From a virus (taxonomy: Duplodnaviria > Heunggongvirae > Uroviricota > Caudoviricetes): DNA of 64,000 bases. Made by a program: the position numbers and the translations under genes. Numbering within the stretch: the stretch's first letter is position 1; each line of letters opens with the position of its first letter. The notes under the pieces are model-generated. The model had not been told where the DNA came from and ran no database searches. It saw nothing but the letters and a program-made list of their open reading frames with translations. The stretch lies in the IMG/VR virus record IMGVR_UViG_3300044858_003749; one strand, 5' to 3'. This document shows, one piece after another, positions 1-64,000 of the stretch.

Positions 1-2
1 CT

Positions 3-188
3 AATGATAAATCTTGGGGAACTTTGGAAGAGGTTGCTCATAACAGAAATGCTTCAGTAAAAACGTTACAAAATATTATTAATAACTTAGAAACTTTTGA
101 AAGAAAAGGTGATTCTAGTGATTGGCTTATTGGACATCTTAAAGATTTTTGTACTCAACGATCTTTATTTTTAACGTCTAACTCGTAA
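3..188 (+). CDS. hypothetical protein, 3' end of a gene that starts upstream of the window
   Basis: Open frame with no stops from position 3 to a TAA at 186-188. Confidence 0.35.
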   Translation, partial: NDKSWGTLEEVAHNRNASVKTLQNIINNLETFERKGDSSDWLIGHLKDFCTQRSLFLTSNS

Positions 189-222
189 TAGATACATTAT
201 AATAACAAAGGAGGTAAACAAC

Positions 223-471
223 TTGCCAACATACCCAATTTATAATAAGGACACCGGAGAAAGAAGTGAAATCGTTCTTTCTTTAGATGAATGGGATAAA
301 TTTAAAGACGAAAATCCCAACATTATTCGGGATTGGTCTGATCCATCAACAGCTCCTTCCTCAGTGGAACAAGGAGAATGGAAGGATAAATTAGCCAAAT
401 CTCATCCAGGTTGGAATGAAATGCTTGGAAGAATGTCAAAGGTTCCTGGTTCAAAAGTACAAAAAATCTAA
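223..471 (+). CDS. hypothetical small protein (TTG start)
   Basis: 82-aa ORF. A strong Shine-Dalgarno 'AAGGAGGT' lies 7 nt upstream of the TTG start. Confidence 0.4.
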   Translation: MPTYPIYNKDTGERSEIVLSLDEWDKFKDENPNIIRDWSDPSTAPSSVEQGEWKDKLAKSHPGWNEMLGRMSKVPGSKVQKI

Positions 472-475
472 CCAT

Positions 476-1228
476 ATGTCAAGAAAAAGAAAGCCCTCAG
501 GTCAAGTCGGAATTAGTACAACCTTTAAAAACAGAAAAAAACCACAGAAAATAACTCTGGAACAGATGGTTGAATTACAGCCATTAACCGAAAATCAAGA
601 GAAATTTTTTGATCTTTACGACAGCGGTAAGTGTATGGTTGCCTATGGTTATCAAGGCACTGGTAAGACGTTCTTAACACTCTATAAAGCTTTAGAGGAA
701 GTTCTGGACCCTACAACCCCTTATGATAAAGTTTTGATTGTAAGATCTATGGTTCCAACTAGGGAGATTGGTTTTCTCCCCGGTTCTCTTGACGATAAGC
801 AATCTGAGTACGAGCGTCCTTACAAGTATATGATTAAAAAGCTCTTTGAGTTAAATACCGAAGAGGAATATGAACTACTTTACGGTGCCTTAAAAAATCA
901 AAAATCGTTATACTTTCTTTCAACCAGTTTTATTCGTGGTGAAACTTTTGACGATTGTATTATTATCGTAGATGAATTCCAAAATTTGTCATCGCATGAA
1001 AATTCTTCTATCATAACTCGTGTTGGTGAAAATTCAAAGATTATGTTCTGTGGTGATGCAGCTCAGAGTGATTTAATTAAGCTGAGTGAAAAATCTGGAA
1101 TTCTTGATTTTATTCGGATTCTAAAAAGAATGAATTCCATCGATTTTGTTGAGTTCGGTATTGATGACATCGTAAGATCTTCATTGGTGAAAGAGTTTAT
1201 TATTGCCAAAACTGAGTTGGGTCTATAA
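476..1228 (+). CDS. phoH: PhoH-like phosphate-starvation-inducible ATPase
   Basis: Walker A 'GYQGTGKTFL' and a PhoH-like core ('DEFQNL', 'GDAAQSDL'). An ATG at 476 immediately follows the stop of the upstream ORF. The ORF-track start is 416. Confidence 0.85.
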   Translation: MSRKRKPSGQVGISTTFKNRKKPQKITLEQMVELQPLTENQEKFFDLYDSGKCMVAYGYQGTGKTFLTLYKALEEVLDPTTPYDKVLIVRSMVPTREIGFLPGSLDDKQSEYERPYKYMIKKLFELNTEEEYELLYGALKNQKSLYFLSTSFIRGETFDDCIIIVDEFQNLSSHENSSIITRVGENSKIMFCGDAAQSDLIKLSEKSGILDFIRILKRMNSIDFVEFGIDDIVRSSLVKEFIIAKTELGL

Positions 1229-1271
1229 TACCAACACACTTCCTAGCCATTCTTTAATCCATAAAACGCGC

Positions 1272-1300
1272 TTGACAACTCAGGCGCTTTGTGGTATGAT
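1272..1300 (+). promoter_or_regulatory. sigma70-like promoter, TTGACA-17nt-TATGAT with extended -10 TGn
   Basis: TTGACA at 1272-1277 and TATGAT at 1295-1300 with a 17-nt spacer and TGG immediately upstream. A paralogous copy sits at 38341-38368. Confidence 0.4.
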
Positions 1301-1322
1301 GGGGCTTCAGTTGAAGAAGAAA

Positions 1323-1886
1323 ATGGAAAACGAATTTAATGAATTAAAGATGGTATCAATGGATATCAAAGACACCGCTGGCTTTATTCAGAATGATCTG
1401 CGTAAATGTTTAGATGATGGAGTAATAACAAGATCAGAACTCTGGGATGACTATTACGAGTTCAAACAACGGATGTCTTATCATAAGATCCGACTTGAAC
1501 AAATAGAGAAAAAAGTCCGTGAAGAGTTTTTAAAATTTTATGACGAATCCTCAACAGTAAGAGTAAAGGGCAAATGTTACGCACGTTTTACTGGAAAAAA
1601 TGGTTATGACTTTGAAAATAAACAAGCCAACTCAATTCTAGAAAAAGGTGAAGTTTATACTGTCGTCGGTGGAAGAATGGGTGGGATGAAAACTCATATC
1701 GTTTTAGAAGGTTACGAGAACACTTCCTTCAATTCTGTTATGTTTGATATTGAAGGTGAACTTCCTTTTAAGTATGAGGATAGTTATGTTACCAGTGAAC
1801 AATTAATGAAATGGGTAAAAGAATATAAAGATAATAAAGACAATGAAGACATTCACACACAACCCAATAACGCTACCGAAGCTTAA
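1323..1886 (+). CDS. hypothetical protein
   Basis: Long ORF (track 1203..1886). The ATG at 1323 is the first start downstream of the promoter-like element. The true start is uncertain. Confidence 0.4.
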   Translation: MENEFNELKMVSMDIKDTAGFIQNDLRKCLDDGVITRSELWDDYYEFKQRMSYHKIRLEQIEKKVREEFLKFYDESSTVRVKGKCYARFTGKNGYDFENKQANSILEKGEVYTVVGGRMGGMKTHIVLEGYENTSFNSVMFDIEGELPFKYEDSYVTSEQLMKWVKEYKDNKDNEDIHTQPNNATEA

Positions 1887-2838
1887 ACAAGTCAATCTAC
1901 CAGGATTAAGATACTATACAAAAGAAGGAACCGAAACAAAATTCGTTTCAGTCACATCTGTTATTTCACATAACACCAAACACAAATTCACAGATTGGCG
2001 AAAGGAAGTAGGTGAAAAAGAGGCCAATAGAGTTACGAACAGATCAACAACCAGAGGCACAAAAACTCACTCTCTCGTTGAATCTTATGTTGGTAATGAA
2101 CCACTTCTTGAAGAAGTCTTTAAACCGGAAGAAGACAATAAGATCTCCAATTTACTCAATCCTTACGATACAATTCGGGCAAAAAAGAATTCCGTTACTA
2201 TTGATGTTTACCGAGAATCGGAAGATCCTCTTAAAGTAGTAATAAGCGCAGGCAATATCATAGGTGATATTCTCGGTAAGATTTTCAAAGAATTTGGTGA
2301 AATCGTTATTGATGAAAAGTCAACTCAATATAAAAAGACGATTTACGTTCAGGCTTCTTATTATAACTTCGTCAATTTTTGTCTAGAATTATTTGAGGAT
2401 TCTAAGCTCTATAAAGATACAGTAGAATCATACAAGAGACTCCCGTTTTTTCTGTTTGAGAATCTTAAACCGGAACTCAACAAAATTGATAACATTCTGG
2501 GTATTGAGATTCCTCTTCATAGTGAATACTTCGGTCTTGCTGGCACTTCCGACTGTATTGCTAAGTACAATGGAATTCTGAGTATTATTGACTATAAGAC
2601 CTCAGAATACATCAAAAAGAAAGAGTGGATTTTTGATTACTTTGTTCAGGCTGTTGCTTATCGTTATATGCTAAAAGAGCTAACCGGAATAGATGCTCCG
2701 CAACTTGTGATCTTTATGGCTGCGGAAAACGGAGAAATTAAAACATTTGTGGAGACTAACTTCACACCCTATGCACGAAAACTCGTAGAATATATCAGAA
2801 ATTTTAAAAATGCCAAAAACCAAGAAATTGCAGATTGA
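1843..2838 (+). CDS. hypothetical protein, possible PD-(D/E)xK nuclease fold
   Basis: 331-aa ORF. Motif 'GTSDCIAKY...SIIDYKTSEY' resembles a D...(D/E)xK nuclease core. Confidence 0.4.
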   Translation: MKTFTHNPITLPKLKQVNLPGLRYYTKEGTETKFVSVTSVISHNTKHKFTDWRKEVGEKEANRVTNRSTTRGTKTHSLVESYVGNEPLLEEVFKPEEDNKISNLLNPYDTIRAKKNSVTIDVYRESEDPLKVVISAGNIIGDILGKIFKEFGEIVIDEKSTQYKKTIYVQASYYNFVNFCLELFEDSKLYKDTVESYKRLPFFLFENLKPELNKIDNILGIEIPLHSEYFGLAGTSDCIAKYNGILSIIDYKTSEYIKKKEWIFDYFVQAVAYRYMLKELTGIDAPQLVIFMAAENGEIKTFVETNFTPYARKLVEYIRNFKNAKNQEIAD

Positions 2839-3091
2839 AGAAGAATTAGAAAAAGAGTTTAATAAGAAGTTCATATCACAAGAAAAGTTCGCCGAAGAGA
2901 TTGAAACTTATTTTCAAGATAACGGCTACAGCAATTACTTTACCGCAATGGCTGATTATTGTGAAGAGAATAACATTGACATTGAATCAGTACCAAAACT
3001 AATCTCAAAACAATTCAAAAAGAAGATTGAACATCAAGCATCAAAGTTGCATTTAGTGAAGTTCAAACCTCTACCAGAATTGCCATTTTGA
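2810..3091 (+). CDS. hypothetical protein
   Basis: 93-aa ORF. Its start overlaps the stop of the upstream gene (operon-like). Confidence 0.35.
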   Translation: MPKTKKLQIEEELEKEFNKKFISQEKFAEEIETYFQDNGYSNYFTAMADYCEENNIDIESVPKLISKQFKKKIEHQASKLHLVKFKPLPELPF

Positions 3092-3684
3092 AACAAACTC
3101 CTTATGAATGTTACACAATATATCTCGCATTAAAACAACATTTCTCTAATGAGAATTACGACTTTCTTCAATACAACGGAAAAGTCAGGACATCAATAAA
3201 AACCTACAACAAGAGAAACGATCGATATTTTTTTGAGAAGTTAAGTAGAAAATACGACCGACAAGAAATTATTGAATACTTTGTTGCCTCTTTTATTCAC
3301 TCCGATAATCCATCTTCATTGTGGATCGGAGATTTAAAAAGCACGGGAGACGAAATCTATACATCATGGAAAGCCAACATCCAGGCACTAACTTATCGGT
3401 TTACAGAAGATCTAAAGAAATTAACTGAATCACAACATTTATATGAGTGTATTCAGTCTAAAGAAACAAAACATCCTCCAATTATAAAAGCCTTTCTAAG
3501 AAACGACATTACTTTGGAAACTTTGTTTATTCTTGAGGATATTTTACATTTTATGAAAGAAAGTGATTATGATCCTATTCTAAAGACGATTAATTTCAAG
3601 ATTAAAAAATATCGTCCGTTCTTTGAGTACAATAAAAGTTACTTTATAGAACAGATGAAAACAATATGCTATCAGAAAACTTAA
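3088..3684 (+). CDS. hypothetical protein
   Basis: 198-aa ORF with a 4-nt overlap with the upstream gene. Confidence 0.4.
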   Translation: MKQTPYECYTIYLALKQHFSNENYDFLQYNGKVRTSIKTYNKRNDRYFFEKLSRKYDRQEIIEYFVASFIHSDNPSSLWIGDLKSTGDEIYTSWKANIQALTYRFTEDLKKLTESQHLYECIQSKETKHPPIIKAFLRNDITLETLFILEDILHFMKESDYDPILKTINFKIKKYRPFFEYNKSYFIEQMKTICYQKT

Positions 3685-4250
3685 TAACAGAAATAAAACA
3701 CAGAATACATGAGCATCATAATCTATACGACCTAAGTGTAAAAGGTGAATATTGGGAAGAAATATTAGCGAAATCAATATTAGCTATAGGTGGAACAACT
3801 GATTGGGAGGCGGAAAGAACTCATACGATAGGAAAGGATCAGATTTGTAGTTGGGATAATTATCAAAACAAGAGAATCTCAAACAAAAGTGGAGTTTATA
3901 CAATCTCATCAAACACACTAAAAATCAATGGTTCCCGTAGCACAACATATCAAACACTAGAAGAAAAGATAGATTACTTTGCTGATAAACAAGAAGATTA
4001 TTATTTCTGTTTAGCCACATCAACTCTAAAGAAAGATATAAATTACTACTTGTTCTTTTTTGCGTCATCTTTATTAGATTATAAGAATGCAGAATGGAAA
4101 GAACAACACAACGAACAACAAAAGCTTATCGGGTGGAACTGTGATACTCCGATATACAAAGCCTGGATAAAACGAAATATGTCAGATCAATTATGGACGC
4201 ACATCAAACTAACACCAGCGAATCTTACACCGACAATTCTGGAACGATAA
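3666..4250 (+). CDS. hypothetical protein
   Basis: 194-aa ORF in the same co-directional block. Confidence 0.4.
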   Translation: MLSENLITEIKHRIHEHHNLYDLSVKGEYWEEILAKSILAIGGTTDWEAERTHTIGKDQICSWDNYQNKRISNKSGVYTISSNTLKINGSRSTTYQTLEEKIDYFADKQEDYYFCLATSTLKKDINYYLFFFASSLLDYKNAEWKEQHNEQQKLIGWNCDTPIYKAWIKRNMSDQLWTHIKLTPANLTPTILER

Positions 4251-4993
4251 GACTCTATCGCGGTGATTGTTTAGATGTTCTTCCATCTATAGATGACAAC
4301 TCGGTAGATATGGTTATGTGTGATCTACCTTATATGAAAACAGCTTGTTCTTGGGACCACATTATTCCACCAGAAGAATTATGGAAACAATACAACCGAA
4401 TCTGTAAAGAAAATGCTGCAATGGTCTTTACGGCAGTTCAACCTTTCACCACACTTCTTATCAGTTCCAATCTTAAGAACTTTCGTTATGAGTTAATCTG
4501 GGAGAAACCACAAGGAACCAATCCCTTAAACAAAGACTACATGCCTCTTAGGTCACATGAGAATATTTTAGTCTTTTATCGCAGACCACCTACCTACAAT
4601 CCACAGATGGAAAAAGGTAGTCCCTACAAGGGTTTTCAGTCACAAAAATCGCTTATTGGGGAAATATACGGTTCGGTCAAAAGTAAGCACCGAAACAATG
4701 TAGAAGGAACAAGATACCCTAAAACCGTTCTTAAGTTTCAACAAGAAAAAGGATTACATCCAACACAAAAGCCTGTTCCTCTTATGGAATATCTCATAAG
4801 AACTTACACGAACGAAGGTGATACTGTTCTAGATAATACTATGGGTAGCGGCACTACCGGAGTAGCCTGCATAAATTCCCAAAGAAATTTTATCGGAATG
4901 GAGAGCGAAGAAGCTATCTATAATACAGCATTAAAGCGAATTAAAGAAGAACATCTTCGGTCTCGGATGAATATCATGGAATTATTGAGCTAA
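4193..4993 (+). CDS. DNA methyltransferase (N6-adenine or N4-cytosine, beta-class motif order)
   Basis: Catalytic 'DLPY' (DPPY-type) motif in the N-terminal part. The AdoMet motif 'DNTMGSGTTGVAC' is near the C-terminus. Confidence 0.8.
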   Translation: MDAHQTNTSESYTDNSGTIRLYRGDCLDVLPSIDDNSVDMVMCDLPYMKTACSWDHIIPPEELWKQYNRICKENAAMVFTAVQPFTTLLISSNLKNFRYELIWEKPQGTNPLNKDYMPLRSHENILVFYRRPPTYNPQMEKGSPYKGFQSQKSLIGEIYGSVKSKHRNNVEGTRYPKTVLKFQQEKGLHPTQKPVPLMEYLIRTYTNEGDTVLDNTMGSGTTGVACINSQRNFIGMESEEAIYNTALKRIKEEHLRSRMNIMELLS

Positions 4994-5011
4994 TAACAAC
5001 ACAAGAAAATT

Positions 5012-5626
5012 ATGAAAGAATTTACACCGAATCAGGCGATTGTTGATCCCGAAACACACGAAAAAGTAGTTAAACTACTTGATAGGATTAAAGATGAGGC
5101 AGAAAAATCCAAGTGGGTCTGGGAAGATGTTCCACCAGAGGAAGACGATTATATTGAATCCTATAATATTAGTTTTGATTTTGACTTGTTAGAAATTTTA
5201 GAGAAAAGGATTCTCGATGATAAAAATTCAACGCCATGGGAAACTGTTATAATAAAACGTGGGAATTGTGAGACTTCATACTATAGGCAATTTAAAACCG
5301 AGGAAAGTTATAAAAATTATCTAAGTGAGCATAAAAAATATACTAAAGAAATTGCGCCTTATATTTTTGGTTATTGTAAGACTGCGTGTGGAATCTATAA
5401 AAACAAGTCATTAGAATTTCAGGATCTCAAATTTAAATCCTTTGATAATCTGATTACACATCTTAAAAAATTAACTGAAGATAAAAATATTATTCTAGTA
5501 CGCTTCGGATATGCACATTTTGAGTTTAAAACTATTCTTGACGATAAACTTGGATTTAAGGATACTATTGAATTAGAAGAGCCCGATTCTTACTTCTACA
5601 TCAAATTCGCTCTTGTAGACAAGTAA
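5012..5626 (+). CDS. hypothetical protein
   Basis: 204-aa ORF. Confidence 0.4.
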   Translation: MKEFTPNQAIVDPETHEKVVKLLDRIKDEAEKSKWVWEDVPPEEDDYIESYNISFDFDLLEILEKRILDDKNSTPWETVIIKRGNCETSYYRQFKTEESYKNYLSEHKKYTKEIAPYIFGYCKTACGIYKNKSLEFQDLKFKSFDNLITHLKKLTEDKNIILVRFGYAHFEFKTILDDKLGFKDTIELEEPDSYFYIKFALVDK

Positions 5627-5735
5627 AATTATGAGTATTATTTTTGCGTGATTAATGGGCGAATAAATAAATCTGGGTTGGTAAACCCCTAAAGCTTCCA
5701 TTTTTAAACACAACCATTTTAACTAATTTAACAAC

Positions 5736-6698
5736 ATGTTTTCTGACTTTAAACAACTTAAAAAATCATCTTCAATCGGCTCATTAACTCAAAAACTTAT
5801 TGAGCATTCCGAGAAACTATCAAAGGCTTCATCTACAAAAGACGATAGAATTTTTAGCGTAGATCGTGACAAAAAAACCGGAACTGGCTTTGCTATTGTA
5901 CGGTTTATGCCACCACCGCCTAATGAGCCTAGCTCATGTGTTAAAATCGTAAATCACAATTTTAAGTATAACGGCAAGTATTTAAACGAGAATTGCCCAA
6001 ATCACACTCCCGGAATCACCAAGAGAGATTGTCCTATTTGTGATTCTAATCGTGAACTTTGGGCAACAGAAGTTGAAACCAATAAGCAAATCGCATCACT
6101 AAGAAAGCTGCGAACTTCTTATTATACTAACGTCTATATTGTTAAGAACCCAGCAAATCCAGAATTGGAAGGTCGGGTTATGCTTTATCGCTTCGGTGTT
6201 AAACTTTTTGAAAAAATTGAAAACGCCCGCAAGGAAAAGTATGTTGGGGATACCAATGTAATTGAACCGTATGATCTTTTTGACAGCGGTGCTAATTTCC
6301 GAATTGTTGTAAAAACTCAGGTTGATTCTAAGAACAACAAAGAATTTCCTGAATATTCGGAATCCGGCTTTGAATCAAAAGGTGCTCTCTTTTCTGATGA
6401 CACAAGACTAGAAGCCGTCTGGCGCCAGTGTCATTCTCTCCAGGAACTTATTTCACCAGAGAAGTTCCGCTCTTATGAAGATATTGAAAAAAGTCTTCGT
6501 CGGGTTATGGGAGTTTCTGCTAATTCTGTTCAGGCGCAAGAGGCTGAACTGGAAGAAGTTGCACAGGCGGTTAATGACGACTCCATTATGAGTGAACTAG
6601 AGGCTCATTATAAGAGCAAAAACAATCCGCTAGATGAGGAAAATTCCTCGCTAGAAGATGCTCTTAAGGCCTTTGAAGAACTAGAGATGGACGACTAA
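5736..6698 (+). CDS. gp32: single-stranded DNA-binding protein (T4 gp32-like)
   Basis: N-terminal 'FAIVRFMPPP', a zinc-ligand pattern 'CPNH...DCPICDS', and an acidic C-terminal tail 'EELEMDD'. The size of 320 aa fits. Confidence 0.85.
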   Translation: MFSDFKQLKKSSSIGSLTQKLIEHSEKLSKASSTKDDRIFSVDRDKKTGTGFAIVRFMPPPPNEPSSCVKIVNHNFKYNGKYLNENCPNHTPGITKRDCPICDSNRELWATEVETNKQIASLRKLRTSYYTNVYIVKNPANPELEGRVMLYRFGVKLFEKIENARKEKYVGDTNVIEPYDLFDSGANFRIVVKTQVDSKNNKEFPEYSESGFESKGALFSDDTRLEAVWRQCHSLQELISPEKFRSYEDIEKSLRRVMGVSANSVQAQEAELEEVAQAVNDDSIMSELEAHYKSKNNPLDEENSSLEDALKAFEELEMDD

Positions 6699-7693
6699 TT
6701 AAACAGTCTAATATTATCACCCTTCTTAAGGGAACGGCTCTCATATTGAGAGCTTTTTTTATACCTCATAATATTCTCAATATCCTCAAATAAGATGCCA
6801 AGATAGGCTGGTTTAAGAATATAAATTCCCCTCTTTTTCTCTTCTTTCTCTATTTCGTAATCGTAGTTTGTTATTGGCTCAACGAATGTAGATTTTGGCA
6901 CATGCACAGTATATCCCAAACCCTCATCAAAAAATTCATAATAATAAGAGTTAGCAGTAAAGCTACTATTTTCTGCTAAGGTAAAATGTACTTCTTCAAC
7001 TCTTGGATTCGCAAGAATTGGATTTGGGTTTGCTGGAATTTCGTTTAGAGCGAATTCAAAGGATTCAACAGTTCCATTATCTTCTTGTAGAATATTACTT
7101 ATAATAAACTGTCCGTTATATTCGCTTTCTGTTACGTTAATAATCGTTATTTGAGTTCCGACTTCTAGACCAACGATTCCGTCAACTAGAGAGACTGTTG
7201 CCTTTGTTCCATCACTTGTTAAGGTATTAATCTTAGAGTTGATAACTTCTATAAAATTACCGTTGGTTTTCCAAGTAGGTGATACCCTGATATTCCCTGG
7301 AAGCATTTTAATTCCCAAAGAATTTAAAATTTCTCTTGTTTGATAATGATGAATACCTGAGTATAATTGATCATAAGACCCATACTTTTGTAGCATTATC
7401 TTATCAAAAACATAAGAAGGCAACGGCCACTCTTCTTGTGCATTGATAATATTATTAGAAAGAAAAACAACCCAATCTAATGTTGGATCATCATAAACTT
7501 TATTTGCTACTTGATCAGCTCTCTCATCACCTTCAATTTGATAATCCTCAAAATAAGCCAGATTGGTGAAAATACTCGGAACTATCTGCCCTCTTCTAAA
7601 GAAGTTCTTTACAACAGTGTATTCAGAAATTTTAGAATCTGGTAAAAGACTTATGTAATTGAAGTCTGAAACGTAACTGAAGTAATGAGCCAT
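6695..7693 (-). CDS. baseplate/tail-tube structural protein (gp54-like by size and order)
   Basis: 332-aa ORF, last gene of a minus-strand block of 150/186/329/332 aa. This matches the T4-type gp4-gp53-gp48-gp54 sizes. The assignment rests on context only. Confidence 0.4.
   Translation of the reverse strand: MAHYFSYVSDFNYISLLPDSKISEYTVVKNFFRRGQIVPSIFTNLAYFEDYQIEGDERADQVANKVYDDPTLDWVVFLSNNIINAQEEWPLPSYVFDKIMLQKYGSYDQLYSGIHHYQTREILNSLGIKMLPGNIRVSPTWKTNGNFIEVINSKINTLTSDGTKATVSLVDGIVGLEVGTQITIINVTESEYNGQFIISNILQEDNGTVESFEFALNEIPANPNPILANPRVEEVHFTLAENSSFTANSYYYEFFDEGLGYTVHVPKSTFVEPITNYDYEIEKEEKKRGIYILKPAYLGILFEDIENIMRYKKSSQYESRSLKKGDNIRLFN
6737..6760 (+). terminator. rho-independent terminator after gp32
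   Basis: Stem GCTCTC/GAGAGC with a 5-nt loop, followed by 7 T's. It lies at the convergent junction with the minus-strand structural gene. Confidence 0.5.
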
Positions 7694-8682
7694 TAGTAGC
7701 CTATTGAATGATTGATTGTTTCCGCTGTTTCATAATCAACATCGTAAATAGGAACAATTTCTTGGAAGGTCATGTTAATATTATAAGAAACCATCGTTCC
7801 TTCTTGATATGTCATGTAAGAATTATTAGGTGTATAATCAACAGTGCAATTTTGCAATGCACAATGTTTGATTTTACCAATACCATCGTGTTCTTTTTTA
7901 TTACCCATCATGTACTTAATATCAAAGACATAAGGAGCAGTAAGAAAAAGATTATTCGCTTGTACTCTAGGTGCCATTCCCTGTTTGAAGAATCTTATGA
8001 TCTTCTTCACTTCACTTCCTTCAATTTCGTCTCTCGGTGATAACTTAAAATTGAATGTAAAAGGTCTTAGAGTTGGAGTGCTGAACAATAACTCCAAATT
8101 GGGATTTAAAACTTTACCTGTGGCTCTACTCAATAGACCTTGAACACCAATAATTTGCTCTACCAGATAAAGTCTCCCAAGATTTCCAACATTTCCATCA
8201 CTCAATAGATTTTTCATTGCATCTATTGATGAGTCAACCTGTGGATTATCATCAGACATCATATTATAAGACAAGTTGGCAACTCTTCTTTGTAGATCGT
8301 TCAGAGTGCCATCTGCCCAGGTAACAGCATTGGTGTCTTGGATTTTATCCTGAATCGGGAGAAACACCTCACCAACCTTGGAACCACCTATGTTGATAGA
8401 TGTTGCTTCATATTGATCGGATTCTTTTATTCTGTCTTTTGTTGAAGGGAAAGGAGCCTCTGATGAACCGGGTACTGGGCCAACAGCAGCATCGTCTTTT
8501 TTCTTGGCGTATTGCTTTAACCTAAAGTGAATTCTATCTTGACCTTCAATTTCTCGGCCATTAACAGTCCTATCATTTTTCATATTAATAGGATACATCA
8601 AATAAGACCTCCCAGGATTAACGTCGGGTCTTACGATGTTTTTATTAACAGTCCTTAAATTTTCAGCCGAAATAATTGGCAT
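7693..8682 (-). CDS. baseplate tail-tube cap-like structural protein (gp48-like by size and order)
   Basis: 329-aa ORF. A late-promoter box lies immediately upstream on the minus strand. Confidence 0.4.
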   Translation of the reverse strand: MPIISAENLRTVNKNIVRPDVNPGRSYLMYPINMKNDRTVNGREIEGQDRIHFRLKQYAKKKDDAAVGPVPGSSEAPFPSTKDRIKESDQYEATSINIGGSKVGEVFLPIQDKIQDTNAVTWADGTLNDLQRRVANLSYNMMSDDNPQVDSSIDAMKNLLSDGNVGNLGRLYLVEQIIGVQGLLSRATGKVLNPNLELLFSTPTLRPFTFNFKLSPRDEIEGSEVKKIIRFFKQGMAPRVQANNLFLTAPYVFDIKYMMGNKKEHDGIGKIKHCALQNCTVDYTPNNSYMTYQEGTMVSYNINMTFQEIVPIYDVDYETAETINHSIGY

Positions 8683-8694
8683 TGTTTTTGTTAT

Positions 8695-8702
8695 TATTTA
8701 TA
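8695..8702 (-). promoter_or_regulatory. T4-type late promoter box TATAAATA (minus strand)
   Basis: The reverse complement reads TATAAATA, about 13 nt upstream of the ATG at 8682. Confidence 0.4.
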
Positions 8703-9258
8703 GCTTAATTGGGTAGAATGTTTGTATTCTCATAACATCTTCCAATTCCCACTCTTTTATTTCATAAAATCTTGACTGGAATCTACTATAATCATAATTA
8801 CGGTACATACTCTCAATATATTGTGGAGCGTTCCTCCAGTGTAGGTTTACACCAAATACATGAAAGGATTCTTTATGGAGTATTATAGAAACGGGATAAA
8901 GATCAAAATACTTACCTTTTGTTTTTGCCCAATACTTAAAAGTGTAATATTTTCCTATCTCTAGAGATTCTTCCTGACGACCAAGATTCTGAAGAGTTTC
9001 TACCAATTTATCCCAATAAAAATCAGGTGACTTCCCTGGTGGTAGAGAATCAGCCAACTCTTTTATGCTGTATAACTGCTGCCTATCGCGGATTCTTCTT
9101 TCTTTTGTTACACTAGATTGAATATCAATCTTCGGCTTCTTTTCTTCCTTCTCTAACGCAAGTCTCTTTGCCCGACCAATAAGACTTCCGAATTGGATAT
9201 TTGTGTTAATCCAACGAAGAACCCATTGAGTAGATCTGGAGATTGCGTTTTTAAACAT
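8698..9258 (-). CDS. baseplate wedge-like protein (gp53-like by size and order)
   Basis: 186-aa ORF. Its start overlaps the stop of the upstream minus-strand gene. Confidence 0.35.
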   Translation of the reverse strand: MFKNAISRSTQWVLRWINTNIQFGSLIGRAKRLALEKEEKKPKIDIQSSVTKERRIRDRQQLYSIKELADSLPPGKSPDFYWDKLVETLQNLGRQEESLEIGKYYTFKYWAKTKGKYFDLYPVSIILHKESFHVFGVNLHWRNAPQYIESMYRNYDYSRFQSRFYEIKEWELEDVMRIQTFYPIKL

Positions 9259-9710
9259 CAGACTTTCTTAAGACCTAAGTTTTTTTCTGTAAGTATAATA
9301 AATTCCATTCCATTGTTACGACAAAAATCCTCAGCAAATTTCCATTTAGATTGATTTTTTGCGTAGGTATTACACTCATTAATATAAGTTCTGGTTTTCT
9401 TTCTTCCTTCTTTGGGTGGTAGCGTTTGCTTATAGGGTTTTACTTCAACAAGATATTTCTTTGTTGTCCCATCTGGTTGTAAGACTTCCATGTAAGCATC
9501 TGGGAAATAACGACGAGTTTTCATTGTAGATTCATCCCAATACTTTATGGCGAATGGCTCACTTGACCACTTTAGTATATTGCTACTGGAATCACAAAAT
9601 TGGAACAGATGTCTTTCCCAAGAAGATCTATAAACAATCTCACTAAGATCTCCGATATACTTGTCTGGATTAACGGGGTGATAAAAATTCTGAACCCAAT
9701 TATTGGACAC
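9258..9710 (-). CDS. head completion-like protein (gp4-like by size and order)
   Basis: 150-aa ORF, the same length as T4 gp4. It is the first gene of the minus-strand block, which diverges from the plus-strand structural genes. Confidence 0.35.
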   Translation of the reverse strand: MSNNWVQNFYHPVNPDKYIGDLSEIVYRSSWERHLFQFCDSSSNILKWSSEPFAIKYWDESTMKTRRYFPDAYMEVLQPDGTTKKYLVEVKPYKQTLPPKEGRKKTRTYINECNTYAKNQSKWKFAEDFCRNNGMEFIILTEKNLGLKKV

Positions 9711-9746
9711 TAAATATAGTTTAGACTCTTAATATTTAGAGATAAG

Positions 9747-10466
9747 TTGTATAAACCCAAACCACCAACTATATCACAATTAAAGGATAAGATTCTTCGC
9801 CCAGCGACGACATCTAATTATCAATGCTGGTTTCCACCGCCGCTTAGTATCAAACAATGGTTTGATGAAAAGAAACTTGCTGGTCTTGATATAAATTTTA
9901 ATGATGATACTTTTGAGATGATAAGTCTTAATTGTATGGAGGCCAATTTACCAGGCTCTACTTTTTTGACCAATGAAATCACCGATGATTATACTGGTGT
10001 AACCGAGCGGCATGTTTATCGTAGACAATATGATGACAGAGCGGATTTTACGTTTCAGGTTGATAATTCCGTAAACAATTCATCAATCAATTCTGCTAAT
10101 TATAGAGTCTTATTGTTTTTTGAACTTTGGATGCAATATATTGTTGATGAGCAAGAAGTATTAGGAATGAGAGATCCTAATTATTTCTATAGGGTGAACT
10201 ACCCCTATAAGTATCAGGCACCTTATATTATCATCAATAAGTTTGAGAAGGATTTTAGAGGTAACTACTTACAATATAAGTTTTTGCAAGCTTTTCCTAT
10301 TGCAGTTAACAGTATTCCAGTATCAAACGAATCTTCTCAGATTCTTAAATGTACTGTTTCTTTCGCATACACTCGTTATATTATTGATACATTCCCTTTA
10401 TCTGGATTACCCAAACCAAATACTCCAGCTAGAACTCGTGATAACTTCCCTCCACCACCAATCTAA
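9747..10466 (+). CDS. virion structural protein (hypothetical)
   Basis: 239-aa ORF at the start of the plus-strand structural module. Confidence 0.4.
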   Translation: MYKPKPPTISQLKDKILRPATTSNYQCWFPPPLSIKQWFDEKKLAGLDINFNDDTFEMISLNCMEANLPGSTFLTNEITDDYTGVTERHVYRRQYDDRADFTFQVDNSVNNSSINSANYRVLLFFELWMQYIVDEQEVLGMRDPNYFYRVNYPYKYQAPYIIINKFEKDFRGNYLQYKFLQAFPIAVNSIPVSNESSQILKCTVSFAYTRYIIDTFPLSGLPKPNTPARTRDNFPPPPI

Positions 10467-10485
10467 ATAAAACGTCATAATTTAG

Positions 10486-11283
10486 TTGTTGTTTATGTCG
10501 GTTATTCCCGCTCCAATTTATCCTACTTATGAGATCGTAATTCCATCTCTAAAAAAGAAAGTAAAATATCGCCCCTATATTGCCAGAGAAGAAAAAGTTT
10601 TAACAATCGCATTAGAAAGTAAAGATCCTGAGGAGATGATAAATGCGATTAAAATTATTATTAAAAATTGCATTCAAACAAAAGACATTGATGTTGATAA
10701 GCTTGCCGTTTTTGATATTGAATATCTCTTTTTAAACATCAGAGCAAAAGCCGCTGGTGAAGAAATTGATTTGCAGGTTTTATATCCAGACGGAGCCGAA
10801 GAAGGTGAGGACGACCTTTATATCCGTGTGAAGTTAAACGTATCAGATATAAAAGTAATAGAGACAAAAGGTCACACTAATATTGTTGATCTTGGTAATG
10901 ATATGAAACTGTTTATGAAATATCCGTCTTTTGATTATTTCGTTAACGACCAGTTTATGTTAACCGACGTTGAAAAAATGTCACTTGATGAGAAATTTGA
11001 TAAAGGTTATGAGGTTTTGGCTTCTTGTGTAGATAAGATTTGTTATGGTGAAGATGTTTGGTTATCCGATGATGTTGGTAGAGAAGAAGTCGTTGATTTT
11101 CTGTGGAAATTAACCTCCAAACAACTTGAAAAGTTACAGAATTTCTTAGATACTATGCCTCAGATGAAACATGAGATTAAACTAAAACACCCAACCCGAA
11201 CCGTTATTGATGAGAAGACGGGTGAAGAAGTTCCAGAAGAAACTAAAATCACTCTAAACGGTATCATTGATTTTTTTATCTAG
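10486..11283 (+). CDS. virion structural protein (hypothetical)
   Basis: 265-aa ORF. Confidence 0.4.
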   Translation: MLFMSVIPAPIYPTYEIVIPSLKKKVKYRPYIAREEKVLTIALESKDPEEMINAIKIIIKNCIQTKDIDVDKLAVFDIEYLFLNIRAKAAGEEIDLQVLYPDGAEEGEDDLYIRVKLNVSDIKVIETKGHTNIVDLGNDMKLFMKYPSFDYFVNDQFMLTDVEKMSLDEKFDKGYEVLASCVDKICYGEDVWLSDDVGREEVVDFLWKLTSKQLEKLQNFLDTMPQMKHEIKLKHPTRTVIDEKTGEEVPEETKITLNGIIDFFI

Positions 11284-11469
11284 GGCTGTCTCATATCAAT
11301 TTAGAGACTTATTATAGACGCACATTTGCATTAGTACAATATCATAAATGGGATCCTATTTGGATGGATGATCTGATACCTTGGGAATTGGACGCTTATG
11401 TTGAACAACTAAAACAACATCTAGAAGAAGAAAGAGCGAAAAAAGCCCAACAACAGCATCAAATGTCCT

Positions 11470-11477
11470 CATAAATA
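11470..11477 (+). promoter_or_regulatory. late-promoter-like box CATAAATA
   Basis: An ATAAATA box about 24 nt upstream of the 11501 ATG, within an AT-rich spacer. Confidence 0.3.
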
Positions 11478-11500
11478 TAAAATAATTACGTTATTTTTTA

Positions 11501-14203
11501 ATGCCCGCAGCCAGAGTAAGGCAACCAAAAATAGAGGATCTTAATCTATCCCCAGTTCAATTAGCAAAGGCCCAAGACTTTGTTGAAGAGCTAGGAATAG
11601 GTGCTAAAGATCCTCTTTATTATTATGCCTTATTGTGGTGTAAAGATAACGAAAAATCTAATGGTGATTATCTAAGCAATTCCGAAAGAAAAAAGTTTGA
11701 TTCGGAAATATTAAAGAAACGTAGAGGATCAATATCACTTAAGATTCTTGGTGATATCGCATTACTGGAAAGTGTAAAAAAAGAAACTAAGAATAGACAA
11801 CAGCAGACTTCAACAGATACCGCACAGCAGATTAGATCTGCTAAAACTAAGGTATTAAAAAAGAAGGCCCCGGCCAAGATTATTCCTCCTAAACTCACAC
11901 TTACCATTGATAAGACGGAAGTAGAGAAAGGTGAGTCTTATACTGTTAGCTGGAAAGCCGAAAATGCTATTACTGTTTCTAGATCAATCGGATTCTATCC
12001 CCGTATTCTAGATGTAGAATTAAGCGGGTCTAGGACTATTACTGCCGATAGAATTGGTAGTAAGACTTATGGTATTACTGTAAGAAGTTCTACAGGCAGA
12101 GGTGTATTTGCTACTGCTAAAATTCAGATTGTTGAAGTAAAAACAGTTGACGATCCAGTTCAGAAACCTCAACCAAAAACTCCTGGAGCACCAAGAGTTA
12201 TATCAAGAACATTATCAAGAAGTGGTGGTCCTGAAGATAGTAGTAGAGTTCTTAACGACATTAATAAATCCTTAGACACCATTCTAAAGATTCTCCAAAC
12301 TCAAAACATGCTTACGCAGAGTTTGGCTAAAATGCAACTCAAAGAAGCCGAAAACGAAAGACGTAGAAAAAAAGAATCTGTTTTAGAGTCTGTTAAAAAT
12401 ATAAGGCAAAAAGCGATGGAGAAAGCTTTTGCTCCTATTAAAAATATTTTTGAACAGATTTGGAAATTCATTTATTACACTCTTTTAGGAAGAGCTTTTA
12501 CTGAGTTTATACGATGGGCTGGTGACCCAAAGAATTCTGGTAAAATAAAATCAATATCTAGATTTCTTAAGGATTTCTGGTTTTATATTGGTGGCGCAGC
12601 AATGTTTTTCTTAACACCTCTTGGGTCTATGGTCAAGGGTGTTTATTCAACTATTAAATTCCTTAGTGGGTTGTTACTGAAAAGCCCGCTTTTACTTGGA
12701 TCTTCGGCTGTTGCTGGAATTGCAGTTTTAATGAATGAAATAACAGGACAAAGAGCTGCCGCACCACTTCAAGCAGAAAGAGCTGCAAGAGTTCAATCAG
12801 GAAAAACTATTGATATTCCTGGTGTTGATGTTATGAATGAAAAATATAAGACTCCTGGAATCGCAGGTAGAACTGGATACGGTTTATTGGGTGGTCTTGC
12901 TTATGGTGGAATAGTAACACCAGGAACAGGCATGACAGTAAAAGGTGCTGGTGTTGATACACAACTTGTTCCAATAAAAGACGGTGGTTCTGTAGTTTTA
13001 CAAAAAGGTGAAACCGTTCTACAGAAAGGCGCTAGAGAAAGAATGATGAGTGCGACAGGAATTGACCCACTTCTCTTTAACATCGGACCTAATGCCAATA
13101 AGCCAAGAACGATTGGATCTAAACTCACCGCCATGAGCACTGGTGGTATCGTTGGTGGTAAATCTCCAAGTTTGCTCAATTCACAAGCAAGACATATTTT
13201 AAACCGACTTATTAGAGGTGGTTTAACACCAACAGCAGCGGCTGGAATTGTTTCTAATATTGGTGTAGAAAGCGCCTATACTTATGACCCAAATACACAT
13301 CAAGGTGGTGGAGGTCCCGGCAGAGGATTAGTACAATGGGAAAAAGGTGGAAGATTTGATACTGACAATATTAATCTACAATCCTTTGCTAAGAGTAGAG
13401 GGAAGTCGTGGAATGATATGGACACTCAGATTGATTTTATATTACACGAGCTTAATACTCATCCAGAGTATAAGGCTGTTAAAAATAAAATCAATAAGAG
13501 CAAGAGTATTTCCGATGCAACGGGTATCTTTCTTAAGGAATATGAAAAAGCTGGAACACCACACATTGAAGATAGACTTAAAATTGGTTCTGAATTAGCA
13601 AAATCTGGATGGTTAAATCCACCAAAGAAAAAAGAATCAGTTAAATCCAAAAATTCTGGCTTTAATCCTCTCGCTTTGTTAGGTGGCTTCCCTAGGCCGG
13701 TTAGAGCTGAAGAAATGTCCAAACCGACTCGGCCTAAGGTAACACCAAAACCACAACCGAAACCCAAGTCACAGCAGCGGGCCTGGTGGGATCCTAGAGG
13801 TTTTATGGGTCTCAAAAAGGGTGGATTCGTCAGCGGATCACTTCCTGTCGTTGGTAGTGATCCTGAAGACAGACATATGGCATTATTGAAAGCGGGTGAA
13901 TACATTGTGCCTAAATTAACAGTCCAAAAATTGGGTGTAAATTTCTTTGATAATATCGTTTCAAATACCGATCCAAATTCTAATGCTGCAAGAGTATCAC
14001 CAATAAGTAGAGAATATGATATTCCAATGCCAGTATCTTCGTCTGGTGCTGGCGGCGCATTTATAACACTGCCACCGATTATGAAGAGTGCGATGGCGGA
14101 TTCAACAGAAACTTCAACAACAAGCGTTCCATCTTTTTCTGCTATTTCTCCAATGGGTAATGGTGTCAGAGGAATGTTAGCTGAAATTTATGGTATCGGT
14201 TGA
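11501..14203 (+). CDS. giant virion protein with a phage-tail-lysozyme-like domain (tape-measure or injected peptidoglycan hydrolase candidate)
   Basis: 900 aa. Hydrophobic TM-like segments (for example 'FWFYIGGAAMFFLTPLGSMVKG'). Motif 'AAGIVSNIGVESAYTYDP...GRGLVQWEKGGRFD' resembles the tail-lysozyme 'G..QW..R' core. Confidence 0.55.
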   Translation: MPAARVRQPKIEDLNLSPVQLAKAQDFVEELGIGAKDPLYYYALLWCKDNEKSNGDYLSNSERKKFDSEILKKRRGSISLKILGDIALLESVKKETKNRQQQTSTDTAQQIRSAKTKVLKKKAPAKIIPPKLTLTIDKTEVEKGESYTVSWKAENAITVSRSIGFYPRILDVELSGSRTITADRIGSKTYGITVRSSTGRGVFATAKIQIVEVKTVDDPVQKPQPKTPGAPRVISRTLSRSGGPEDSSRVLNDINKSLDTILKILQTQNMLTQSLAKMQLKEAENERRRKKESVLESVKNIRQKAMEKAFAPIKNIFEQIWKFIYYTLLGRAFTEFIRWAGDPKNSGKIKSISRFLKDFWFYIGGAAMFFLTPLGSMVKGVYSTIKFLSGLLLKSPLLLGSSAVAGIAVLMNEITGQRAAAPLQAERAARVQSGKTIDIPGVDVMNEKYKTPGIAGRTGYGLLGGLAYGGIVTPGTGMTVKGAGVDTQLVPIKDGGSVVLQKGETVLQKGARERMMSATGIDPLLFNIGPNANKPRTIGSKLTAMSTGGIVGGKSPSLLNSQARHILNRLIRGGLTPTAAAGIVSNIGVESAYTYDPNTHQGGGGPGRGLVQWEKGGRFDTDNINLQSFAKSRGKSWNDMDTQIDFILHELNTHPEYKAVKNKINKSKSISDATGIFLKEYEKAGTPHIEDRLKIGSELAKSGWLNPPKKKESVKSKNSGFNPLALLGGFPRPVRAEEMSKPTRPKVTPKPQPKPKSQQRAWWDPRGFMGLKKGGFVSGSLPVVGSDPEDRHMALLKAGEYIVPKLTVQKLGVNFFDNIVSNTDPNSNAARVSPISREYDIPMPVSSSGAGGAFITLPPIMKSAMADSTETSTTSVPSFSAISPMGNGVRGMLAEIYGIG

Positions 14204-16932
14204 TGTCCAATACTCCGGCAAAAGTTCTTACAAAAAGAGCAACGGTATTAAAAATAAGAAACAAAGTCCTTGCTATTGAGAAAGTATTCAAAAATAGTCT
14301 TGCTTATCAAATCGTATCAAAACAGAAAGATCAAAAACAAAAAATAAAAATAAGGATTCTTAACGGAGAAGAAGAGAGAAGAAAGAAGAAGAAATCCAAT
14401 CTAGAAAAAATAAGAAACAAACTATCCTTAAGAACTGGTGTCGGTGAAGGTGCTGCAAATTTTCTAACAAACACTCTTATGGGGTTTTTGTTTACTGCAA
14501 TTGTTCCTGCATTACCTAAACTTTCTGGTATTATTAACGCATTAAAACCCGCTGCATGGTTTGTATCGGTATTAACAAATCTTTTTCTTAATACAATCGG
14601 TGGTTTTATTGATACAGGTTATAAGCTACACGACACAATAAAAGGAACATCGGAAAACATCAAAAAGATTCCGATTAAGAAAGAATTTGATGATTTTCAA
14701 ACAACTTTATCTAAAAGCCTCGGATCTGTTGTTGACGTTGTTTATGGTATCACTGGCAGTAAACCACCAACTCAACAAGCAAAAGAACAAACTAAAAAAC
14801 CAGTAAAAGGTGCTGCGGTTGGTGGTCCAATTGCTTATACTCCACCGTCACGAAAACTTAAGAAATCACAGGAACTCAACATACCCAGAAAGCAAACAAT
14901 ACCCGAAACCAAAATCGGTAAAGATGTTGGAGGTGAAGGCAAAGTTAGAGAATTTTATGGTAGTCCGAAAGTTGGATTCGGTGGTATTCTTGGAATCTTT
15001 AAACCAAAAAATGCACCCCTAACAAAAACACCTGTTGACAGTATTTCAAATATTTCAAAAACCTTAAGAAGAAGAAATCTTCTTTTTGGTGACATTTCTA
15101 GTATTGGTTCTGATATCGCATTAGGACAAAAACCAAATAAGAATGTTTATAGGAATACTGCCAAAGACGTTATTGAGTTGGCCCAGATGATATCCGAGAA
15201 GCAACAAAATAGTGCTATAGCAATGGCTACTGGTGGATCTGTTCCTAGTAGATCCTTAACATTAGCTTCTCGTGGAAATGTTGTTGATGCTGTTGCTACT
15301 GTTATTCAAAAGTCTGTTGATGATCGGGTGAATCGGGCAATGGCGGATTTTAGGCGCCCTGTTGGTAAGGAGGAAATGTTAGAAGAAAATCAGAAACGAA
15401 CAGGTGGTGGCAGTTATGAATCAGGAGGTAGTTCTGGCGTCGCTGGTGGAATTTATGGCGGGTATCAACCTCGTGGTGAGATGGAAAAGAAAATATATGA
15501 TTATCTTACAAAAGAAAAGAAACTGAATGATATTCAGGCTCTTGGATTAATGGCTAACATTGAAAGAGAAAGTAGTTTTCGTCCTGGTATTAAAGAGAAA
15601 GGTGGAACTGGGCATGGCTTATTTCAATGGTCTCATGGAAGAATTGCGCCTTTTATTCGCGCAGTACCTGATTGGCAGACTAACTGGAAGGCTCAGATTG
15701 ATTATGCTTTGAGTGAACCAAAAACATTATCAGGAGTAAATCCCGGAGAATACGCTTCCAAAACTTTTGCGTCTGCTCAAGAAGCTGCTGATTGGTGGAT
15801 GAAAAAATGGGAAAGACCGAGGGATAAAATCTCCGGATCAAGAAAACATTCTGATTATCTTAAAGGTGTTCCGAAAGGTCCTACTGGAAGTGCCATGTTT
15901 AGGGCACCAGAAAGTGTAAAAAATTCTGAGGTTGAGGCTAAATCAAAGGGGTTTAGGACAGGGCTTAAAACGGGACCAGCCGGAAGAATAGGTTCTGGTA
16001 CGGAATATCACATTGATGCCAGATTTGTCACTGGATTAAAGTTGGACGACAAGATTAAAATGATAGATTCTATGGCATCTGCACATGCAGCCGAAGGATT
16101 TGTTATAGAGTTTTCGGGAAGAAATGTTTCTGGGATGAGATGGAATCCGAATGCCTCTCAAAGAGAAAAAGAATCACTTGCAAAAAAAGTTTTAGTCTCT
16201 CACTGGGCTGCTAGAGAAGGATATGAACCATTTGATTATTTTATTGTTAAATCATCTGCGAAAAATAGATCTCATAAAAGTGCAGAAGGATCTAATGTTA
16301 TGGCGCCAATAATTTCGGGTGGAACCTATGAATATCAAGAGCAACCGGGTGGTTATGGAAGATTTCTAATTTTGCGGGATAAAAATGGTAAAGTTTTAAT
16401 GAAGATTGGACATGGTGATTTGGGTGTACCATCACCAAGAGAATTAGGGCGAAGGTTTAATATGGATGAACTAGAAGAAAAATCTAGTGGTTTGGCAATG
16501 AAGGAAGGTAAACAGGGAGTAATAATTAATGGGAAATTTAAAGCCCGAAAATGGACAGATGAAGAGAATGAGAGATATAAACAAAATATTAAAAATCAGA
16601 ATGTACAACAACAACAAAAAACTAATGTAGATGACAAGAAAAAACAGAAAATAACACCAACTAATAAAAAAACCAAACCAGGACAAAACGAATCACAGCA
16701 ACCAAACCTATTAGAACAAGTCCGAAGTAACATTAAAAAAATAACGGGATTCAAAAAAGGCGGATCTGTTGGTAACATTTCAAACTATGCTTCGTATGAG
16801 AATACTGGCGGTTCTGTTGTCATTGCAATACAACCAATGATAATTCAAAAAGAAACACTTGTGGATCATAAGATTCCAGTATCTTTTCCTGTGCCTTCTC
16901 GTGTAAATAATAATACAAACTATAGAGCATAA
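14200..16932 (+). CDS. second giant virion protein with a tail-lysozyme-like domain
   Basis: 910 aa, overlapping the previous gene by 4 nt. Motif 'ALGLMANIERESSFRPG...GHGLFQWSHGR' is paralogous to the domain in the previous gene. It has a TM segment and a Lys/Gln-rich C-terminus. Confidence 0.55.
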   Translation: MMSNTPAKVLTKRATVLKIRNKVLAIEKVFKNSLAYQIVSKQKDQKQKIKIRILNGEEERRKKKKSNLEKIRNKLSLRTGVGEGAANFLTNTLMGFLFTAIVPALPKLSGIINALKPAAWFVSVLTNLFLNTIGGFIDTGYKLHDTIKGTSENIKKIPIKKEFDDFQTTLSKSLGSVVDVVYGITGSKPPTQQAKEQTKKPVKGAAVGGPIAYTPPSRKLKKSQELNIPRKQTIPETKIGKDVGGEGKVREFYGSPKVGFGGILGIFKPKNAPLTKTPVDSISNISKTLRRRNLLFGDISSIGSDIALGQKPNKNVYRNTAKDVIELAQMISEKQQNSAIAMATGGSVPSRSLTLASRGNVVDAVATVIQKSVDDRVNRAMADFRRPVGKEEMLEENQKRTGGGSYESGGSSGVAGGIYGGYQPRGEMEKKIYDYLTKEKKLNDIQALGLMANIERESSFRPGIKEKGGTGHGLFQWSHGRIAPFIRAVPDWQTNWKAQIDYALSEPKTLSGVNPGEYASKTFASAQEAADWWMKKWERPRDKISGSRKHSDYLKGVPKGPTGSAMFRAPESVKNSEVEAKSKGFRTGLKTGPAGRIGSGTEYHIDARFVTGLKLDDKIKMIDSMASAHAAEGFVIEFSGRNVSGMRWNPNASQREKESLAKKVLVSHWAAREGYEPFDYFIVKSSAKNRSHKSAEGSNVMAPIISGGTYEYQEQPGGYGRFLILRDKNGKVLMKIGHGDLGVPSPRELGRRFNMDELEEKSSGLAMKEGKQGVIINGKFKARKWTDEENERYKQNIKNQNVQQQQKTNVDDKKKQKITPTNKKTKPGQNESQQPNLLEQVRSNIKKITGFKKGGSVGNISNYASYENTGGSVVIAIQPMIIQKETLVDHKIPVSFPVPSRVNNNTNYRA

Positions 16933-18263
16933 TGGCTTTAAATCTCAGTGCTGCCGCTGGCTCAGCCCAACTTAAACAGTTTATTCTAGTCTCTAACGAA
17001 GACAAGGATGTTGATATTACTGGTGGCTTTGTTGAGATGACATTTTACCATAGCTGTTTAGATTATAGTACAAGAGTTACAGCTATTATTGGTGATACAG
17101 GTTATAGAGAATCTGGCGCATCGGTTGGTATATTTGAGAGAGACGATTTAAATCTAACTGCTGGAGAAAAAGCGACAATTCTAGCTGTTGATGGTTATGG
17201 TAATAAGTTGTCATTTTTGGGTGATTATCATCTAAGACTACAACAATTAAGAAATGTTGATGAGCATACAGGAAAAGCTATTTTCACTCTAGATTTTTAT
17301 TCAAAGGAATCTATTGATAATGAATTGGTAGATTGTAGAGTCACAAAAAGATACAATGGAAGAATTTCAGATTCCATTGAAAGTATATTAACAGAAACGC
17401 TTAAAACCTCAAAGAAACTTTACATTGATGAGACGGTAAATAAGTTTAATTTCTTAGGTAATATTGAGAAGCCTTTTTATAAGATTCCCTGGCTAGCATC
17501 TAAATCTATTCCCAATGTTCCTGGGGCAGTGGGTAAATATGCTGGTTATTTCTTTTATGAGACCCCGGACGATGGATTAGGTAATGGTGGTTATCACTTC
17601 AAATCCATTGACAAATTTTTCACACAAACACCGAAGAAAAAGCTAATTTTCAATAACACTCCCTATCTACCTTTTGGTTATGATGAGAAGATTCTTACTT
17701 ATTCAATCAACAATTCCGTTAATCTGGACAACACATTAAAAGTTGGATCACTAACAAAACCCATTATCAAAAGCTTTAATCCTTTCACCAAAGAATATAA
17801 AGAAGAAACATCCTTTAGTGATGTTGAAAGAATGGGTGATGAATATATGGGTGGAACAAGTCTTCCTTTTATCGCAAAGGATTTAGACTTATGGAACAAG
17901 TCAACAAAAATTTATACAAAATGGAAGCCTGTGGGAATTTTGCCGACTGGCTCTACATTAGAATCTCAGTTATCCGAAATAGAATCCGAAGATTGGGATA
18001 TTGAAGCGATTGAACGGCAAGCAAGATCTAGATACAATAACCTCTTCAACACCCGTCTAAATATTACCATTCCAGGTGACTTCTCAATTTATGCTGGTGA
18101 TGTTCTTTCCTGTGATTTCCCTGAATTATCAGGCAAAGCCGCGAAAATAGTCAGCAATAAAAAGAGTGGTAATTATCTGGTTATTGATGTAGCCCACAGA
18201 ATAACAAAAAACAATTCTTTTACAACAATCAATCTAGTTAGAGAATCTATTTACAAATCTTAA
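16932..18263 (+). CDS. baseplate hub-like structural protein (gp27-like position)
   Basis: 443 aa. It lies immediately upstream of the gp5-like spike gene. Confidence 0.4.
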   Translation: MALNLSAAAGSAQLKQFILVSNEDKDVDITGGFVEMTFYHSCLDYSTRVTAIIGDTGYRESGASVGIFERDDLNLTAGEKATILAVDGYGNKLSFLGDYHLRLQQLRNVDEHTGKAIFTLDFYSKESIDNELVDCRVTKRYNGRISDSIESILTETLKTSKKLYIDETVNKFNFLGNIEKPFYKIPWLASKSIPNVPGAVGKYAGYFFYETPDDGLGNGGYHFKSIDKFFTQTPKKKLIFNNTPYLPFGYDEKILTYSINNSVNLDNTLKVGSLTKPIIKSFNPFTKEYKEETSFSDVERMGDEYMGGTSLPFIAKDLDLWNKSTKIYTKWKPVGILPTGSTLESQLSEIESEDWDIEAIERQARSRYNNLFNTRLNITIPGDFSIYAGDVLSCDFPELSGKAAKIVSNKKSGNYLVIDVAHRITKNNSFTTINLVRESIYKS

Positions 18264-18267
18264 TTCC

Positions 18268-18477
18268 ATGGAAAATATTACAAATCACATTGAAGCTGAT
18301 AAAAAAGAACTGGATAATCCGGCTATCAGTCCACAAAGAAGGCGCCATATTTCTCAAGAGCTAGAATCACTTGAGCTTTATAGAGAGAAACATCCCAATG
18401 ACGATAAAGATCCTTCTCCATTGGAACTCTTTTGTAGTGAAAATCCAGATGCCTTAGAATGCAGAATTTATGAATGA
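18268..18477 (+). CDS. small hypothetical protein
   Basis: 69-aa ORF overlapping the start of the next gene. Confidence 0.3.
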   Translation: MENITNHIEADKKELDNPAISPQRRRHISQELESLELYREKHPNDDKDPSPLELFCSENPDALECRIYE

Positions 18478-20644
18478 TGCCCCAGGTGTTAATTCTACTT
18501 ATTGGTGGGTCGGTCAAGTTGTTGATGAAAAGAACTGGCAAAAATCTACTGCCGGTAAAATTCATAAACCAACCGACACAAAGGGAGAAGTTTTCTCATA
18601 TAAGGTCCGAATCGTAGGTAGACACACCACAGAAACTCCTGATATTGATCTACCAACAGCTTCTGTTGCATTGCCTGTAACGGCTGGTGGTGGATTAGCT
18701 GGTTCTGTTCAAACACCGAATGTACGGCAAGGATCTTATGTTATCGGTTTTTATCGTGACGGTAAAGATGGTAACGAGCCTTTTATCGCTTTCGTTCTTC
18801 CGATAAATCCAAAGACTCCTTTATTTCCTGGTAATCCTCAAACTGGATTTACAGCAAGAAGTGGATTCAATGGTGAGAACGGACAAAAGACGGTTTCCAC
18901 ATCCAATATTAGTATAAACCAAAACGGCACTACTCCAACGGAAAGTGTTGATCCCCATGTTTATTCTGTCAATAAGCGAGACCAATATGTTGACGGAAAA
19001 AGATTCTTTTATCTCCCGAAAACAAAAGCATGTGAAGGGCCATCAGGACCATTAAAAGGAATTCAAAAGAATCTCGGAGACGCAATAGCAACACTTAATC
19101 TAATAAAATCTGGAGTGTTAGGATCAACTTCTGATCTTCAAGGATTACTTGAAAATCAAATAAGTTCTTATCAAACCCAAATAACAGCATTAACAAAGAC
19201 TCTTATTGATTCAATGAGAAGTTTTGTTCTTAATAAGATCAATAATGAGCTTAGTTCAAAATTAGAAAAGTTTGAACCACAACTAAGAATAAAATACAGT
19301 AAGGATTTTGAATCGGCAAATGACATAGTTTTTTGCATCTTTCAAAAAATTCTTAATAAACTACCAAATCTTATCACATCACTATTCAATCAAATTATTG
19401 ATAAGTATATTAGCGCCCCTTTATGTGCTGCGGAGAATTTTGTTGCTGGAATATTATCGGATGTCTTCGGTGATTTATCTGATGGTATAAATTCGGCTCT
19501 GGCTTTTTCTGGTATAGGAAATATTCAAAATCAATTACTTTCAGGACTAGATGTTTTTATTGGTGTTCTAGAATTTTTGACTTGTGAAGAAGATTTGAAT
19601 TGTGAAATGCCAGACCAATGGAGCATTTTTGGTGGAGCGAAAAGAATTTTAGGTGATGTAAATGCCAAGGTTAATAAGAAAATAGAATCTCTTATTGATG
19701 ATCCAGAATCTTCCTCTTGTAATACGTCTCAACTTCCTTGTGGTCCACCGACAATAAATTTCATTAGCAATAGTGGAAGTGGTGCTGCTGGTAATCCTAT
19801 TGTAAGCGCAGCCGGATCCTTGTTAGGAATAGATTTGATTTCTGGTGGTAGAAATTATAATAATCCCCCGACTATAGAAATAACCGATAATTGTGGCAAT
19901 GGTGGCGGAGCCTCTGCCATGGCTATCATGAAAAACGACAATAGTGGAACCATTGATAAGATTGTTATTATTGACGGTGGAAGTGGTTATCTCCAATATC
20001 CAAATGGAAGCACCGGCGCAAATGGATTTACATTCTCAAATCCAGACGATACAATAATCTTTAATACCAATAGTGGCTATAACGTTTACTCCTGCAACAC
20101 GACTGTTAATGTCAATAAGAATGATCTAATATATCTTAAAACCTTGGCCTTTGTGGATGTTTATAGACAAGATGGTGAGATCTTACAAGAATTAATCGGC
20201 CTTGGTCCAACTATTCCAATCACAATAGAATATGACGGTACAATAACAACACCTCCATGTTCTGACACCATTCAAGATTTTAAAGGAGAATTTCCATCAA
20301 CCGATAGTTCTTATCCTGTTGTTCTGACAATTGATGATATTGCTCTTACTAATAGTGGTGCAAATTATAGTTCTGGTGATAAGATCATAATCTCCCCTTC
20401 AAATGGGGCAGAATTGAATGTTTATTTTGATAAAAATGGTGCGGTCAATAATGTGGTTGTTGTTAATGGTGGAATTGGCTTTACTGAGATTCCGACGATA
20501 ACGATAGAGAGTAAAACCGGATTTAATTCTGGCTTTATTCCCGTATTCAAGATTCTAAGAATTGGTGATCTTAAAGAAGACCAAGACAAGATTCCTCTGA
20601 ATACACCGACCATAAATGTTATAGATTGTGTGGGGGTCGTATAA
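18470..20644 (+). CDS. baseplate central spike-like protein (gp5/VgrG-like OB N-domain plus Gly-rich beta repeats)
   Basis: N-terminal 'YWWVGQVVDEK...VRIVGRHT...GSYVIGFYRDGKDGNEPF' resembles a gp5-type OB fold. The C-terminal half has GGSGY/NGGIGF repeats. Confidence 0.45.
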   Translation: MNDAPGVNSTYWWVGQVVDEKNWQKSTAGKIHKPTDTKGEVFSYKVRIVGRHTTETPDIDLPTASVALPVTAGGGLAGSVQTPNVRQGSYVIGFYRDGKDGNEPFIAFVLPINPKTPLFPGNPQTGFTARSGFNGENGQKTVSTSNISINQNGTTPTESVDPHVYSVNKRDQYVDGKRFFYLPKTKACEGPSGPLKGIQKNLGDAIATLNLIKSGVLGSTSDLQGLLENQISSYQTQITALTKTLIDSMRSFVLNKINNELSSKLEKFEPQLRIKYSKDFESANDIVFCIFQKILNKLPNLITSLFNQIIDKYISAPLCAAENFVAGILSDVFGDLSDGINSALAFSGIGNIQNQLLSGLDVFIGVLEFLTCEEDLNCEMPDQWSIFGGAKRILGDVNAKVNKKIESLIDDPESSSCNTSQLPCGPPTINFISNSGSGAAGNPIVSAAGSLLGIDLISGGRNYNNPPTIEITDNCGNGGGASAMAIMKNDNSGTIDKIVIIDGGSGYLQYPNGSTGANGFTFSNPDDTIIFNTNSGYNVYSCNTTVNVNKNDLIYLKTLAFVDVYRQDGEILQELIGLGPTIPITIEYDGTITTPPCSDTIQDFKGEFPSTDSSYPVVLTIDDIALTNSGANYSSGDKIIISPSNGAELNVYFDKNGAVNNVVVVNGGIGFTEIPTITIESKTGFNSGFIPVFKILRIGDLKEDQDKIPLNTPTINVIDCVGVV

Positions 20645-20647
20645 GTT

Positions 20648-21304
20648 ATGATAGACTTATCAAGACATAAAATTAACGAGACTGGAGCAAAAACTGATCC
20701 AGAGACGATTACTTATGGTAATAAGGATGGTGCTATCCATTTTGGATATTTGTACTCGGCCAATTTGGATGCAACATCGGCTCAGGCAGTTGCCGGTGTT
20801 CATCTTCAGGGATTTCACTCACTCCATTATATTAGTTTATTGAAAAACGGTCCTATGAAAGGATCAACAATTAATCGTTGTCCTGGCCCGTTTCAAATTG
20901 TTTGTGCGTCAGAGCACGCAGGAAATATTGGAGATACTAATGGAAATGGATTTTTTCTTTTTGCTGAAAACGGAGATGTTGTTATTCGGGCGCCAAACGG
21001 AAGAGTCAGAATCTCAGGATTAGACGTTGATATAAGAGCCGAAGGTTCTGATAATTCCAGAGGAAGCATAAATTTAGATTCAAACCAATCAATAAATCTA
21101 AAGACTGGTAGTTTTGATGTGAAGGCCACTCTCGGTGTTAAGATGTTTACACCCAAGAGCATAGATATTATTGCTAACACGACTCTTGGTTTGGTCAGCA
21201 ATTTCGTCAACGGCCTAACAGCAGCTTCCAAGACAAGGCCCGCCAAAAATATTCCACCAGAAGCATCTACTGCTAAATTTATACGTTCGCAAAATTATAA
21301 TTAA
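20648..21304 (+). CDS. virion structural protein (hypothetical)
   Basis: 218-aa ORF, tightly packed after the spike gene. Confidence 0.4.
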   Translation: MIDLSRHKINETGAKTDPETITYGNKDGAIHFGYLYSANLDATSAQAVAGVHLQGFHSLHYISLLKNGPMKGSTINRCPGPFQIVCASEHAGNIGDTNGNGFFLFAENGDVVIRAPNGRVRISGLDVDIRAEGSDNSRGSINLDSNQSINLKTGSFDVKATLGVKMFTPKSIDIIANTTLGLVSNFVNGLTAASKTRPAKNIPPEASTAKFIRSQNYN

Positions 21305-21306
21305 TT

Positions 21307-22098
21307 ATGGCATTTTCACAAGATGATGTTTACATCAGTCATCAACTTTCTATTGGTGAAGGTTTTCCCAAAAGAGTATTGAAGACCGGCGATGAAAAAG
21401 TTCGCGGATCTGCGGCGATTGAAGGTCCGGTTGTTATTGGTTCTTTAGACTCCTGGAATCAACAGACAGCAACGGTTATGATTGGTCCAGATGAGAATAC
21501 TGATTCTGCAGGACCACAGTTGGATGATGCTATTATTAGTTGTGGTAGTCACAATAATTCACCTTATTCTCTGCATGTAGTTGGTGACGGTAGAATTGAT
21601 GATAATCTAGATGTAAAACGAGATGTAAATGCTGGTGGAATAGTAAGAGCAGGAAATAATATTGAATCTCAAGGTGATGTGACTGCATTATGTGGCGCCC
21701 ATCGTTTATCACTGAAAAAGAATTTTGATATTCCTCACCCAACAAAACCTGGTTGGCGCCTAAGACATACGTGTACTGAGGCTCCTTATAATGATGTCTA
21801 CATACGGGGAAGGCTCAAACATCAAAACGAAATTATTCTCCCTGATTATTGGGAAGAGTTCGTAGATGTCAAATCCATAACAGTGAATGTAACACCCATC
21901 GGTGTATCACAGCATATTATGGTTTCAGGAATAACAAAGAAAAAAATTATTTTATCATCAAATTCCGTATTACCGATAGATTGTTTTTATCACGTATTTG
22001 CCACAAGAGCTGATGGTGATGTTCTTATTCCAGAATATGAAGGAAACACACCAGACGATTATCCCGGAAACAATTCAGAATATCTTATTAACAAATAA
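21307..22098 (+). CDS. virion structural protein (hypothetical)
   Basis: 263-aa ORF. Confidence 0.4.
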   Translation: MAFSQDDVYISHQLSIGEGFPKRVLKTGDEKVRGSAAIEGPVVIGSLDSWNQQTATVMIGPDENTDSAGPQLDDAIISCGSHNNSPYSLHVVGDGRIDDNLDVKRDVNAGGIVRAGNNIESQGDVTALCGAHRLSLKKNFDIPHPTKPGWRLRHTCTEAPYNDVYIRGRLKHQNEIILPDYWEEFVDVKSITVNVTPIGVSQHIMVSGITKKKIILSSNSVLPIDCFYHVFATRADGDVLIPEYEGNTPDDYPGNNSEYLINK

Positions 22099-22773
22099 AA
22101 TGAAAGTAACCAGAGAAGTTAGCAACGAACTTATTGAACTACAAGAGGATGTCGCATCTCAATTTTGTCAAGATAATTTTCCCATAAGTGGTGAACTTTA
22201 TTGGACTCTCGTTGAATCTATTGCAACCGCAAAACTGGCGGAAATTCAATCTTAACCAATTTACAAACTGGCATAGCCTAATCTCAAACCTTGGACGGAT
22301 GTGGTATGATTGATTCATCTTCGCACTTGAAGTCATGAAAATTCAAAAGTCTACAATTCAATCAGCTTATCAACAATATCTTCAATCGGGAAATGACGAT
22401 TGGTCTGCAAGAACATCAGTTATTGAATCAATTATCAATATCGCTGATGTGGAAGACGAGAATTATGTTGAGCCACAAAGTCCAGAGTATTACTTCACAA
22501 TCCAAACTATTTGGAATCTTTGTGATTCATGAGACCGGAAACCCGCAAAGCTATGGAAATGTTGTTTGCCGCTAAATGGAATCTTCCAAAGGCGGCAGAG
22601 TATTGTAATCTTACAAATAAAGAATGCAAAATCGTTTTTAGTGAATATTGTATGTTGAATCCACCTACATACCATGAAACTTAAAAAACCGCTTTTACGT
22701 TACCTTTTCTATCTGATAATTATAAGCTAATGACAAAGATTTTGCTAGATGTATTTCTTATTTTTGGTGTTGT

Positions 22774-23082
22774 TTGTTTTGCGTCACTTCTTCTAACTCT
22801 AAATTAATGTATAATCTATCTGTAGATTATCATTGGTATCGGACTCCTGAAAACGACGTAGAAATTATAAAAGTCTTTAATATCAATAACATTACTTATT
22901 CCTTTGATTATATTCCTTCTTTAGAATTAGATAATCCGTCTGTTGTTGAGATTGCTGAAAATAACCCGGTTCTAACAGCAGACGATCTTTTTAGAATGTC
23001 TTATTATCTTGTTGCCGAGATGGTTCATCCTCTTCTTTTTGAATTAGAAGTTGATGATCCATCGCTTCTTCCCAAGGATTAG
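22774..23082 (+). CDS. hypothetical protein
   Basis: 102-aa ORF. Confidence 0.3.
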   Translation: MFCVTSSNSKLMYNLSVDYHWYRTPENDVEIIKVFNINNITYSFDYIPSLELDNPSVVEIAENNPVLTADDLFRMSYYLVAEMVHPLLFELEVDDPSLLPKD

Positions 23083-23087
23083 TGGGC

Positions 23088-23095
23088 GATAAATA
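23088..23095 (+). promoter_or_regulatory. late-promoter-like box GATAAATA
   Basis: An NATAAATA box about 27 nt upstream of the 23122 ATG. Confidence 0.3.
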
Positions 23096-23121
23096 ATAAC
23101 ACAAGGAATGTTATAGAACCC

Positions 23122-26100
23122 ATGAGTCTGACTAGGCTGGAGAATTTTTTACGATCTGTTAAAGGGTCTACAATTTATGTAAACAGTGATAGCTTAGATT
23201 CCACTGATAGTATTGAAAATACCGGGTCTTCTCTTACAAGACCATTTAAAACAATTCAACGTGCTTTAATTGAGGCAGTTAGATACAGCTATAGAGCTGG
23301 TTTGGATAATGACCGATTTGGTAAAACAACCATTATCGTCTATCCTGGAGAATATGATATTGACAATAGACCCGGTGTTCTTATTAAAGACGACGGGTCT
23401 TTGCTGTATAGAAATAGTCTTACCGCTTCTCTCCCCGAATGGAATCTTTCCAGCAATTTTGATATCTATAACCAGAATAACGAATTATACAAACTTAACT
23501 CTATTCATGGTGGAGTTTTTATTCCTCGTGGTGCTACTCTGTGGGCTTATGATCTAAGAAAAACTATTATACGACCACTTTACGTCCCTAGTCCAACGAA
23601 CAATAGTATAGAAGAAAGTTCAGTATTCCGACTAACTGGCGCATCTCTCCCAGAAAGATTCACTTTTCTTGATTCAAATCCAAATGGCTCCTGCTATAAG
23701 GATTATACGTCTAATAAATTCGCTCCTATTTTCTCCCACCATAAACTACACTGTTATCTCAATGCTGATGGTGTTAATGATGTAGTAGTTAATGATGATT
23801 TTCTCAACGTAACTACAACAAGAACTGATCTTGAAATGTATTATGAGAAAATCTCTCTTGTTTATGGTGAATCCTCTGGCAGAGAAATTCAAGACGTAAT
23901 TTATTCACCTAATCTTTCTCTTGATCTAGAACCTATTATTGATGAGATTCGTATTGTAGGTTCAAAAGGAAAAGAAGTAGGAATCACAACAATTCGCTCT
24001 GGTGATGGTGTAACACCATCAACCACAATAACAGTATTTGTCTCAGAAGAATTAACCGACGTTAGCGTAGACACTCCAATTCAAATTAGCGGTGTTGGAC
24101 AAGCTGGCTATGATGGTCAATTTGTTGTTTATAATGTAATAAGCTCTTCTCAGTTAGAATATAAAACATCAATTGTTCCAACAGTTGCAAGTCCGTCTAC
24201 TGTAGGATCAACTCTTAATATTGTTGTTGATAGTGTAACATCAGCTTCACCGTACATAAAAACCAATACACTAAGAAGTGTTTATGGTATGTGTGGTTAT
24301 AAGGCTGATGGTAATGTTGTTTCGGGTTTTAAGAGTGCCGTAGTATCAGAATTTACCGGAATTAGCGTTCAGAAAGATGATAACGCTTTCGTAAAATATG
24401 ATTCTGTTAGCGGAACTTATAGAGATTCAACAACGGTTCCCAATCTACATAAGGATCCAAGAGCAAGATATAAACCAGAATACGAACACTATCACCTAAA
24501 GTTTATCAATAATGCTTTTGGTGAAGTTGTGTCCAGCTTTGCTATTGGTATGGCAAATCAGTATGTCGTAGAATCTGGCGGAGATATTACTATAACCGCA
24601 TCCAAGTCTGATTTTGGTGCCAAAGCCTTGGTCTCTGATGGATTCAAAAAAGAGGCTTTTACTCAAGACGATCAAGGTTATTTTGTTGGGTTTGTTCCAC
24701 CGAAAATCGTTGGTACCAATACATTCAATGTGGAATTTTATTCTGTTGATGTTGGCCTAACAACTTCCGTTGCCAATAACACCAGGCTTTATATCTCAGA
24801 AGCAAAGAATATTGATTCACCCCCAATCCATCTTGTTGATGGTTACAGATTTGGTGCTAACAGTAATGAAATTCTAGGTGTTGAGCTGTCTAACGGAACC
24901 ACTGTTGGAATTTATACAGCTAAAGTCTTACAGCCGAATAGTGCAACATCTTCTGAAAAGTCATATACTGTTGCAAGAATCAATAATAACACAGAAAACT
25001 CCATAACTAATAACACCTTTAACCTGAATTCACCCCATAACATTGTAACAGGTGAAAAGATTAGAGTTGTGTCTGAAAATGGTCATCTTCCTGATGGTTT
25101 AATTTCTCATAGAGTTGGTTATGCTATCACTACGGGTTTACCTGCAACAAGAATTAAAATTGCGGAAACCTTCAATAATGCACTGTCTAATAATGCGATA
25201 ACTATAAATCGTAAAGGTGGAAATCTTAGTATTGTTAGTAAAGTATCCGATAAACTACCAGGAGAAGCCGGGCATCCTATTCAATGGGATTCAACCAATA
25301 ATAATTGGTATGTGAATGTTGATTCCACGAATTCTGTGTATTCTCAATTGAATACTTTAGGAGTCTCTGTTTTAGGATCTTCTACTCCAAGATCTTTTAT
25401 TTCAAGAACAACAGATTCTCGTTCAGATGAAGATAAGATTTTTAAAATTCAATATGTTATTCCATCAAACACTAATGTTTCAGGTAGACCACCGCTGGAA
25501 TCCTATGTGATTCAGGAGTCTAATGATGTTCTTTTAGATTCAACCGAAATTGTTAAATATTTCTCTGATTCTGTTTCAACTCTTAATAATGTATCAGAAC
25601 TGAGGAATTATCATTACATTTCTAATGTAACTTGGGATTCTGGTTTTGCTACCGTCTGGACTGAAACTCCACACAATCTTTCTATTGGAACAAAAATTGA
25701 AAGTATTAATGTTATTGAAGGTGAATACCTTGTAAGTGGCATTGTTGATGATAAAAAATTCACTGTTCCTCTTTCTACCAATCCCGGAACATTTAATGTA
25801 GATACAACACAAAGAAATCAAAATCTTCCATACTTTAAAAAGCTGGAGACTGCAAATACATATCAAATTTATAAAGTAAACGAAGTTCAAGAGTATATCT
25901 ATAATAAGCAAGACGGTGTTTATGAGTTTATTGTTGTAAATACCTCTAATTCTCCGACTGTTTCTCCATTCCAAGGTCTTAAATTCTCTCAACCAATAGA
26001 GAACCTATATCCGCAATTAGATAGAGATAATGTAGAATCTGATCCAGATTCAGCACTATGTTTTGCTCTTCCAGATAAGATCGGTGAAGTTGTTATCAAT

Positions 26101-27789
26101 AAAGAACAGAACTCCTTAACAAAGGAAACCAAGTATAAAATAGATAAAGACTTTAATCATGGTTATGAGGTTGTAAATATCATTTCAAATTCTTCTGGTA
26201 TTGCTCATACTTTTACTACCGGAACAACCCACAACCTCAGAGGTATAACAAATCTATCACTTCTTACCGCTGGTAGTAATTATATTCCAGGGACTTATTA
26301 TGCTGCTAATGTGTTAGCCCAAGAGGGAACCGGAAGAAATGCTAATGCGAGAATTACTGTAAATGGTAGTGGCTTTGTTAGTGGACTCCAAATTATGGAT
26401 GGTGGTGCGGCCTATTGTGTTGGTGATGTTGCTAATCTAGTTCCTGTTGCGGGAATTGGAACAACAACCGGCTTTGTTCCTGCTACTATTATTGTAACAA
26501 GTGTAAATGATAATCTGAATGATACTTTCTATTTTAATAATAGCACCACACCATTTAGAATCACTGCCGTTGAGGATCATAATAAAATTCAGGTTTCGTC
26601 TGCTACAACCGCAGTAGGATTGGATAATGGTGATATTACACCCTCAGGTAAGGCTATTTCAATAACAACCTTTAGTTATTCTCCAACCACTGGTATAGCA
26701 ACGGCAATTTGCTCTGGTTCACATGGATTCCAGGTTAATGAAACCACAATTTTAGGTGGATTTGATTCTGAATTTTATAACAAACAAGTTCTAATTAAAC
26801 AAGTTCCTGATATCACGTCTATTATTGTGGATCTAGGTAAAAATACAACTTCTCCGGTAACTACTGGAACTCCGTTTGTCTATCCGACATTGACGGCAAA
26901 TCACGGAAAAGTCTTGTATCCTTATGGTGGTATAAGTGCAACACTAGCGTCACAATTAACTTCAGAGTCTACTTCTGATGTATTAACAATTGCCAACGCT
27001 GTGAGTCTCGGTCTTATTATTGGGGATTTTGTTAAAGTTGACGATGAGGTATTCAGAATTAAATCCGATATCACATCTAATAATATTTCTGTCTTCCGCG
27101 CCCAACTGGGTACTAAGAAACAAACTCACCCAATTAATTCGGTTGTCAGAAAAATCAAAGTTACTCCCGTTGAATTAAGAAAGAGTTCTAGCATTAGGGC
27201 TTCTGCTCATACTTTTGAATCAGTTGGTTTTGGTCCTGGTAACTATTCAACGGCTCTCCCAGAGAGACAGACTATAACGATAACAACAAAAGAAAAAAAT
27301 CTGGCACATAGCTTTAAGACAAATTCTGGAGTTATTAATTATAGTGCTAATGATGAAAATGGTGATCTTTACACAACCAATAAGAAAACTTATGCTCATA
27401 CCGGAGTTGAAGAAGTTTATGAATCTCCAATTTCTAATATTCTAGGTGATCCGAAAACAAATGATCTCCTCACCAGTAGTAATGTTATTGTAAATAATAC
27501 CATTAAGATTTCTGGTGGATCTGAAGGCGATTTATTATCTGAGATTTATGGCCCTCTTGTTTTGAATAATAAGCTAACTTCTTATTCAGATAAGGGTATT
27601 GAGGCTCCTTGTTTTCTCATTCAAGGTCAAGAGTCAACATCCAGAAAAATTGGTGTTGGTTCAACTACTCCGACTTCTGGTGGTTATGGAGATATTATCT
27701 TCAACAGTAAGCCAAAAAATGGTGGATATATTGGTTGGTCTTATACCGTTGACAATAGATGGATTGGTTTTGGTAAAATCGGTTCTTAA
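23122..27789 (+). CDS. very large structural protein (tail-fibre or baseplate-associated)
   Basis: 1555 aa, Ser/Thr/Asn/Gly-rich with many beta-strand-like repeats. Confidence 0.6.
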   Translation: MSLTRLENFLRSVKGSTIYVNSDSLDSTDSIENTGSSLTRPFKTIQRALIEAVRYSYRAGLDNDRFGKTTIIVYPGEYDIDNRPGVLIKDDGSLLYRNSLTASLPEWNLSSNFDIYNQNNELYKLNSIHGGVFIPRGATLWAYDLRKTIIRPLYVPSPTNNSIEESSVFRLTGASLPERFTFLDSNPNGSCYKDYTSNKFAPIFSHHKLHCYLNADGVNDVVVNDDFLNVTTTRTDLEMYYEKISLVYGESSGREIQDVIYSPNLSLDLEPIIDEIRIVGSKGKEVGITTIRSGDGVTPSTTITVFVSEELTDVSVDTPIQISGVGQAGYDGQFVVYNVISSSQLEYKTSIVPTVASPSTVGSTLNIVVDSVTSASPYIKTNTLRSVYGMCGYKADGNVVSGFKSAVVSEFTGISVQKDDNAFVKYDSVSGTYRDSTTVPNLHKDPRARYKPEYEHYHLKFINNAFGEVVSSFAIGMANQYVVESGGDITITASKSDFGAKALVSDGFKKEAFTQDDQGYFVGFVPPKIVGTNTFNVEFYSVDVGLTTSVANNTRLYISEAKNIDSPPIHLVDGYRFGANSNEILGVELSNGTTVGIYTAKVLQPNSATSSEKSYTVARINNNTENSITNNTFNLNSPHNIVTGEKIRVVSENGHLPDGLISHRVGYAITTGLPATRIKIAETFNNALSNNAITINRKGGNLSIVSKVSDKLPGEAGHPIQWDSTNNNWYVNVDSTNSVYSQLNTLGVSVLGSSTPRSFISRTTDSRSDEDKIFKIQYVIPSNTNVSGRPPLESYVIQESNDVLLDSTEIVKYFSDSVSTLNNVSELRNYHYISNVTWDSGFATVWTETPHNLSIGTKIESINVIEGEYLVSGIVDDKKFTVPLSTNPGTFNVDTTQRNQNLPYFKKLETANTYQIYKVNEVQEYIYNKQDGVYEFIVVNTSNSPTVSPFQGLKFSQPIENLYPQLDRDNVESDPDSALCFALPDKIGEVVINKEQNSLTKETKYKIDKDFNHGYEVVNIISNSSGIAHTFTTGTTHNLRGITNLSLLTAGSNYIPGTYYAANVLAQEGTGRNANARITVNGSGFVSGLQIMDGGAAYCVGDVANLVPVAGIGTTTGFVPATIIVTSVNDNLNDTFYFNNSTTPFRITAVEDHNKIQVSSATTAVGLDNGDITPSGKAISITTFSYSPTTGIATAICSGSHGFQVNETTILGGFDSEFYNKQVLIKQVPDITSIIVDLGKNTTSPVTTGTPFVYPTLTANHGKVLYPYGGISATLASQLTSESTSDVLTIANAVSLGLIIGDFVKVDDEVFRIKSDITSNNISVFRAQLGTKKQTHPINSVVRKIKVTPVELRKSSSIRASAHTFESVGFGPGNYSTALPERQTITITTKEKNLAHSFKTNSGVINYSANDENGDLYTTNKKTYAHTGVEEVYESPISNILGDPKTNDLLTSSNVIVNNTIKISGGSEGDLLSEIYGPLVLNNKLTSYSDKGIEAPCFLIQGQESTSRKIGVGSTTPTSGGYGDIIFNSKPKNGGYIGWSYTVDNRWIGFGKIGS

Positions 27790-27790
27790 T

Positions 27791-27798
27791 TATAAATA
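27791..27798 (+). promoter_or_regulatory. T4-type late promoter TATAAATA
   Basis: An exact TATAAATA 30 nt upstream of the 27828 ATG. Confidence 0.5.
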
Positions 27799-27827
27799 AT
27801 AAAAAGAGTGGATAGGGAAACTCTATT

Positions 27828-29993
27828 ATGGCAAATAATAATTTTGTTGTAAAGAACGGAATTGAAGTAGCAAATAAGTTACTTTATGCTGATTCTATTA
27901 CCAATAGAGTTGGTATTGGAACTTCAACTCCGACTGTGGAATTGGATGTTGCTGGTGATGTTAGACTAGACAATCTAACTATTTCTGAGATTTTATCGTT
28001 ATATGGTAATGTCCGGCTTAATGGTCAACTAGGTTCGGAAGGGGATATTTTATCCGTAACTGGTACTGGTGTTACCTGGCGCCCAGCACCAGGATTGAGA
28101 AGTCTTGCTAGTTTTAATGCAACTCAAGATCAGTTTATTTTTAACGTTCTTTATACACCAGCCAATGGTGTTGATGTTTTCTTAAACGGTGCTAGATTAT
28201 CAGCTAGTGATTATGTTGCAAGTAACGGAACAACTGTAGAATTAATTGTTCCTTGTTATGCCGGGGATAAGGTAGACATTGTTTCCTACTCAGTTTTCGG
28301 TGAATCAAATCCTGGTATAACGATTAAAGAAAATTCGGTCGCTGTTGGTTCTAATAATGCTATCAACGAAATCAACTTTGTTGGCTTCACAAGTGTATCT
28401 TTAAGCAGTAGTGGTCTGGGTATTAGTGTATTCAGTAATTTTTATGAATTTGATAATATAGATCTGACTGGTAAGCTAGCTTTCTATGAAGATACTCCTA
28501 ACTGCCCAAATTATATCGGGTTTCAGGCTCCTTCAGCATTTACTACATCAACCACATATACTCTTCCAACAGCCTATCCACCTGATCCTGGAATGGTATT
28601 ATCGTCAAATACCGTTGGTATTCTGACTTGGGTTACTGGCGTTGGTGGCAGCAGTGGTGGTGCATTTAGTTACATTAACGTTGATAATATTACGTCAACA
28701 AATTTAACATCCCACCCCAGTTTAACTTCAGCTAATCACAACTTTTTTGTTGGCAGCAATAGCGGCACATCTATTACTTCTGGTGATGATAATACTTTTA
28801 TTGGTCGGGATTCAGGAAGAACTAATACAATTGGTGCCCAAAACGTTTTTATTGGTTATGAAGCGGGAAGATCTAACATTGATGGGGGATCTAACGTTTT
28901 TATTGGTCGCGGGGCGGGTTATTCTAACAATTACGCATATTCCAATGTTTTTATTGGTGATCAAGCAGGAAGAAGTAATACAGTTGGAAACAATAACGTA
29001 TTTCTAGGTTTTTATGCTGGTAATGGTAATGTGGGAGGTGAACATAATGTTTTTACCGGAACCTACGCAGGCACGAGTGTTGCTAGTGGTTCATATAATA
29101 TTATGTCTGGATATCTAGCTGGAAGAGAGTCTACTGGTTCTAATAACATTTTTCTTGGAGCTTCTGCTGGTTCCAATCATATATCTGGGGATTATAATAT
29201 AGCTATTGGCCCTGCTGCCGGAGGAAAGGGTGGATCATTCAATATTGCTATGGGGTCGGATGCTGGGCAGAATAATATAGGAACTCGGAATATCTTCATA
29301 GGTGAAGACTCTGGTTTGCGGAATACAACGGGTAATTATAATAGTTTTTATGGTAGAAACTCTGGCAGTGAAAATAAGACTGGTTCTAGTAACATTTGTA
29401 TTGGTGATTTTTCTGGTTGGAATAATATTAGTGGTAATCAGAATCTTTATCTTGGTGCTTCTTCGGGTGTTTCCACTAACGCTTCGTATAAAGTAATCAT
29501 AGGTAATGGTAGATATCTAGACCAAGCGAATCCTTTTGATTCCCCAAGTACAACCAAAGATTTACAATTAGCCATCGGTATGAGAACCGATACTAATGCC
29601 AGTAAGTATTGGATAGTTGGTGATGAGAATTTCAACATTGGTATCGGAACAACTGCCCCAACTTCTAAATTAGATGTTATTGGAATCACAAGACTTCAAG
29701 ATAATGTTACAATTGGTTCTGGTTCTACAATGTTAGGATCCAGACTAACTGTTAATGGAAATTCTAATTTTCTTGGTATAGCAACTATTGGTATTGGATC
29801 TACTGTTGGTGCGCCAACATTAGATGTTCGTGGTAATGCTAGTATTAGTGGTATTGTTACTGTTGGATTGGGAACTACTTCTAGCCCGTCTAATTCTTCT
29901 ATGAGTTTTGAGCTTACAACAAATACATCTTTGATTATAAAAGTCAGAGGAACTGATGGTGTTCTTAGAAGTACAACTCTCACATTAGCATAA
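27828..29993 (+). CDS. tail-fibre protein with tandem ~15-aa beta-helix repeats
   Basis: 721 aa. About 14 consecutive repeats of the form 'N-FIG--AG--NT-G' between roughly aa 300 and 520. Confidence 0.6.
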   Translation: MANNNFVVKNGIEVANKLLYADSITNRVGIGTSTPTVELDVAGDVRLDNLTISEILSLYGNVRLNGQLGSEGDILSVTGTGVTWRPAPGLRSLASFNATQDQFIFNVLYTPANGVDVFLNGARLSASDYVASNGTTVELIVPCYAGDKVDIVSYSVFGESNPGITIKENSVAVGSNNAINEINFVGFTSVSLSSSGLGISVFSNFYEFDNIDLTGKLAFYEDTPNCPNYIGFQAPSAFTTSTTYTLPTAYPPDPGMVLSSNTVGILTWVTGVGGSSGGAFSYINVDNITSTNLTSHPSLTSANHNFFVGSNSGTSITSGDDNTFIGRDSGRTNTIGAQNVFIGYEAGRSNIDGGSNVFIGRGAGYSNNYAYSNVFIGDQAGRSNTVGNNNVFLGFYAGNGNVGGEHNVFTGTYAGTSVASGSYNIMSGYLAGRESTGSNNIFLGASAGSNHISGDYNIAIGPAAGGKGGSFNIAMGSDAGQNNIGTRNIFIGEDSGLRNTTGNYNSFYGRNSGSENKTGSSNICIGDFSGWNNISGNQNLYLGASSGVSTNASYKVIIGNGRYLDQANPFDSPSTTKDLQLAIGMRTDTNASKYWIVGDENFNIGIGTTAPTSKLDVIGITRLQDNVTIGSGSTMLGSRLTVNGNSNFLGIATIGIGSTVGAPTLDVRGNASISGIVTVGLGTTSSPSNSSMSFELTTNTSLIIKVRGTDGVLRSTTLTLA

Positions 29994-30001
29994 AATAACC
30001 A

Positions 30002-31396
30002 ATGACCTATCCTAACAGAGAACTATCACAGTTTGCATCATTTTTAAAAGTTAATGATGTAAATCAAAAAATAGCAATAACAACCTCAGCAACCCCTTAT
30101 ATTGGTATTGGTTTAACTAATCCTTCTGAAAAGTTAGAAGTATTGGGTAACATAAAAGCCAGTGGTGTTGTGAGCGCAACTCAATATTTTGGTGATGGAA
30201 GTTCTTTGAGCAATGTAACTGCTATTGTGAATGGATATTTTGTTAATACTGTATCTGGTATTTGGACTGGATCCAGTGTCGGAATTGGAACTACACTTTT
30301 TCCTAATAAGTTAAATGTTAATGGAAATGTTGGTGGATTTATTTTTTACTCTAATGCGCCGATTGGAACTGCACCTCTTAATGTTCAATCAACAACGAGA
30401 GTTAATAATCTCAATGTTCAATTTTTAGATGGTCTATCCGCACCTTCTAGTAATATTGTCGGTGAGTCTGATGTTCAAACTCTGGAGAATAAGACTCTTG
30501 TTCAGCCTGATATATCCATAATTAAAAATGGTTCGGCTAGTTTAACGGTGCCATCCACATCTGGCACTTTAATTAGTTCTGGATCTAGTGGTATTATTAC
30601 CAGTGGAATGTATGCAAGTGGAAGTATAAACGATTCTGTTATTTCTGTTGGCGCTGGAATTTCTTATGCTAAATTAAATCTAGGTAGTGCTATTAAGTCT
30701 TCTGATATTGATCCGAATAACAGAATTCAAAATAATAAGTTAGTAAATAGTACGATCTCTGGAGTTTCTCTTGGTAGTAATTTATTAAATTTAGTTGCTG
30801 GTAGTTATATTGACGGTGGTTCTTATAATGGCTCAGGTATTGTTACTTTTTCCATTCGGGCTAGTGTTGATAATGTTGCGAATACTCTTGTTGCTAGAGA
30901 TGCAAATGGTAATGTAAATATTCAGGGTGCTAATTTTAACGGATCTATTCCTATTGGTGGAATTATTATGTGGAGTGGTGCGACTGTTCCTTCTAGTTGG
31001 GCATTATGTAATGGTGCTACTGTTAATGGTGTTGCGACTCCAGATTTAAGAGATCGTTTTATTGTTGGTTCAGGTTCTGCTTATAACATTGGTAACACTG
31101 GTGGTGCGAATGCCGTTACTTTGAGTATAGCTCAGATGCCGGCACACGCTCATGGCGGAGTGACTAACACCGATTTTCCAGATCACACACATAACGTTTC
31201 ATTCCAAACAGAAAATGTGCCGAAGAACCCAGGCCAAACATCGGTTATAACACCTAAACCTAATCTCAATTTCACTGTCGGGAGCAGCGGAGCCACATCT
31301 AGACACCAACACTCAATTAGCGCCGAGGGTGGTTCCAGCGCACATGAAAACCGTCCACCATATTATGCTTTGGCTTTTATTATGCGAGTTCAATAA
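30002..31396 (+). CDS. tail-fibre protein with a C-terminal phage tail-collar domain
   Basis: C-terminal 'GGIIMWSGATVPSSWALCNGATVNGVATPDLRDRFIVGSG' matches the tail-collar pattern (G.I..W.G...P.GW..C.G......PDLR.RF). Confidence 0.65.
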   Translation: MTYPNRELSQFASFLKVNDVNQKIAITTSATPYIGIGLTNPSEKLEVLGNIKASGVVSATQYFGDGSSLSNVTAIVNGYFVNTVSGIWTGSSVGIGTTLFPNKLNVNGNVGGFIFYSNAPIGTAPLNVQSTTRVNNLNVQFLDGLSAPSSNIVGESDVQTLENKTLVQPDISIIKNGSASLTVPSTSGTLISSGSSGIITSGMYASGSINDSVISVGAGISYAKLNLGSAIKSSDIDPNNRIQNNKLVNSTISGVSLGSNLLNLVAGSYIDGGSYNGSGIVTFSIRASVDNVANTLVARDANGNVNIQGANFNGSIPIGGIIMWSGATVPSSWALCNGATVNGVATPDLRDRFIVGSGSAYNIGNTGGANAVTLSIAQMPAHAHGGVTNTDFPDHTHNVSFQTENVPKNPGQTSVITPKPNLNFTVGSSGATSRHQHSISAEGGSSAHENRPPYYALAFIMRVQ

Positions 31397-31960
31397 CGAA
31401 GATAAGAATCTTACCACAGAAACTCAAGACTGTCAATCCTCCGTGTGTCAATTCCAGAATCGGCATAGTGAAGGTTGACAGTTTCCCGTTTAGGGTGTAG
31501 GATCAGCCTTGTCAGCGTTGATGAACATTTACTATCTAATTAACTACTTATGAATAAAACACTAAAGATTACTAATGGTATTGAATCATTTGATATTGAA
31601 TGTACAAATAAGATTCATACTAGAGTCAGCGAAGAATGCCTACTTCAGATGACTTATAAGAACAAAATTATTCCAGAACAGGTAGTTCTACAAGTTCTGT
31701 TAGAAGAATTAAAAATTGCAAACAAAGAAGATTGGTCACTATGTATCTAATTTCAATCTGGTTTAATGTTCTAAATGGAACCTCATCCAATCATGAATTT
31801 TTTCATTTGATTAATTCTGGTTGGTTAGAGATGAAATTTATAGAAAAGTATGGAGATAATCCATCAGAAGAAGTTTACTGGGAATGGATGTATGAACATG
31901 CTGAAACAATTTATATTTCACAACAAGACTACGATTACCTAACTCGTGATGATGTTTTAA

Positions 31961-32305
31961 GTGAATAATTATTTTGTTCGTCGTCGGGTCGCATTGAATC
32001 CTAAAACATTACCAGAAATCTTAGAAGGTCTGGCTAATGATAAGGATTGGAGTGTTCGTATTGAGGTTGCAGAAAATTCCAACACACCACCAGAAACCTT
32101 AGAACGGCTGGCTGATGATGAGAGTTCTTTTGTTCGTAGCTGTGCTGTACGAAATCCCAACACACCACCAGAAACCTTAGCTCGTCTGGCTAATGATGAG
32201 GATTGGTATGTTCGTCTTGGGGTTGTAATTAATCCCAACACACCACAATACATTAGAACTTATCTTAAAATTAAAAAGCTTCTGAATTATTATGAGCAAT
32301 TATGA
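31961..32305 (+). CDS. LRV/HEAT-like repeat protein (family member A, 3 repeats)
   Basis: 26-aa repeats 'NPNTPPETLERLANDEDWYVR'. C-terminal cap 'NPNTPQYIRTYLKIKKLLNYYEQL'. Confidence 0.7.
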   Translation: MNNYFVRRRVALNPKTLPEILEGLANDKDWSVRIEVAENSNTPPETLERLADDESSFVRSCAVRNPNTPPETLARLANDEDWYVRLGVVINPNTPQYIRTYLKIKKLLNYYEQL

Positions 32306-32579
32306 GCTAGCGAGGAGTCGCAACACCACACCAGAAACATTAGAACGTCTGGCTAATGATGTGAATGCCACTGTTCGTTGTGAGGTTGCAGAAAATATCA
32401 ACACACCACAAGAAAGTTTAAAAAATCTGGCAAATGATAATAATCGGACTGTTGCGTATTATGCTAGAAATAATAAAAATTATAATAATCCAATGAAACT
32501 AGAGACCTTTGAGTTTTTTGAATGGGTGGAAAATGCAAGCATAGAAGATCTAGAGAACTTTGCAAATAAAGAATTGTGA
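32292..32579 (+). CDS. LRV/HEAT-like repeat protein (member B, 2 repeats, divergent C-terminus)
   Basis: Starts 'MSNYELA' and overlaps the stop of member A. Confidence 0.65.
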   Translation: MSNYELARSRNTTPETLERLANDVNATVRCEVAENINTPQESLKNLANDNNRTVAYYARNNKNYNNPMKLETFEFFEWVENASIEDLENFANKEL

Positions 32580-32929
32580 AAACTATTATTGCCGGATCAA
32601 GAAATTGTAATAACATAAAAGAATTAATAAAAGCTATTGAAGATTGTAATTGGGTAATAACAACAGTAATAAGTGGAAAAGCTAAGGGTGCTGATACATT
32701 AGGTGAATTGTGGGCCAAATATATGAAGGTTCCTATTATTGAATTTCCAGCCGATTGGAAAACTTATGGTAGATCCGCCGGCCCCCGTAGAAATATTCAA
32801 ATGGCAGATAATGCAGAAGCTCTTATTGCATTATGGGATGGTGAGAGTCGTGGAACAAAACACATGATAAGTGTAGCCGAAGAAAAACAACTATTGGTAC
32901 ACGTCCATAAATTCTGTTGTGACGGTTGA
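32576..32929 (+). CDS. SLOG-like (DprA/LOG/YspA-type Rossmann) small protein
   Basis: GTG start overlapping the stop of member B. Motif 'IAGSRNC...VISGKAKGADTLGELWAK...IALWDGESRGTKHM' resembles the SLOG/DUF2493 pattern. Confidence 0.45.
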   Translation: MKTIIAGSRNCNNIKELIKAIEDCNWVITTVISGKAKGADTLGELWAKYMKVPIIEFPADWKTYGRSAGPRRNIQMADNAEALIALWDGESRGTKHMISVAEEKQLLVHVHKFCCDG

Positions 32930-32998
32930 AAAACTGTCACTTCTTTTCGTTTGTGGGTGGTAATCGCTGTTATTCTATTCGGAGAGTTCACGAGAAGA

Positions 32999-33421
32999 AT
33001 GTTTTCTGAAGAAGATACTGCGCGATGTTGGGATGCACAAAATCCTAAAACCACACCAGAAACCTTAGATCGTCTGGCTAACGATAAGAGTAATCTGGTT
33101 CGTCGTAGGGTTGCAGAAAATCCCAATACACAATCAGAAACATTAGAACGTCTAGCTGATGACGACGATTATTGGGTTCGTTTTCGGGTTGCAATTAATC
33201 CCAACGCACCACCAGAAGCCTTAGAACGGCTGGCGAATGATAAGGATTCTTCTGTTCGTTGGTATATTGCAAGAAATCCTATCACACCACCAGAAGTTTT
33301 AGAACTTATGGCTAATGATAGGGATTGGGATGTTCGTTGGCAGGTTGCAAGAAATCCTAACACACCGCAATACATTATAACGTATCTTAAAATCAAGGAG
33401 TTTCTGAATTATTATGAGTAA
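32999..33421 (+). CDS. LRV/HEAT-like repeat protein (member C, 4 repeats)
   Basis: Repeats plus the 'PQYIITYLKIKEFLNYYE' cap. An alternative start is at 32951. Confidence 0.7.
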   Translation: MFSEEDTARCWDAQNPKTTPETLDRLANDKSNLVRRRVAENPNTQSETLERLADDDDYWVRFRVAINPNAPPEALERLANDKDSSVRWYIARNPITPPEVLELMANDRDWDVRWQVARNPNTPQYIITYLKIKEFLNYYE

Positions 33422-33731
33422 TTATGATCTAGCAAGAAATTCCAACACATTACCAGAAGCTTTAGATCGTCTGGCTAATGATAACGATTATTGGGTTCGT
33501 CAATATGTTGCATATAATCCATCCACGCCACCAGAAGCTTTAGAACGTCTGGCTAATGATAAGTATCCATGTATTCGTTGTGGGGTTGCATGGAATCCCA
33601 ACACACTACCAGAAATATTAGTTAATATGTCTAATGATAAGTATATTTATATTCGTAGCTGTGTTGCAAATAATCCCAGCACACCACAATACATTAGAAC
33701 ATATCTTAAACTCAACCAAAACAATTTTTGA
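33414..33731 (+). CDS. LRV/HEAT-like repeat protein (member D, 3 repeats)
   Basis: Starts 'MSNYDLA' and overlaps the 'YYE*' of member C. Confidence 0.7.
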   Translation: MSNYDLARNSNTLPEALDRLANDNDYWVRQYVAYNPSTPPEALERLANDKYPCIRCGVAWNPNTLPEILVNMSNDKYIYIRSCVANNPSTPQYIRTYLKLNQNNF

Positions 33732-33732
33732 C

Positions 33733-34986
33733 ATGTCTTTGAGCGCCATTAAACTCCGCCCACAACAGACCGAAGCTCTTGGTATTATGGAAGAGCATAA
33801 TAAAGTTCGGGTTATTGCTGCAACATCAGCGGGTAAGAGTTACATCATCTTCTTTGATATTCATAAGAAAGCGAAGAATAAAGAGAACTCTTTGTTTGTT
33901 ATCGTAAGCTCTCGTATTCTACTCCTTCAACAACTAGAGAAAGAATATTCTAAACTATTTGATAATACTCATATCGTTCATATGCACTCTGGAGAAGCCA
34001 AAAGCCGTAAGATTACAGATTATCTTGAGTTCAGTTATTGGGCAGAAGTCACCGAAGGACCTAAGATTGTTTTTGTAACTTATCATTCTCTTAAGAAGAT
34101 CGTTAAGAGTGAGATGAATATTGATGCTCTATATTTGGACGAATGCCACAATGGAGCTAAGAGTCACTTCTTTGAGTATATTAAAGGAGTTGAACCTTAT
34201 TGTAATAATCTTTACAGTTTCACCGCTGCTCCTCGTTATCATCCAGATCCTACAAAAAACGGTAACAACAACTCAGAAGTTTTTGGTAGTCAAGTTTATA
34301 ATGTTAATACTCTTGATTTGATCAAGAATGGTTCTATTCTTCCACCAAAATCCCAAACCATGAGAATTCCTTCCGTGCGGGATAAGAAGCAGAACCCTCA
34401 TGAGAGTGATTATTATACTCTTATGGACTATCTTTATAATAACGATAATACCGAGAGAGTTCTTATTACTTGCCCCTCTTCAAGATCACTTATGGATTTG
34501 ATTTGTCTTACTGATTTTTTGAAAGATTTGAATGATAGTGGTTATGATGTATTTCATATCACATCAAAATATGGTGCCTTCCATAATAAGACAAAGATTA
34601 AACGGTCAGAATTCTTGAATCGGATGGAAGAGTATGGGGAGCAAAATAAAAAATTTGTCGTTCTCCATTATAGTATCTTGACCGAAGGTTGGAGTAATAA
34701 TTCCATTCAGGCATCTATTCTCATGCGACAACAACAATTGGGTGCTACAATTCAAAATATTGGTAGGACACTACGGATTGGCCATTCAGATATTGATCGT
34801 ATTCAAAAAGGGGAGTTGACTGCTGGTGATTATGATAATTATGAAAAGCCCTGTGGTAACATAATCATTCCAGTATATGAGAACGTGGGTTCTAACATTG
34901 AAGAACAGGTAGATTTTGTTATTGACGAGGTTTTTACCAAAGGTAATTATGTTCACGATCTTATTAATGAGAAAAAGAAGTCATGA
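33733..34986 (+). CDS. SF2 DExH-box helicase / type III restriction Res-like ATPase
   Basis: Walker A 'AATSAGKS' and DECH box 'LYLDECHNGAKS'. It is inserted between LRV members D and E. Confidence 0.6.
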   Translation: MSLSAIKLRPQQTEALGIMEEHNKVRVIAATSAGKSYIIFFDIHKKAKNKENSLFVIVSSRILLLQQLEKEYSKLFDNTHIVHMHSGEAKSRKITDYLEFSYWAEVTEGPKIVFVTYHSLKKIVKSEMNIDALYLDECHNGAKSHFFEYIKGVEPYCNNLYSFTAAPRYHPDPTKNGNNNSEVFGSQVYNVNTLDLIKNGSILPPKSQTMRIPSVRDKKQNPHESDYYTLMDYLYNNDNTERVLITCPSSRSLMDLICLTDFLKDLNDSGYDVFHITSKYGAFHNKTKIKRSEFLNRMEEYGEQNKKFVVLHYSILTEGWSNNSIQASILMRQQQLGATIQNIGRTLRIGHSDIDRIQKGELTAGDYDNYEKPCGNIIIPVYENVGSNIEEQVDFVIDEVFTKGNYVHDLINEKKKS

Positions 34987-35327
34987 ATAATGAAGGATTG
35001 AAAATATTACAGGCGTCTAATACCAACACACCAACAGAAATCTTAGAACGTCTGGCTAATGATGGGGATTATTATGTTCGTTCTCGGGTTGCATCTAATC
35101 ACAACACATCACCAGAAACCTTAGAACGTCTGGCTAATGATGATTTTGTGGATGTTCTTTATTGGGTTGCAGAAAATCCCAACACTCCGTCAGAAATCTT
35201 AGAACGTTTGGCTAATGATGGTTCTTGGTTTGTTCGTTGTGGGGTTGCAAATAATCCCAATACACCTCAATACATTATAACATATCTTAAAATCAAGAAG
35301 TTTCTGAATTATTATGAGCAATTATAA
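34983..35327 (+). CDS. LRV/HEAT-like repeat protein (member E)
   Basis: ATGA overlap with the helicase stop. 3 repeats plus cap. Confidence 0.7.
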   Translation: MNNEGLKILQASNTNTPTEILERLANDGDYYVRSRVASNHNTSPETLERLANDDFVDVLYWVAENPNTPSEILERLANDGSWFVRCGVANNPNTPQYIITYLKIKKFLNYYEQL

Positions 35328-35862
35328 TCCCAACATATCACCAGAAACATTAGCTAGTCTGGCTAATAATGATTATGGGGTTGTTCGTTTTGGGGTTGCA
35401 ACAAATCCTAACACACCACCAGAAGCATTAGAACTTCTGGCGAATGATGATCATATTGATGTTCGTCGTGGGGTTGCAGTGAATCCCAACACACCACCAG
35501 AAACATTAGAACTTCTGGCTAATGATGAGAATGTTGGTGTTCGTGTGAGGGTTGCAGGAAATCTCAACACACTACCAGAAGCATTAGAACGTCTTGCTAA
35601 TGATGGCGATTATTATGTTCGTTATTGGGTTGCATCAATTACCAACACACCACCAAAAATATTAGTTATTATGGCTAACGATAAGCATTCTCATGTTCGT
35701 AGCTGTGTTGCATCTAATACCAATACACCACCAGAAGCCTTAGAACGTCTGGCTAATGATAATAATTGGCTTGTTCGTTGGCAGGTTGCATATAATCCCA
35801 ACACTCCCCAATACATTCTAACTTATCTTAAAATCAAGGAGTTTCTGAATTATTATGAGTAA
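35314..35862 (+). CDS. LRV/HEAT-like repeat protein (member F, 6 repeats)
   Basis: 182 aa of repeats plus cap. Its start overlaps the 'YYEQL*' of member E. Confidence 0.7.
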   Translation: MSNYNPNISPETLASLANNDYGVVRFGVATNPNTPPEALELLANDDHIDVRRGVAVNPNTPPETLELLANDENVGVRVRVAGNLNTLPEALERLANDGDYYVRYWVASITNTPPKILVIMANDKHSHVRSCVASNTNTPPEALERLANDNNWLVRWQVAYNPNTPQYILTYLKIKEFLNYYE

Positions 35863-35864
35863 TT

Positions 35865-36107
35865 ATGAGTAATTATGATCCCCACACATCAACAGAAACA
35901 TTAGATCGTCTGGCTAATGATGAAGATTTGGAAGTTCGTTGTCAGGTTGCACAAAATCCCAATACACCACCAGAAGCATTATCACGTCTGGCTGATGATA
36001 AGAGTTATTATGTTCGTTCTGGGGTTACATTTAATCCCAACACACCTCAATACATTCTAACTTATCTTAAAATCAAGAAGTTTCTGAATTATTATAAATT
36101 ATTATGA
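35865..36107 (+). CDS. LRV/HEAT-like repeat protein (member G, 2 repeats)
   Basis: Repeats plus cap. Confidence 0.7.
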   Translation: MSNYDPHTSTETLDRLANDEDLEVRCQVAQNPNTPPEALSRLADDKSYYVRSGVTFNPNTPQYILTYLKIKKFLNYYKLL

Positions 36108-36436
36108 CTAATTACGATATAGCAAAAAATCTCAATACATCAATAGAAACCTTAGAACGTCTGGCTAATGATGACGATTGTTGTGTTCGTTGTGGGGTTG
36201 CAGAAAATCCCAACACACCACCAGAAGCATTAGCACGTCTGGCGAATGATAATAGTTATTATGTTCGTGGCTGGGTTGCAAGAAATCCCAATACACCACC
36301 AGAAGCCTTAGAACGTCTGGCTAATGATAATAATTGGCTTGTTCGTTGGCAGGTTGCATTTAATCCCAACACCCCCCAATACATTCTAACTTATCTCAAA
36401 GTTAGACAGTTTCTGAGGTGTCACACTAGAACCTAA
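36104..36436 (+). CDS. LRV/HEAT-like repeat protein (member H, 3 repeats)
   Basis: Starts 'MTNYDIA'. Repeats plus a variant cap. Confidence 0.7.
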   Translation: MTNYDIAKNLNTSIETLERLANDDDCCVRCGVAENPNTPPEALARLANDNSYYVRGWVARNPNTPPEALERLANDNNWLVRWQVAFNPNTPQYILTYLKVRQFLRCHTRT

Positions 36437-36482
36437 AAACTCACAGGGGGTGCTATTATGGATTCATAATTCAGCTCAAACC

Positions 36483-37226
36483 ATGACCAATTACGTTTTT
36501 ATCGGAGACGTTCACTCTCAATTCTCCAAATTTTCCGCAGCGGTGGATTGGATTCAAAATAATGTGAAAGATTATCACATTATTCAAGGTGGTGATCTCT
36601 TTGATTCTAGGTCAGAGGAATCTAATTCTATGTTAGTTTATAATCTTGTTAAACTATTGGAGGATCGTATTACGGTTCTACATTCAAATCATCATATTAA
36701 ACTCTATAAGATTCTAACACAAGAAAATAATAACATGCAAAATCTGGAGAGTCTTCATAGGACTGTTATAGATTTTGATTTTGATAATAACAAAAGTCTG
36801 AAAGACGAGATCGTGAATTGGTTAGAAACCCTTCCTTACGGCGTCTCTTTTAAAGATCAGACGGGATTGGAATATAGGGCCTGCCATGCTTATTGGTTCA
36901 AAAAGCTTTATGTGCCGAATGAGTATGAAGGACTTTATCCCATTCATGAAGTTTCAGCAAAAGCCAAGGGGCAGATGTTGTATGGAATTAGCCGAAAAGG
37001 AGAAGACGGTGGAAATGAAAGGATTTTGTGGTGGAGTAATATCAATAATTCTTATTGTGGAGAGAAAGAAGAATTTGTAAGAGTTTCTTTTCATTATCAT
37101 ACAGTATCTTTGGATATTGAAGGAACTTCGGGACGAAAGCATCTGATTTTGGATGGATCTTGTGGTGACAAAGGTGGAGAATTGGTTGTCTATGATGTAA
37201 GCAATCATAGATGTGTCAGATTTTAA
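36483..37226 (+). CDS. calcineurin-like metallophosphoesterase (lambda-PPase / ApaH-like Ser/Thr phosphatase)
   Basis: Motifs 'GDVHS', 'GGDLFDSR' and 'LHSNHH' correspond to GDxHG, GDxxDRG and GNHE. Confidence 0.7.
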   Translation: MTNYVFIGDVHSQFSKFSAAVDWIQNNVKDYHIIQGGDLFDSRSEESNSMLVYNLVKLLEDRITVLHSNHHIKLYKILTQENNNMQNLESLHRTVIDFDFDNNKSLKDEIVNWLETLPYGVSFKDQTGLEYRACHAYWFKKLYVPNEYEGLYPIHEVSAKAKGQMLYGISRKGEDGGNERILWWSNINNSYCGEKEEFVRVSFHYHTVSLDIEGTSGRKHLILDGSCGDKGGELVVYDVSNHRCVRF

Positions 37227-37326
37227 AGTGGCACACCAGCAACACAAACTCTTCACTCATCGTGTTATTCTTATTGAAACTTTGGAGGACCAATGGAACT
37301 GAATGCTTTTCTGAATCAATTGATTA

Positions 37327-37584
37327 TTGATCTTGAAGATGTCTGTGATGACATTGAATTTGACTTCGGCAATAATACTGTCCCGGAAGAAAAAGTTCGC
37401 CAGATCAAAAAGGCCGTTGAGGATTTTCATAATGAAATTTAAAGTTGCTTATCAACGACCCAAAAAGAAAAAGGGTTTCTATGTCAAAGAAGAAGTTGTT
37501 TTTTATGACATTGAATCTGCTGTCTTCTATGAGTCGGAGATGACCAAACGAGGATCCAAGAACTTTAAAATTACCCCAATTTAG
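37327..37584 (+). CDS. hypothetical small protein
   Basis: 85-aa ORF. Confidence 0.3.
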   Translation: MILKMSVMTLNLTSAIILSRKKKFARSKRPLRIFIMKFKVAYQRPKKKKGFYVKEEVVFYDIESAVFYESEMTKRGSKNFKITPI

Positions 37585-37606
37585 GAGAATCTCATGACTG
37601 CTTTGG

Positions 37607-37903
37607 TTGAAACACTGTTACCTAGGATCACCAGCATTGAAGCATTTTTTTCTGATGGTGAATGGTGGGCTAGCATTCGCTATAGTGATGGAGGTGAAGA
37701 TGAGTTTGGACCTTTTGACACTAAAGAGAAAGCTGAAGGAGTTATCTTTTGATGATTTTGAATCCGCTCTTTATGTTTTTTCTGACGAATTCGGGTTTTT
37801 ATCTTCCGATCAGATGTTGATCTTGGATGTTGTATGCCTTAGTCCTCTACACGTAGAGGATTTTCTAGATATTTTTCTTTATACGAGGATATTAAATTCA
37901 TGA
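37607..37903 (+). CDS. hypothetical small protein
   Basis: 98-aa ORF. Confidence 0.3.
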   Translation: MKHCYLGSPALKHFFLMVNGGLAFAIVMEVKMSLDLLTLKRKLKELSFDDFESALYVFSDEFGFLSSDQMLILDVVCLSPLHVEDFLDIFLYTRILNS

Positions 37904-38048
37904 CTAAAATAACTACAGAACAAAAACAACAGAAGACCGAAGTAAATGAACTATCGGAAAAATTTCTAGAGTATATGGAGGATGTCATTCGTGATGACGA
38001 GGAATACGAATATCCTGAATACGATGATGCACCCTCATCTTTTTAATC

Positions 38049-38321
38049 ATGAACAGTATTGATAAAATTGTTTCTGTTGAAACAGAATATCGTCCAGGAG
38101 AAATTCCAACTCTTCGGGTTAATGTAACTGCTATTGTTGAAGATTTTGTTGTTGTCCATCAACAAACGCTAAACGATCCAGAGGAGTTAGGTCCTGCTGA
38201 ATGTTTTATGGAATTTACTGTTGATGATTATGAAGAAGATCTCGTTATGAATGAGCCAAATATTCTTGAGCTTATTGATCATTTTGGAACCGAATGGAAG
38301 CTAACCTCTTATGACGATTGA
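38049..38321 (+). CDS. hypothetical small acidic protein
   Basis: 90-aa ORF. Confidence 0.3.
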   Translation: MNSIDKIVSVETEYRPGEIPTLRVNVTAIVEDFVVVHQQTLNDPEELGPAECFMEFTVDDYEEDLVMNEPNILELIDHFGTEWKLTSYDD

Positions 38322-38340
38322 ACAACTGGCACAATACCCT

Positions 38341-38368
38341 TTGCAAACTCAGGAGAATGTGGTATGGT
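38341..38368 (+). promoter_or_regulatory. sigma70-like promoter TTGCAA-16nt-TATGGT
   Basis: Paralogous to the 1272-1300 element. The spacers 'actcagg...tgtgg' are near-identical. Confidence 0.35.
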
Positions 38369-38807
38369 AAGAAAGTCAAGTCGTAGGAGGTCTACCGATA
38401 TAACATCCCTTGCTGACTCTCTCATTGATACCGAAGTTTTTTCTTGTTACAATGAGGAACTTGATTTAGAAACACTTAAACTTTTGGAGATTTACGAAAT
38501 GCAATCTACTATGAATTCTGTTGATACTATGCCGGCCATGGGGCAACTTGATGTCGGCCCGAATAATACCTTTAGTGCTACCTTTACCGAAGAAGGAAGT
38601 AGTGCTATTCAATCTGTTTCCTATATGGGCGAAATGCTGGATGTTATCTATCGCAGCAATCCTTCCGTGATTTATCAATACACTGCAACCGAAGATACTC
38701 TTTCTGCTATTATGAAAGAAGTTCAGGCTACTCTTGTTGATGGTGAAGGATCTGTCGGCTCTATCATCTCTCGTCTAAAAAATTCCAACGCTATCCAACT
38801 TGTTTGA
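38364..38807 (+). CDS. hypothetical protein
   Basis: 147-aa ORF. Its ATG lies inside the -10-like hexamer. Confidence 0.35.
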   Translation: MVRKSSRRRSTDITSLADSLIDTEVFSCYNEELDLETLKLLEIYEMQSTMNSVDTMPAMGQLDVGPNNTFSATFTEEGSSAIQSVSYMGEMLDVIYRSNPSVIYQYTATEDTLSAIMKEVQATLVDGEGSVGSIISRLKNSNAIQLV

Positions 38808-38951
38808 TATGTACCATAAGAAAATTGAAACACAAAAAGACGCCATTGAATATCTACAAAAAGGTAAGGTGTCTAAAATTCTAGAACGACTTGACAATCT
38901 ACCTCTTATGATTGAAACTCCCGAACAAGAGGAACGAAATCCTGTTGAGGT

Positions 38952-39515
38952 TTGATTATGTCTCAACCAAGTTTTAAGGTTGGTGATATTGTTGTTTCTA
39001 AGAAAGGAACCCGCCCAGGAAAAATAATTGAAACTGATGCCTACAACTATAGCACCGACAGCTATGGATATGTAAAAGTTCAATATCTTCACAATAAAAG
39101 AACCCAACTCTTAGCAAAAGAAAACCTTGTACTTTATAATGATTCAAAAACAATGACACCAGAACAAAACACCCTTTATCAATTTAAACCTTCCGACTCT
39201 TCGGAATCCCTTTATGGGCATCACATTGGCACTAATCAACAAAGTCAATGGGTAATGGAAGAAAAAGGTACTGGGAAAATTCACGTTATTCCAAAAGAAG
39301 CTGCTGAAGAAGTTCTTCCTTTCACCTTCAGCGTAAAAATGGGGGGCACACGTCATTTTATCGCTGATCCTGACACGGTTCAAAAAGATGATATTCTTCT
39401 TTACACTGGAGGAGAATACCCAGAACTGGCTGTAGTGATTGCGACCAACACAAAAAACAAATCCGCTCAGAGTAAATTCATCGGTGTAAAATTAGTAACT
39501 ACGGAAAAATTATGA
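38952..39515 (+). CDS. hypothetical protein
   Basis: 187-aa ORF. Confidence 0.35.
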   Translation: MIMSQPSFKVGDIVVSKKGTRPGKIIETDAYNYSTDSYGYVKVQYLHNKRTQLLAKENLVLYNDSKTMTPEQNTLYQFKPSDSSESLYGHHIGTNQQSQWVMEEKGTGKIHVIPKEAAEEVLPFTFSVKMGGTRHFIADPDTVQKDDILLYTGGEYPELAVVIATNTKNKSAQSKFIGVKLVTTEKL

Positions 39516-39748
39516 TTGATTTAGAATCTGCCGATGAGGCATTCAAACTAACAGACGAGCAACTAACAGCTCTTATTATTGAGGATGTATTCCAAGGTGA
39601 TAATACAGCTAAAGAAAGTTGTCTAAAAGAACTAGCTGAGTTGAGAGGTTTAGATTACTCAAATCTAACACCCGAAGAACAGCAAAATCTTATTATTGAT
39701 AACGAAGACGATCTCTATTCCCTATCGGATCAATACAACGCTGCTTGA
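39512..39748 (+). CDS. hypothetical small acidic protein
   Basis: 78-aa ORF with a 4-nt overlap with the upstream gene. Confidence 0.3.
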   Translation: MIDLESADEAFKLTDEQLTALIIEDVFQGDNTAKESCLKELAELRGLDYSNLTPEEQQNLIIDNEDDLYSLSDQYNAA

Positions 39749-39760
39749 ACATTAATCCAC

Positions 39761-39786
39761 GGGCGTCTTTATGGCGCCCATTTTTA
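39761..39786 (+). terminator. rho-independent terminator
   Basis: Stem GGGCGTC/GGCGCCC with loop TTTAT, followed by ATTTTTA. Confidence 0.45.
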
Positions 39787-39805
39787 GCAATTTTGGGGTA
39801 CACTC

Positions 39806-39994
39806 ATGAAAACAATTTATTCACATCAAAAATGGGTTCTTTTTACACCCAGAAAAGCTACAGAGATCTCTAACCATTTGAATGAAATTCGTGAAAATGG
39901 ATTGATGTACGCTCCAAATAAAATAGGTAAAAACAAGTATGCCACGGTTGAAGTCTTTGACGAGGATGGGTATTCTTTGGGATTCTTAAATTAA
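39806..39994 (+). CDS. hypothetical small protein
   Basis: 62-aa ORF. Confidence 0.3.
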   Translation: MKTIYSHQKWVLFTPRKATEISNHLNEIRENGLMYAPNKIGKNKYATVEVFDEDGYSLGFLN

Positions 39995-39996
39995 GT

Positions 39997-40533
39997 TTGG
40001 CTATGTATGAAGATTATTCTAAAAAACAATTAGCTCTTCTGGCTAATGATAAACATTATTATGTTCGTTGTGGTGTTGCAAATAATCCCAACACACAACC
40101 AGAAACATTAGATCGTTTAGCGAACGATGAGCATCTGCATGTTCGTAGATATGTTGCACGAAATCCAAACACACCACCAGAAGCCTTAGATCGTCTGGCT
40201 AATGATGAGGATTCTTGGGTTCGTCTTGGGGTTGCAAGACATCCCAACACACCACCAGAAGTTTTAGAATGTTTGGCTAATGATAAGGATTATTCTGTTC
40301 GTTGTTGGGTTGCGAGAAATCCCAACACAACACCAGAAACCTTAGATCGTCTGGCTAATGATGAGCATTATTATGTTCGTACGCCGGTTGCATTTAATCC
40401 CAACACACCACCAAAAAGCTTAGAACGTCTGGCTAATGATGAGGATTGGTATGTTCGTTTTGGAGTTACAATAAATCCCAGCACACCTCAATACATTAAA
40501 ACCTATCTTAAAATTTTAAAATTATTCAAATGA
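39997..40533 (+). CDS. LRV/HEAT-like repeat protein (member I, 5 repeats)
   Basis: Repeats plus cap 'PQYIKTYLKILKLFK'. Confidence 0.7.
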   Translation: MAMYEDYSKKQLALLANDKHYYVRCGVANNPNTQPETLDRLANDEHLHVRRYVARNPNTPPEALDRLANDEDSWVRLGVARHPNTPPEVLECLANDKDYSVRCWVARNPNTTPETLDRLANDEHYYVRTPVAFNPNTPPKSLERLANDEDWYVRFGVTINPSTPQYIKTYLKILKLFK

Positions 40534-40737
40534 AACATTATAGCGTAGTTAGTGGGCCGGACTCTTTTGATACCGATTCCGTTGAAGAAGCCATTTCCGT
40601 TATGCAATCTATGGCAGAACATTTTGGTGGTGCTAAAGTTGTTGATAACACAACCAAAGAAATTATCTACGAAATCTAATAGACACATCCCGAACTGTCC
40701 ATTCAGACTCGTAGAGCCATTGGCTAGAGGATAAAAT

Positions 40738-41106
40738 ATGAGGAGTAAGGGTAACCCCATGAAAACTCTCAATGAAAAAGAACAAAAAGTTTTGCTTTTG
40801 GCTCTTAATCACCATCAAAAATACCATAATGACATTATCTCTCAATATTTTTTTGAGGATGATAAAAACTCGGTTGTATCGGAATCTTTTGAAAGTCTTG
40901 GGACAATTAACGATTTACACAATACTTTTTCGGGTGATTCAAATCTTCATCTTTTGAGATCAGGAGATTTAGAAAACATTGAAGCCGCTTTTACTCGTTC
41001 TGACGAGATTTATAATAATGGTGATAATGTAATCATGAAGGCCAGTCTTTATTTGGCTCTTATTGATACTATTAAGGCAATTCTGAGAAAAGATGATTGT
41101 ACTTGA
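40738..41106 (+). CDS. hypothetical protein
   Basis: 122-aa ORF. Confidence 0.35.
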   Translation: MRSKGNPMKTLNEKEQKVLLLALNHHQKYHNDIISQYFFEDDKNSVVSESFESLGTINDLHNTFSGDSNLHLLRSGDLENIEAAFTRSDEIYNNGDNVIMKASLYLALIDTIKAILRKDDCT

Positions 41107-41536
41107 ATCTTATTTGAAACCTCGCATTTTGGACCAAGCAATCGCTGTGGCTATGGTAAGTAACGGATCTAAAAGAATTGGTGCGATTCTTCTTAAAAAG
41201 AATAAGATTGTCGCGGCAGCCTGTAACAATTACGACAAATCAGATGCGTTTCAATTTAGGGCTTCCCAAAGAGCCTCTATCATATACAATAAACCAGAAT
41301 ATTCAAAACGTGTTTACGGGCACGCTGAAACCCTGGCTCTTAAAAAAATTAACGATGGTGACGCTGATACGATTGTAGTTTGCAGACTTTCTGGTAAACA
41401 CAATTCTAAAAAACTGAGATTGGCTAGACCATGTAGAATTTGTTCTCATCTTATTCAAAATTTCTACCCCTCAATTCGGTATATCCATTATTCCACCGAA
41501 AGAGGATTTTTCTACGAGACTTGGGGTCTTATCTAA
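41093..41536 (+). CDS. cytidine/deoxycytidylate-deaminase-fold zinc enzyme (dCMP deaminase or TadA-like)
   Basis: Zinc-binding signature 'HAE' followed by 'PCRICSHL' (PCxxC). Confidence 0.6.
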   Translation: MIVLESYLKPRILDQAIAVAMVSNGSKRIGAILLKKNKIVAAACNNYDKSDAFQFRASQRASIIYNKPEYSKRVYGHAETLALKKINDGDADTIVVCRLSGKHNSKKLRLARPCRICSHLIQNFYPSIRYIHYSTERGFFYETWGLI

Positions 41537-41802
41537 TGAAAAAACTTTCTCTTAAAGAAACTCACACTCTTTTGAAGAAATACAATCATGTTATTTTTGA
41601 CGAAGAAACCTCTGGGTTAAATTCAAAACTTAATGACGATGGGTTAATTATTACGTTAAAAAGTGGTAACAATAAGAGTGTTATGTTGTTTCCCCATGAA
41701 AAAAATGAGTCTGTTGAGATCACTAAAACCACAGTAACTCTTTATGATAGTATGGGTTGGGTTCATAATTTCATCCCCCTTATGAATGCCGACTTGATTT
41801 GA
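41536..41802 (+). CDS. hypothetical protein
   Basis: ATG overlapping the deaminase stop (track ORF 41440..41802). Confidence 0.35.
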   Translation: MKKLSLKETHTLLKKYNHVIFDEETSGLNSKLNDDGLIITLKSGNNKSVMLFPHEKNESVEITKTTVTLYDSMGWVHNFIPLMNADLI

Positions 41803-41808
41803 ATTATT

Positions 41809-42135
41809 ATGAGTAATTATGAGCTAGCGAGGAGACGTAACACTCCACCAGAAGCATTATCACGTCTGGCTAATGATAAGGATTCTTATGTTCGTCGTGG
41901 GGTTGCATGGAATCCCAAGACCCCTCTAGAAACCTTAGATCGTCTGGCTAATGATAAGGATTCTTGGGTTCGTGGTGAGGTTGCATTTAATCCCAACACA
42001 CCACCAGAAGTTTTAGAACGTCTGGCTAATGACGAGTATCGGTATGTTCGTCGTTTGGTTGCCAAAAATCCCAACACGCCACAATACATTAGAACATATC
42101 TTAAAATTACCGAGGTTTTGAATTATTATGAGTAA
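41809..42135 (+). CDS. LRV/HEAT-like repeat protein (member J)
   Basis: Starts 'MSNYELARRRNTPPE'. 3 repeats plus cap. Confidence 0.7.
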   Translation: MSNYELARRRNTPPEALSRLANDKDSYVRRGVAWNPKTPLETLDRLANDKDSWVRGEVAFNPNTPPEVLERLANDEYRYVRRLVAKNPNTPQYIRTYLKITEVLNYYE

Positions 42136-42454
42136 TTATGAGCTAGCAGATAATCCCAACACCCCACCAGAAACATTAGAAAGTCTAGCGAATGACGATA
42201 ATTGGTATGTTCGTAGCTGTGTGGCATTTAATCCCAACACACCACCAGAAGCTTTAGAACGTCTGGCTGATGATGAGGATTTAAATGTTCGTTATTATGT
42301 TGCAAGAAATCCCAACACATTACCAGAAACCTTAGCTCGTCTGGCTAAGGATGAGGATTGTCGTGTTCGTCGTTGGGTTGCAAGAAATCCTAACACACCA
42401 CAATACATCAAAGATTATCTTAAAATCAAGGGGTTTTTGGGTTGTTATGAGTAA
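42128..42454 (+). CDS. LRV/HEAT-like repeat protein (member K)
   Basis: Overlaps the 'YYE*' of member J. 3 repeats. Confidence 0.7.
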   Translation: MSNYELADNPNTPPETLESLANDDNWYVRSCVAFNPNTPPEALERLADDEDLNVRYYVARNPNTLPETLARLAKDEDCRVRRWVARNPNTPQYIKDYLKIKGFLGCYE

Positions 42455-42626
42455 TATTGAACTAGCAGGAAATCCCAACACACCACCAGAAACCTTAGAT
42501 CTTCTGGCTAATGATAATATTTGGAATGTTCGTTATTTGGTTGCAAAAAATCCCAACACTCCACAATACATTAGAACATACCTTAAACTTCAAAGGACGA
42601 TTGGTGGACTGTCCACAAGAAGTTGA
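42447..42626 (+). CDS. LRV/HEAT-like repeat protein (member L, single repeat, 59 aa)
   Basis: Starts 'MSNIELAGNPNTPPETLD'. ATG at 42447 (track ORF 42351..42626). Confidence 0.55.
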   Translation: MSNIELAGNPNTPPETLDLLANDNIWNVRYLVAKNPNTPQYIRTYLKLQRTIGGLSTRS

Positions 42627-42651
42627 CAAACCAGGGATCTTGTGGTACTAT
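42623..42651 (+). promoter_or_regulatory. consensus sigma70-like promoter TTGACA-17nt-TACTAT (TGTGG upstream of -10)
   Basis: TTGACA at 42623-28, a 17-nt spacer, then TACTAT at 42646-51. Confidence 0.45.
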
Positions 42652-42699
42652 TATTGAGTAGTGGGGAGTTACTCTTTTTATGATAACTTGAGATTTATG

Positions 42700-42790
42700 T
42701 TATGGGCTCTGCCCCGGCAGTGGCCTTCTAAGCCATTCCATTAAACGCCGGAAGGACGGTACGATGTTCGATTCATCCAGAGCCTGCTAA
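42700..42790 (+). ncRNA. candidate structured small RNA (tRNA-like 3' half with a T-arm-like GTTCGATTC)
   Basis: GGCTCTG (42705-11) pairs with CAGAGCC (42778-84). An internal T-arm-like hairpin 'GATG-TTCGATT-CATC' and the pairs CCGGC/GCCGG and CCTTC/GAAGG are present. No ORF, and it lies about 50 nt downstream of the promoter. Confidence 0.3.
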
Positions 42791-43153
42791 ATGAAATAAC
42801 TTATAGTTATTTACTAATCACACCTCATTGGAGATATGATGCTCGGTTATTTAAAAAATGAGTTGAAGGCCAATCCTTAAACTGTCACACTAGACTTTGT
42901 TACAGCTAGACTTCGTGTTATGCTTTACTTGCGAAACAATTCAACCCACCATTAATAAAAAATGATTGTTCGTTTTCTTGGAATTACAGTTGGTATTTCT
43001 ATCATTCTGTTTATTCTTTTTCTGAGAGGACTTCCGGTTCTTATTCTGTTGAAAGCAGTTCCTCTCATTGTCCTACTCCTGATTGGAGCTGCTTTCATCT
43101 ATGCCGGAGTTACCTCCGATTAATCCTGTTCTTTATTCTTTTTTAAAAACATT

Positions 43154-43963
43154 ATGTCTCTCGTAAAAGTTGGTATTGGTGCTGGAGCACTTCTTGGAGT
43201 TATTCTGCTTACTGCTGGACAATTCACAACTATTAACACTGGTGAAAATGGATTATACATCGGATTTGATGGCCAGGTAAAAAATGAGATCCTTACTCCT
43301 GGTATCAAATATGATGGTCTAGGATCTATTAAAGTCTTCAACACCCGTAAGATTACTGTTACAGCAAATGATCTTCGTCCTAAAACAAAGGACAATACGA
43401 TTATGAAGGAGATGGATGTGACTGTAACTTACAGTATCAATCCTACTTCTCTGTATGAGTTCTATACGAATTATGATCTTACTAATCACGCAATTGGTGA
43501 TGGTGGACAAGTTCAATTGATGTCTAGTTATATCTCTCGTCTGATTACATCCTCTGTTAATCAGTCGGTTGACGAGTTTCCTGCTCTTGCAGTAAATTCA
43601 AACTTGGAACAAATCCAAGACACTATTAAGAATAATCTTTCAGGTGCACTCAAGAAGAACGGTCTGGAAGGTAAGATTACTATTGATTCAATTATCGTAG
43701 GTAAAGCCGACCTTCCCGATGACCTTGTTGCTTCTGTGAATCGTGTGGTTGCCGCCCAGTCTGCTAACAAAGAGCAACAAGTAAGGACTGAAACTGCTCA
43801 GTTGAAAGCGGAGGAAAACAAAGCTCTAGCATCTACAGTATCGTCACAATCACTTGAGTACCAAAGGAACGAAATTCTTCGTGCCGCGATGGAGAACGGA
43901 AGCATCCAGAAAATGCTTATTGTGAATGGTACGCCTCTTCAGTTCTTCCCAACTGACAAATAA
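43154..43963 (+). CDS. SPFH/Band-7 (prohibitin/HflC-like) membrane protein
   Basis: N-terminal TM segment, then 'TINTGENGLYIGFDGQV...YDGLGSIKVFNTRKITV', typical of the SPFH fold. Confidence 0.6.
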   Translation: MSLVKVGIGAGALLGVILLTAGQFTTINTGENGLYIGFDGQVKNEILTPGIKYDGLGSIKVFNTRKITVTANDLRPKTKDNTIMKEMDVTVTYSINPTSLYEFYTNYDLTNHAIGDGGQVQLMSSYISRLITSSVNQSVDEFPALAVNSNLEQIQDTIKNNLSGALKKNGLEGKITIDSIIVGKADLPDDLVASVNRVVAAQSANKEQQVRTETAQLKAEENKALASTVSSQSLEYQRNEILRAAMENGSIQKMLIVNGTPLQFFPTDK

Positions 43964-43968
43964 AAACT

Positions 43969-44005
43969 GATTGGTGATGATGGTTAAAATAATACTAACC
44001 ATCAT
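43969..44005 (+). terminator. strong hairpin terminator (14-bp perfect stem)
   Basis: GGTGATGATGGTTA, a 9-nt loop, then TAACCATCATCACC, followed by a T-rich tract. Confidence 0.55.
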
Positions 44006-44034
44006 CACCCTTACGTTTCATAATTATTTTTATA

Positions 44035-44421
44035 ATGAACTTCTTCAATAAAAACAAAAATAAAGATAAAGACACAACTCCAGAATGGGTCAAAGGTGTA
44101 TGCGTGTTTCTTGAAATTCAAGAAATCCCCGAGTGTAAAGATTGGGGTGTCGTTAATTCCTGTATTCTAATGGTAATTATGTCAGAATTTCCCGGACAAT
44201 ACATTGAAGATCATTGGGTTAATTTAAGAAATGGGAGTTCTTTATTAACCACAAGGTCATTTTTAGCTAGAGTCTTTATGACTGTTGCTACGAAAAAGTA
44301 CAAAAAAGAATCATCTATTGAAAATAATCTTTTCAATGTTGGGTTAGAATATAGCCGACTCCGGGATAACTTCAGAAACAAATTCTACGAGGCAGTAAAC
44401 TATGGAAACACACGAGATTGA
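44035..44421 (+). CDS. hypothetical protein
   Basis: 128-aa ORF. Confidence 0.35.
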   Translation: MNFFNKNKNKDKDTTPEWVKGVCVFLEIQEIPECKDWGVVNSCILMVIMSEFPGQYIEDHWVNLRNGSSLLTTRSFLARVFMTVATKKYKKESSIENNLFNVGLEYSRLRDNFRNKFYEAVNYGNTRD

Positions 44422-44821
44422 AAATAAATTTTGGGACCTTGAATCTAATCTAAATGAGATTGAATCCAATTATTTGGATCTTGAAGAGCAGTTAGCACAT
44501 TTTGTTACAGATTCGCTTCTACTTATTGAAAACTTAGATCTTGAATCTTTGGCAATACCAATATTCGCTCAGAGTCTTATTATTCGTAATTACCGAGATT
44601 ACAAATATCAAGATTTATTAAAAAAATTACTGGTATCTAAAAATTTCACACCAGGCCTAATATACCGCACAAGAGAAATTTTTACAGAAAAAGAGTTTGA
44701 ACCTTTTTTACAATACTTACTACAAAATCCAAATTTAGACCAGTATGCAAGAGAATACTACACCAACCTAAAAAAATCTTATGACCGAAGACTTACTAGG
44801 GAACAAACTAAAAAAGCTTGA
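44402..44821 (+). CDS. hypothetical protein
   Basis: 139-aa ORF. Confidence 0.35.
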   Translation: METHEIENKFWDLESNLNEIESNYLDLEEQLAHFVTDSLLLIENLDLESLAIPIFAQSLIIRNYRDYKYQDLLKKLLVSKNFTPGLIYRTREIFTEKEFEPFLQYLLQNPNLDQYAREYYTNLKKSYDRRLTREQTKKA

Positions 44822-45551
44822 GCAACTGGAGGCTGGGCGTTATGCCGATCCTTTTCTTCCACTCATGGCCAGAATTGATGGTAAGTGCTTCAGTAATTTC
44901 ACTAGAAGTCTAAAACGTCCTTATGACGAGAGATTTATTCGGCTTATGATAGCAACGACAAAATATCTTGTTGAAGAAAGTGAGGCTATTTTAGGTTATT
45001 GCCAATCTGATGAAATTACTCTTTATTGGTACTTAGATAAAGAAAACTTTTCCAATAGAGAATTCTGGTTTCGTGGTAAGTTTCAGAAATTAACTTCTGT
45101 CTTAGCCTCAACTGCTAGCTCTTATTTTTGTGGTAATCTCGCACATTATTTACCAGAAAAGACTGGTAACTATCCAACCTTTGATACAAGAGTTTGGAGT
45201 GTTCCCGATTTGGAATGCGTTTATGAGAATTTTCTATGGCGGTTTAAGGATGCGAGAAAAAATTCTGTATCCATGTATGCAAGACATTTCTTTTCACCAA
45301 ACCAGCTTTTTAAAAAGTCCTGTGAAGAAATGAAAGAAATGTTAGCGGTTATTCGTAGGCCGTGGGAAGAATTACCTAAATTCTTTACCGATGGGACGTA
45401 TATTAAAAGACAAAAATTCTTATTGTCTCCTTATGATCCTAGATGGAATGACGTTCCCTCTCAATACCGGCCAACAAAACCTGTTGAGCGTACATTGGTT
45501 TCCGTTTGGGAACCAGAGACAACGGTATCACTTGATTGGTTCACTTATTAA
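44781..45551 (+). CDS. Thg1-like tRNA(His) guanylyltransferase / 3'-5' nucleotidyltransferase
   Basis: Motif 'LMARIDGKCFSNFT...KRPYDERF...YCQSDEITLYW' matches the Thg1 pattern (vRiDG.nF, kP.DeR, sDEis). Confidence 0.65.
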   Translation: MTEDLLGNKLKKLEQLEAGRYADPFLPLMARIDGKCFSNFTRSLKRPYDERFIRLMIATTKYLVEESEAILGYCQSDEITLYWYLDKENFSNREFWFRGKFQKLTSVLASTASSYFCGNLAHYLPEKTGNYPTFDTRVWSVPDLECVYENFLWRFKDARKNSVSMYARHFFSPNQLFKKSCEEMKEMLAVIRRPWEELPKFFTDGTYIKRQKFLLSPYDPRWNDVPSQYRPTKPVERTLVSVWEPETTVSLDWFTY

Positions 45552-45598
45552 ACTGGCACATCAGAAACCCGCTGACGCCTCTTGTGGTCTACAATAAT
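45549..45598 (+). repeat. 50-nt intergenic repeat, copy 1 (AAACTGGCAC...TTGTGGTCTACAATAATC)
   Basis: Near-identical to 45884-45933, with 2 mismatches. Confidence 0.6.
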
Positions 45599-45622
45599 CT
45601 CACATTCAAAAAGGAAAAATTG

Positions 45623-45871
45623 ATGGCCAGTGTTGATGCAAAAGATTTGATGAATACACTCAGTAATATCTGGGTTGTAGAGTTCCGTGAGAGTGAGCTT
45701 GGTTGGGGTAGTCATACTTGGACTTTAATGTTTGACAATTATACAGAAGCTTCAAATGTAGTAAAAAACACTAACAAGGAAAATATTTCTAACACAGCCC
45801 CTGATTATTATATTCAGGCAAACCAACCAAAATTGTTTGCAGATTATTATAAATTCAAACTGAGTTGCTAA
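45623..45871 (+). CDS. hypothetical protein
   Basis: ATG with RBS AAGGAAA (track ORF 45536..45871). Confidence 0.35.
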   Translation: MASVDAKDLMNTLSNIWVVEFRESELGWGSHTWTLMFDNYTEASNVVKNTNKENISNTAPDYYIQANQPKLFADYYKFKLSC

Positions 45872-45883
45872 GACCAATTCTTA

Positions 45884-45933
45884 AACTGGCACACCAGAAA
45901 CCCGCTGACGCCTCTTGTGGTCTACAATAATCT
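45884..45933 (+). repeat. 50-nt intergenic repeat, copy 2
   Basis: See copy 1 at 45549-45598. Confidence 0.6.
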
Positions 45934-46131
45934 TACACAAACAGTCAACACCATGCACACCATAGAACTTTTTACTTTTAAAGACGCTATACATCTTTTT
46001 AACATAGAAATGCAGATTGTTCCCATTGCTGGAGATTATATTAAGTATAATTACATCTTATACAAAGTTATTGAAAGAGGTTTTGAAGTTTTTCCGGCTA
46101 CAACTATTCGTCTTTACGTAGAAGAAACCAA

Positions 46132-46749
46132 ATGAATTACACCGAAGAACAAGTTAAAGAAATCGTCAGAAATGTCATTTCTGAGATGCAATCTGTAAAT
46201 GTTAAGGATCTTACACTTTACCAAAAAAGGGGTGTTGCAAGAAATCCCAATACAGCACCAGAAGTCTTAGACCGTCTGGCTAATGATAAGGATTCTTATG
46301 TTCGTTGGCAGGTTGCAGAAAATCCCAACACACCACCAGAGACCTTAGAACGTCTGGCTAATGATGACGATTATTGTGTTCGTTGGAGTGTTGCATTTAA
46401 TCCCAACACACCACCAGAAACATTAGCTCGTCTAGCTAATGATGTGGATTATTGTGTTCGTACGCCGGTTGCATTTAATCCCAACACACCACCAGAAGTT
46501 TTAGAACGTCTGGCTAATGATAACGATTCTGTGGTTCGTTATTATGTTGCAAGAAATCCCAACACATTAACAGAAACTTTAGAACGTTTGGCTAATGATA
46601 AGAGTTCTTCTGTTCGTGAATGTGTTGTACAAAATCCTAACTACAAACGGAAATCCAACAATAAGATCACTATTGAGCTTACAGAAGAACAGTTGTCTCA
46701 ATTACGAAAATGTGCAGACATGTTCTCTGGTCTTTTAGGATCTGTATAA
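46132..46749 (+). CDS. LRV/HEAT-like repeat protein (member M, 5 repeats, distinct N- and C-termini)
   Basis: Repeats 'NPNTPPETLERLANDDDYCVRWSVAF'. The C-terminus 'NPNYKRK...' is shared with member N. Confidence 0.7.
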   Translation: MNYTEEQVKEIVRNVISEMQSVNVKDLTLYQKRGVARNPNTAPEVLDRLANDKDSYVRWQVAENPNTPPETLERLANDDDYCVRWSVAFNPNTPPETLARLANDVDYCVRTPVAFNPNTPPEVLERLANDNDSVVRYYVARNPNTLTETLERLANDKSSSVRECVVQNPNYKRKSNNKITIELTEEQLSQLRKCADMFSGLLGSV

Positions 46750-46776
46750 CCTTACTACCATCGTATAAAAATTATT

Positions 46777-47031
46777 ATGGAAAAACTAAAATTCGTTGAA
46801 ACCATTCTTGATCGGCTACAAGAATATTCTATATCTCATCCACAACATGATACAGATGATGTGCTTAGCAAAGCACGAAAAGAACTTGAAAAACTTAATA
46901 AAAATTATGTTTTGATTGAAAACACTGAACATATTAAACTTTTGGACAATCAACGCACTCTTTATGCTCTTCATCGTGGTGGTGTTGATAATTGGGAATG
47001 GTATGACGAGTCTTTGAGCAGTTTGGACTGA
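46777..47031 (+). CDS. hypothetical protein
   Basis: 84-aa ORF. Confidence 0.35.
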   Translation: MEKLKFVETILDRLQEYSISHPQHDTDDVLSKARKELEKLNKNYVLIENTEHIKLLDNQRTLYALHRGGVDNWEWYDESLSSLD

Positions 47032-47202
47032 CACTTTCAGAACCGTCCACAACCGCTTGACAATCCAGCCAATCCATGGTAGATTGAACAAGTTCAAAGA
47101 TGAGGCAGCAATTCCTTTCTTCTGCAAATAGAAACAAAACTCATCTTGTATTAAGTTGATTCCGCATCAACAACAGCAAAAACATCAACTTGGAGATTAA
47201 TT

Positions 47203-48666
47203 ATGACTTTTATGCAAGCTCTTTCTTCTGAAATGAACGTAACCACCACCGCTAATGGTGCCAAGGCTTACGAATCAACCGAAAATGAATGTCTTGATCT
47301 TTTCGGTTCAATTGGTGCCTGTCGCAATAATATGTCTTTGGCTGAACGGTTGTTCTTTAATGCTTATAACCAACACCCAGAAACTGCCGCTAGAATTCTC
47401 TTCTACTCCCGCGATATTCGTGGAGCTAGTCAAGGTGAGCGAGCCGTATTTCGGGCTCTTATGCCGAAGTTCGCACAAAAGAATCCGACTGTTGCAAAAA
47501 AACTTGTTTCTTTGATTCCTTATTATGGCCGATGGGATGATCTTCTATGTCTAGAAGGAACTCCTGTTTGGACAGAGGCTCTAGAAACTATTAAAGTTCA
47601 ACTTAATGCAGATCTTAATAACAATAAGGTTTCTCTGGCAGCAAAATGGATGCCTAGTATCAATGCTTCAAGCAAAGAAAGCAAGCGTCTTGGTCGGATG
47701 ATTGCGAATCATATGGGTTGGTCTGAACGACAGTATCGTAAGAATCTTTCTACTCTTCGGGCGAAAATTAACATTGTTGAAACTCCGATGTGTGCCAAAG
47801 AGTGGGGACTTATCAATTATGAGAATCTTCCTTCTCGTGCGGCGATGATGTACCGCAAAGCCTTTAAAAAGCACGATGAGACCCGATATAATAACTATCT
47901 CTCTAGTGTAGAGAAAGGTGAAGCGAAGATCAATGCTGGGACTCTGTTTCCTTATGATATTGTGAGCAAGTACCTCTACAAAGGTGCTCATAATGATAAA
48001 ACTCTTGAGCTTCAATGGGATGCTCTTCCTAATTATATGGAAGGACTAGAGTTTAATGGTCTTGTTGTTGCAGACGTTTCAGGATCAATGACTTGCGCTG
48101 CTGGTATGCCATTGGCCGTTTCTATCTCACTTGCGATGTATATTGCCGAAAGAAATCCTTCAAGCGTTTGGAAAAATAAGTTCATCACTTTTTCTCAAAA
48201 TCCAAAACTTCAATCTATTCTTGGTAATAATATTGAAGAGAAAATTAGGTATCTCCAACGTGCTGAATGGGGAGTTAATACTGATCTAATGGCAGTATTC
48301 CGTACTGTTCTTGATGCTGCAACCAATAATAATGTTGCACAATCAGATATGCCCCAGAAGCTAATTATCGTTTCCGATATGCAATTTGATAAGGCTTGTG
48401 CCTCAAATAAGCGAACTAATTTTGAGCAGATTCAGAAACTTTATCGTAAGGCTGGTTATGAAATGCCAGAACTCGTATTCTGGAATGTAAATGCTGGTGC
48501 AAATGTTCCAATTCAGGCCGATGATAATGGAACCTGTCTTGTTTCGGGATGTAGTCCTGCTATTCTAAAGAGTGTTCTTAGTGGTAAAATCGTTTCTCCT
48601 ATTGATGTTATGATGGAAAGTCTTTATGTGGAACGATACGCTCCTATTGGTGAAGCGTTTGCATAA
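47203..48666 (+). CDS. von Willebrand factor A (vWA) domain protein, DUF2828-like
   Basis: MIDAS motif 'LVVADVSGSM'. The N-terminal 'TTANGAKAYESTENECLDLFGSIGACR' block resembles phage/eukaryotic vWA-containing DUF2828 proteins. Confidence 0.55.
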   Translation: MTFMQALSSEMNVTTTANGAKAYESTENECLDLFGSIGACRNNMSLAERLFFNAYNQHPETAARILFYSRDIRGASQGERAVFRALMPKFAQKNPTVAKKLVSLIPYYGRWDDLLCLEGTPVWTEALETIKVQLNADLNNNKVSLAAKWMPSINASSKESKRLGRMIANHMGWSERQYRKNLSTLRAKINIVETPMCAKEWGLINYENLPSRAAMMYRKAFKKHDETRYNNYLSSVEKGEAKINAGTLFPYDIVSKYLYKGAHNDKTLELQWDALPNYMEGLEFNGLVVADVSGSMTCAAGMPLAVSISLAMYIAERNPSSVWKNKFITFSQNPKLQSILGNNIEEKIRYLQRAEWGVNTDLMAVFRTVLDAATNNNVAQSDMPQKLIIVSDMQFDKACASNKRTNFEQIQKLYRKAGYEMPELVFWNVNAGANVPIQADDNGTCLVSGCSPAILKSVLSGKIVSPIDVMMESLYVERYAPIGEAFA

Positions 48667-48734
48667 TTAAATTTCTTAAGATGGTTCAGCAATTCTCATA
48701 TGTTTTGGGTACATAAAAGACCATCTTGTTTAAA

Positions 48735-48848
48735 GAGCGAGTAGCTCAGGGGTAGAGCAACGTAATAACAAATCTCGTTTGAGATTTTAACAGCAATCAA
48801 AACCGCATGTTAAGCCGTAGGCCCCAGGTTCAAATCCTGGCTCGCTCA
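48735..48848 (+). tRNA. tRNA-like gene with ~40-nt insertion in the anticodon region (class II-like; anticodon unresolved)
   Basis: Acceptor GAGCGAG/CTCGCTC, D-arm GCTC-AGGGGTA-GAGC, T-arm CCAGG-TTCAAAT-CCTGG. It is 114 nt long. A stem AACGT/ATGTT flanks a 43-nt loop plus insertion. A possible short variable hairpin is GCC-GTA-GGC. Confidence 0.45.
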
Positions 48849-48958
48849 TCAGATGATTCAGCAATTATCTCTTCGCTAGGAAAACAAAATCATCTAGTTA
48901 AACAATTTTATCAATTCTCAAAAAATGTTCAATTTCGTTATTAATACTAAATAACCAA

Positions 48959-49032
48959 CAGCGGGCGAGTGTAACGGTAGTCACGTCGGGCTCATAACCC
49001 GGAGGAATATGGGTTCAATTCCCAGGTCCGCC
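48959..49032 (+). tRNA. tRNA-Met (CAT), initiator-like
   Basis: Anticodon loop CTCATAA. Three consecutive G:C pairs close the anticodon stem (GGG/CCC). There is a 1:72 A·C mismatch. The T-loop is TTCAATT. Confidence 0.6.
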
Positions 49033-49098
49033 ATCAGATGATTCAGCAATTTCAAAACTTCTTATTGGTTAGAAAAACAAAAATCATCTAGTCTTATT

Positions 49099-49219
49099 AC
49101 GAGAGTAGCCCAATTGGTTGAGGTGAGCGTAAGAAACAAAAATGATCTAGACAGATCATTCAGCAATAATACACTTTCTAAGGAACGCTTTGATGTCAGT
49201 TCAAATCTGACCTCTCGTA
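49099..49219 (+). tRNA. tRNA-like gene with ~47-nt insertion in the anticodon loop (anticodon unresolved)
   Basis: Acceptor ACGAGAG/CTCTCGT, T-arm GTCAG-TTCAAAT-CTGAC. A perfect anticodon stem AGCGT/ACGCT encloses 54 nt. It is 121 nt long. Confidence 0.45.
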
Positions 49220-49335
49220 TTTGGTAGTCGCTAGACACATAGCCTAGAAAGACGCCATATTTTCATTATAAATACAACCAACAGACTTTAACACTACAAA
49301 ACGATCACTTAGTCTGTGTGATCTGAAAGAAACAA

Positions 49336-50040
49336 ATGATGTACTCAAACAACTTTGCTGCGGCAATTAAGGTAAACGGTAAAATTCTCCGTGAGTTCGG
49401 TGATACTGTTTATCTTCCATTCGGCTCTGAATATGAAATCAGACTGAAGAACTTACATTCTCAAAGAGCCAAAGTCAATATTGATATTGACGGTTCTACT
49501 GTTACAGGGAATGGTCTTATTATCCGACCCCAACAGACTGTAGATCTAGAAAGATTCATTCGTGATAATCTAAACGAAGGTAATAAATTCAAGTTTATTG
49601 AGCGAACAGATAAGATTGAAAATCATCGCGGAATTAAACTTGAAGATGGATTGATTACGATTCGTTTTGAGTTTGAAATTACTCTTAATAATTTTGCTAT
49701 TTCAACTCCATTAACTTATAGATCTTATGGTGGAGGTCTTTATAACTCTTCTAATGTGGTTTCTAATAATATTGTAAGCGTTCCCGTAAATGATACAGGA
49801 ATCACTGTAGAAGGATCCAAAAGCGATCAATCGTTTGGTGCGACAAGTTGGTTTGGATCTATTGGTGGGACTCATGTTTTGAACATTAAACTTTTAGGTG
49901 AAACTGAAGACAATAAAAAAATTAGAGAACCAGTTACAGTTAAAACTAAATTAGAATGTAAAACTTGTGGTACTATTAACAGTGTAACATCCAAGTTCTG
50001 TTCTGAATGTGGAACATCTTTACACATCGTAGCCGCCTGA
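49336..50040 (+). CDS. hypothetical protein with C-terminal zinc-ribbon
   Basis: 234 aa, ending in 'CKTCGTINSVTSKFCSECGTSL' (CxxC...CxxC). Confidence 0.4.
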   Translation: MMYSNNFAAAIKVNGKILREFGDTVYLPFGSEYEIRLKNLHSQRAKVNIDIDGSTVTGNGLIIRPQQTVDLERFIRDNLNEGNKFKFIERTDKIENHRGIKLEDGLITIRFEFEITLNNFAISTPLTYRSYGGGLYNSSNVVSNNIVSVPVNDTGITVEGSKSDQSFGATSWFGSIGGTHVLNIKLLGETEDNKKIREPVTVKTKLECKTCGTINSVTSKFCSECGTSLHIVAA

Positions 50041-50114
50041 TAAACTGGCACAATGGGTACTCAGATTCTCTCTGGGTGCCCTATACTGTATAAGTCCTTA
50101 AAAGAATTTTAATT

Positions 50115-50306
50115 ATGTACGAAAATAATCAGCCATTGGTTATTGCTGTTATTGTATTGTCTTGTTTTTCTTTTATGCTTGGTGCGATCATCGGAATTGG
50201 CACCAGCGAAAGCTATAACAGAGAAAAAACTGTTATTGATTGTATTACACGACCCAAAGAATGTAAAAGTGAATATGATTATTATCAATTAAAAAATAAA
50301 GAATAG
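50115..50306 (+). CDS. small membrane protein (hypothetical)
   Basis: 63 aa with one hydrophobic helix 'LVIAVIVLSCFSFMLGAIIGIG'. Confidence 0.3.
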   Translation: MYENNQPLVIAVIVLSCFSFMLGAIIGIGTSESYNREKTVIDCITRPKECKSEYDYYQLKNKE

Positions 50307-50488
50307 TATTAAATGAAACATTGTTCAGGTTATGACGCACAACAACTTCTTGATGTGACAATGAATTGTTCGCTAAGACCAAAGCGAAACGATAGAATTG
50401 AGCTAATTGTAACTGTGTTAAGATGGTTAAACTCTAATGACTTTGATGATCTTATTCAAAACCTTGAAAACCTTAAGACTTAATTATT

Positions 50489-50824
50489 ATGGACCAACAA
50501 ATTAAAAAACAATGGGTTGAGGCACTTCGCTCTGGTAAGTATAAACAAGGAACTGGACATCTTCGTACTGGGGATAATTACTGTTGTTTGGGTGTCTTGT
50601 GTGATTTGAACGAGTACACCAATTGGACTCCAGTTTGTGAAATGGCTGATGAGATAGTTTATGAACTCCAACCAGATAAAAATGAACTTACTTACTGGCC
50701 ATCAGGATATATCCGCGATTGGGCTGGTATATCTAAAGACAATGAAGACCATTTGATTCATCTTAATGATACCTTAGAGTGTAACTTTAATCAAATTGCC
50801 GACTACATTGAGAATAATCTTTAA
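50489..50824 (+). CDS. hypothetical protein
   Basis: 111-aa ORF. Confidence 0.35.
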   Translation: MDQQIKKQWVEALRSGKYKQGTGHLRTGDNYCCLGVLCDLNEYTNWTPVCEMADEIVYELQPDKNELTYWPSGYIRDWAGISKDNEDHLIHLNDTLECNFNQIADYIENNL

Positions 50825-50826
50825 TC

Positions 50827-51045
50827 ATGTCAAGTAAAAAACATCAAACGATTCTCAAGAAAGAGTATCAAAAAGAACATTTCTTTCAAGAAGAATATGA
50901 AGTTCATTTTACTACCGGAAAAGTTATCTATGTTGATGTTGATGTTGAACATGGAGTGAATGAGAAAAACAATCATCAAAAAGCTGGTTTAATTGCGGCT
51001 TCACTTCATCCCGATCTTAAAATTCTTAAAATTTATTATTGTTAA
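50827..51045 (+). CDS. hypothetical protein
   Basis: 72-aa ORF. Confidence 0.3.
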   Translation: MSSKKHQTILKKEYQKEHFFQEEYEVHFTTGKVIYVDVDVEHGVNEKNNHQKAGLIAASLHPDLKILKIYYC

Positions 51046-51320
51046 TTATGGACCTCAATAATTTTGATTATTTCCGAGCCGGTAAATATCCAGGATGTAT
51101 GGATATTAAAAAAATCGGGTATCATTCATCAGTTGGTGTTATGGCGGTGGTATCATCACTACCACCTGAGATAAATGCCCCAGATATTGAGAAAAATTTC
51201 GTTCAATTTCGTAAGCATAAAAATACTCCGAAAGTTGCTCTTTTCTCATTTAATTATGAAGTAGAACTGGATGAATACTGGCAAGATTCTGATATTATTT
51301 GGGATAGTCGCAACTCATGA
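51039..51320 (+). CDS. hypothetical protein
   Basis: 93-aa ORF overlapping its neighbours. Confidence 0.3.
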   Translation: MLIMDLNNFDYFRAGKYPGCMDIKKIGYHSSVGVMAVVSSLPPEINAPDIEKNFVQFRKHKNTPKVALFSFNYEVELDEYWQDSDIIWDSRNS

Positions 51321-51838
51321 CTGAACAAGAGCAAAAACTATTAAACAAGTTTCTTTCCTCTATTGAAGAAGACGAAAAGTTCTTCAAAGAGATTATGAAC
51401 CGAACAGATGAAGACGCAAGACTTCTTCAATGGATTGTCAATAATAATATCAATCCTTACGGTGTTTTTCCTTATTATATTGCTGGCAGTCTTTCCGAAT
51501 TACAATCCTTTGTTGCCATCTACATTAAGATGACGTATCAAAGAAAGCACTGTGAAATTAATTACGTCAACGTTGAAAGAACAAGTAGCTCACATGATCA
51601 TGTTGATAACCTAGGACCGAGAGTAGTTTTTGTTGGTAAATGGGAAGATGATTTTCATGCGCTAGTTAAAAAAGAATTAAATCTACCCGACGATGAGCTA
51701 CCATGGGAATCATACACTTATGACTTTGACATCTTAGAAAACGTAGACGCCTTTATTGAAACATACAATAGGGTTGAAGATTATCACAAGAATCGTTATG
51801 AAGAAAACAGTAAGCTTGCGGATAGGTGGTTATCATGA
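51317..51838 (+). CDS. hypothetical protein
   Basis: 173-aa ORF. Confidence 0.35.
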
Positions 51839-53313
51839 ATGAAGAAACATCACAATTTTTATCAGCCAGGTTGGATAAGATTTCAGAACTACAGAAAATA
51901 GGGCAAGTTGCATATGCTAATTCTTTTCACCCTACAATTAAAGCATTAGAATTACATAAGAATTATTTTAATCTGGAAAATGGTTCTGAATGTGATGATA
52001 ATGTTGTTATAGCTGGTCGTATTATCGCAAGAAGAGTATTCGGTAAGTTGTCATTTTTTACTCTTTCCGATGACAGTGGAACAATTCAGCTTTATATTGA
52101 GAACGCCATCGTTGGTTCCGATATTGTTTCCTTAACCGATGTCGGCGACTGGATCGGCGCCACCGGCACCCTGCGGCGCACCGACCGGGGCGAGCTTTCG
52201 GTCAAGGTGCGCGACTGGACGATGCTCAGCAAGTCGCTTCAGCCCCTGCCCGACAAGTGGCATGGCCTGGCGGACGTGGAGAAGCGCTACCGGCAGCGCT
52301 ATCTCGATCTGATCGTCTCCCCCCACACCCGCGAAACTTTCCGGCGACGTGCCATTTTGATTAGAACTATTCGCAATTGGCTTGACTCGCGGGAATTTTT
52401 GGAGATTGAAACTCCTATTCTACAAACCGAAGTTGGCGGAGCCGAGGCCAAACCTTTCTCAACATATCATAACACTCTAGATCTATCATTAACTCTAAGA
52501 ATTGCGACCGAGTTGCACCTTAAGAGGATGATTGTTGGTGGTTTTGAAAGAGTTTATGAGTTGGGTCGTATATTTCGTAATGAAGGTCTAAGCACCCGCC
52601 ATAATCCAGAGTTTACAACCGTTGAGATTTATCAGGCATATGCAGATTATAATGATATGATGATTTTAACAGAAAATCTCATATCTACTTGCGCAGAGAC
52701 AGTTTGTGGTTCTACTGTAATAGTTTATCAAGATGAAAAAATTGATCTAACTCCTCCTTGGAATAAATGTACAATGCACGAATTGGTTTTTGAGCATACT
52801 GGTCTTGATTTTCATCAATTTTCGTCAAGAACCGATGCCGCTAATGCTATGGAAACTATTGGATTGGTTGTTCCTGATAGTGCCGATTCCGTTGGTCGGT
52901 TATTAAACGAAGCCTTTGAACAAAGAGTTGAAAAACAGCTCATTCAACCGACTTTTGTTTTAGATTATCCTGTTGAAATTTCTCCACTGGCCCGTTCTCA
53001 TAGAGAAAAACCGGAATTGGTTGAAAGATTTGAATTATTCATCTTTGGTCGTGAAATTGCCAATGCCTTTAGCGAACTCACCGATCCTTTAGAACAGAGA
53101 AAAAGATTAGAAGAACAACAAACCCGCCGCAATAATGGCGATCAAGAGGCTCACACTATTGATGAAGACTTTTTAAACGCACTTGAAATTGGAATGCCGC
53201 CAACCGGAGGACTAGGTATTGGTATAGACAGATTGACAATGTTACTTACGGATAGTCCGTCTATTCGTGATGTTATCGCTTTTCCTTTAATGCGCCCAGA
53301 GGACAAAACATGA
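51826..53313 (+). CDS. lysS: lysyl-tRNA synthetase (class II)
   Basis: Class II motifs '[23 protein letters not shown]' and '[15 protein letters not shown]'. N-terminal OB anticodon-binding region. Contains the GC-rich patch at 52136-52353. Confidence 0.85.
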
Positions 53314-53543
53314 ATGAAGAAACACTAACAATTGAAAATTTTATTCGTCTTCTCAAATCTCACATAAAAACCAATCACTATAAGTACAGCGATTCTTTTG
53401 AAACAGTAGTCAAAGATCTTATTGAACAAATTTCAGATACAGCAGAAGAAAAAGGTTATCGTAATGGTTATTCTGCTGGTTATGATGCCGGACAATACGA
53501 TAAAAAGCAAGAACTTATTGAAAATCTGAGGACTATGTTATGA
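53310..53543 (+). CDS. hypothetical small protein
   Basis: 77-aa ORF overlapping the lysS stop. Confidence 0.3.
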
Positions 53544-53711
53544 AAACAAAAATACTCATTGGATTTACAGTAGGGCTTATTCTTAGTTTTATTGGTATAT
53601 TTACATCAGACTTAATGTGCATGTGGATTGGTGGTTTGTTTGTTGGTGGGAATATTTCAATTCTTAGTTTAGTAAAATGCCAAAAAATTATTATGAAAGA
53701 GGAGAACTGTA

Positions 53712-53954
53712 ATGAGTAAACTTACAATTAATGAAGAAGAATTCTTTGATAAAGAAGGAGCACTTAAAACAGTAGTTGAATATCTTCAAAAAATGTTAAA
53801 CGAAGGTTGGAAAGATGTTGTTTGTGAGGGGACGCTTTACCGATCTAGGGAAGAAAACGATGATGAATACGCAGATCGTCTTGCTATAGAAGCACGAGAA
53901 AAAGAACGGCGCCGCAAACAGTACGAAAAACTAAGAAAAGAATTTGAGGAATGA
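53712..53954 (+). CDS. hypothetical small protein
   Basis: 80-aa ORF. Confidence 0.3.
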   Translation: MSKLTINEEEFFDKEGALKTVVEYLQKMLNEGWKDVVCEGTLYRSREENDDEYADRLAIEAREKERRRKQYEKLRKEFEE

Positions 53955-54181
53955 TTATGAGAGCAACAGTTTATAAGGCAGTCTTGTGTATTGTTGATCA
54001 TGAAGATATGCCAGAAGAATCCGTTATTCATCTTTTAGAAAATGTTCGTTATCTTTATCCGAACATTATTAGTCTAGAATCACGAGAGATTGAAGAGTGG
54101 AATGATGAACATCCATTAAACAAAAAAGACACACATACTCAAGAATTTGGAAGATTATTCAATGGCATTCATTCAAAATAA
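53951..54181 (+). CDS. hypothetical small protein
   Basis: 76-aa ORF. Confidence 0.3.
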   Translation: MIMRATVYKAVLCIVDHEDMPEESVIHLLENVRYLYPNIISLESREIEEWNDEHPLNKKDTHTQEFGRLFNGIHSK

Positions 54182-54617
54182 AAACATTCTAACGCTTCAT
54201 GATAACGAAATCTTCGTCTTTGGAAGCAACCGCGCTGGCATTCATGGAGCAGGAGCCGCTCTGCACGCCGCAAGATACTTTAAGGCTGTCCACGGGGTCG
54301 GTGAGGGCCTTACAGGGTTCTCCTACGCACTACCAACAAAGCGAGCCAACTTTACCATCTGCTCTCTGGATGAGATTTCTTGGTCATTAAAATGTTTAAA
54401 AGAGTGTGCTAAAGAAAATCATATGTTCACTTTCTTCTTAACGAGAATCGGGCAGGGTTATGCAGGAATTCCAGAGAAAGATATTAAGAATCTGGTTATA
54501 AAAACCGATTTGCCTGATAATGTTCTTCCTTGGTGGATATGGGAGAATGCTTTTGGAACTTTCACAAAGGAAAATATTAACGTAAATTTGGATATTTTGG
54601 GTGTGACAGTTGATTAA
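54147..54617 (+). CDS. hypothetical protein with glycine-rich Rossmann-like motif
   Basis: 'IFVFGSNRAGIHGAGAALHAARYF...GFSYALPTK' looks like a nucleotide-binding loop. It sits within the NAD module. Confidence 0.4.
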   Translation: MEDYSMAFIQNKNILTLHDNEIFVFGSNRAGIHGAGAALHAARYFKAVHGVGEGLTGFSYALPTKRANFTICSLDEISWSLKCLKECAKENHMFTFFLTRIGQGYAGIPEKDIKNLVIKTDLPDNVLPWWIWENAFGTFTKENINVNLDILGVTVD

Positions 54618-54682
54618 GTGGCTACCACGAACTTCAATGATTCTGTTTTGTGCTATGATTTTCTGGTAACTTAAGAGGTTTT

Positions 54683-54907
54683 ATGTGCCCTATGGATGAA
54701 CTTGATCTGTATTTTGAACAAATTTGGGAGAAGCACAAGCCTTCAAAAAAACTTCCTGTAGAGTTTGAGAAAAATCTTAAACAGTCTTTTATGTCTGCTG
54801 CTCGTGAAGTGTGGAAAAAAAGCCTAGAACATGATAGAGAACGAATGATTCAGGAATTTCCTGATTTCGTCAAAGAACGATATTTTCATACAGGCCCAGT
54901 TGCATAA
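54683..54907 (+). CDS. hypothetical small protein
   Basis: 74-aa ORF. Confidence 0.3.
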   Translation: MCPMDELDLYFEQIWEKHKPSKKLPVEFEKNLKQSFMSAAREVWKKSLEHDRERMIQEFPDFVKERYFHTGPVA

Positions 54908-55369
54908 TAAAAACAAATTATTACGATAACATTCTTCTAAATTTATGAACTTTGATTTTTTAGAACGACAACCAAAAATTATTCAAGAGTTTTTATTATT
55001 TTTTGTTGAAATTTATTTTGGATTTACCATAAAATGTAATATGGCATTTTTCTTATGGCGCTATATTATGACTCATGATATTGATGTATTAAAAAAACAT
55101 GTTTTGGATTAACTACATTTAATGACTTTTATGCTACACTTAATGGAGGATGGAGAGGCGCCAAATAAAAAAGTGTAAAATCTGTAAACAAACTAGGACA
55201 ACCTCTTGTTACGCCAGGTGTTTGAATTCCCGGAACAAACATTAATACAAAAGATTTTGTTTATACCTAATCAACTTGGTGTTGTGCCAATTGGAAACGT
55301 GTCCACTAATCCATCTTATATCCAGTAAATCTGCTACTATACAAGGAGTTAAAACAAATGGGTGAACTA

Positions 55370-55537
55370 TGAAACGTTTATTATCTTTTCTCTGGTCTGG
55401 CTGTTGGCATGAATGGGTAGATGAAAAACGGGAAGCTGTTACTTTTGTGAGTGATTATTCGCCGGATGTTTCTGGTTATAGAGTATTTCAGAAGTGCAAA
55501 AAATGTGGTGATACGCGGGTCAAAAGGCTTATGTAAG
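55370..55537 (+). CDS. small CxxC protein (55 aa)
   Basis: ATG with RBS AAGGAG. Ends in 'CKKCGDTRVKRLM'. Not in the ORF track because it is under 60 aa. Confidence 0.3.
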
Positions 55538-55559
55538 TTATCGCTAAATAACAATTCAC

Positions 55560-55631
55560 CTGGAAATAAGTCAGTGGTAGACGGTCTAGTTTGGGGCTAG
55601 AAAGACGTTGGTTCGAGTCCAACTTTTCAGA
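55560..55631 (+). tRNA. tRNA-Pro (TGG)
   Basis: Acceptor CTGGAAA/TTTTCAG (one G·U pair), anticodon arm TCTAG-TTTGGGG-CTAGA, T-arm GTTGG-TTCGAGT-CCAAC. 72 nt. Confidence 0.7.
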
Positions 55632-55701
55632 TTTGGGATAATCCCCAAAACAAATTGGAGATAGACTCCGATTTTTAAACTATTCTAAGGAGCTTAGAAC
55701 A

Positions 55702-56760
55702 ATGAAAAAATACGATGCGGTGGTTTTCATCGGCAGGTTTCAACCTTTCCATAACGCTCATTTTGATATTATCAAAAAAGCTTATGAGCTAACTGATTAT
55801 GTAATTCTTATCGCGGGTTCTCAGTATCAACCACCTAGCTATAAGAATCCATTTCAGGCTTTAACTTTTGACGGTTATTTTGATTCAATTGGAAAAACCA
55901 TTGATAATTATCTTAGAGTTAACTTTGAGGATTATTATGACGAAGACCGTAACTATGAGTTCTCGTTTTGTTTTCAACGAGATATTTACGGTGATAATCT
56001 CTGGTGCAAAAGTGTACAGGAAAAAGTATCAGAATTATTCTTAGGTCAAGAAGCTGAAATAGCCATTATTGGTTGTAATAAGGATGAAAGTTCTTATTAC
56101 TTAAATATGTTCCCTCAGTGGGATCTTATTGAGGTTCCTCTGGATCAAAACCTTAGTGCTACACAGATCAGAGAACTTTATTTCGTTGAAGAACCAAATA
56201 TGAGTTTTCTTCAAGGTGTTGTATCGTCTGAGGTTTTTAATTATCTTGACGAACACAAAAATACCGAATGGCACAATAATATCGTAAACGAACGAAATTT
56301 TATTGAAAAATACAAAGCCCAATATGCTTCTTTCCCATATCCACCAACATTCGTTACTGTAGATTCTGTAGTATTTCAATCCGGTCATGTTCTCGTTGTT
56401 CGGAGAAATGCTTATCCTGGTAAAGGTCTTATTGCTCTTCCTGGTGGATTCTTAGACGCTAATAGTGATGCCTCTTTGGAAGATGCTATGATTAGAGAAC
56501 TGAGAGAGGAAACAGGGCTTAAAGTGCCAACTCCGGTTCTCAAGGGATCTATTAAAGATGTTAAAGTTTTTGATTCTCTTTATAGAAGCTCTCGTGGACG
56601 GACTATTACTCATGCTCATAACATTGTATTGTCTGATGGAGAACTACCTAGAGTCAAAGGTGATTCTGATGCTGATAAGGCTTTCTGGTTACCATTCAGC
56701 CAACTTAAATCAGAGCAATTTTTTGAAGACCATTATCAAATTATCAATTATTTTCTATGA
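55702..56760 (+). CDS. natV: bifunctional NMN adenylyltransferase / Nudix hydrolase (NatV-type)
   Basis: N-terminal nucleotidyltransferase 'GRFQPFHNAH' (HxGH-type). C-terminal Nudix box 'GGFLDANSDASLEDAMIRELREETGL'. Confidence 0.8.
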   Translation: MKKYDAVVFIGRFQPFHNAHFDIIKKAYELTDYVILIAGSQYQPPSYKNPFQALTFDGYFDSIGKTIDNYLRVNFEDYYDEDRNYEFSFCFQRDIYGDNLWCKSVQEKVSELFLGQEAEIAIIGCNKDESSYYLNMFPQWDLIEVPLDQNLSATQIRELYFVEEPNMSFLQGVVSSEVFNYLDEHKNTEWHNNIVNERNFIEKYKAQYASFPYPPTFVTVDSVVFQSGHVLVVRRNAYPGKGLIALPGGFLDANSDASLEDAMIRELREETGLKVPTPVLKGSIKDVKVFDSLYRSSRGRTITHAHNIVLSDGELPRVKGDSDADKAFWLPFSQLKSEQFFEDHYQIINYFL

Positions 56761-56957
56761 TTATGAATCAAGTGCAACTGAGTAAAATGTCAAGAGAAGA
56801 AAAACTTAAGGCATTGGCTTTAATTGATAAAAACATTGAGACAACAAAACTTAAATTAAGCCAATTACATCATGAAGCCTATAAGTTGCAATATGAATTA
56901 GGTTATTACGCTAAAAAAGAAATCCTTTATGGAATTAAATATGATGTTCAAAATTAA
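56757..56957 (+). CDS. hypothetical small protein
   Basis: 66-aa ORF. Confidence 0.3.
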   Translation: MIMNQVQLSKMSREEKLKALALIDKNIETTKLKLSQLHHEAYKLQYELGYYAKKEILYGIKYDVQN

Positions 56958-57477
56958 TAAAAATCGAAACTTCCTAGAAGACTATAAGAAATATTATTTC
57001 TTTTATGATACTCCATTGTCAAATTGGGCAGGTTATTCTTTTGTTGATACAACAACTGGAGTTTCTTACAATTGCTCAGAACAGTTTATGATGCACAAGA
57101 AGGCCCTACTTTTTTCTGATTATAATACTGCCGGCAAGATCATGAATAAAGAATACCCAGGAGATCAAAAAGCCTTGGGTAGAATGGTGGCAGGCTTTGA
57201 TGTTAGCATTTGGAATGAATATGCAAGAGATCTTGTGTATGAAGGATGTTATTATAAGTTTACCCAAAATAAGGAAGCTTATGAATATCTTATGGGGACA
57301 GAAGGTTATCTTCTAGTAGAGGCATCACCAACAGATACTATTTGGGGTATTGGACTTGGAGGTTATGATGCAGATAATCAAGATCCTAAAAATTGGAGAG
57401 GAACTAACTGGTTGGGTGAAGTTCTTACACAACTACGAGAAGATTTGAAAGATAACCCAGAGTTAGTTTTATTCTAG
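56929..57477 (+). CDS. NADAR domain protein (YbiA-like, DUF1768)
   Basis: 'SNWAGYSF...YNCSEQFMMHKKALLF...TIWGIGLGG...NWRGTNWLGEVL' follows the NADAR pattern. Confidence 0.6.
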   Translation: MELNMMFKINKNRNFLEDYKKYYFFYDTPLSNWAGYSFVDTTTGVSYNCSEQFMMHKKALLFSDYNTAGKIMNKEYPGDQKALGRMVAGFDVSIWNEYARDLVYEGCYYKFTQNKEAYEYLMGTEGYLLVEASPTDTIWGIGLGGYDADNQDPKNWRGTNWLGEVLTQLREDLKDNPELVLF

Positions 57478-57501
57478 TCAGATGTAAAGACTTTAAAACA
57501 T

Positions 57502-57524
57502 AATTCAACGATAGACGTTGAATT
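57502..57524 (+). promoter_or_regulatory. perfect 9-bp hairpin upstream of nadV
   Basis: AATTCAACG, loop ATAGA, CGTTGAATT. It lies 30 nt upstream of the nadV RBS. Confidence 0.3.
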
Positions 57525-57553
57525 TTATCCACTATCATTTTAAGGAGTTTAAA

Positions 57554-59869
57554 ATGGACAACATTATTCTTTCTGCTGATTCTTACAAATACTCTCAGTT
57601 CAATCAATATCCTCCACAAACAGAGGGTGTTTATTCTTACATTGAGAGTCGCGGTGGTGGAGAAGAAGTTCTCTTTATGGGTCTTCAGATCTATCTTAAG
57701 GAATATCTATCTCGTCCCATTCGCATGGAAGATATTGACGAAGCAGAGGAACTTATTCTCGCTCACGGAGAACCTTTTTATCGTGGCGGGTGGGAATACA
57801 TCGTTAAGAAGCATGGTGGTTATCTACCCGTAAGAGTAAAAGCCGTTCCAGAAGGAATGGTGATTCCAACGAAAAATGTTTTGGTTACGATTGAGAATAC
57901 AGATCCAAACTGCTATTGGCTGACAAGTTTTCTAGAGACAAGTCTTCTTCGGCATGTTTGGTTTCCAACAACGGTTGCGACGAATTCTTATAACATCAAG
58001 AAGCTTATTTTGAGTTACTTGATTCGTAATGGAGATCCCAATACGATTGATTATAAGCTACATGACTTTGCATTTCGAGGTGTGTCTTCTTCTGAATCTG
58101 CCGGAATCGGTGGTATTGCACACCTTGTTAATTTCAAGGGAACTGATACAGTTGCCGCTCTTCGTTATGGTAGAAAATATTATAACGAAAAAATGGCAGG
58201 CTACTCGGTCCCAGCTTCAGAACATGGTGGAATCACGAGTTGGGGTAAAGAAAACGAAGTAGCGGCATATAGAAATATGCTTAATCATTATGCTAAGCCT
58301 GGTGCTATCGTCGCTTGTGTAAGTGACAGTTATGACATTTATAACGCTTGCGATAAGCTCTGGGGTGAGGAGTTAAAGGATGAAGTTATTGCTTCTGGTG
58401 CTACTCTGACGGTCAGGCCGGATTGTTATGATGATCAAACTAAGATTTTAACTCCTAGTGGGTGGAAATTATTTTGTGAATTATCGGAAAACGATCTGGT
58501 TGCCCAGGTTAATCCCGATAAAACTTATGAATTTGTCAAACCTCTTGAAATTATTAATGAATATTATGAAGGAGAAATGTATCAAATTCGGGATTTTCAC
58601 GGAAAAATTGATCTCTTAGTCACTCCTAATCATAGATTAGTGGTTGTAGATAGAGCTGGTGAACTTATAGTAAAAGAAGCCAAAGATTATAACCCAAAAA
58701 ATTTGAATTACCGAAAACTTCGTTCGGCTAAGGCCAAAACTTTTGGGAAAAATTTAACCTGGCACGAAAGACTATTAATCGCATTACAGGCTGATGGTAC
58801 TATTAGAAAAACGACCTCCAATAAGACGAGTATTGAATTCAATTTTCAAAAAGAGCGAAAGCATAATAGATTATTAAATATTCTTAATAATTTAAATTAT
58901 GAGTATAGTGTCTTTTATAGTGAGTCTAGGGAGGGCCAATCAATTATAACCGTGTCAATACCATTGGGTGAAATTGTTTCTAAAACATTTGATTGGGTTG
59001 ATATTTCAAACTTGGATAGTCAATGGTGTGAGCAATTTATAGATGAATTAAAACATTGGGATTCTTCTATTAGAAATAGTGGAAGATTTAAATATGATAC
59101 TACAGTTAAATTTAACATAGACGTAGTAGAATATATTGCCATTTCTTCAGGGAAAGGGATTTTAATTTCCGTCGCCGAAGATAATAGACAATCTTATTAT
59201 TCTGATGTTTATACTGCACATATATTGGATAATCCTTATTCTGGTGGTCAGACCATAACCAAAACAAAAGTTAATTATAAAGGAAGTGTACATTGTGTTA
59301 AAGTTCCGAGTGGTATGGTTTTAGTTAAAAGACACCGGGGAGTTTCTGTTTCTGGAAATTCTGGAGAACCTGTAGAAGTGAATCTTAAGTGTGCTCAAAT
59401 TCTTGAAAGTCATTATGGATCTACCGTAAACTCTAAAGGATTTAAGGTACTCAATAACGTCAAGCTCATTCAGGGTGATGGTGTTAATTATGAAACTGTA
59501 GATCGGGTTCTTCATGTACTTGAATCTAACGGATATAGTAGTGATAACATTGGTTTCGGAATGGGTGGCGCCCTGCTCCAGGCTGTTACTCGTGATGATT
59601 ACAAATTTGCCATGAAGTGTAGTGCGGTTAATGTGGCTGGAAATTGGAGGGATGTTTACAAGGATCCTATTACAGATCCAGGTAAAACATCTAAGAAAGG
59701 TCGTCTGAATCTGATTCATACCGATAATGGTTACGAAACGGTTCCTGAACGCCCATGGAATAAAGATGTTCTTGAGGTTGTTTATGAGAATGGAGAACTT
59801 CTAAAGGATTATACTTTGGAAGAAATCCGAGTGAACGCAAATCGGTGTATTCATAATTACTTCGCATAA
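57554..59869 (+). CDS. nadV: nicotinamide phosphoribosyltransferase (NadV/NAMPT) interrupted by an intein
   Basis: RBS AAGGAG. The exteins are continuous across 'ATLTVRPD | SGEPVEV', the conserved NAMPT RPDSG site. The 312-aa insert is described in the next entry. Confidence 0.8.
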   Translation: MDNIILSADSYKYSQFNQYPPQTEGVYSYIESRGGGEEVLFMGLQIYLKEYLSRPIRMEDIDEAEELILAHGEPFYRGGWEYIVKKHGGYLPVRVKAVPEGMVIPTKNVLVTIENTDPNCYWLTSFLETSLLRHVWFPTTVATNSYNIKKLILSYLIRNGDPNTIDYKLHDFAFRGVSSSESAGIGGIAHLVNFKGTDTVAALRYGRKYYNEKMAGYSVPASEHGGITSWGKENEVAAYRNMLNHYAKPGAIVACVSDSYDIYNACDKLWGEELKDEVIASGATLTVRPDCYDDQTKILTPSGWKLFCELSENDLVAQVNPDKTYEFVKPLEIINEYYEGEMYQIRDFHGKIDLLVTPNHRLVVVDRAGELIVKEAKDYNPKNLNYRKLRSAKAKTFGKNLTWHERLLIALQADGTIRKTTSNKTSIEFNFQKERKHNRLLNILNNLNYEYSVFYSESREGQSIITVSIPLGEIVSKTFDWVDISNLDSQWCEQFIDELKHWDSSIRNSGRFKYDTTVKFNIDVVEYIAISSGKGILISVAEDNRQSYYSDVYTAHILDNPYSGGQTITKTKVNYKGSVHCVKVPSGMVLVKRHRGVSVSGNSGEPVEVNLKCAQILESHYGSTVNSKGFKVLNNVKLIQGDGVNYETVDRVLHVLESNGYSSDNIGFGMGGALLQAVTRDDYKFAMKCSAVNVAGNWRDVYKDPITDPGKTSKKGRLNLIHTDNGYETVPERPWNKDVLEVVYENGELLKDYTLEEIRVNANRCIHNYFA
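58424..59359 (+). mobile_element. intein (312 aa) with LAGLIDADG-like homing endonuclease domain inside nadV
   Basis: Starts with Cys ('CYDDQTKILT') and has block B 'LVTPNH'. It ends '...SVSGN' with a +1 Ser. An internal 'LLIALQADGTI' is LAGLIDADG-like. Confidence 0.6.
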
Positions 59870-59954
59870 GGAGTGTGCCAGCCTAAAAACTGGCACTTTC
59901 TTTTTACGGTCGTCACATAAGGCATCTATAGTTGTTTGGTCAGACTCTCTTTTT

Positions 59955-60431
59955 ATGAAACGTCCTCAGGTAAAAACCTCTACGTTTAAGGAAATTCGTC
60001 CAATCACAAAATTGGATGATATTCCACGTATAAAGCAATTTAATTTTTTTCATAAAAAAGGAGTAAAATGTGTTAAATGTGGTTGTGAGGGAAAGTTTAT
60101 TGTTAAAGATAACCTTAATAGACGCAAAATTTGTACAGAAAATTACATTAGTTTGAGTAGGGATCATATTATTCCAATCTCTAAAGGTGGGTCCAACGTA
60201 ATAAAAAATATGCAGACGATGTGTGAATATTGTAATGGTTTAAAGGGTACCATGAATAATGAGATTTTTATGTCTATACCAAATTTCTTTTTAGACGATG
60301 CTTTTAAATGTGACCGGAGCAAAAGTTTTAAAGTGTTTATTCTTCTATTAAGAGTTATGGCAAAATTTTATAGGACTAAAACCAGGATTTACTCAAGAAT
60401 GAAAAATCTGCACTCACAAACTCTAACCTAA
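59955..60431 (+). CDS. HNH homing endonuclease
   Basis: 'KCVKCGC...DHIIPISKGGSNVIKNMQTMCEYCNGLKG' is an HNH motif with Cys pairs. It is free-standing between nadV and cysS. Confidence 0.65.
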   Translation: MKRPQVKTSTFKEIRPITKLDDIPRIKQFNFFHKKGVKCVKCGCEGKFIVKDNLNRRKICTENYISLSRDHIIPISKGGSNVIKNMQTMCEYCNGLKGTMNNEIFMSIPNFFLDDAFKCDRSKSFKVFILLLRVMAKFYRTKTRIYSRMKNLHSQTLT

Positions 60432-60452
60432 AAGTAACAATTCTTAACCGTT

Positions 60453-60731
60453 ATGATCAAACTGAATGAAATCACCGTCAAGGTTACGTTTAACATTAAC
60501 AAATATATTGATTATTGTTGGGACCAAAGAATCATACCATCGCAAGATAATTATAGAGAGTGGGTTATTCAGCAAATGTCTGATTGTAGTGAAGACGAAC
60601 TCAAAGTTACCTACTCTAAAAAGCAGCAAATCTTTAATAACAATAAGGTGGAATTTGTTTGTTTGAATGACAAATTGGCTAAAAGGCTAAAGCGGGGCCA
60701 CCAATTATTCAAGAAAAAAATGGAAAGATAA
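60453..60731 (+). CDS. hypothetical protein
   Basis: 92-aa ORF. Confidence 0.3.
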   Translation: MIKLNEITVKVTFNINKYIDYCWDQRIIPSQDNYREWVIQQMSDCSEDELKVTYSKKQQIFNNNKVEFVCLNDKLAKRLKRGHQLFKKKMER

Positions 60732-60886
60732 AACTCTATGGTGAATTTTTTGAGCCTATACTTAATTCCACTGACACACAAATAGGAGTGGTTGTTCAGA
60801 ATAAAAAAAGCGAATCCTTGAGGCATCATTGGGATTTAGATAAAATCTTTATTCTAAAAAGTTCTATTAAACCCTGAGCCATAACT

Positions 60887-62236
60887 ATGTCATTGTTTCT
60901 AACAGATACTCTAACAAAAGAAAAAAGGGAATTCGTTCCACTAGAAAATAACACTGTCAACATATACTCCTGTGGTGTGACCGTTTATGATCTAACACAC
61001 TTTGGTCATGCTCGCAGTTTTATAGTTTGGGATGTTCTTCGTAGACACCTAAAATGGCTTGGATATGCTGTTAAATTTGTTCAGAACTATACCGATATTG
61101 ATGATAAAATTATTGCAAAAGCCAATGAACAGAATCAAACAATCAAAGAAATAACAGAAAAGTACATTAACGAGTATGAGAAAGATATGACCTTTCTTAA
61201 TGTTATGTTGCCGGATAAGATGCCTAGAGCCACAGATCATTTATCCGAAATTCGCAGTATGATTAAAACTCTAGAATCTAAAGGTGCTGCATATACTTTA
61301 GATGGTAGTGTTTATTTTTCTGTTAATACTCATGAGAATTATGGTAGATTATCTGGAAGAATTTTAGACAATCAAAAAGATAACTCAGGTGAATTTCTTA
61401 AAAAGAATTCTTTTGATTTCGCATTATGGAAAGCTTCTAAACCAGGTGAACCGAGTTATTCTTCTTATTGGGGAAATGGTAGACCGGGATGGCATATAGA
61501 ATGTTCGGCGATGATCTGGAAGGAATTTGGAAAGACTATTGATATCCATCTTGGGGGTTCTGATCTGATTTTTCCACATCATGAGAATGAAATAGCCCAA
61601 ACTGAAGTTGCAACAGAAAATCAATTATCTCGTTGGTGGTTACATTCTGGAATGGTAATGGTTGATGGTAAAAAAATGAGCAAGTCTCTAGGAAACTTTA
61701 CAACCATTCGGTCCTTACAAGAATCAGGATTTAGTCCAATGGCCATAAGGCTTTTCGTATTACAGGGGCATTATCGCAAACCTCTTGATTTTACGGAAAA
61801 TGCTTTAAAAATGGCAACGAATTCCTGGAATAAATTAAATGAAGTTTTGTTGTTAAAATCTTCAAAAGAAACTACCGAAATTGATTTTGATGATAAGCTA
61901 AGATCTTATCACAATAATTTTATAGATGCTCTTAACGACGATCTCAATACTTCTCTTGCAATCTCAGTTCTTTTTGTTTTGGTTAAAGAAATAAGAGTGA
62001 ATAACTCAGACTCTTATATTTTACTTTTGTGCGAATTATCAGCAATTCTTGGTCTTTTTGGAGAGCAAAAGTCCAATATAAGCGAATCAGAAATTTTAGA
62101 ACAAATTGAATTAAGAAATTCAGCAAGAAAAGAAAAGAATTTTACTCTTGCGGATGAGATCAGAGAAAAATTATTAACTTCTGGTGTTAAACTTGAAGAT
62201 ACAAAAGACGGAACTAGTTTTAATTTTATTGTGTGA
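60887..62236 (+). CDS. cysS: cysteinyl-tRNA synthetase (class I)
   Basis: HIGH motif 'HFGHARSF' and KMSKS motif 'KMSKSLGN'. Zinc ligands 'CGVTVYD' and 'HIECSAM'. Confidence 0.85.
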   Translation: MSLFLTDTLTKEKREFVPLENNTVNIYSCGVTVYDLTHFGHARSFIVWDVLRRHLKWLGYAVKFVQNYTDIDDKIIAKANEQNQTIKEITEKYINEYEKDMTFLNVMLPDKMPRATDHLSEIRSMIKTLESKGAAYTLDGSVYFSVNTHENYGRLSGRILDNQKDNSGEFLKKNSFDFALWKASKPGEPSYSSYWGNGRPGWHIECSAMIWKEFGKTIDIHLGGSDLIFPHHENEIAQTEVATENQLSRWWLHSGMVMVDGKKMSKSLGNFTTIRSLQESGFSPMAIRLFVLQGHYRKPLDFTENALKMATNSWNKLNEVLLLKSSKETTEIDFDDKLRSYHNNFIDALNDDLNTSLAISVLFVLVKEIRVNNSDSYILLLCELSAILGLFGEQKSNISESEILEQIELRNSARKEKNFTLADEIREKLLTSGVKLEDTKDGTSFNFIV

Positions 62237-62311
62237 CAATAATCAAACTGGCACACAAAACATCTAAAGGCTTCTGAATTGTGTTAAGATTGAAACTTAA
62301 AGGAAAGAATT

Positions 62312-63187
62312 ATGATCATTAAAGCACCACTTCTCGCAGGAAACTTTGACCCAGCAAAGGCAAGATACCCTTATATTGCCACACAAAAGATTGATGGAAT
62401 TCGTTTCCTAATGGTTTCCGGTGTAGCTGTATCTCGCACATTCAAACCAATTCGTAATAAACACATTCAATCTCTTTTGTCTCAATACTTACCAGACGGT
62501 ATTGACGGTGAATTAACTTCTGGTAATAATTTTCAAGACTCTACGTCTGCTATTATGAGAATTGAAGGAGAGCCTGAATTTAAGGTTTGGGTCTTTGATT
62601 ATGTTAATCCGAAGTCTCCTGATATTCTGCCATATTATTTGAGAATGCTACAACTTGGAGATATTAATATTTCTCAAGAACTTAATTATGAAAAATTGTT
62701 AGGTACTAATATTAAAACCGAAGACGATCTTGTTGCTATTGATAAGATTTATCTTGAATCTGGATATGAAGGCACAATGCTTCGTGATCCAAATGGTACT
62801 TATAAATTTGGAAGATCTACCGTAAACGAAAACATTCTTCTTAAGGTAAAACACTTTATTGATGACGAAGGATTACTTGTTAATGTTCATGAGAAAATGA
62901 GCAATCAGAACGAATTAGGTGTTGATGAACTCGGACACGCTAAAAGATCTTCTGCTCTAGATGGAATGGTTCCAATGGACACTGCTGGTAGCTTGGTTGT
63001 CAATGGATCTTATGGTGAAGTTAAAATTGGTAGTGGTTTAGATGATAAATTGAGAGAATATATCTGGGCCAATAAAGAAAAACTGATTGGTAAGACCTAC
63101 GTGAAATATAAGTTCTTTCCTCATGGTGTTAAGAATCTTCCGCGCCATCCAGTTTTCATTGGATTTCGTGACCCTGATGATATGTGA
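62312..63187 (+). CDS. small ATP-dependent DNA (or RNA) ligase, minimal nucleotidyltransferase type
   Basis: Motif I 'TQKIDGIRF' (KxDG), motif IV 'EGTMLRD' and motif V 'ILLKVK'. 291 aa, the size of Chlorella-virus or T7-like ligases. Confidence 0.6.
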   Translation: MIIKAPLLAGNFDPAKARYPYIATQKIDGIRFLMVSGVAVSRTFKPIRNKHIQSLLSQYLPDGIDGELTSGNNFQDSTSAIMRIEGEPEFKVWVFDYVNPKSPDILPYYLRMLQLGDINISQELNYEKLLGTNIKTEDDLVAIDKIYLESGYEGTMLRDPNGTYKFGRSTVNENILLKVKHFIDDEGLLVNVHEKMSNQNELGVDELGHAKRSSALDGMVPMDTAGSLVVNGSYGEVKIGSGLDDKLREYIWANKEKLIGKTYVKYKFFPHGVKNLPRHPVFIGFRDPDDM

Positions 63188-63264
63188 CAATAATCAAACT
63201 GTCCTACCTGATCCCAAAAGACATTTTCAACCCACTACACTGTTAAAAACAAAGGAGATTTACT

Positions 63265-63681
63265 ATGCTTATTGATGATTCGTTTATTTACATTCTTAAA
63301 AGCGATGCGAGGAAAATAGTCGCTCAAATTATTACAGTTCCTGAAGTTTTAGCTCGTTTAGCTAAGGATAATAATTCTAATGTTCGTTGTCATGTTGCAT
63401 GGAATCGCAACACACCACCAGAAGCATTAGAACGTCTGGTTAATGATGATGATGATTGGGTTCGTTATTATGTTGCACAAAATCCCAACACATCAACAGA
63501 AACCTTAGAACGTTTGGCTAATGATAGGAGTTCTTCTGTTCGTGCGAATGCTACATGTAATCCCAATTATAAAAAACCTAACACCATTCATTTCACAAAT
63601 GATCAAATGGTAGCACTAAAATCTTTGATTGAAAGTGCTAGTAACCCACATCTTCAGGAATTTCTTAAAAATGCTGATTGA
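63265..63681 (+). CDS. LRV/HEAT-like repeat protein (member N, 3 repeats)
   Basis: RBS AAAGGAG. The C-terminus 'NPNYKKPN...' is shared with member M. Confidence 0.7.
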   Translation: MLIDDSFIYILKSDARKIVAQIITVPEVLARLAKDNNSNVRCHVAWNRNTPPEALERLVNDDDDWVRYYVAQNPNTSTETLERLANDRSSSVRANATCNPNYKKPNTIHFTNDQMVALKSLIESASNPHLQEFLKNAD

Positions 63682-63710
63682 CCTTTCAGATGGAATTTTT
63701 AACCATAGAT

Positions 63711-64000
63711 ATGTATCGTTATGAGGTTGCAAATAATCCAAACACATCAATAGAAACCTTAGAACGTCTGGCTAATGATGACGATTGTTGTGTTCGTTAT
63801 TATGTTGTAAGAAATCCCAACACACCACCAGAAACCTTAAAGTGTCTGGCTAATGATGTGAATTCTGATATACGTTGTGGGGTTGCACTGAATCCCAATA
63901 CACCAACAGAAACATTAGATCGTCTGGCTAATGATGAGTATCTGCATGTTCGTAGATATGTTGCACAAAATCCCAACACACCACCAGAAACTTTAGAACG
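63711..64000 (+). CDS. LRV/HEAT-like repeat protein (member O, at least 4 repeats, truncated by the window end)
   Basis: ATG at 63711. 'NPNTSIETLERLANDDDCCVRYYVVRNPNTPPETL...' continues in frame to the last base. Confidence 0.6.
   Translation, partial: MYRYEVANNPNTSIETLERLANDDDCCVRYYVVRNPNTPPETLKCLANDVNSDIRCGVALNPNTPTETLDRLANDEYLHVRRYVAQNPNTPPETLE

Follow-up and report, generated by a model that had tools for sequence, protein, structure and literature searches.

Genes for aminoacyl-tRNA synthetases (aaRSs) are already documented in phages with genomes above 200 kb (PMC7162821), where they are a known but sporadic feature. Phage Ro60 proteins accompanied by genome-encoded Y-like RNAs have been described (PMC12135203, PMC4201824), as have TROVE and Thg1 proteins in jumbo phages, with Thg1-like proteins (TLPs) and TROVE proteins listed among the components of RNA repair (PMC7824862). 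The DNA analysed here, referred to as the window, is a stretch of 64,000 nucleotides in which genes of these kinds, or their predicted relatives, lie close together.

The tail, baseplate and fibre genes of the window match PHROGs, the fibre protein is 46.6% identical to that of Synechococcus phages B3/B23 (244 kb), and a scaffold ~97% identical to the window has a length of 244,048 bp. The source is a freshwater T4-like cyanomyovirus of ~244 kb and 36% G+C, a jumbo phage. The only guides to its hosts, the aaRS donors and the closest isolates, make G+C-rich Synechococcus/Cyanobium likely. The first-pass annotation considered aaRS genes rare in phages of this size class, a weak argument for a genome of ~244 kb given the precedents above 200 kb (PMC7162821). 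In a survey of 50,697 phage records, few matches to CysRS or LysRS fall in large phage genomes; most lie in contigs that lack annotation, from multi-contig records bearing the names of Listeria, Staphylococcus, Enterococcus and Salmonella phages, or in whole bacterial assemblies, and are read as host sequence. The CysRS and full-length LysRS matches listed for these records include no cyanophage.

Synthetases, tRNA genes and their neighbours

The protein and tRNA genes of the region outside its RNA cluster are as follows.

41093-41536, + strand: small zinc deaminase with a CDA fold, 147 aa (Pfam dCMP_cyt_deam_1, 28.9 bits)
44781-45551, + strand: Thg1-like protein (TLP), 3'-5' nucleotidyltransferase of the bacterial type (Pfam, PHROG and PDB matches)
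51826-53313, + strand: LysRS, class II (Pfam, NCBIfam, alignment to 3A74)
54610-59870, + strand: 5.26-kb segment with NAD-salvage genes and tRNA-Pro, absent from strains L064/L065
Within 54610-59870, + strand: 74-aa ORF of the same segment
55560-55631, + strand: tRNA-Pro(UGG), called as a tRNA
55702-56760, + strand: NMNAT-Nudix, same segment
56929-57477, + strand: NADAR, same segment
57518-59869, + strand: NAMPT, same segment
60887-62236, + strand: CysRS, class I (Pfam, NCBIfam, alignment to 1LI5)
62312-63187, + strand: ATP-dependent DNA ligase (phrog_114, 185.9 bits; Pfam DNA_ligase_OB_2, 33.8 bits)

The LysRS gene probably starts at the ATG at 51835, in agreement with a 492-aa database twin. 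Its product matches Pfam tRNA-synt_2 (303 bits) and the OB anticodon domain (57 bits), exceeds the cut-off of the NCBIfam equivalog TIGR00499 (638.8 vs 427.6), and aligns over residues 5-490 to the Geobacillus stearothermophilus enzyme 3A74 (5.9e-161), retaining motif 2 (FRNEG...HNPEFT), motif 3 (GGLGIGIDR) and a further 17-residue segment. Likewise, the CysRS matches Pfam tRNA-synt_1e (407.5 bits) together with the DALR_2 domain and exceeds the cut-off of TIGR00435 (522.4 vs 340). Alignment to Escherichia coli CysRS 1LI5 pairs SCGVTVYD, HFGH (for HIGH), PGWHIEC, PHHENE and KMSKS with their counterparts; the protein also has the C-terminal domain. The zinc ligands of the E. coli enzyme, which we take to be Cys28, Cys209, His234 and Glu238, fall in these aligned stretches. 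Both identifications had been proposed from the sequence in the first-pass annotation; they are borne out by the equivalog cut-offs and the retained motifs, and all motifs examined by eye for the catalytic residues are present in both enzymes in comparison with the solved homologues.

The two enzymes look catalytically competent and picocyanobacterial in origin. LysRS is 68-72% identical to its Synechococcus/Cyanobium counterparts, and CysRS is 51-53% identical to those of Cyanobium/Synechococcus/Vulcanococcus and 50-56% identical to the CysRS of related phage contigs. LysRS has a G+C content at third codon positions (GC3) of 0.355 and CysRS one of 0.24; phage genes are at 0.267 and the host gene at 0.80. 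This suggests that LysRS was captured later than CysRS, which has diverged copies in related phages and looks like the older capture.

Phage composition was compared with a host sample of 19 genes from one Synechococcus genome. Lysine makes up 7.05% of phage residues vs 1.99% in this sample, and the codons AAA and CCA occur 47.5 vs 3.1 and 18.1 vs 5.3 times per 1000, respectively. The roughly 3.5-fold higher lysine usage of the phage proteins relative to this candidate host is a rationale for LysRS; composition offers no such reason for CysRS, as cysteine usage is not raised (0.99% vs 0.82%). The proposal that these genes supplement host pools for an AT-rich codon usage therefore fits the demand for Lys, AAA and CCA, but does not extend to Cys.

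The TLP, a family known for tRNA 5'-end repair, had also been named correctly, and proves to be of the bacterial type (Pfam Thg1, 93.8 bits; phrog_4717, 216 bits), with the Bacillus thuringiensis Thg1-like protein 4KGK as its best solved relative (3.8e-22). D33 of its RIDG motif and D77-E78 of its SDE motif are invariant in six homologues of the lineage (68-74% identity). The initiator-like tRNA-Met, which lies in the RNA cluster described below, and the tRNA-Pro are both real according to tRNA calls. In tRNA-Met, three G:C pairs are formed (G29-G31:C39-C41), positions 1 and 72 are unpaired (A1, C72) and the CCA end is not encoded. All 74 bases are identical in relative L053, where neighbouring proteins share only 66-83% identity; this tRNA is under strong constraint.

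The deaminase and the DNA ligase are neighbours that stand outside this set. The deaminase does have the CDA fold attributed to it, with HAE and PCxxC motifs, but the suggestion that it might be TadA-like is not upheld, as it reaches no TadA model in NCBIfam and its family profile matches the cyanophage S-TIM5 dCMP deaminase 4P9C (2.8e-14) better than the best TadA (2NX8, 3.2e-9). It is thus closer to dCMP deaminases than to TadA, and its membership in a tRNA set is improbable. The family is rare: a search of 1.84 billion cluster representatives yielded only 71 relatives. L053, L054, L055 and L059 carry homologues with 50-80% identity, which in the last three lie about 300 bases upstream of an NMNAT-Nudix gene. 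The ligase (KIDG motif at residues 26-29) is ATP-dependent, as claimed, but is a replicative DNA ligase rather than a tRNA enzyme: besides matching phrog_114, it shares 63% identity with the DNA ligase annotated in Synechococcus phages B3/B23, 62% with its S-CRM01 counterpart and 44% with the DNA ligases of 58-kb Pseudomonas phages. Scattered through the region are an HNH endonuclease, an intein-like insert (312 aa, at 58424-59359 within NAMPT) and six LRV-repeat paralogues.

Taken together, the aaRSs, the TLP and the RNA operon described below do not travel together, and the view that they form a single joint set has to be given up. LysRS is missing from L053, tRNA-Pro lies on the 5.26-kb segment that strains L064/L065, ~97% identical to the window, lack, and CysRS occupies a different position in other relatives, adjoining ribonucleotide reductase genes and ORFs with EF-Ts and ValRS_C domains. 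Phages B3/B23 carry the RNAs but yielded no CysRS match, and the LysRS and Thg1 matches listed do not include them. These observations, along with the interspersed mobile and repeat genes and the different apparent ages of the two aaRSs, could mean that the region is simply plastic, and that the aaRS, TLP, deaminase, ligase and NAD genes were captured independently, each with a small benefit of its own or none. This appears unlikely. All checked catalytic motifs are kept in both aaRSs despite 30-50% divergence from the donors, which argues for selection on activity, and a 76%-identical LysRS is found on another contig between ORFs of the same size (172 aa upstream, 77 aa downstream). Furthermore, the TLP and the block of Ro60-like gene and RNAs are kept across the lineage in a fixed order, and genes for translation are a recurrent feature of the lineage, since relatives carry further ones of this type.

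A predicted Ro60-like gene and tRNA-bodied RNAs

Between the TLP and LysRS genes lie a predicted Ro60-like gene and, directly downstream, tRNA-shaped RNAs, in a cluster that also holds four conserved hairpins. The Ro60-like gene and the hairpins are missing from the list given in the first-pass annotation.

47057-47085, + strand: sigma-70-like promoter match (TTGACA, 17-nt spacer, TG-TAGATT)
47096-47148, + strand: hairpin E0, stand-alone copy of the RNA module
47203-48666, + strand: predicted Ro60-like protein, 487 aa (Pfam DUF2828 and DUF7788)
48677-48728, + strand: hairpin E1, stand-alone module copy (-13.6 kcal/mol, z-score -2.84)
48735-48848, + strand: tL1, 114-nt tRNA-bodied non-coding RNA (Rfam tRNA, 50.7 bits; model R1, 110.7 bits)
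48849-48897, + strand: hairpin E2, directly 3' of the tL1 discriminator base
48960-49033, + strand: tRNA-Met(CAU), initiator-like (ARAGORN; Rfam, 38.7 bits)
49034-49091, + strand: hairpin E3, directly 3' of the tRNA-Met discriminator base
49099-49219, + strand: tL2, 121-nt tRNA-bodied non-coding RNA of a second subtype (model R1, 49.3 bits, E 3.4e-8)
49336-50040, + strand: 234-aa protein with a C-terminal zinc ribbon (Pfam Zn_Ribbon_1, E 2.3e-5)

The Ro60-like protein consists of N-terminal helical repeats followed by a vWA domain with a DxSxS motif. Ro60 is the best match to its predicted fold, a model of moderate confidence (pTM 0.69, TM-scores 0.34-0.48); the sequence gives no match to Pfam TROVE, and a phmmer search against the PDB is empty. 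It is 63.7% identical to the corresponding protein of Synechococcus phages B3/B23. The candidate promoter, a consensus match only, agrees at 10/12 consensus positions, has an extended -10 TG and lies directly 5' of hairpin E0 and the Ro60-like gene, while no intrinsic-terminator-like site is found in 46700-49400. A T7 gp5.9-like RecBCD inhibitor domain is encoded at 46777-47031. On the other side of the cluster, the 234-aa protein scores 24.5 bits for its zinc ribbon, slightly below the 25-bit cut-off; it has homologues of 65-68% identity in L053, L003/L004 and L057, which in L053 and L003/L004 lie immediately 3' of the RNA cluster.

In tL1 the acceptor, D and T arms are kept and a 53-nt insert takes the place of the anticodon loop, consisting of an A-rich stretch, an AAATCTC-gttt-GAGATTT hairpin and CAGCAAT (folding z-score of the RNA -4.28). 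The acceptor stem of tL2 is a perfect 7 bp (ACGAGAG/CTCTCGT), and its insert comprises AAACAAA, the hairpin AATGATCT-agac-AGATCATT and CAGCAAT; homologues of this subtype occur in L005, L007, L053 and L064. Both RNAs had been taken for further tRNA-like genes, a reading that fails for tRNAs proper: a conserved module of ~50 nt replaces the anticodon loop, and ARAGORN calls neither. No Y RNA family of Rfam gives a match. The same module stands free in the hairpins, where its layout, as seen in E0, is an arm AAGATGAG, then GCAGCAAT, a variable stretch, AAACAAAA and the arm CTCATCTT. The motif occurs four times within 500 nt, compared with 0.41 expected in the whole window.

The covariance model picks up tL copies of 112-121 nt in this cyanophage lineage only. 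They lie downstream of the Ro60-like gene on the same strand wherever the fetched stretch holds both (L002-L008, L053, L064, L084, L085, L089 and L132), and all the related loci examined have such RNAs after the gene.

One alternative is counter-defence, with a set that chiefly protects the phage from host systems cleaving or depleting tRNA. Phage tRNAs would take the place of cleaved ones, the TLP would mend 5' ends and the aaRSs would recharge the repaired pool, while the tL RNAs, devoid of an anticodon loop, would be decoys that cannot be cleaved and that titrate tRNA-binding nucleases or toxins. The tL RNAs have perfect tRNA bodies with the usual nuclease target replaced, and the neighbourhood is rich in genes of this kind, such as the RecBCD inhibitor domain and the mobile block of NAMPT, NMNAT-Nudix and NADAR. 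Gene sets of this type reportedly restore NAD+ in the face of NAD-depleting immunity (NARP2). The listing of TLPs and TROVE proteins as RNA-repair components of jumbo phages points the same way (PMC7824862). However, the window holds no RNA ligase (Rnl1, Rnl2, RtcB), polynucleotide kinase/phosphatase or CCA-adding enzyme, its sole ligase being the DNA ligase, and within it no phage tRNA-Lys or tRNA-Cys accompanies the aaRSs. In addition, the conserved sequence of the insert fits a specific partner better than a passive decoy, and a defensive role of this type is considered improbable.

Lying at likely transcript 5' ends and in tRNA 3' trailers, the hairpins could also be plain stability or processing signals. 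A still more sceptical reading, that the tL RNAs are decayed or intron-bearing tRNA genes, the hairpins ordinary signals and the Ro60-like protein unconnected, can appeal to the label "tRNA-Pseudo-GCA" given to the tL copy in the B3 annotation, to hairpins placed directly 3' of discriminator bases or promoter-like sites, as trailers and 5' stem-loops would be, and to distant phages, in which DUF2828 genes usually lie directly downstream of ordinary same-strand tRNA arrays and the covariance model finds no tL-type RNAs; it is nevertheless very unlikely, since pseudogenes would lose the pairing seen among 18 distinct copies (99.3% of cells paired, with compensatory changes in 16/23 pairs). These counts were taken on an alignment fitted to the model, in which pairing drops to ~45% when partners are shifted by 1-3 columns. 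Excision of the insert would leave a 3-bp ACG/CGU stem with no anticodon loop, so splicing cannot yield a tRNA, and conservation is higher in the insert than in the acceptor stems. The helix and its flanks recur in two circularly permuted contexts, the tL insert and the free hairpin, with covarying arms, suggesting a ligand common to both rather than a signal tied to position. Finally, an exact 15-mer is present in 80 loci, 10 of which contain the full hairpin; the Ro60-like gene is in the fetched stretch at 7/10 of these, compared with 0/70 of the loci with the bare 15-mer.

Proposed role and comparison with known systems

As a whole, the region is best explained, with somewhat better than even confidence, as an accessory region combining aaRS and tRNA support, repair by the TLP and a Ro60-like RNA operon. 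Over time, it may have gathered genes by which an A+T-rich phage sustains translation and small-RNA metabolism. LysRS would add capacity for charging tRNA-Lys for such a phage and CysRS that for tRNA-Cys, tRNA-Pro(UGG) would serve the phage-favoured codon CCA, and the lineage-conserved TLP would restore damaged 5' ends of tRNAs through templated 3'-5' addition. The putative operon would run in the order promoter, hairpin, Ro60-like gene, hairpin, tL1, hairpin, tRNA-Met, hairpin and tL2, and each tRNA-shaped body in its transcript may be a cutting site for RNase P and RNase Z, after which the Ro60-like ring could bind the helix-plus-loops module that the tL RNAs share with the free hairpins. 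The DUF2828 genes of distant phages, with their usual place next to tRNA arrays, and the promoter-like site with no terminator found after it are in keeping with this proposal.

Such a particle would be akin to the Ro60-Y RNA particle, and may act in RNA quality control or in recruiting host RNA enzymes. In YrlA, the RNA ends form the Ro-binding stem, whereas the tL RNAs differ in topology. The gene set of this phage is moderately unusual, adding to the known kinds of phage translation and RNA genes rather than founding a new one.

Phage identity and the Ro60-like gene

The phage is a T4-like cyanomyovirus. Large ORFs of the window have PHROG matches to tail, baseplate-hub and tail-fibre proteins, T4 gp59, a gp32-type SSB and PhoH, and its 1555-aa fibre protein matched 459 phage records, all of them named Synechococcus or Prochlorococcus phages, cyanophages or marine viruses, with Synechococcus phages B3 and B23 as the best matches (46.6% identity). 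Placement of the phage required such protein searches, because megablast of 41000-63200 against the phage collection gave no nucleotide-level match. B3 and B23 are 244-kb isolates of 34.8% G+C from a subarctic lake, with a host within the Synechococcus-Cyanobium complex (PMC7171214). The window has a G+C content of 36%, and a metagenomic scaffold of 244,048 bp (L064; ENA ERZ28594530 scaffold_3) is about 97% identical to it over the parts common to both; the phage genome is therefore approximately 244 kb.

Outside the region of interest, an ORF with a TnsA-like endonuclease N-terminal domain (9258-9710, minus strand) lies amid baseplate genes, near an N6/N4 DNA methylase gene (4193-4993). Paralogous ORFs of 'NPNTPPE.L..LAND.D..VR' repeats (39997-40533, 41809-42135, 42128-42454, 42351-42626, 46132-46749 and 63265-63681) are of the LRV type, with a Pfam LRV score of 111.6 bits for 46132-46749. 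They are spread over the accessory region and related phages, and stretches similar at the DNA level also occur in 31.9-36.4 kb.

The first-pass annotation had described a set of translation and tRNA-maintenance genes, and its list was mostly right (LysRS, CysRS, the Thg1-like protein and two tRNAs), with corrections needed for the ligase, the deaminase and two tRNA-like genes. The key piece absent from it is a Ro60-like gene, and the most interesting element is the tRNA-like RNAs that it had half seen.

47203-48666: Ro60-like protein; Pfam DUF2828 and DUF7788; PHROG 850 'RNA-binding protein'

The TROVE domain is not matched in this protein, for which Pfam gives DUF2828 and DUF7788 only. Since phmmer against PDB sequences found nothing, and a profile built from 21 relatives reached TROVE chains at no better than E 0.046, in the region of the DVSGSM motif, structure prediction was needed. 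The seven best Foldseek matches of the AlphaFold2 model (pLDDT 79.5) are all Ro60/TROVE structures, including Thermus phage phiLo Ro60 (E 2.5e-6) and Xenopus Ro, and the vWA part carries the DVSGSM motif. The model points to a protein that is Ro60-like by its predicted fold, with a helical-repeat ring and a vWA domain, and that lies outside the TROVE sequence definition. Just upstream of the operon, an 84-aa ORF (46777-47031) scores 35 bits with the T7 gp5.9 RecBCD-inhibitor domain, whose cut-off is 24.5 bits.

In the phage collection, 697 records match DUF2828, and among them are phages named for Listeria, Staphylococcus, Vibrio, Campylobacter, Mycobacterium and E. coli. In more distant phages, a tRNA array on the same strand usually lies directly upstream of the DUF2828 gene, and a phage-encoded tmRNA is nearby in three loci. 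A cyanobacterial permuted tmRNA is located just upstream of the DUF2828 gene and after a 24-tRNA array in two fetched loci (5528-5779 in both L007 and L008), and a standard tmRNA lies downstream of the gene in two others (L014, 12203-12567; L015, 12382-12760). No phage or RNA paper came up in a full-text literature search for 'DUF2828'. If the assignment is true, this widespread phage family gains a concrete hypothesis, namely that its members are Ro60-like, tRNA-associated and RNA-binding.

The tRNA-bodied RNAs and stand-alone hairpins

Downstream of the Ro60-like gene lie, in order, a tRNA-bodied RNA (tL1), tRNA-Met and a second tRNA-bodied RNA (tL2), accompanied by stand-alone hairpins.

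47096-47148: stand-alone hairpin, upstream of the Ro60-like gene
48677-48728: stand-alone hairpin
48735-48848: tL1, same strand as the Ro60-like gene
48849-48897: stand-alone hairpin
49034-49091: stand-alone hairpin
49099-49219: tL2, same strand as the Ro60-like gene

tL1 reaches 50.7 bits with the Rfam tRNA model and has a 53-nt conserved insert in place of the anticodon loop, while ARAGORN calls neither tL1 nor tL2 nor the related copies. A homologous 110-nt 'tRNA-Pseudo-GCA' follows the DUF2828 gene of B3. When nine copies were used to build a covariance model, it recovered copies of 112-121 nt only from the cyanophage lineage with a DUF2828 protein of 64% identity or more. There are one to four per locus, and wherever the fetched stretch holds the Ro60-like gene they are downstream of it on the same strand. 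Across 18 distinct copies, in an alignment fitted to the model, 99.3% of cells are paired and 16 of the 23 pairs show compensatory changes; pairing drops to about 45% when the partners are slid. The description of tL1 and tL2 as two further tRNA-like genes stands for the acceptor, D and T arms, which are present and covarying, but these RNAs are not tRNAs, as the conserved insert replaces the anticodon loop. In this insert an A-rich stretch is followed by a hairpin of 5-8 bp, the core of which (AUCU/AGAU) is invariant, and then by C(A/U/C)GCA(A/U)U.

Two other readings of the insert were considered, and neither was adopted. The terminal motif might be read as the anticodon loop of a tRNA-Cys for the phage CysRS, given CUGCAAU in the 'Pseudo-GCA' of B3. 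The main identity element of E. coli CysRS is U73, and the discriminator of most copies is A; the consensus fold also does not place the motif in a 7-nt hairpin loop, and B3 and B23 have the RNAs but gave no CysRS match. Against an intron, excision cannot yield a tRNA because only a 3-bp stem without a loop would be left, and the insert is conserved while the acceptor stems vary.

The stand-alone hairpins, which carry the same module as the inserts, consist of an arm AGAUGAU, UCAGCAAU, 15-28 variable bases, AAAACAAA and an arm AUCAUCU. Their arms covary across approximately 25 copies in related loci, and the 14-nt motif has four occurrences within 500 nt, compared with 0.41 expected over the whole window. 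The conserved strands occupy the loop side of the helix in the hairpins and the open side in the tL inserts; the two are the same local structure, circularly permuted. Whereas the free ends of the tL RNAs form a tRNA acceptor stem, the stand-alone hairpins have an end-to-end stem. tL1 and tRNA-Met have no encoded CCA, and the discriminator base of each is followed directly by a hairpin. Upstream of the Ro60-like gene, a match to a sigma-70-like promoter precedes one hairpin. The stretch 46700-49400 has no terminator-like site.

The matches of an exact 15-mer scan of IMG/VR are mostly due to chance, and 10 of 80 fetched loci have the full hairpin. The Ro60-like gene lies within the fetched stretch in seven of these 10 loci and in none of the other 70. 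An Rfam search of 40000-64000 (E up to 1) matched no Y RNA family, its output consisting of tRNA matches and two chance-level matches only.

Two further observations concern the surroundings of these RNAs. On a related 250-kb contig (L055), a group I intron (12375-12572; Rfam 53.6 bits) lies approximately 1.6 kb downstream of the gene for the Thg1-like protein (TLP), near a stand-alone hairpin (11925-11973). A protein of 234 aa (49336-50040), which has a zinc ribbon at its C-terminal end, is encoded after the RNA cluster in the window, in the relative L053, in the locus pair L003/L004 and in the two strains approximately 97% identical to the window (L064 and L065), with a second copy between the RNAs in L003/L004. 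This protein could be a further partner of the RNAs.

Synthetases, tRNAs and nucleic acid enzymes

We infer the functions of all genes described here, and the five enzymes of the first-pass annotation are assigned as follows.

41093-41536: CDA-fold zinc deaminase; HAE at residues 77-79, PCRIC at 113-117; PF00383 28.9 bits against 25
44781-45551: TLP; Thg1 domain 93.8 bits against the Pfam cut-off of 29.2
51826-53313: predicted class II LysRS; likely ATG start at 51835, as judged from a 492-aa database twin
60887-62236: predicted class I CysRS; Pfam 407.5 bits; DALR_2 39.2 bits; TIGR00435 522.4 against a cut-off of 340
62312-63187: ATP-dependent DNA ligase of the minimal two-domain type; KIDG at residues 26-29; phrog_114 185.9 bits

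The synthetase and Thg1-like calls are borne out. LysRS matches Pfam tRNA-synt_2 (303 bits) and has an N-terminal OB anticodon domain (tRNA_anti-codon, 57 bits), and it clears the NCBIfam equivalog cut-offs (TIGR00499, 638.8 against 427.6; NF001756, 688.6 against 468). Aligned end to end with G. stearothermophilus LysRS (3A74), it keeps class II motifs 2 and 3 and the Lys/ATP-binding segment, the functions of which we take to be those assigned from LysU/LysS structures. Its sequence identifies it as a class II lysyl-tRNA synthetase of the LysS/LysU type, with aminoacylation predicted. CysRS aligns with E. coli CysRS (1LI5) over residues 5-445, including the C-terminal anticodon-binding part, and its SCGVTVYD, HFGH (HIGH), PGWHIEC, PHHENE and KMSKS stretches match the E. 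coli counterpart positions. These stretches were read with the zinc- and cysteine-binding residues that we take to be C28, W205, C209, H234 and E238 in the E. coli enzyme, all stretches with zinc ligands being kept. The gene would encode a class I cysteinyl-tRNA synthetase, predicted to be active.

The two synthetase genes differ in their apparent history. LysRS shares 68-72% identity with Synechococcus/Cyanobium enzymes, has no counterpart at the corresponding place in L053, and has a GC3 of 0.355, between the phage mean of 0.267 and 0.80 for the host gene. A peptide-pattern search of IMG/VR found no LysRS relatives; a homologue of 76% identity surfaced only in a large protein collection, on a small contig with flanking ORFs of 172 and 77 aa, the sizes of the neighbours in the window. 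CysRS is 51-53% identical to picocyanobacterial enzymes and 50-56% identical to the CysRS of related phage contigs, and its GC3 is 0.24. Because of these identities, the absence from L053, the GC3 values and the presence of CysRS in relatives, LysRS looks like a later capture and CysRS like an earlier one. In the related contigs, CysRS is found near ribonucleotide reductase genes, an EF-Ts-domain ORF, a ValRS_C-domain ORF and the TLP gene. On L060, and also on L061 and L062, a 195-aa EF-Ts-domain protein (13814-14401) and a 227-aa ValRS C-terminal-domain protein (15352-16035) are encoded between CysRS and the TLP gene; no homologues of these ORFs were found within the window. The translation genes are separate acquisitions rather than a single module, with LysRS lacking a counterpart at the corresponding place in L053 and CysRS apparently captured earlier.

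Most CysRS and LysRS matches in the phage collection belong either to whole bacterial assemblies or to unannotated contigs from multi-contig records; we read these as host sequence. A few further matches are jumbo phages. No cyanophages are among the listed CysRS or full-length LysRS matches.

Demand was compared between 44 phage ORFs and 19 genes around the LysRS gene of Synechococcus sp. BS55D (66% G+C), standing in for a presumed host. Lys makes up 7.05% of residues in the phage and 1.99% in the Synechococcus sample; AAA accounts for 47.5 and 3.1 and CCA for 18.1 and 5.3 per 1000 codons, respectively. Cys is at 0.99% compared with 0.82%. The earlier suggestion that the phage supplements or repairs host tRNA pools to suit its codon usage therefore holds in part: for this presumed host, demand fits LysRS and tRNA-Pro(UGG) as supplements to the pool, but composition does not explain CysRS.

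Both tRNA-Met and tRNA-Pro(UGG), the latter a normal tRNA, have a canonical cloverleaf with a 7-nt anticodon loop. Bacterial initiator tRNAs have three consecutive G:C pairs in the anticodon stem, an unpaired 1:72 (C1/A72 in E. coli) and A11:U24. In tRNA-Met(CAU), G29-31:C39-41 form three G:C pairs of the anticodon stem and A1/C72 is unpaired, whereas 11:24 is U:A, as in elongators, and there are mismatches at U13/U22 and A49/G65. 'Initiator-like' is thus a fair label for this candidate, not a proven one.

The closest solved relative of the TLP is the Bacillus thuringiensis Thg1-like protein 4KGK (E 3.8e-22). Its carboxylates D33 (RIDG) and D77 and E78 (SDE) are invariant in six lineage homologues, which places it by sequence among the Thg1/TLP 3'-5' nucleotidyltransferases; its predicted activity is templated 3'-5' addition on 5'-truncated tRNA. 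It resembles bacterial TLPs such as 4KGK in the Thg1 domain, the retained catalytic carboxylates and a similar length (256 aa), and is closer to them than to eukaryotic Thg1; unlike 4KGK, it is phage-encoded, and its identity to the solved protein is low. Homologues occur in 151 phage records, those listed being mostly large phages with no cyanophages among them. The window contains no tRNA-His, the tRNA that a G-1 role would concern.

The ligase was rightly called minimal and ATP-dependent, but the phrog_114 match and the annotated homologues make it a DNA ligase, and an RNA-ligase reading was rejected. DNA_ligase_OB_2 scores 33.8 bits against 28, and DNA_ligase_A_M, at 18.2 bits, is below its cut-off; no RNA ligase family (Rnl1, Rnl2 or RtcB) is among the Pfam, PHROG and NCBIfam matches. 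Identity is 63% to the annotated DNA ligases of B3 and B23, 62% to that of S-CRM01 and 44% to those of 58-kb Pseudomonas phages, and the ones listed among 725 matching phage records are annotated as DNA ligases. The window has no RNA ligase, kinase or CCA-adding enzyme. Approximately 9 kb beyond CysRS, outside the window, the strain scaffold L064 encodes an AAA_33/KTI12-like P-loop kinase (19194-19673), which could be a polynucleotide kinase relevant to RNA repair, and also a ClpS-domain ORF.

The deaminase has the CDA motifs that were first noted, but the suggestion that it may be TadA-like was not borne out. No NCBIfam TadA model was reached, the only match being a cytidine deaminase at 20 bits against a 131-bit cut-off. 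Because phmmer against PDB gave nothing meaningful, a family profile of 56 members was needed; in these relatives H77 and E79 are invariant and P113, C114 and C117 are at least 90% conserved. With this profile, the S-TIM5 dCMP deaminase 4P9C ranked first (2.8e-14), followed by two cellular dCMP deaminases, the three (2.8e-14 to 2.8e-10) standing above the best TadA (3.2e-9). TadA is accordingly not the leading reading of this putative enzyme. Like both S-TIM5 dCMP deaminase and TadA, this phage-encoded protein is a small zinc deaminase of the CDA fold with HAE and PCxxC motifs; it is only distantly related, and in the aligned stretch it has HAETLA where S-TIM5 has HAEQNA. It is assignable to neither enzyme, and its family is rare, at 71 of 1.84 billion cluster representatives.

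The tRNA-Pro gene lies in a 5.26-kb block (54610-59870) that also holds a 74-aa ORF, NMNAT-Nudix, NADAR and NAMPT genes and abuts an HNH endonuclease gene (59955-60431). The block is absent from the strains L064 and L065, and in four related loci (L054-L056 and L059) NMNAT-Nudix and NAMPT, with NADAR too in L056, are upstream of the TLP gene instead. The block appears to be a mobile module for NAD+ salvage; modules of this kind have been reported to counter NAD-depleting immunity. Its NAMPT gene (57518-59869) has a 312-aa insert (58424-59359) that starts with Cys, ends with Asn followed by Ser and weakly matches Intein_splicing (E 0.0023, below cut-off). L054 and L059 have the same 783-aa NAMPT form, and in L055 and L056 the gene matches in separate pieces. 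The insert is probably an intein.

Comparison with known systems

DUF2828/DUF7788 proteins, found in hundreds of phages and usually beside tRNA arrays, may form a distinct branch of Ro60-like ring proteins. In the present lineage the protein would partner a new class of RNAs, made up of tRNA bodies with a module in place of the anticodon loop and permuted free hairpins, and the targets of the particle during infection would be the tRNA pool or host enzymes of RNA decay, perhaps with the TLP and the synthetases working alongside it. This reading is tentative, and we regard it as possible rather than probable. The lineage offers a compact system for Ro60-type RNA recognition, with one gene, two RNA classes and a short conserved module, in which to ask why tRNA mimicry recurs among Ro60-type partners. 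Should the RNA-protein link fail, what is left would be host-gene capture by a jumbo phage, uncommon but of an ordinary sort.

Aminoacyl-tRNA synthetases, tRNAs and tRNA-repair genes are documented in phages above 200 kb (Al-Shayeb et al., 2020, PMC7162821; Iyer et al., 2021, PMC7824862). The present phage resembles these in its genome of more than 200 kb, its tRNAs and synthetases related to, yet distinct from, those of the host, and the sporadic Thg1 and TROVE-type RNA-repair genes. In contrast to them, it is a T4-like cyanomyovirus, a group without a CysRS or full-length LysRS match among listed isolates, and it has two synthetases only, in a window lacking an RNA ligase, kinase and CCA-adding enzyme. 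Synthetases in a T4-like cyanophage appear to be new. If the assignments are true, T4-like cyanophages join the phages with working synthetases, and the rationale for Lys is simple and testable, as a phage rich in A+T has a much greater need of Lys-tRNA than its G+C-rich host.

Neighbouring Y-like RNAs are also documented for phage Ro60 proteins (PMC4201824; PMC12135203). The present system is similar to bacterial Rsr with YrlA/YrlB (PMC4201824) and to phiLo Ro60 with Yrl1/Yrl2 (PMC12135203) in the predicted ring-type helical-repeat and vWA fold, in the small structured RNAs encoded adjacent on the same strand, and in having one tRNA-mimic RNA class and one plain stem with a large loop. Unlike in those systems, the protein belongs to Pfam DUF2828/DUF7788 rather than TROVE, with no detectable sequence match to a solved Ro60, the RNAs match no Rfam Y RNA family, and protein-RNA binding is putative. 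The phiLo Yrl RNAs were found through a CGAA motif, which is not conserved in the present hairpins. Furthermore, the ends of YrlA form the Ro-binding stem, whereas the tL RNAs have free ends in the acceptor stem and a putative binding module replacing the anticodon loop. A DUF2828-type Ro60-like protein with tRNA-bodied RNAs of this topology, and the permuted module, appear to be new.

What the first reader, a model, noticed from the sequence alone, without database searches (positions are those of the whole stretch)
42623..42790. Consensus promoter followed by an ORF-less, highly structured ~85-nt RNA candidate with a tRNA-like T-arm
A near-perfect sigma70 promoter (TTGACA-17-TACTAT) lies at 42623-42651. 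It is followed by a GC-rich island (unusual for this AT-rich genome) with long-range pairing GGCTCTG...CAGAGCC. Inside it are a T-loop-like 'GTTCGATTC' hairpin and two further 5-bp helices, and no ORF. It could be a tRNA-like regulatory RNA, a processed sRNA or a ribozyme-like element.
Basis: seen in the sequence. Interest (0 to 1): 0.6.

Follow-up and report, generated by a model that had tools for sequence, protein, structure and literature searches.

The report
Phage arginine tRNA without a cloverleaf
The GC-rich island is a phage gene for an arginine-type transfer RNA (anticodon UCU) that lacks the usual D-arm hairpin and uses a knotted pair of helices instead; it belongs to a large family that standard tRNA finders miss.

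Summary
Window 42704-42786 (+) encodes an 83-nt structured RNA behind a sigma-70-like promoter. It is not a regulatory sRNA or a ribozyme.

It has three tRNA parts:
- an 8-bp acceptor stem;
- a 4-bp T stem with the canonical UUCGAUU loop;
- a 6-bp stem with the loop CUUCUAA (anticodon UCU, Arg).

It has no D hairpin. A 5-bp helix (P2) joins the strand after the acceptor stem to a strand after the anticodon arm. Across the family a second short helix (P3) crosses P2, which makes a pseudoknot.

I collected 83 distinct relatives, mostly from viral contigs, plus members in cultured Vibrio, Acinetobacter and Salicola phages.
- All five helices covary: 94-96% of cells are paired, against about 62% when shuffled.
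- Acceptor plus T stem always totals 12 bp (7/5, 8/4 or 9/3).
- 56 of 83 encode CCA.
- 81 of 83 carry UCU or CCU.
- 55 of the 56 members near a tRNA gene lie on its strand.

ARAGORN misses nearly all of them. The Rfam tRNA model finds 1 of 17. One record annotated with tRNAscan-SE 2.0 has no tRNA at its member.

Best reading (about 0.7): a working tRNA-Arg for AGA, the commonest Arg codon in this phage. No experiment supports this yet. I found no earlier description.

The parts
42623..42651 (+). Sigma-70-type promoter: -35 TTGACA (42623-28), 17-nt spacer, extended -10 TG (42643-44) and TACTAT (42646-51)
   Evidence: Promoter scan. The strict class (perfect -35 with TG-extended -10) has 4 sites in the window against 0.3 expected. 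The closest relative L012 has TTGACA at the aligned position, followed 17 nt later by TATGAT preceded by TGT. Both hexamers are unchanged in the 93%-identical strain L190. Transcription itself was not tested.
42652..42703 (+). Predicted 5' leader, about 45 nt from the inferred start site, to be removed at G42704 (RNase P inferred)
   Evidence: Inferred from the promoter position and the family's 5' boundary. The leader is poorly conserved and longer in L012.
42704..42786 (+). The complete non-canonical tRNA-Arg(UCU)-like gene: 82 nt plus discriminator G42786, followed by CUA, so CCA is not encoded here
   Evidence: The only hit of family model R1 in the window, 87.9 bits, E = 2e-25. No ARAGORN call and no Rfam hit even at E <= 10. 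No substitutions in strain L190.
42704..42711 (+). Acceptor stem, 5' strand (GGGCUCUG); pairs with 42778-42785
   Evidence: 8 pairs, all with double changes across the family, 97.6% of cells paired. Recovered by RNAalifold on an alignment not fitted to the structure.
42714..42718 (+). P2, 5' strand (CCGGC); pairs with 42747-42751. It sits where a D arm would be and runs straight into the anticodon stem
   Evidence: SCTP-2 has CCAAC/GUUGG. 96.7% of cells paired. In an alignment-free anchor test, 67 of 81 sequences have 5 of 5 pairs; the mean is 4.53 against 3.07 +/- 0.09 with permuted partners.
42719..42737 (+). Anticodon arm: stem AGUGGC/GCCAUU and the 7-nt loop CUUCUAA (42725-31). The anticodon UCU is at 42727-29
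   Evidence: The stem covaries. Loop frame across the family: C32 in 82/83, U33 in 83/83, A37 in 83/83, A38 in 82/83. Anticodons: UCU 77, CCU 4, UGU 1, GUA 1.
42738..42742 (+). P3, 5' strand (CCAUU). C42738-C42739 pair with G42759-G42758. Possible extension: A.C mismatch, then U:A and U:G with 42755-57
   Evidence: P3 was found as unmodelled covariation (column pair 44:73, mutual information 1.06). At least 16 different complementary triplets occur in the family. 79% of cells are paired on an alignment not fitted to P3. In the window itself only the CC/GG pairs are secure.
42743..42746 (+). A-rich connector (AAAC) between P3 5' and P2 3'
   Evidence: A-rich and 3-15 nt long throughout the family. 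Its role in groove packing is inferred.
42747..42751 (+). P2, 3' strand (GCCGG)
   Evidence: As for the P2 5' strand.
42752..42759 (+). D-loop-like segment AAGGA (42752-56) followed by the P3 3' strand (C-GG, 42757-59)
   Evidence: The GGA motif is present in 80 of 83 members. Its equivalence to G18, G19 and A20 (A20 is the main ArgRS determinant; PMC9976931) is inferred, not tested.
42763..42777 (+). T arm: 4-bp stem GAUG/CAUC and loop UUCGAUU
   Evidence: The loop is invariant apart from one divergent member (L171, UGCGACU). G53:C61 is 83/83. The stem is 98.5% paired.
42778..42786 (+). Acceptor stem, 3' strand (CAGAGCCU) and discriminator G
   Evidence: Discriminator counts in the family: U 30, G 26, A 23, C 4.
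42794..42812 (+). AT-rich hairpin AAAUAACU-UAU-AGUUAUUU just 3' of the gene; a possible 3'-end or termination signal
   Evidence: Folds. In strain L190 only the loop changes (42802-04, TAT to ATA) and the stem is kept. L012 has a GC-rich terminator-like hairpin (GGAGGC-GAAA-GCCUCC followed by UUUUCUU) downstream of its copy. Function not tested.

Best explanation
Window 42704-42786 is a phage gene for a working elongator tRNA-Arg(UCU) with a re-threaded core.

Architecture:
- The acceptor stem (8 bp) and T arm (4 bp, canonical T loop) form the usual 12-bp branch.
- The anticodon arm carries the standard tRNA-Arg(UCU) loop.
- The D hairpin is absent.
- The strand leaving the acceptor stem forms the 5' half of helix P2 and continues directly into the anticodon stem.
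- The 3' half of P2 comes after the anticodon arm. A GGA-containing, D-loop-like segment follows it and leads into the T arm.
- In most family members, the nucleotides just after the anticodon stem pair with those just after GGA (helix P3). P2 and P3 therefore form an H-type pseudoknot, which would take the place of the D-stem and variable-loop core.

Shown here: the gene, its boundaries, five covarying helices, the invariant loop features, the 12-bp rule, the Arg-only anticodons of the main clade, the location in tRNA arrays, and purifying selection between strains.

Inferred, not shown:
- transcription from the upstream promoter with a leader of about 45 nt;
- 5' cleavage by RNase P;
- 3' trimming and CCA addition (this copy does not encode CCA);
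- an L-shaped fold in which the GG contacts the T loop;
- charging by the host ArgRS through C35, U36 and the A of GGA;
- delivery by EF-Tu;
- decoding of AGA, the most used Arg codon of this 36%-GC phage.
For: Architecture and covariation:
- The pairwise alignment with Salicola phage SCTP-2 shows compensatory changes in four helices.
- On the 84-sequence alignment made with the covariance model, 96.0% of cells are paired, against 63.5% when shuffled and 38-45% when the partner is slid. Double changes occur in 21 of 23 pairs.
- P2 is confirmed without an alignment.
- P3 was discovered from mutual information and then confirmed.

tRNA hallmarks:
- Acceptor plus T stem is 12 bp in all parsed members, as 7/5, 8/4 or 9/3.
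- The T loop is UUCGAUU and G53:C61 is invariant. The anticodon-loop frame is invariant. CCA is encoded in 56 of 83. The discriminator is A, G or U in 79 of 83.
- This matches the bacterial Arg identity set: A/G/U73, A20, C35, U/G36 (PMC9976931).

Isoacceptor logic:
- A scan that did not specify the anticodon returned 30 distinct members, all UCU (26) or CCU (4).
- UCU and CCU copies sit side by side in L009 and L255.
- Rare variants with other anticodons occur in arrays where ARAGORN calls no matching canonical isoacceptor. L015 has no canonical tRNA-Tyr and its variant is GUA. L086 has no canonical Arg-ACG and its variant is ACG.

Genomic context:
- 56 of 113 copies lie within 500 nt of a canonical tRNA gene, and 55 of those are on the same strand. 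34 lie within 100 nt.
- AGA makes up 42.9% of Arg codons in the window. The window has no canonical tRNA-Arg.

Selection: there are 0 substitutions across 113 nt in a strain with 6.5% divergence in the flanks.
Against: - There is no expression, processing, charging or decoding data for any member.
- Folding energy is not significantly better than for shuffled sequence.
- The collection scans used UCU- or GGAAGGA-containing patterns, so the anticodon census is biased towards the main clade.
- The complementarity test with canonical tRNA-Arg(UCU) is only suggestive: 0 of 9 against 9 of 40, p = 0.18. L110 carries both forms.
- In the window's own subgroup, P3 may extend into the GA of GGA. That would conflict with those bases acting as G19 and A20.
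- The window copy lacks an encoded CCA, and its P3 has only two secure pairs.
- No 3D model was possible, so the L shape is an argument from topology.
Confidence: 0.7

Rival explanations
1. It is a tRNA mimic that is not used in translation. It could be a decoy or sponge for a tRNA-binding factor, such as an anticodon nuclease, ArgRS, a modification enzyme or a phage protein. It would copy the acceptor/T branch and the tRNA-Arg anticodon loop.
For: - The core is non-canonical and fails every tRNA detector.
- Non-decoding tRNA-like RNAs exist in phages: the T5 record lists 'tRNA-like stable RNAs with unknown functions'.
- Mukai et al. found 8/4 tRNAs that are charged but not used in translation (PMC5389517).
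- L110 keeps a canonical tRNA-Arg(UCU) next to its rewired copy.
- The window's phage encodes several tRNA-handling proteins, including a Thg1-like protein and two aaRSs.
Against: - A decoy has no need for the 12-bp branch rule across 7/5, 8/4 and 9/3 variants, an encoded CCA, or freely varying acceptor sequences.
- It would not need paired UCU and CCU isoacceptors.
- Variants would not be expected to supply an anticodon that the array's canonical tRNA calls lack.
Confidence: 0.17
2. It is a regulatory small RNA or a ribozyme-like element. The tRNA-like features would be incidental.
For: It has its own promoter and sits in an intergenic position. It has no Rfam family.
Against: - The conserved single-stranded positions are exactly those of a tRNA T loop and anticodon loop.
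- Helix sequences vary freely, so there is no conserved antisense seed.
- Copies sit inside tRNA operons on the same strand.
- There is no conserved candidate catalytic core beyond the tRNA motifs.
Confidence: 0.03
3. It is a decaying tRNA pseudogene, or the tRNA-derived part of a phage attachment site (tRNA-Arg genes are known phage integration targets; my own knowledge).
For: The sequence resembles tRNA-Arg(UCU) from the anticodon loop onwards, and detectors reject it.
Against: - Full-length covariation, including the 5' acceptor strand and P2, across 83 distinct sequences.
- Strict conservation between strains while the flanks diverge.
- Absence from 5,426 complete E. coli genomes, and rarity in 185,579 species genomes (12 members, 10 of them on metagenome-assembled contigs).
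Confidence: 0.02
4. It is a conventional tRNA gene interrupted by an intron or permuted, and becomes a normal cloverleaf after processing.
For: Intron-containing and odd tRNA genes exist in these phages. There is a tRNA-like gene with a 53-nt insertion at 48735-48848, and there are group I introns in L122.
Against: - The gene is only 82 nt long, and its termini already form the acceptor stem.
- Only 7 nt lie between the acceptor and anticodon stems.
- No excision would create a D hairpin.
- The 'extra' segments (P2 3' strand, GGA, P3) are the most constrained parts.
Confidence: 0.02

Closest known systems
Canonical bacterial and phage tRNA-Arg(UCU), such as E. coli argU or the T4 tRNA-Arg (recalled from knowledge; Arg identity set from PMC9976931)
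   Same: It has the same anticodon loop, CUUCUAA, the same T loop, and a 12-bp acceptor/T branch. The discriminator is A, G or U. A GGA motif resembles G18-G19-A20. CCA is often encoded. Copies sit in phage tRNA arrays.
   Different: There is no D hairpin, and the order of strands in the core is changed. The D-stem-like helix P2 is closed around the anticodon arm, and a pseudoknot helix P3 is present. The acceptor/T split is 8/4 rather than 7/5. It is not detected by the Rfam tRNA model or by ARAGORN, and it is not annotated in a record whose tRNAs were called with tRNAscan-SE 2.0.
Allo-tRNAs and other (8/4) and (9/3) tRNAs of bacteria and phages (Mukai et al. 2017, PMC5389517)
   Same: The 12-bp branch is divided 8/4 or 9/3. 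They occur in phages, and conventional searches miss them.
   Different: Allo-tRNAs are cloverleaves with a long tRNA-Sec-like D stem with a tetraloop and a long variable arm. They mostly have Ser identity and diverse anticodons. The present family has no D stem-loop, a pseudoknotted core, and Arg anticodons.
D-arm-lacking mitochondrial tRNAs, such as metazoan or nematode mt-tRNA-Ser(UCU) (PMC7609411)
   Same: There is no D hairpin, and the acceptor stem connects almost directly to the anticodon stem.
   Different: The mitochondrial forms are truncated and flexible. They have a short unpaired replacement loop and often reduced T arms, and they work with specialised organellar machinery. This family is full length (about 80-90 nt), keeps a perfect T arm, adds two compensating helices, and must work with bacterial machinery.
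Aminoacylatable tRNA mimics with pseudoknots: the tmRNA tRNA-like domain and plant-virus 3' tRNA-like structures
   Same: They combine tRNA-like acceptor and T parts with non-cloverleaf connectivity and pseudoknots.
   Different: Those mimics lack a decoding anticodon arm with this function, are parts of much larger RNAs, and have other identities (Ala, Val, His, Tyr). ARAGORN and Rfam report no tmRNA at this locus.
'tRNA-like stable RNAs' of phage T5 and bacterial or phage Y RNA-like (YrlA) tRNA mimics
   Same: They are phage-encoded small stable RNAs, located in or near tRNA clusters, that resemble tRNAs.
   Different: The family model finds no member in the T5 tRNA region. Rfam gave no match to the candidate at E <= 10. 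Those RNAs do not carry a conserved anticodon loop with CCA in this arrangement (recalled from knowledge).

Membership tests
tRNA (canonical cloverleaf; Rfam RF00005) | Acceptor stem plus T stem form a 12-bp coaxial branch | tested here: met
   8 + 4 bp in the window. The family shows 7/5, 8/4 or 9/3, always 12.
tRNA (canonical cloverleaf; Rfam RF00005) | T loop with the UUCRANY consensus, closed by G53:C61 | tested here: met
   UUCGAUU at 42767-73. The loop is invariant in 82 of 83 members, and G:C is 83/83.
tRNA (canonical cloverleaf; Rfam RF00005) | 7-nt anticodon loop with U33 and a purine at 37, on a 5-bp stem | tested here: met
   CUUCUAA. U33 and A37 are 83/83. The stem covaries.
tRNA (canonical cloverleaf; Rfam RF00005) | D arm: a local hairpin (positions 10-25) between the acceptor and anticodon stems | tested here: not met
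   Only 7 nt (CCCCGGC) separate the two stems. Five of them pair with a strand that lies 3' of the anticodon arm.
tRNA (canonical cloverleaf; Rfam RF00005) | Recognised by the family's covariance model or by standard detectors | tested here: not met
   No RF00005 hit even at E <= 10. ARAGORN is negative. 1 of 17 members reaches the Rfam threshold. No tRNA is annotated at the member in a record whose tRNAs were called with tRNAscan-SE 2.0 and ARAGORN.
tRNA (canonical cloverleaf; Rfam RF00005) | Discriminator followed by 3' CCA (encoded or added) | tested here: inconclusive
   CCA is encoded in 56 of 83 members. The window has G-CUA, so CCA would have to be added after transcription.
tRNA (functional definition) | Aminoacylated, bound by EF-Tu, and decodes on the ribosome | not testable with these tools
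   Only indirect evidence: identity elements, the 12-bp rule, array context, and isoacceptor complementarity.
tRNA-Arg identity (bacterial) | C35, U/G36, A20 in the D loop, A/G/U73 (PMC9976931) | tested here: inconclusive
   C35 is present in 81 of 83 and U36 in 82 of 83. The discriminator is A, G or U in 79 of 83. The GGA motif is present in 80 of 83. Whether its A occupies the position-20 pocket cannot be tested.
Allo-tRNA / (8/4)-(9/3) tRNAs (PMC5389517) | 12-bp branch split 8/4 or 9/3 | tested here: met
Allo-tRNA / (8/4)-(9/3) tRNAs (PMC5389517) | tRNA-Sec-like long D stem with a tetraloop, and a long variable arm, in a cloverleaf | tested here: not met
   There is no D stem-loop. The region between the anticodon and T arms pairs back to the 5' region (P2) and to itself (P3).
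D-arm-lacking mitochondrial tRNAs | Truncated tRNA with an unpaired D-replacement loop; organellar | tested here: not met
   The RNA is full length (82 nt) with two compensating helices. It is encoded by tailed phages.
tmRNA | tRNA-Ala-like domain plus a tag reading frame and pseudoknots | tested here: not met
   No ARAGORN or Rfam tmRNA call at the locus. The RNA is 83 nt and has no reading frame.

The most novel reading that the evidence does not exclude
The re-threaded, pseudoknotted core may be an adaptation rather than an accident. On this reading it makes the phage's AGR-decoding tRNA-Arg (and occasional Tyr and Thr versions) unrecognisable to tRNA-targeting nucleases that read the canonical D-arm/elbow geometry. 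Those nucleases could be host defences or the phage's own host-shutoff enzymes. RNase P, ArgRS, EF-Tu and the ribosome would still accept the tRNA. If so, bacterial translation tolerates a tRNA with no D hairpin, and phages exploit that tolerance as a counter-defence. The architecture would also be a natural scaffold for orthogonal tRNAs.
Probability: 0.2. Interest if true: 0.92.

Novelty: new variant of a known kind. Interest (0 to 1): 0.8.

Why it matters
Outside mitochondria, tRNAs are taken to be cloverleaves with a D arm. The reviews I could read list only variations on that plan and place D-arm loss in organelles (PMC7609411, PMC5389517).

This family keeps the acceptor, T and anticodon parts of a tRNA but replaces the D arm with a covarying pseudoknot. 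The family is large: at least 83 distinct sequences, and BLAST matches in 337 cultured phage records infecting Vibrio, Acinetobacter, Salicola, Escherichia and Salmonella.

If these RNAs are charged and decode, three things follow:
- Bacterial RNase P, ArgRS, EF-Tu, modification enzymes and ribosomes accept a radically re-threaded tRNA core.
- Phage tRNA repertoires, and codon-usage or 'missing tRNA-Arg' analyses built on standard detectors, are systematically incomplete.
- A new natural scaffold becomes available for tRNA engineering.

Cultured phage-host pairs exist, so the question can be tested directly.

Tried and rejected
- Rfam at the gathering threshold and at E <= 10 gave nothing at the locus.
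- ARAGORN gave nothing on the window or on 44 of 44 extracted members. Its only calls were three extracted sequences that I excluded as non-members, plus an odd 93-nt call over L003 in whole-locus mode.
- RNAfold z-scores are weak, so thermodynamics alone does not support the element.
- The first collection pattern was too strict and found nothing.
- The short 7/5 and the 9/3 variants gave no BLAST match in cultured phages.
- Phage T5, the type species of the family that contains the Vibrio T5-like carriers, has no member in its tRNA region.
- There is no match in 5,426 complete E. coli genomes.
- I could not identify which two Escherichia phages and which Salmonella phage were among the 337 matching records. 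The listing is dominated by near-identical Vibrio phages.
- The alternative local hairpin GCCG-GAAGGA-CGGU in the minimum-free-energy fold is not conserved in SCTP-2 or L006, so I rejected it in favour of P2.
- RNAalifold on the plain MAFFT alignment did not recover P2, because the 3' strand is misaligned by one column in several subgroups. P2 was then verified with an alignment-free anchor test. My first anchor was faulty and the corrected one worked.
- The test for complementarity with canonical tRNA-Arg(UCU) was not significant (p = 0.18).
- The 487-aa DUF2828/DUF7788 protein has no sequence match to any solved structure.
- Eight literature searches found no description of this architecture. 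The library holds open-access papers only.
Full report
**1. The observation**

- Promoter: TTGACA at 42623-28, a 17-nt spacer with TG at 42643-44, then TACTAT at 42646-51.
- GC-rich island: a block about 52 nt downstream is 58% GC, in a window of 36.3% GC.
- Outer pairing: GGGCUCUG (42704-11) pairs with CAGAGCCU (42778-85).
- Inside are a GAUG-UUCGAUU-CAUC hairpin, a helix CCGGC/GCCGG, and a hairpin AGUGGC-CUUCUAA-GCCAUU.
- The only ORF there is a 27-codon GTG frame.

Taken alone, none of this is statistically compelling.
- RNAfold z-scores are -1.76 and -0.8.
- Promoter matches of 10 of 12 are as common as expected: 33 observed against 25.7 +/- 5.2.
- Only the strict class (perfect -35 plus TG-extended -10) is enriched: 4 sites against 0.3 expected. 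Three are on the coding strand: 1272, 42623 and 47057.

**2. Standard detectors see nothing**

ARAGORN finds two tRNAs elsewhere in the window and none here. Rfam finds three tRNA-model hits elsewhere and none here. At E <= 10 on a 400-nt slice, no family matches the candidate.

**3. The first relative**

I searched window 41800-43200 against 50,697 phage records with blastn. It matched exactly one place. The matching stretch was the candidate itself (42710-42779). The target was an unannotated intergenic site of the 440-kb Salicola phage SCTP-2, 81% identical.

The pairwise alignment shows compensatory changes in four helices:
- acceptor: GGGCUCUG/CAGAGCCU against CUCCCGUG/CACGGGAG;
- P2: CCGGC/GCCGG against CCAAC/GUUGG;
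- anticodon stem: G.U against C:G;
- T stem: U:A against G:C.

In SCTP-2 the 3' strand is followed by G-CCA.

**4. The family**

Three pattern scans of IMG/VR were anchored on the anticodon loop and T loop. One further scan used only GGAAGGA plus the T loop. One scan covered 185,579 species genomes.

I built a covariance model, R1, from 27 sequences.
- It scores the window copy at 87.9 bits, and that is its only significant hit in the window.
- It separates members (30.6-90 bits) from ordinary tRNAs (at most 33 bits, mostly below 28).
- The final alignment, A5, holds 84 members, 83 of them distinct.

Members are rare in cellular genomes: 12 in 596 Gb. Ten of these are on metagenome-assembled contigs, several of which carry tRNA arrays. 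There are none in 5,426 complete E. coli genomes.

One member sequence matches 337 cultured phage records by BLAST:

| Organism name | Records |
|---|---|
| Vibrio | 301 |
| Acinetobacter | 32 |
| Escherichia | 2 |
| Salmonella | 1 |
| Salicola | 1 |

In the records listed, the site is annotated as nothing or as 'hypothetical protein'.
- I confirmed three of these phages as members with the model: ME3, fHyAci03 and 70E35.6.
- In Acinetobacter phage ME3 the element lies just upstream of an annotated tRNA-Met.
- In phage fHyAci03 the tRNAs were annotated with tRNAscan-SE 2.0 and ARAGORN. An 85-bit member sits unannotated between tRNA-Thr and tRNA-Ser.
- The Rfam tRNA model reaches its threshold on 1 of 17 members tested.

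**5. Structure**

On A5, 96.0% of cells in the four modelled helices form standard pairs. The shuffled control gives 63.5%, and sliding the partner gives 38-45%. Twenty-one of 23 pairs show changes on both sides (the 49-sequence version is). This alignment is fitted to the model, so I added independent checks.
- RNAalifold on the plain MAFFT alignment recovers the 8-bp acceptor stem, the anticodon stem and the 4-bp T stem.
- In an alignment-free anchor test of P2, 67 of 81 sequences have 5 of 5 pairs. The mean is 4.53 against 3.07 +/- 0.09 for permuted partners, with more than 25 different complementary 5-mers.

A mutual-information scan over all column pairs ranked the modelled pairs first. 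It then flagged an unmodelled pair, 44:73. Following that lead revealed a fifth helix, P3.
- P3 is 3-5 bp long. It joins the nucleotides immediately 3' of the anticodon stem to those just after a conserved GGA.
- At least 16 different complementary triplets occur.
- It is 79% paired, with double changes in all three pairs, on an alignment that was not fitted to it.

P3 crosses P2, so the core is an H-type pseudoknot. The order of parts is:

acceptor 5' strand, 1-3-nt linker, P2 5' strand, anticodon arm, P3 5' strand, A-rich connector, P2 3' strand, A-N-G-G-A, P3 3' strand, 2-3 nt, T arm, acceptor 3' strand.

In the window, P3 is weak. C42738-C42739 pair with G42759-G42758. A possible extension runs through an A.C mismatch. 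A short 7/5 subfamily (73-76 nt) mostly lacks P3.

**6. Why I read it as a tRNA**

- *Branch length.* Acceptor plus T stem totals 12 bp in every parsed member, whether split 7/5, 8/4 or 9/3. This is the length that EF-Tu recognises (PMC5389517).
- *Loops.* The T loop is UUCGAUU and G53:C61 is invariant. The anticodon-loop frame is C32, U33, A37, A38 in 82-83 of 83 members.
- *3' end.* CCA is encoded in 56 of 83 members. The discriminator is A, G or U in 79 of 83.
- *Anticodons.* Counts are UCU 77, CCU 4, UGU 1 and GUA 1. One further, lower-scoring copy carries ACG.
- *Unbiased check.* In the scan that did not specify the anticodon, all 30 distinct members were UCU or CCU.
- *Arg identity.* Bacterial arginine identity is A20, C35, U/G36 and A/G/U73 (PMC9976931). 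The family keeps C35 and U36, and a GGA motif in 80 of 83. The motif lies where a D-loop G18-G19-A20 would lie if the P2 3' strand is equivalent to D-stem positions 10-13. That equivalence is my inference.
- *Array context.* 56 of 113 copies lie within 500 nt of a canonical tRNA gene, and 55 of those 56 are on the same strand. 34 lie within 100 nt.
- *Filling gaps in arrays.* Large arrays carry a rewired UCU copy where ARAGORN calls no canonical tRNA-Arg(UCU): L131 (27 tRNAs), L162 (18), L122 (14) and L011 (10). L015 (23 tRNAs) has no canonical Arg-UCU or Tyr call and carries rewired UCU and GUA copies. L086 has canonical UCU, CCU and CCG but no ACG, and its rewired copy is ACG. Across all loci this complementarity is only a trend: 0 of 9 against 9 of 40, p = 0.18. 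L110 is an exception.
- *Codon use.* AGA is 42.9% of Arg codons in the window, and the window has no other tRNA-Arg.

**7. Selection and expression signals at this locus**

Near-identical copies of the region occur in five metagenomic samples. One copy, L190, is 93.4% identical over 690 nt and has 45 differences.
- None of the differences falls between 42689 and 42801. About 5.5 would be expected within the 85-nt gene.
- Both promoter hexamers are intact.
- The only changes in the AT-rich hairpin 3' of the gene (42794-42812) are in its loop.

The closest distinct relative, L012, has the following:
- TTGACA at the aligned position;
- a TG-extended TATGAT 17 nt downstream of it;
- a GC-rich terminator-like hairpin after its copy;
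- a position just downstream of three canonical tRNA genes.

Transcription, processing and charging remain untested.

**8. Topology argument (inference)**

In a canonical tRNA the chain enters the D stem through its 5' strand (10-13). It makes the D loop, returns through 22-25 and continues into the anticodon stem. The variable loop then packs against the D stem on its way to the T stem.

Here the chain enters through the strand that continues into the anticodon stem, which is equivalent to 22-25. The partner strand (equivalent to 10-13) and the D-loop-like AxGGA come after the anticodon arm. P3 clamps the post-anticodon segment to the pre-T segment, where the variable loop and D loop normally touch.

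Every new connection joins points that are neighbours in the canonical L shape. A tRNA-like fold is therefore plausible, but I could not model it. One caveat: in the window's subgroup, P3 may extend into the GA of GGA. That would compete with those bases acting as G19 and A20.

**9. Comparison with known classes**

- (8/4) and (9/3) tRNAs are known in bacteria and phages, but they are cloverleaves with long D stems and variable arms (PMC5389517).
- The review of non-canonical tRNAs describes D-arm loss only for mitochondrial tRNAs, which are truncated (PMC7609411).
- tmRNA, viral tRNA-like structures, Y-RNA-like mimics and the T5 'tRNA-like stable RNAs' share the idea of tRNA mimicry but not this architecture.
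- Eight full-text searches found no description of a tRNA with this core. The library is open-access only, so an earlier description elsewhere cannot be excluded.

**10. Verdict**

- The feature is real (confidence about 0.97).
- It belongs to a phage-borne family of tRNA-Arg-like genes with a non-cloverleaf, pseudoknotted core (about 0.95).
- It works as a charged, decoding tRNA-Arg for AGA (about 0.7).
- The main rival is a non-translating mimic or decoy (about 0.17).
- I class it as a new variant of a known kind, with high interest.

Noticed in passing
window 48735-48848 (+): A second odd tRNA-like gene. The Rfam tRNA model scores it at 50.7 bits, with normal acceptor, D and T arms. About 53 nt are inserted where the anticodon arm should be, including the hairpin AAAUCUC-GUUU-GAGAUUU. 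ARAGORN misses it. Folding z-score is -4.7. It has relatives in Synechococcus phages B3 and B23 and Aeromonas phage Ahp1 (annotated 'tRNA-OTHER' there), and in a 735-kb uncultured phage record that has no annotation.
   Followed up: partly
window 47203-48666 (+): A 487-aa DUF2828/DUF7788 protein (PHROG 850, 'RNA-binding protein', E = 1e-145) lies directly upstream of that odd tRNA-like gene. The arrangement recalls the Ro/Rsr protein with its Y-RNA partner. The protein has no sequence match to any solved structure.
   Followed up: partly
window 44781-45551, 51826-53313, 60887-62236 (+): The phage encodes a Thg1-like tRNA 3'-5' polymerase 2 kb downstream of the rewired tRNA. It also encodes a class II aminoacyl-tRNA synthetase of the Asp/Lys/Asn type and a cysteinyl-tRNA synthetase. 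This is an unusually rich set of tRNA-related genes.
   Followed up: no
window 41809-42626 and 46132-46749 (+): Three tandem small paralogous genes encode leucine-rich-repeat-variant (LRV/HEAT-like) proteins immediately upstream of the promoter. A fourth, larger one lies 3.5 kb downstream.
   Followed up: no
window ~48681-48730, 48849-48900, 49034-49090 (+): A repeated motif (UCAGAUGAUUCAGCAAUU ... AUCAUCUAG, an inverted repeat of AGAUGAU) follows the tRNA-like gene at 48735 and the tRNA-Met at 48960. A similar copy precedes the first gene. These may be processing or termination signals.
   Followed up: no
window 57518-59869 (+): A nicotinamide phosphoribosyltransferase gene appears to be interrupted by a segment of about 320 aa that matches ribonucleotide-reductase and PhoH-type PHROG families. 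It may be an intein or an inserted domain.
   Followed up: no
window 1272 and 47057 (+), 31436 (-): Three more sites have the strict promoter form TTGACA-17-TGnTAnnnT, against 0.3 expected by chance for the whole window. This suggests that the phage relies on strong host sigma-70 promoters.
   Followed up: partly
L015 9010-9092 (-), L171 1606-1691 (-), L086 4896-4971 (-): Copies of the same rewired architecture carry other anticodons. One has GUA (Tyr, discriminator A). One has UGU (Thr, with the divergent T loop UGCGACU). One has ACG (Arg, 7/5 form). The architecture is therefore not strictly limited to AGR-decoding tRNA-Arg.
   Followed up: partly
L122 438-804, 4731-5338: In one viral contig, the tRNA array that holds a rewired tRNA-Arg is flanked by a GOLLD RNA (217.6 bits) and two group I introns.
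   Followed up: no
L186 (phage T5, NC_005859 30284-33949): The T5 record annotates several 'tRNA-like stable RNAs with unknown functions' (RNA1, RNA2, RNA3) inside its tRNA cluster. None belongs to the present family.
   Followed up: partly

What the first reader, a model, noticed from the sequence alone, without database searches (positions are those of the whole stretch)
48679..49168. Repeated hairpin-'TCAGCAAT' RNA element with compensatory stem changes around and within the tRNA genes
There are five copies in about 500 bp. Three are intergenic: 48679-48727 upstream of the first tRNA, 48851-48896 and 49035-49094. These have the form stem-TCAGCAAT-loop-'AAAACAAAATC'-stem. Two lie inside the tRNA insertions, at 48772-48797 and 49139-49168. 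The stems differ between copies but stay complementary (AGATGGT/ACCATCT, AGATGAT/ATCATCT, AATGATCT/AGATCATT). This is covariation, evidence for a functional RNA structure rather than a protein site. Candidate roles are a tRNA-processing or endonuclease recognition signal, a small mobile repeat, or a promoter/terminator bookend of the tRNA operon.
Basis: seen in the sequence. Interest (0 to 1): 0.65.

Follow-up and report, generated by a model that had tools for sequence, protein, structure and literature searches.

The report
Y-RNA-like module of phage Ro-like protein
The repeated hairpins are real and are most likely the RNA partner (a Y-RNA-type binding module) of a Ro60-like protein encoded next door; the same module occurs as small free RNAs between tRNAs, in the protein's own mRNA leader, and grafted into the anticodon arm of tRNAs.

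Summary
The window holds seven copies, not five. Three are free hairpins among the tRNA genes, two lie in the 5' leader of ORF 47203-48666, and two sit inside tRNA genes. The consensus is N-A-G-N-U-N-N-N | (U)CAGCAAU | variable | 7-8 nt of A/C | N'N'N'-A-N'-C-U-N' | G. Across 79 distinct relatives 99% of stem cells pair, and 5 of 8 pairs show compensatory changes. The copies inside tRNAs are exact circular permutations: the same invariant base pairs, with the helix capped by a small loop that begins with the conserved G. ORF 47203-48666 (DUF2828+DUF7788) models as a Ro60-type HEAT ring plus vWA domain; its top ten PDB fold matches are all Ro60. The same module lies beside, and co-oriented with, DUF2828 genes in 41/49 viral and 59/80 bacterial loci (14-fold enrichment). 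In Treponema and a mycobacteriophage it closes a YrlA-type, permuted tRNA-like RNA. No Rfam family covers it. Best reading: a Y-RNA-like ligand and autoregulatory site of a Ro-like protein, and a new variant of the Ro60/Y RNA theme. Binding is inferred, not shown. Whether the tRNA inserts are also spliced out remains open.

The parts
47057..47085 (+). Sigma70-like promoter (TTGACA-17-TGnTAGATT) of the operon; the transcript would start a few nt before leader element 1
   Evidence: 10 of 12 matches, TG extension; relatives have TTGACA-N17-TATAAT at the equivalent place (L004 5990-6035; L001)
47097..47148 (+). Leader element 1: AAGATGAG | GCAGCAAT | variable | AAACAAAA | CTCATCTT | G
   Evidence: model R1 hit at 36 bits, E 2e-5; sequence
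47153..47192 (+). Leader element 2: AAGTTGAT | TCCGCATC | ... | CAAAAAC | ATCAACTT | G. Its conserved 3' G is the first base of the Shine-Dalgarno GGAG (47192-47195); the ATG is at 47203
   Evidence: R1 hit at 25 bits, E 5e-3; an equivalent element abuts the start codon in about 20 related loci
47203..48666 (+). Ro60-like protein gene (DUF2828 + DUF7788; HEAT-repeat ring plus vWA domain), the proposed binding partner
   Evidence: Pfam; PHROG 850 'RNA-binding protein'; AF2 model pLDDT 75; top 10 Foldseek PDB hits are all Ro60, E 1e-8 to 5e-5, full length
48678..48728 (+). Free element A: AAGATGGT | TCAGCAAT | variable hairpin | CATAAAAG | ACCATCTT | G
   Evidence: R1 54.8 bits; fold
48735..48848 (+). 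tRNA gene interrupted in the 5' strand of the anticodon stem, between positions 29 and 30. Removing the insert gives ACGGC/GCCGU and loop AUGUUAA (anticodon GUU)
   Evidence: Rfam tRNA 50.7 bits; ARAGORN -i
48763..48804 (+). Embedded, circularly permuted module 1: A-rich lead TAATAAC | AAATCTC | GTTT | GAGATTT | TAA-CAGCAAT | CAAAACC
48850..48897 (+). Free element B; it starts 2 nt after the discriminator of the upstream tRNA
   Evidence: R1 55.8 bits
48960..49033 (+). Ordinary tRNA-Met (CAT), flanked by elements B and C
49035..49091 (+). Free element C; it starts 2 nt after tRNA-Met and ends 7-8 nt before the next tRNA
   Evidence: R1 59.7 bits
49099..49219 (+). tRNA gene interrupted between positions 31 and 32. 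Removing the insert gives AGCGU/ACGCU and loop CUAAGGA (anticodon AAG). An uninterrupted homologue with the same loop is at L006 747-821
   Evidence: Rfam tRNA 37.3 bits
49131..49177 (+). Embedded, circularly permuted module 2: AAGAAACAAAA | ATGATCT | AGAC | AGATCAT | TCAGCAAT | AATACACTTT

Best explanation
The element is a modular, two-stranded RNA motif. It consists of a 7-8 bp helix with three fixed base pairs (A-U, G-C, U-A), a fixed G just 3' of the helix, and an internal loop made of (U)CAGCAAU on one strand and 7-8 A/C residues on the other.

I propose it is the binding site of the Ro60-like protein encoded at 47203-48666. That makes it the counterpart of the Ro-binding stem of Y RNAs. 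The operon, transcribed from the promoter at 47057, supplies the module in three settings:

1. Free RNAs of about 50-60 nt between the tRNAs. These would probably be released by the enzymes that trim tRNA ends, RNase Z at the upstream tRNA and RNase P at the downstream one. They would be minimal Y RNAs, comparable to YrlB.
2. Two copies in the mRNA leader. The second overlaps the ribosome-binding site, so excess protein could shut off its own translation.
3. Copies grafted into the anticodon arm of otherwise complete tRNAs. This tethers the protein to an L-shaped tRNA body, as YrlA does, but with the chain break moved from the protein-binding helix to the acceptor end.

Shown here: the structure, its covariation, the permutation, the Ro60-like fold, and the wide, co-oriented co-occurrence with this gene family. 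Inferred: physical binding, release by RNase Z and RNase P, autoregulation, and the downstream role. That role is presumably recruiting or gating host exoribonucleases or tRNA-handling enzymes during infection, possibly in counter-defence, as reported for the Bas63 homologue.
For: Structure:
- 99.1% pairing and 5 of 8 compensatory pairs over 79 distinct free copies. 95.2% pairing and 5 of 7 compensatory pairs over 24 embedded copies, with the same invariant pairs and a loop that begins with the conserved G.
- Neighbouring elements carry different stems, so pairing is within an element and not across the tRNA.

Protein:
- The top ten PDB fold matches are all Ro60/Rsr/phage Ro60 over about 515 aligned columns. 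After these come only vWA domains.
- Homologues in mycobacteriophages are annotated 'Ro-like RNA binding protein'.

Linkage:
- In 64 kb the model finds the element only in this operon; the next best hit scores 12 bits.
- The Ro-like gene is the only protein gene conserved next to it.
- An element abuts the start codon in about 20 related loci.
- A pattern scan finds the module beside the gene in 41/49 viral and 59/80 bacterial loci of 36-83% protein identity. Density is 1.16/kb near the gene against 0.081/kb elsewhere, the strand split is 291 plus to 16 minus, and at least 40 different stem sequences occur.

Link to Y RNAs:
- In Treponema zioleckii (L236 2144-2252) the module closes an RNA with T-arm, closed acceptor-like stem and D-arm.
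- In Mycobacterium phage DirkDirk the RNA after the gene hits Rfam YrlA (39.8 bits, E 2e-6) and carries GCAGCAAT next to its closing stem.
- The order D-arm, A-rich strand, helix, CAGCAA strand, variable/T-arm is the same there and in the window's chimeric tRNAs.

Precedent:
- Y RNAs lie within 4 kb of, and on the same strand as, Ro60 genes, and one of them mimics tRNA (PMC4201824).
- phiLo Ro60 binds stem-bulge-stem Yrl RNAs (PMC12135203).
- Bas63 gp130 is Ro60-like and lies upstream of tRNAs (bioRxiv 10.1101/2024.10.10.617714).
Against: - No binding data exist; the link rests on association and analogy.
- The protein resembles Ro60 only in predicted fold (TM 0.33-0.45, model pLDDT 75). It matches neither Pfam TROVE nor Ro60 sequences, even with a profile.
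- The motif differs from the published Ro-binding motifs GNCGAAN0-1G and GGUCCGA. Rfam YrlA scores only 17.5 bits here against a threshold of 69.
- Some elements lie in other tRNA arrays 4-6 kb from the gene, or in loci where the gene was not within the DNA held (11 of 31 loci).
- In 18 of 31 interrupted tRNAs, precise removal of the insert restores a canonical anticodon arm with U33 and a purine at 37 that matches position 36. That is what an intron would look like.
- Predicted folding energies of the free copies are only modestly better than shuffles (z -1.3 to -2.5).
Confidence: 0.7

Rival explanations
1. The inserts are true tRNA introns, removed by a protein endonuclease plus a ligase. 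The module would be the recognition handle for that machinery, and the intergenic copies would be cleavage signals that separate the tRNAs. The spliced products would be ordinary decoding tRNAs. This could coexist with Ro-like protein binding.
For: - Inserts always lie in the anticodon arm, at 26/27, 28/29, 29/30, 31/32 or about 38/39.
- Precise removal restores a 5-bp stem and a 7-nt loop with U33 and R37 in 18 of 31 cases. In the cases examined by hand, nt 37 follows nt 36 (U36 with A37, G36 with G37).
- An uninterrupted homologue of the window's third tRNA has the identical loop CTAAGGA (L006 747-821).
Against: - 13 of 31 cannot be restored. They have C37, loops of 6, 8 or 9 nt, or 4/5-bp stems. 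One orthologue (L102 8793) has lost U33 and its T-arm yet keeps the module.
- By inspection there is no bulge-helix-bulge geometry at the junctions.
- No splicing endonuclease or RtcB-type ligase was found among 26 window ORFs scanned, and no protein other than the Ro-like one is conserved nearby.
- Splicing does not explain the two copies in the mRNA leader. It also does not explain YrlA-type RNAs in which the module is the closing stem.
- Protein-dependent tRNA splicing is not known in bacteria or phages (my own knowledge).
Confidence: 0.17
2. Generic processing or stability hairpins of the tRNA operon, unrelated to the Ro-like protein. They could be RNase III or RNase E sites, or blocks to 3' exonucleases.
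For: Free copies start 1-3 nt after a tRNA discriminator and often end a few nt before the next tRNA, including in tRNA arrays some kb from the Ro-like gene.
Against: - Sequence-specific invariants (AG..U, CAGCAA, CU-N-G) and an A/C-only strand are not needed for a mere hairpin.
- Copies occur in the mRNA leader and inside tRNAs.
- The module follows DUF2828 genes into bacteria where no tRNA array is present, for example L225 and L230.
Confidence: 0.07
3. A small selfish mobile DNA repeat (MITE- or REP-like) that has spread through the tRNA region and into tRNA genes.
For: There are several copies per genome, insertions into at least four different tRNA lineages at different positions, and a palindromic core.
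Against: - All copies are on the transcribed strand (291 to 16).
- Positions are conserved between phages of 64-83% protein identity.
- Stems covary instead of being copied.
- Embedded copies are circular permutations, which transposition does not produce.
- No target duplications were seen on reading the flanks.
Confidence: 0.04
4. Transcription signals (terminators, or promoters specific to the phage) that bracket the tRNA genes.
For: Intergenic position and a hairpin shape.
Against: - No terminator-like site lies in 46700-49400, against 2.1 expected by chance. The stems are AT-rich and are followed by AGU, not a U-run.
- The elements lie downstream of a separate sigma70-like promoter.
- Copies sit inside tRNA genes.
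Confidence: 0.02

Closest known systems
Bacterial and phage YrlA / YrlB Y RNAs bound by Ro60 (Rsr) (Chen et al. 2014, PMC4201824; Rfam RF02553)
   Same: - Encoded next to, and co-oriented with, a Ro60-type gene, several per locus.
- A helix plus a conserved internal-loop motif serves as the protein-binding module.
[quoted passage not shown]
- The order D-arm, module, variable/T-arm is identical.
- Relatives of this locus in Treponema and in Mycobacterium phage DirkDirk have the classical YrlA topology with this same module.
   Different: - The partner protein belongs to DUF2828/DUF7788 and is not recognised as TROVE by sequence.
- The motif is (U)CAGCAAU plus an A/C strand, not GNCGAAN0-1G.
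- In the window the tRNA part has normal topology with free acceptor ends, and the module is capped: a circular permutation of YrlA.
- An anticodon hairpin is retained.
- The free versions are only about 50 nt and are embedded in tRNA operons.
- Copies occur in the mRNA leader.
- Rfam YrlA scores 17.5 bits against a threshold of 69.
Thermus phage phiLo Ro60 with Yrl1/Yrl2 (PMC12135203) and metazoan Y RNAs
   Same: A stem, large internal loop, stem architecture with a short conserved motif on the 5' strand; phage-encoded; the best structural match of the protein model is phiLo Ro60 (9kop, E 1e-8).
   Different: The motif there is CGAA or GGUCCGA; the RNAs lie upstream of the gene, are about 100 nt long, and have no link to tRNA genes.
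Bas63 gp130 (Felix O1-like phage; PhageMaP preprint 10.1101/2024.10.10.617714)
   Same: The Felix O1-like phages carry homologues of this protein (about 37% identity), to which Bas63 gp130 presumably belongs. It is Ro60-like by structure and lies next to a tRNA array, and the authors guessed that some of those 'tRNAs' are Y RNAs. gp130 counters the Ppl defence system.
   Different: No RNA partner or motif was identified there. I did not look for the module in Felix O1-like phages beyond noting that in Citrobacter phage Moogle the tRNA array is convergent with the gene.
Archaeal and eukaryal tRNA introns with bulge-helix-bulge motifs, including non-canonical positions and permuted tRNAs
   Same: Short inserts at several positions of the anticodon arm whose removal restores a tRNA; related structured motifs also occur in intergenic processing sites.
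   Different: No BHB geometry and no splicing endonuclease gene were seen; many members cannot be restored; the motif also occurs in mRNA leaders and as the closing stem of YrlA-type RNAs.

Membership tests
Y RNA / YrlA-type Ro60-associated RNA | Encoded within a few kb of a Ro60-family gene, on the same strand | tested here: met
   All 7 window copies lie within 110 nt upstream to 530 nt downstream of ORF 47203-48666, on the + strand. 100 of 129 related loci have a copy beside the gene, with 14-fold enrichment and a 291:16 strand bias.
Y RNA / YrlA-type Ro60-associated RNA | Partner protein is a Ro60 (TROVE HEAT ring plus vWA) protein | tested here: inconclusive
   Fold: the top 10 PDB matches are all Ro60, E 1e-8 to 5e-5, TM 0.33-0.45. 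Sequence: no Pfam TROVE match and no PDB Ro60 hit with the sequence or a profile.
Y RNA / YrlA-type Ro60-associated RNA | Helix with the conserved Ro-binding motif GNCGAAN0-1G (bacteria) or GGUCCGA (animals) | tested here: not met
   The consensus is NAGNUNNN-(U)CAGCAAU, with C12, G14 and C15 invariant and A13 in 78 of 79 copies. It is similar in layout but a different sequence.
Y RNA / YrlA-type Ro60-associated RNA | At least one RNA per locus has a tRNA-like domain (D-arm, T-arm, acceptor-like stem) | tested here: met
   The two module-bearing genes score 50.7 and 37.3 bits on Rfam tRNA. The topology is that of a normal tRNA, not the permuted YrlA order.
Y RNA / YrlA-type Ro60-associated RNA | Matches the Rfam YrlA (RF02553) or Y_RNA covariance model at the gathering score | tested here: not met
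   YrlA scores 17.5 bits against 69, driven by the D-arm; there is no Y_RNA hit at E <= 10. A relative, DirkDirk L242 3038-3146, reaches 39.8 bits, E 2e-6.
Y RNA / YrlA-type Ro60-associated RNA | Physically bound by the Ro60 protein | not testable with these tools
   Needs EMSA, co-immunoprecipitation or a structure.
Protein-spliced tRNA intron (bulge-helix-bulge type) | BHB motif (3-nt bulge, 4-bp helix, 3-nt bulge) spanning both splice sites | tested here: not met
   Inspection of the junctions ACG|UAAUAAC...CAAAACC|GC and AGCGU|AAG...CUUU|CUAAGGA shows none. The 3' exon runs straight into the anticodon hairpin. No formal BHB search was run.
Protein-spliced tRNA intron (bulge-helix-bulge type) | Precise excision restores a canonical tRNA | tested here: inconclusive
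   Both window genes and 18 of 31 in all are restorable; 13 of 31 are not.
Protein-spliced tRNA intron (bulge-helix-bulge type) | Cognate splicing endonuclease and ligase are available | tested here: inconclusive
   None among 26 window ORFs scanned with Pfam. Only part of the genome is in the window, and the host is unknown.
Group I self-splicing tRNA intron | More than about 200 nt with the conserved catalytic core | tested here: not met
   The inserts are 42 and 47 nt; no Rfam intron family hit.
Intrinsic terminator | GC-rich hairpin followed by a U-run | tested here: not met
   No site in 46700-49400. The stems are AT-rich and are followed by (A/U)G.
REP/MITE-like dispersed repeat | Dispersed in both orientations, independent of gene context | tested here: not met
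   No model hit elsewhere in 64 kb; strand bias 291:16.

The most novel reading that the evidence does not exclude
The module-bearing tRNAs could be a new functional class in one of two ways.

(a) They are genuine protein-spliced tRNA introns in a phage or bacterial system, with the Ro-like ribonucleoprotein marking the excision site.

(b) They are unspliced, Ro-tethered tRNA decoys or adaptors whose anticodon loop is the variable specificity element. In favour of (b), the same chimeric body carries CCA/GCA/GUA, AGG/GUU/GAG/CCA or UGU/UGG in close relatives. Such RNAs could bait or neutralise anticodon-specific host defence nucleases or recruit specific tRNA enzymes.

Either way, a widespread and undescribed RNA family partners DUF2828 proteins in hundreds of phages and many bacteria.
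Probability: 0.25. Interest if true: 0.9.

Novelty: new variant of a known kind. Interest (0 to 1): 0.72.

Why it matters
DUF2828 proteins occur in about 700 sequenced phage records: Felix O1-like, KVP40-like, Listeria, Staphylococcus, Campylobacter, Bacillus and mycobacteriophages. They also occur in many bacteria. One phage homologue counters a bacterial defence system, but no RNA partner had been defined.

This analysis supplies a concrete, testable candidate: a compact motif that can be synthesised, mutated and searched for. It also shows that the Ro60/Y RNA principle (ring protein, helix-plus-loop handle, tRNA mimic) extends to a second, sequence-unrelated-looking protein family that uses a different RNA code.

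The circular permutation between free and tRNA-embedded copies delimits the minimal binding module without any experiment. The leader copies predict autoregulation.

Interrupted but otherwise complete tRNAs in phages raise an open question: are they spliced, decoys or tethers? That bears on how phages protect or manipulate the tRNA pool.

Tried and rejected
- Rfam scans at a permissive E-value around the locus, and at gathering score on 20 related loci: only tRNA and tmRNA hits, plus a chance-level YrlA hit.
- Sequence and profile searches of the protein against PDB sequences: nothing. Only the fold comparison was informative.
- Model R1, built on the short cyanophage form, found nothing in the distant DUF2828 loci. 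The module there has a much longer interior or a 6-bp stem, and it was found only by reading the flanks and by a pattern scan.
- The zinc-ribbon ORF 49336-50040 was considered as a possible nuclease partner. It is present only in the nearest relatives, has no family or PDB match, and was dropped.
- Pairing of elements across a tRNA (3' arm of one with the 5' arm of the next) was considered. It is possible around tRNA-Met, where both stems are identical, but was rejected as the general structure because neighbouring elements usually have different stems.
- K-turn, loop E and GNRA-receptor motifs were considered by eye and rejected: the A/C strand has no G for sheared G-A pairs.
- CRISPR-repeat mimicry was rejected: the interior is variable, and the only CRISPR-DR hits are at chance level.
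- The exact 16-mer scan of viral contigs returned many chance matches. Only 31 of the 80 loci searched with the model were confirmed.
- Literature searches for DUF2828, cyanophage Ro60, phage B3 and 'Ro-like' found no description of this RNA. The 2020 review of bacterial Ro60 and the supplements of Chen 2014 were not available.
Full report
**The observation**

- Three intergenic hairpins have the form AG-N5 | TCAGCAAT | variable | A-rich | N5'-CT. They lie at 48678-48728, 48850-48897 and 49035-49091.
- Two copies lie inside tRNA genes at 48763-48804 and 49131-49177.
- Exact TCAGCAAT occurs four times in 482 nt, where about three are expected in the whole window on both strands.
- ARAGORN in intron mode and Rfam show that 48735-48848 and 49099-49219 are tRNA genes carrying 42- and 47-nt inserts in the anticodon arm. 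They score 50.7 and 37.3 bits against a threshold of 29. An ordinary tRNA-Met lies between them.

**Relatives, consensus and covariation**

The nearest sequenced phages are Synechococcus phages B3 and B23 (Kyanoviridae, about 69% DNA identity). They and six metagenomic viral contigs carry the same elements with freely varying but complementary stems. Examples are AGATGGT/ACCATCT, AGGTGGT/ACCACCT, AGATCAG/CTGATCT, AGTTAAT/ATTAACT, AGGTCTC/GAGACCT, AGATAGT/ACTATCT and AGATTAT/ATAATCT. Adjacent elements usually have different stems, so the pairing is within an element and not across the intervening tRNA.

I built a covariance model from 17 copies. In the window it recovers the three free copies at 55-60 bits. 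Nothing else in 64 kb scores above 12 bits.

Over 91 hits (79 distinct) from 28 sources, 99.1% of 632 stem cells pair. Five of eight pairs show compensatory changes, in 93 cells against 23.6 +/- 3.3 in shuffles (0 of 500 shuffles reach this). Sliding the partner strand drops pairing to 17-40%. This alignment is fitted to the model, which favours pairing; the slid controls and the raw listing show the effect is not an artefact.

The consensus is N-A-G-a-U-g-a-u | U-C-A-G-C-A-A-U-u | variable | 7-8 nt of A or C with essentially no G | stem' | C-U-N-G. Invariant positions are A4, G5, U7, C12, G14 and C15, with A13 in 78 of 79 copies. On the 3' side A18' and U21' are invariant, and C20' and G23' are each present in 78 of 79 copies.

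**The embedded copies are circular permutations**

In about 30 distinct interrupted tRNAs from these phages the insert reads: A-rich lead | arm | 3-6-nt loop | arm' | N0-4 | C(A/U/C)GCA(A/U)(U/C).

Twenty-four of them were aligned. They show 95.2% pairing and five of seven compensatory pairs. The same three fixed base pairs occur as in the free form, and the terminal loop begins with the conserved G.

So the free form is open at the AG/CU end and closed by a variable apical hairpin. The embedded form is closed at the AG/CU end by a tiny loop, and the tRNA body replaces the apical hairpin. This delimits the functional core: helix, 3' G, CAGCAA strand and A/C strand. It is the behaviour expected of a protein- or RNA-docking module. 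It is not expected of a terminator or a transposon end.

**The neighbouring gene**

ORF 47203-48666 matches Pfam DUF2828 and DUF7788 and PHROG 850 'RNA-binding protein'. Sequence and profile searches against PDB sequences find nothing.

An AlphaFold2 model (pLDDT 75) gives Ro60 proteins as its ten best Foldseek PDB matches, aligned over about 515 columns. These include Thermus phage phiLo Ro60, D. radiodurans Rsr, and Xenopus and human Ro60, at E 1e-8 to 5e-5 and TM 0.33-0.45. After them come only isolated vWA domains.

Homologues occur in 694 phage records. Those in mycobacteriophages are annotated 'Ro-like RNA binding protein'. A preprint reports that a protein of the Felix O1-like phage Bas63, gp130, is Ro60-like, sits upstream of tRNAs and counters the Ppl defence system. 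Its authors guessed that some of those tRNAs are Y RNAs. Felix O1-like phages carry homologues of the window's protein.

Ro60 proteins bind Y RNAs encoded within 4 kb on the same strand, and at least one of these mimics tRNA (Chen et al. 2014).

**Operon anatomy**

- A sigma70-like promoter (TTGACA-17-TGnTAGATT, 47057-47085) precedes leader element 1 (47097-47148).
- Leader element 2 follows at 47153-47192. Its conserved 3' G is the first base of the Shine-Dalgarno GGAG, and the ATG is at 47203.
- An element that abuts the start codon is present in about 20 related loci.
- After the gene come element A, interrupted tRNA 1, element B, tRNA-Met, element C and interrupted tRNA 3.
- The free elements that follow a tRNA begin 1-3 nt after its discriminator; none of these tRNA genes encodes CCA. 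They often end 2-9 nt before the next tRNA. The tRNA end-trimming enzymes would therefore release them as RNAs of about 50-60 nt. This is an inference.
- No terminator-like site lies in the region.
- No protein gene other than the Ro-like one is conserved beside the elements.

**Generality of the link**

Reading the flanks of distant DUF2828 genes (36-45% identity) shows the same module with other stems.

- In 5' leaders: GAGACGC-TAACAGCAAAC...GCGTCTC (L008), AGAATGT-TAACAGCAA...ACATTCT (about 25 loci) and GAATGC-TAACAGCAAC...GCATTC (L040).
- As the closing stem of 120-190-nt RNAs just after the gene: AAGATGY-ATTCTGCAAYC ... RYATCTTG in L009-L016.

A scan of 80 bacterial genome loci gave the same picture in Firmicutes, Treponema, Chloroflexi, Selenomonas and a cyanobacterium.

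A single pattern was then applied to all loci. It requires a stem of 6-8 bp starting AG, then N0-4, C[AUC]GCAA, a partner arm ending CU, and a G within 2 nt. With it, 41 of 49 viral and 59 of 80 bacterial loci have a copy beside the gene on the same strand. Density is 1.16 per kb near the gene against 0.081 per kb elsewhere. The strand split is 291 plus to 16 minus. At least 40 different stems occur.

Two cases tie the module to classical Y RNAs.

- Treponema zioleckii (L236). The stem AAGGCAC/GTGCCTTG, with TAACAGCAAA, encloses a T-arm, a closed acceptor-like stem and a D-arm, which is the YrlA topology. A second copy encloses a whole tRNA, and a third encloses only a T-arm.
- Mycobacterium phage DirkDirk. 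Three RNAs with (A/G)CAGCAAT next to a closing stem follow the gene. The middle one matches Rfam YrlA at 39.8 bits, E 2e-6, which is below the gathering score.

The connectivity D-arm, A-rich strand, helix, CAGCAA strand, variable/T-arm is the same in these RNAs and in the window's chimeric tRNAs. Only the position of the chain break differs.

Rfam has no family for the module: 20 loci scanned at gathering score gave only tRNA and tmRNA hits. Chen et al. searched only genomes annotated with TROVE proteins, and their phage example, ET08, is I believe of another phage type. The literature searches I could run found no description of this RNA.

**Are the inserts introns?**

For:
- The inserts split the 5' strand of the anticodon stem or lie next to it.
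- Precise removal restores a canonical arm in both window genes and in 18 of 31 cases overall.
- In the cases examined by hand, nt 37 matches nt 36.
- An uninterrupted homologue of tRNA 3 has the identical loop.

Against:
- 13 of 31 cannot be restored. They have C37, loops of 6, 8 or 9 nt, or stems with a mismatch.
- An orthologue of tRNA 3 (L102) has lost U33 and the T-arm but keeps the module.
- There is no bulge-helix-bulge geometry and no conserved nuclease or ligase gene.
- Splicing does not explain the leader copies or the YrlA-type RNAs.

In addition, the same chimeric body carries different anticodons in close relatives: CCA/GCA/GUA, AGG/GUU/GAG/CCA and UGU/UGG. That suggests the loop is a fast-evolving specificity element. 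I rate splicing at about 0.17, and it is not exclusive of protein binding.

**Verdict**

The best-supported explanation, at confidence 0.7, is a Y-RNA-type binding module for a Ro60-like (DUF2828) protein. It is used as free small RNAs, as an autoregulatory leader and as a graft on tRNA bodies.

It works like YrlA and YrlB but fails their motif and covariance-model tests, and it partners a protein family that is Ro60-like only by fold. I therefore class it as a new variant of a known kind.

Binding, RNA ends, autoregulation and the biological role are inferred and need the experiments listed under next steps.

Noticed in passing
window 51826-53313 and 60887-62236: The phage encodes a full-length lysyl-tRNA synthetase (NCBIfam lysS, 688 bits) and a cysteinyl-tRNA synthetase (Pfam tRNA-synt_1e, 407 bits).
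   Followed up: partly
window 43154-43963 and 44781-45551; L242 1-575: A Band-7/SPFH protein and a Thg1-like tRNA 5'-end repair enzyme lie a few kb upstream of the Ro-like gene. Mycobacterium phage DirkDirk also has a band-7-like gene just upstream of its Ro-like gene, which suggests a conserved neighbourhood.
   Followed up: no
window 55702-59869: An NAD salvage cluster: NMNAT-Nudix (55702-56760), NADAR (56929-57477) and NAMPT (57518-59869). A tRNA-Pro(TGG) lies at 55560-55631.
   Followed up: no
window about 32300-46550, coding strand +: Many ORFs made of LRV/HEAT repeats share a roughly 37-nt repeated coding unit (reverse complement ATCATTAGCCAGACGTTCTAAGGTTTCTGGTGGT). It turned up as false positives in the hairpin scan.
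   Followed up: no
L006 2528-2779: A related cyanophage contig carries a cyanobacterial-type two-piece (permuted) tmRNA gene (Rfam cyano_tmRNA, 116 bits) just upstream of its Ro-like gene.
   Followed up: no
L004 6172-6288, L006 4662-4779, L007 4663-4782; L080 3728, L098 6057, L092 6393: Near-identical module-bearing tRNA bodies carry different anticodons in close relatives (CCA/GCA/GUA; AGG/GAG/CCA). This is rapid anticodon switching on a constant scaffold.
   Followed up: partly
L009 3428-, L010 4517-4639, L013 4471-4657, L014 4482-4635, L015 4442-4591, L016 4433-4578: In a clade with Bacteroidota-like promoters, a 120-190-nt RNA follows the Ro-like gene. It is closed by the same module and contains a conserved pseudoknot-like CUUC..GGG..GAAG..CCCC segment, and it ends in its own terminator.
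   Followed up: partly
L236 2262-2380: In Treponema zioleckii one copy of the module encloses an entire normal tRNA plus a hairpin. The tRNA therefore sits where the variable apical hairpin is in the phage elements.
   Followed up: no
window 49336-50040; L002 3799-4365 and 4523-5221: An ORF with a C-terminal zinc ribbon and no other recognisable domain follows the RNA cluster and is duplicated in the nearest relative. It is absent from more distant relatives.
   Followed up: partly
window 49099-49219; L006 747-821; L007 238-312: These tRNAs carry Leu-type anticodons (AAG, GAG) but have a short variable arm, so their amino-acid identity is unclear.
   Followed up: no
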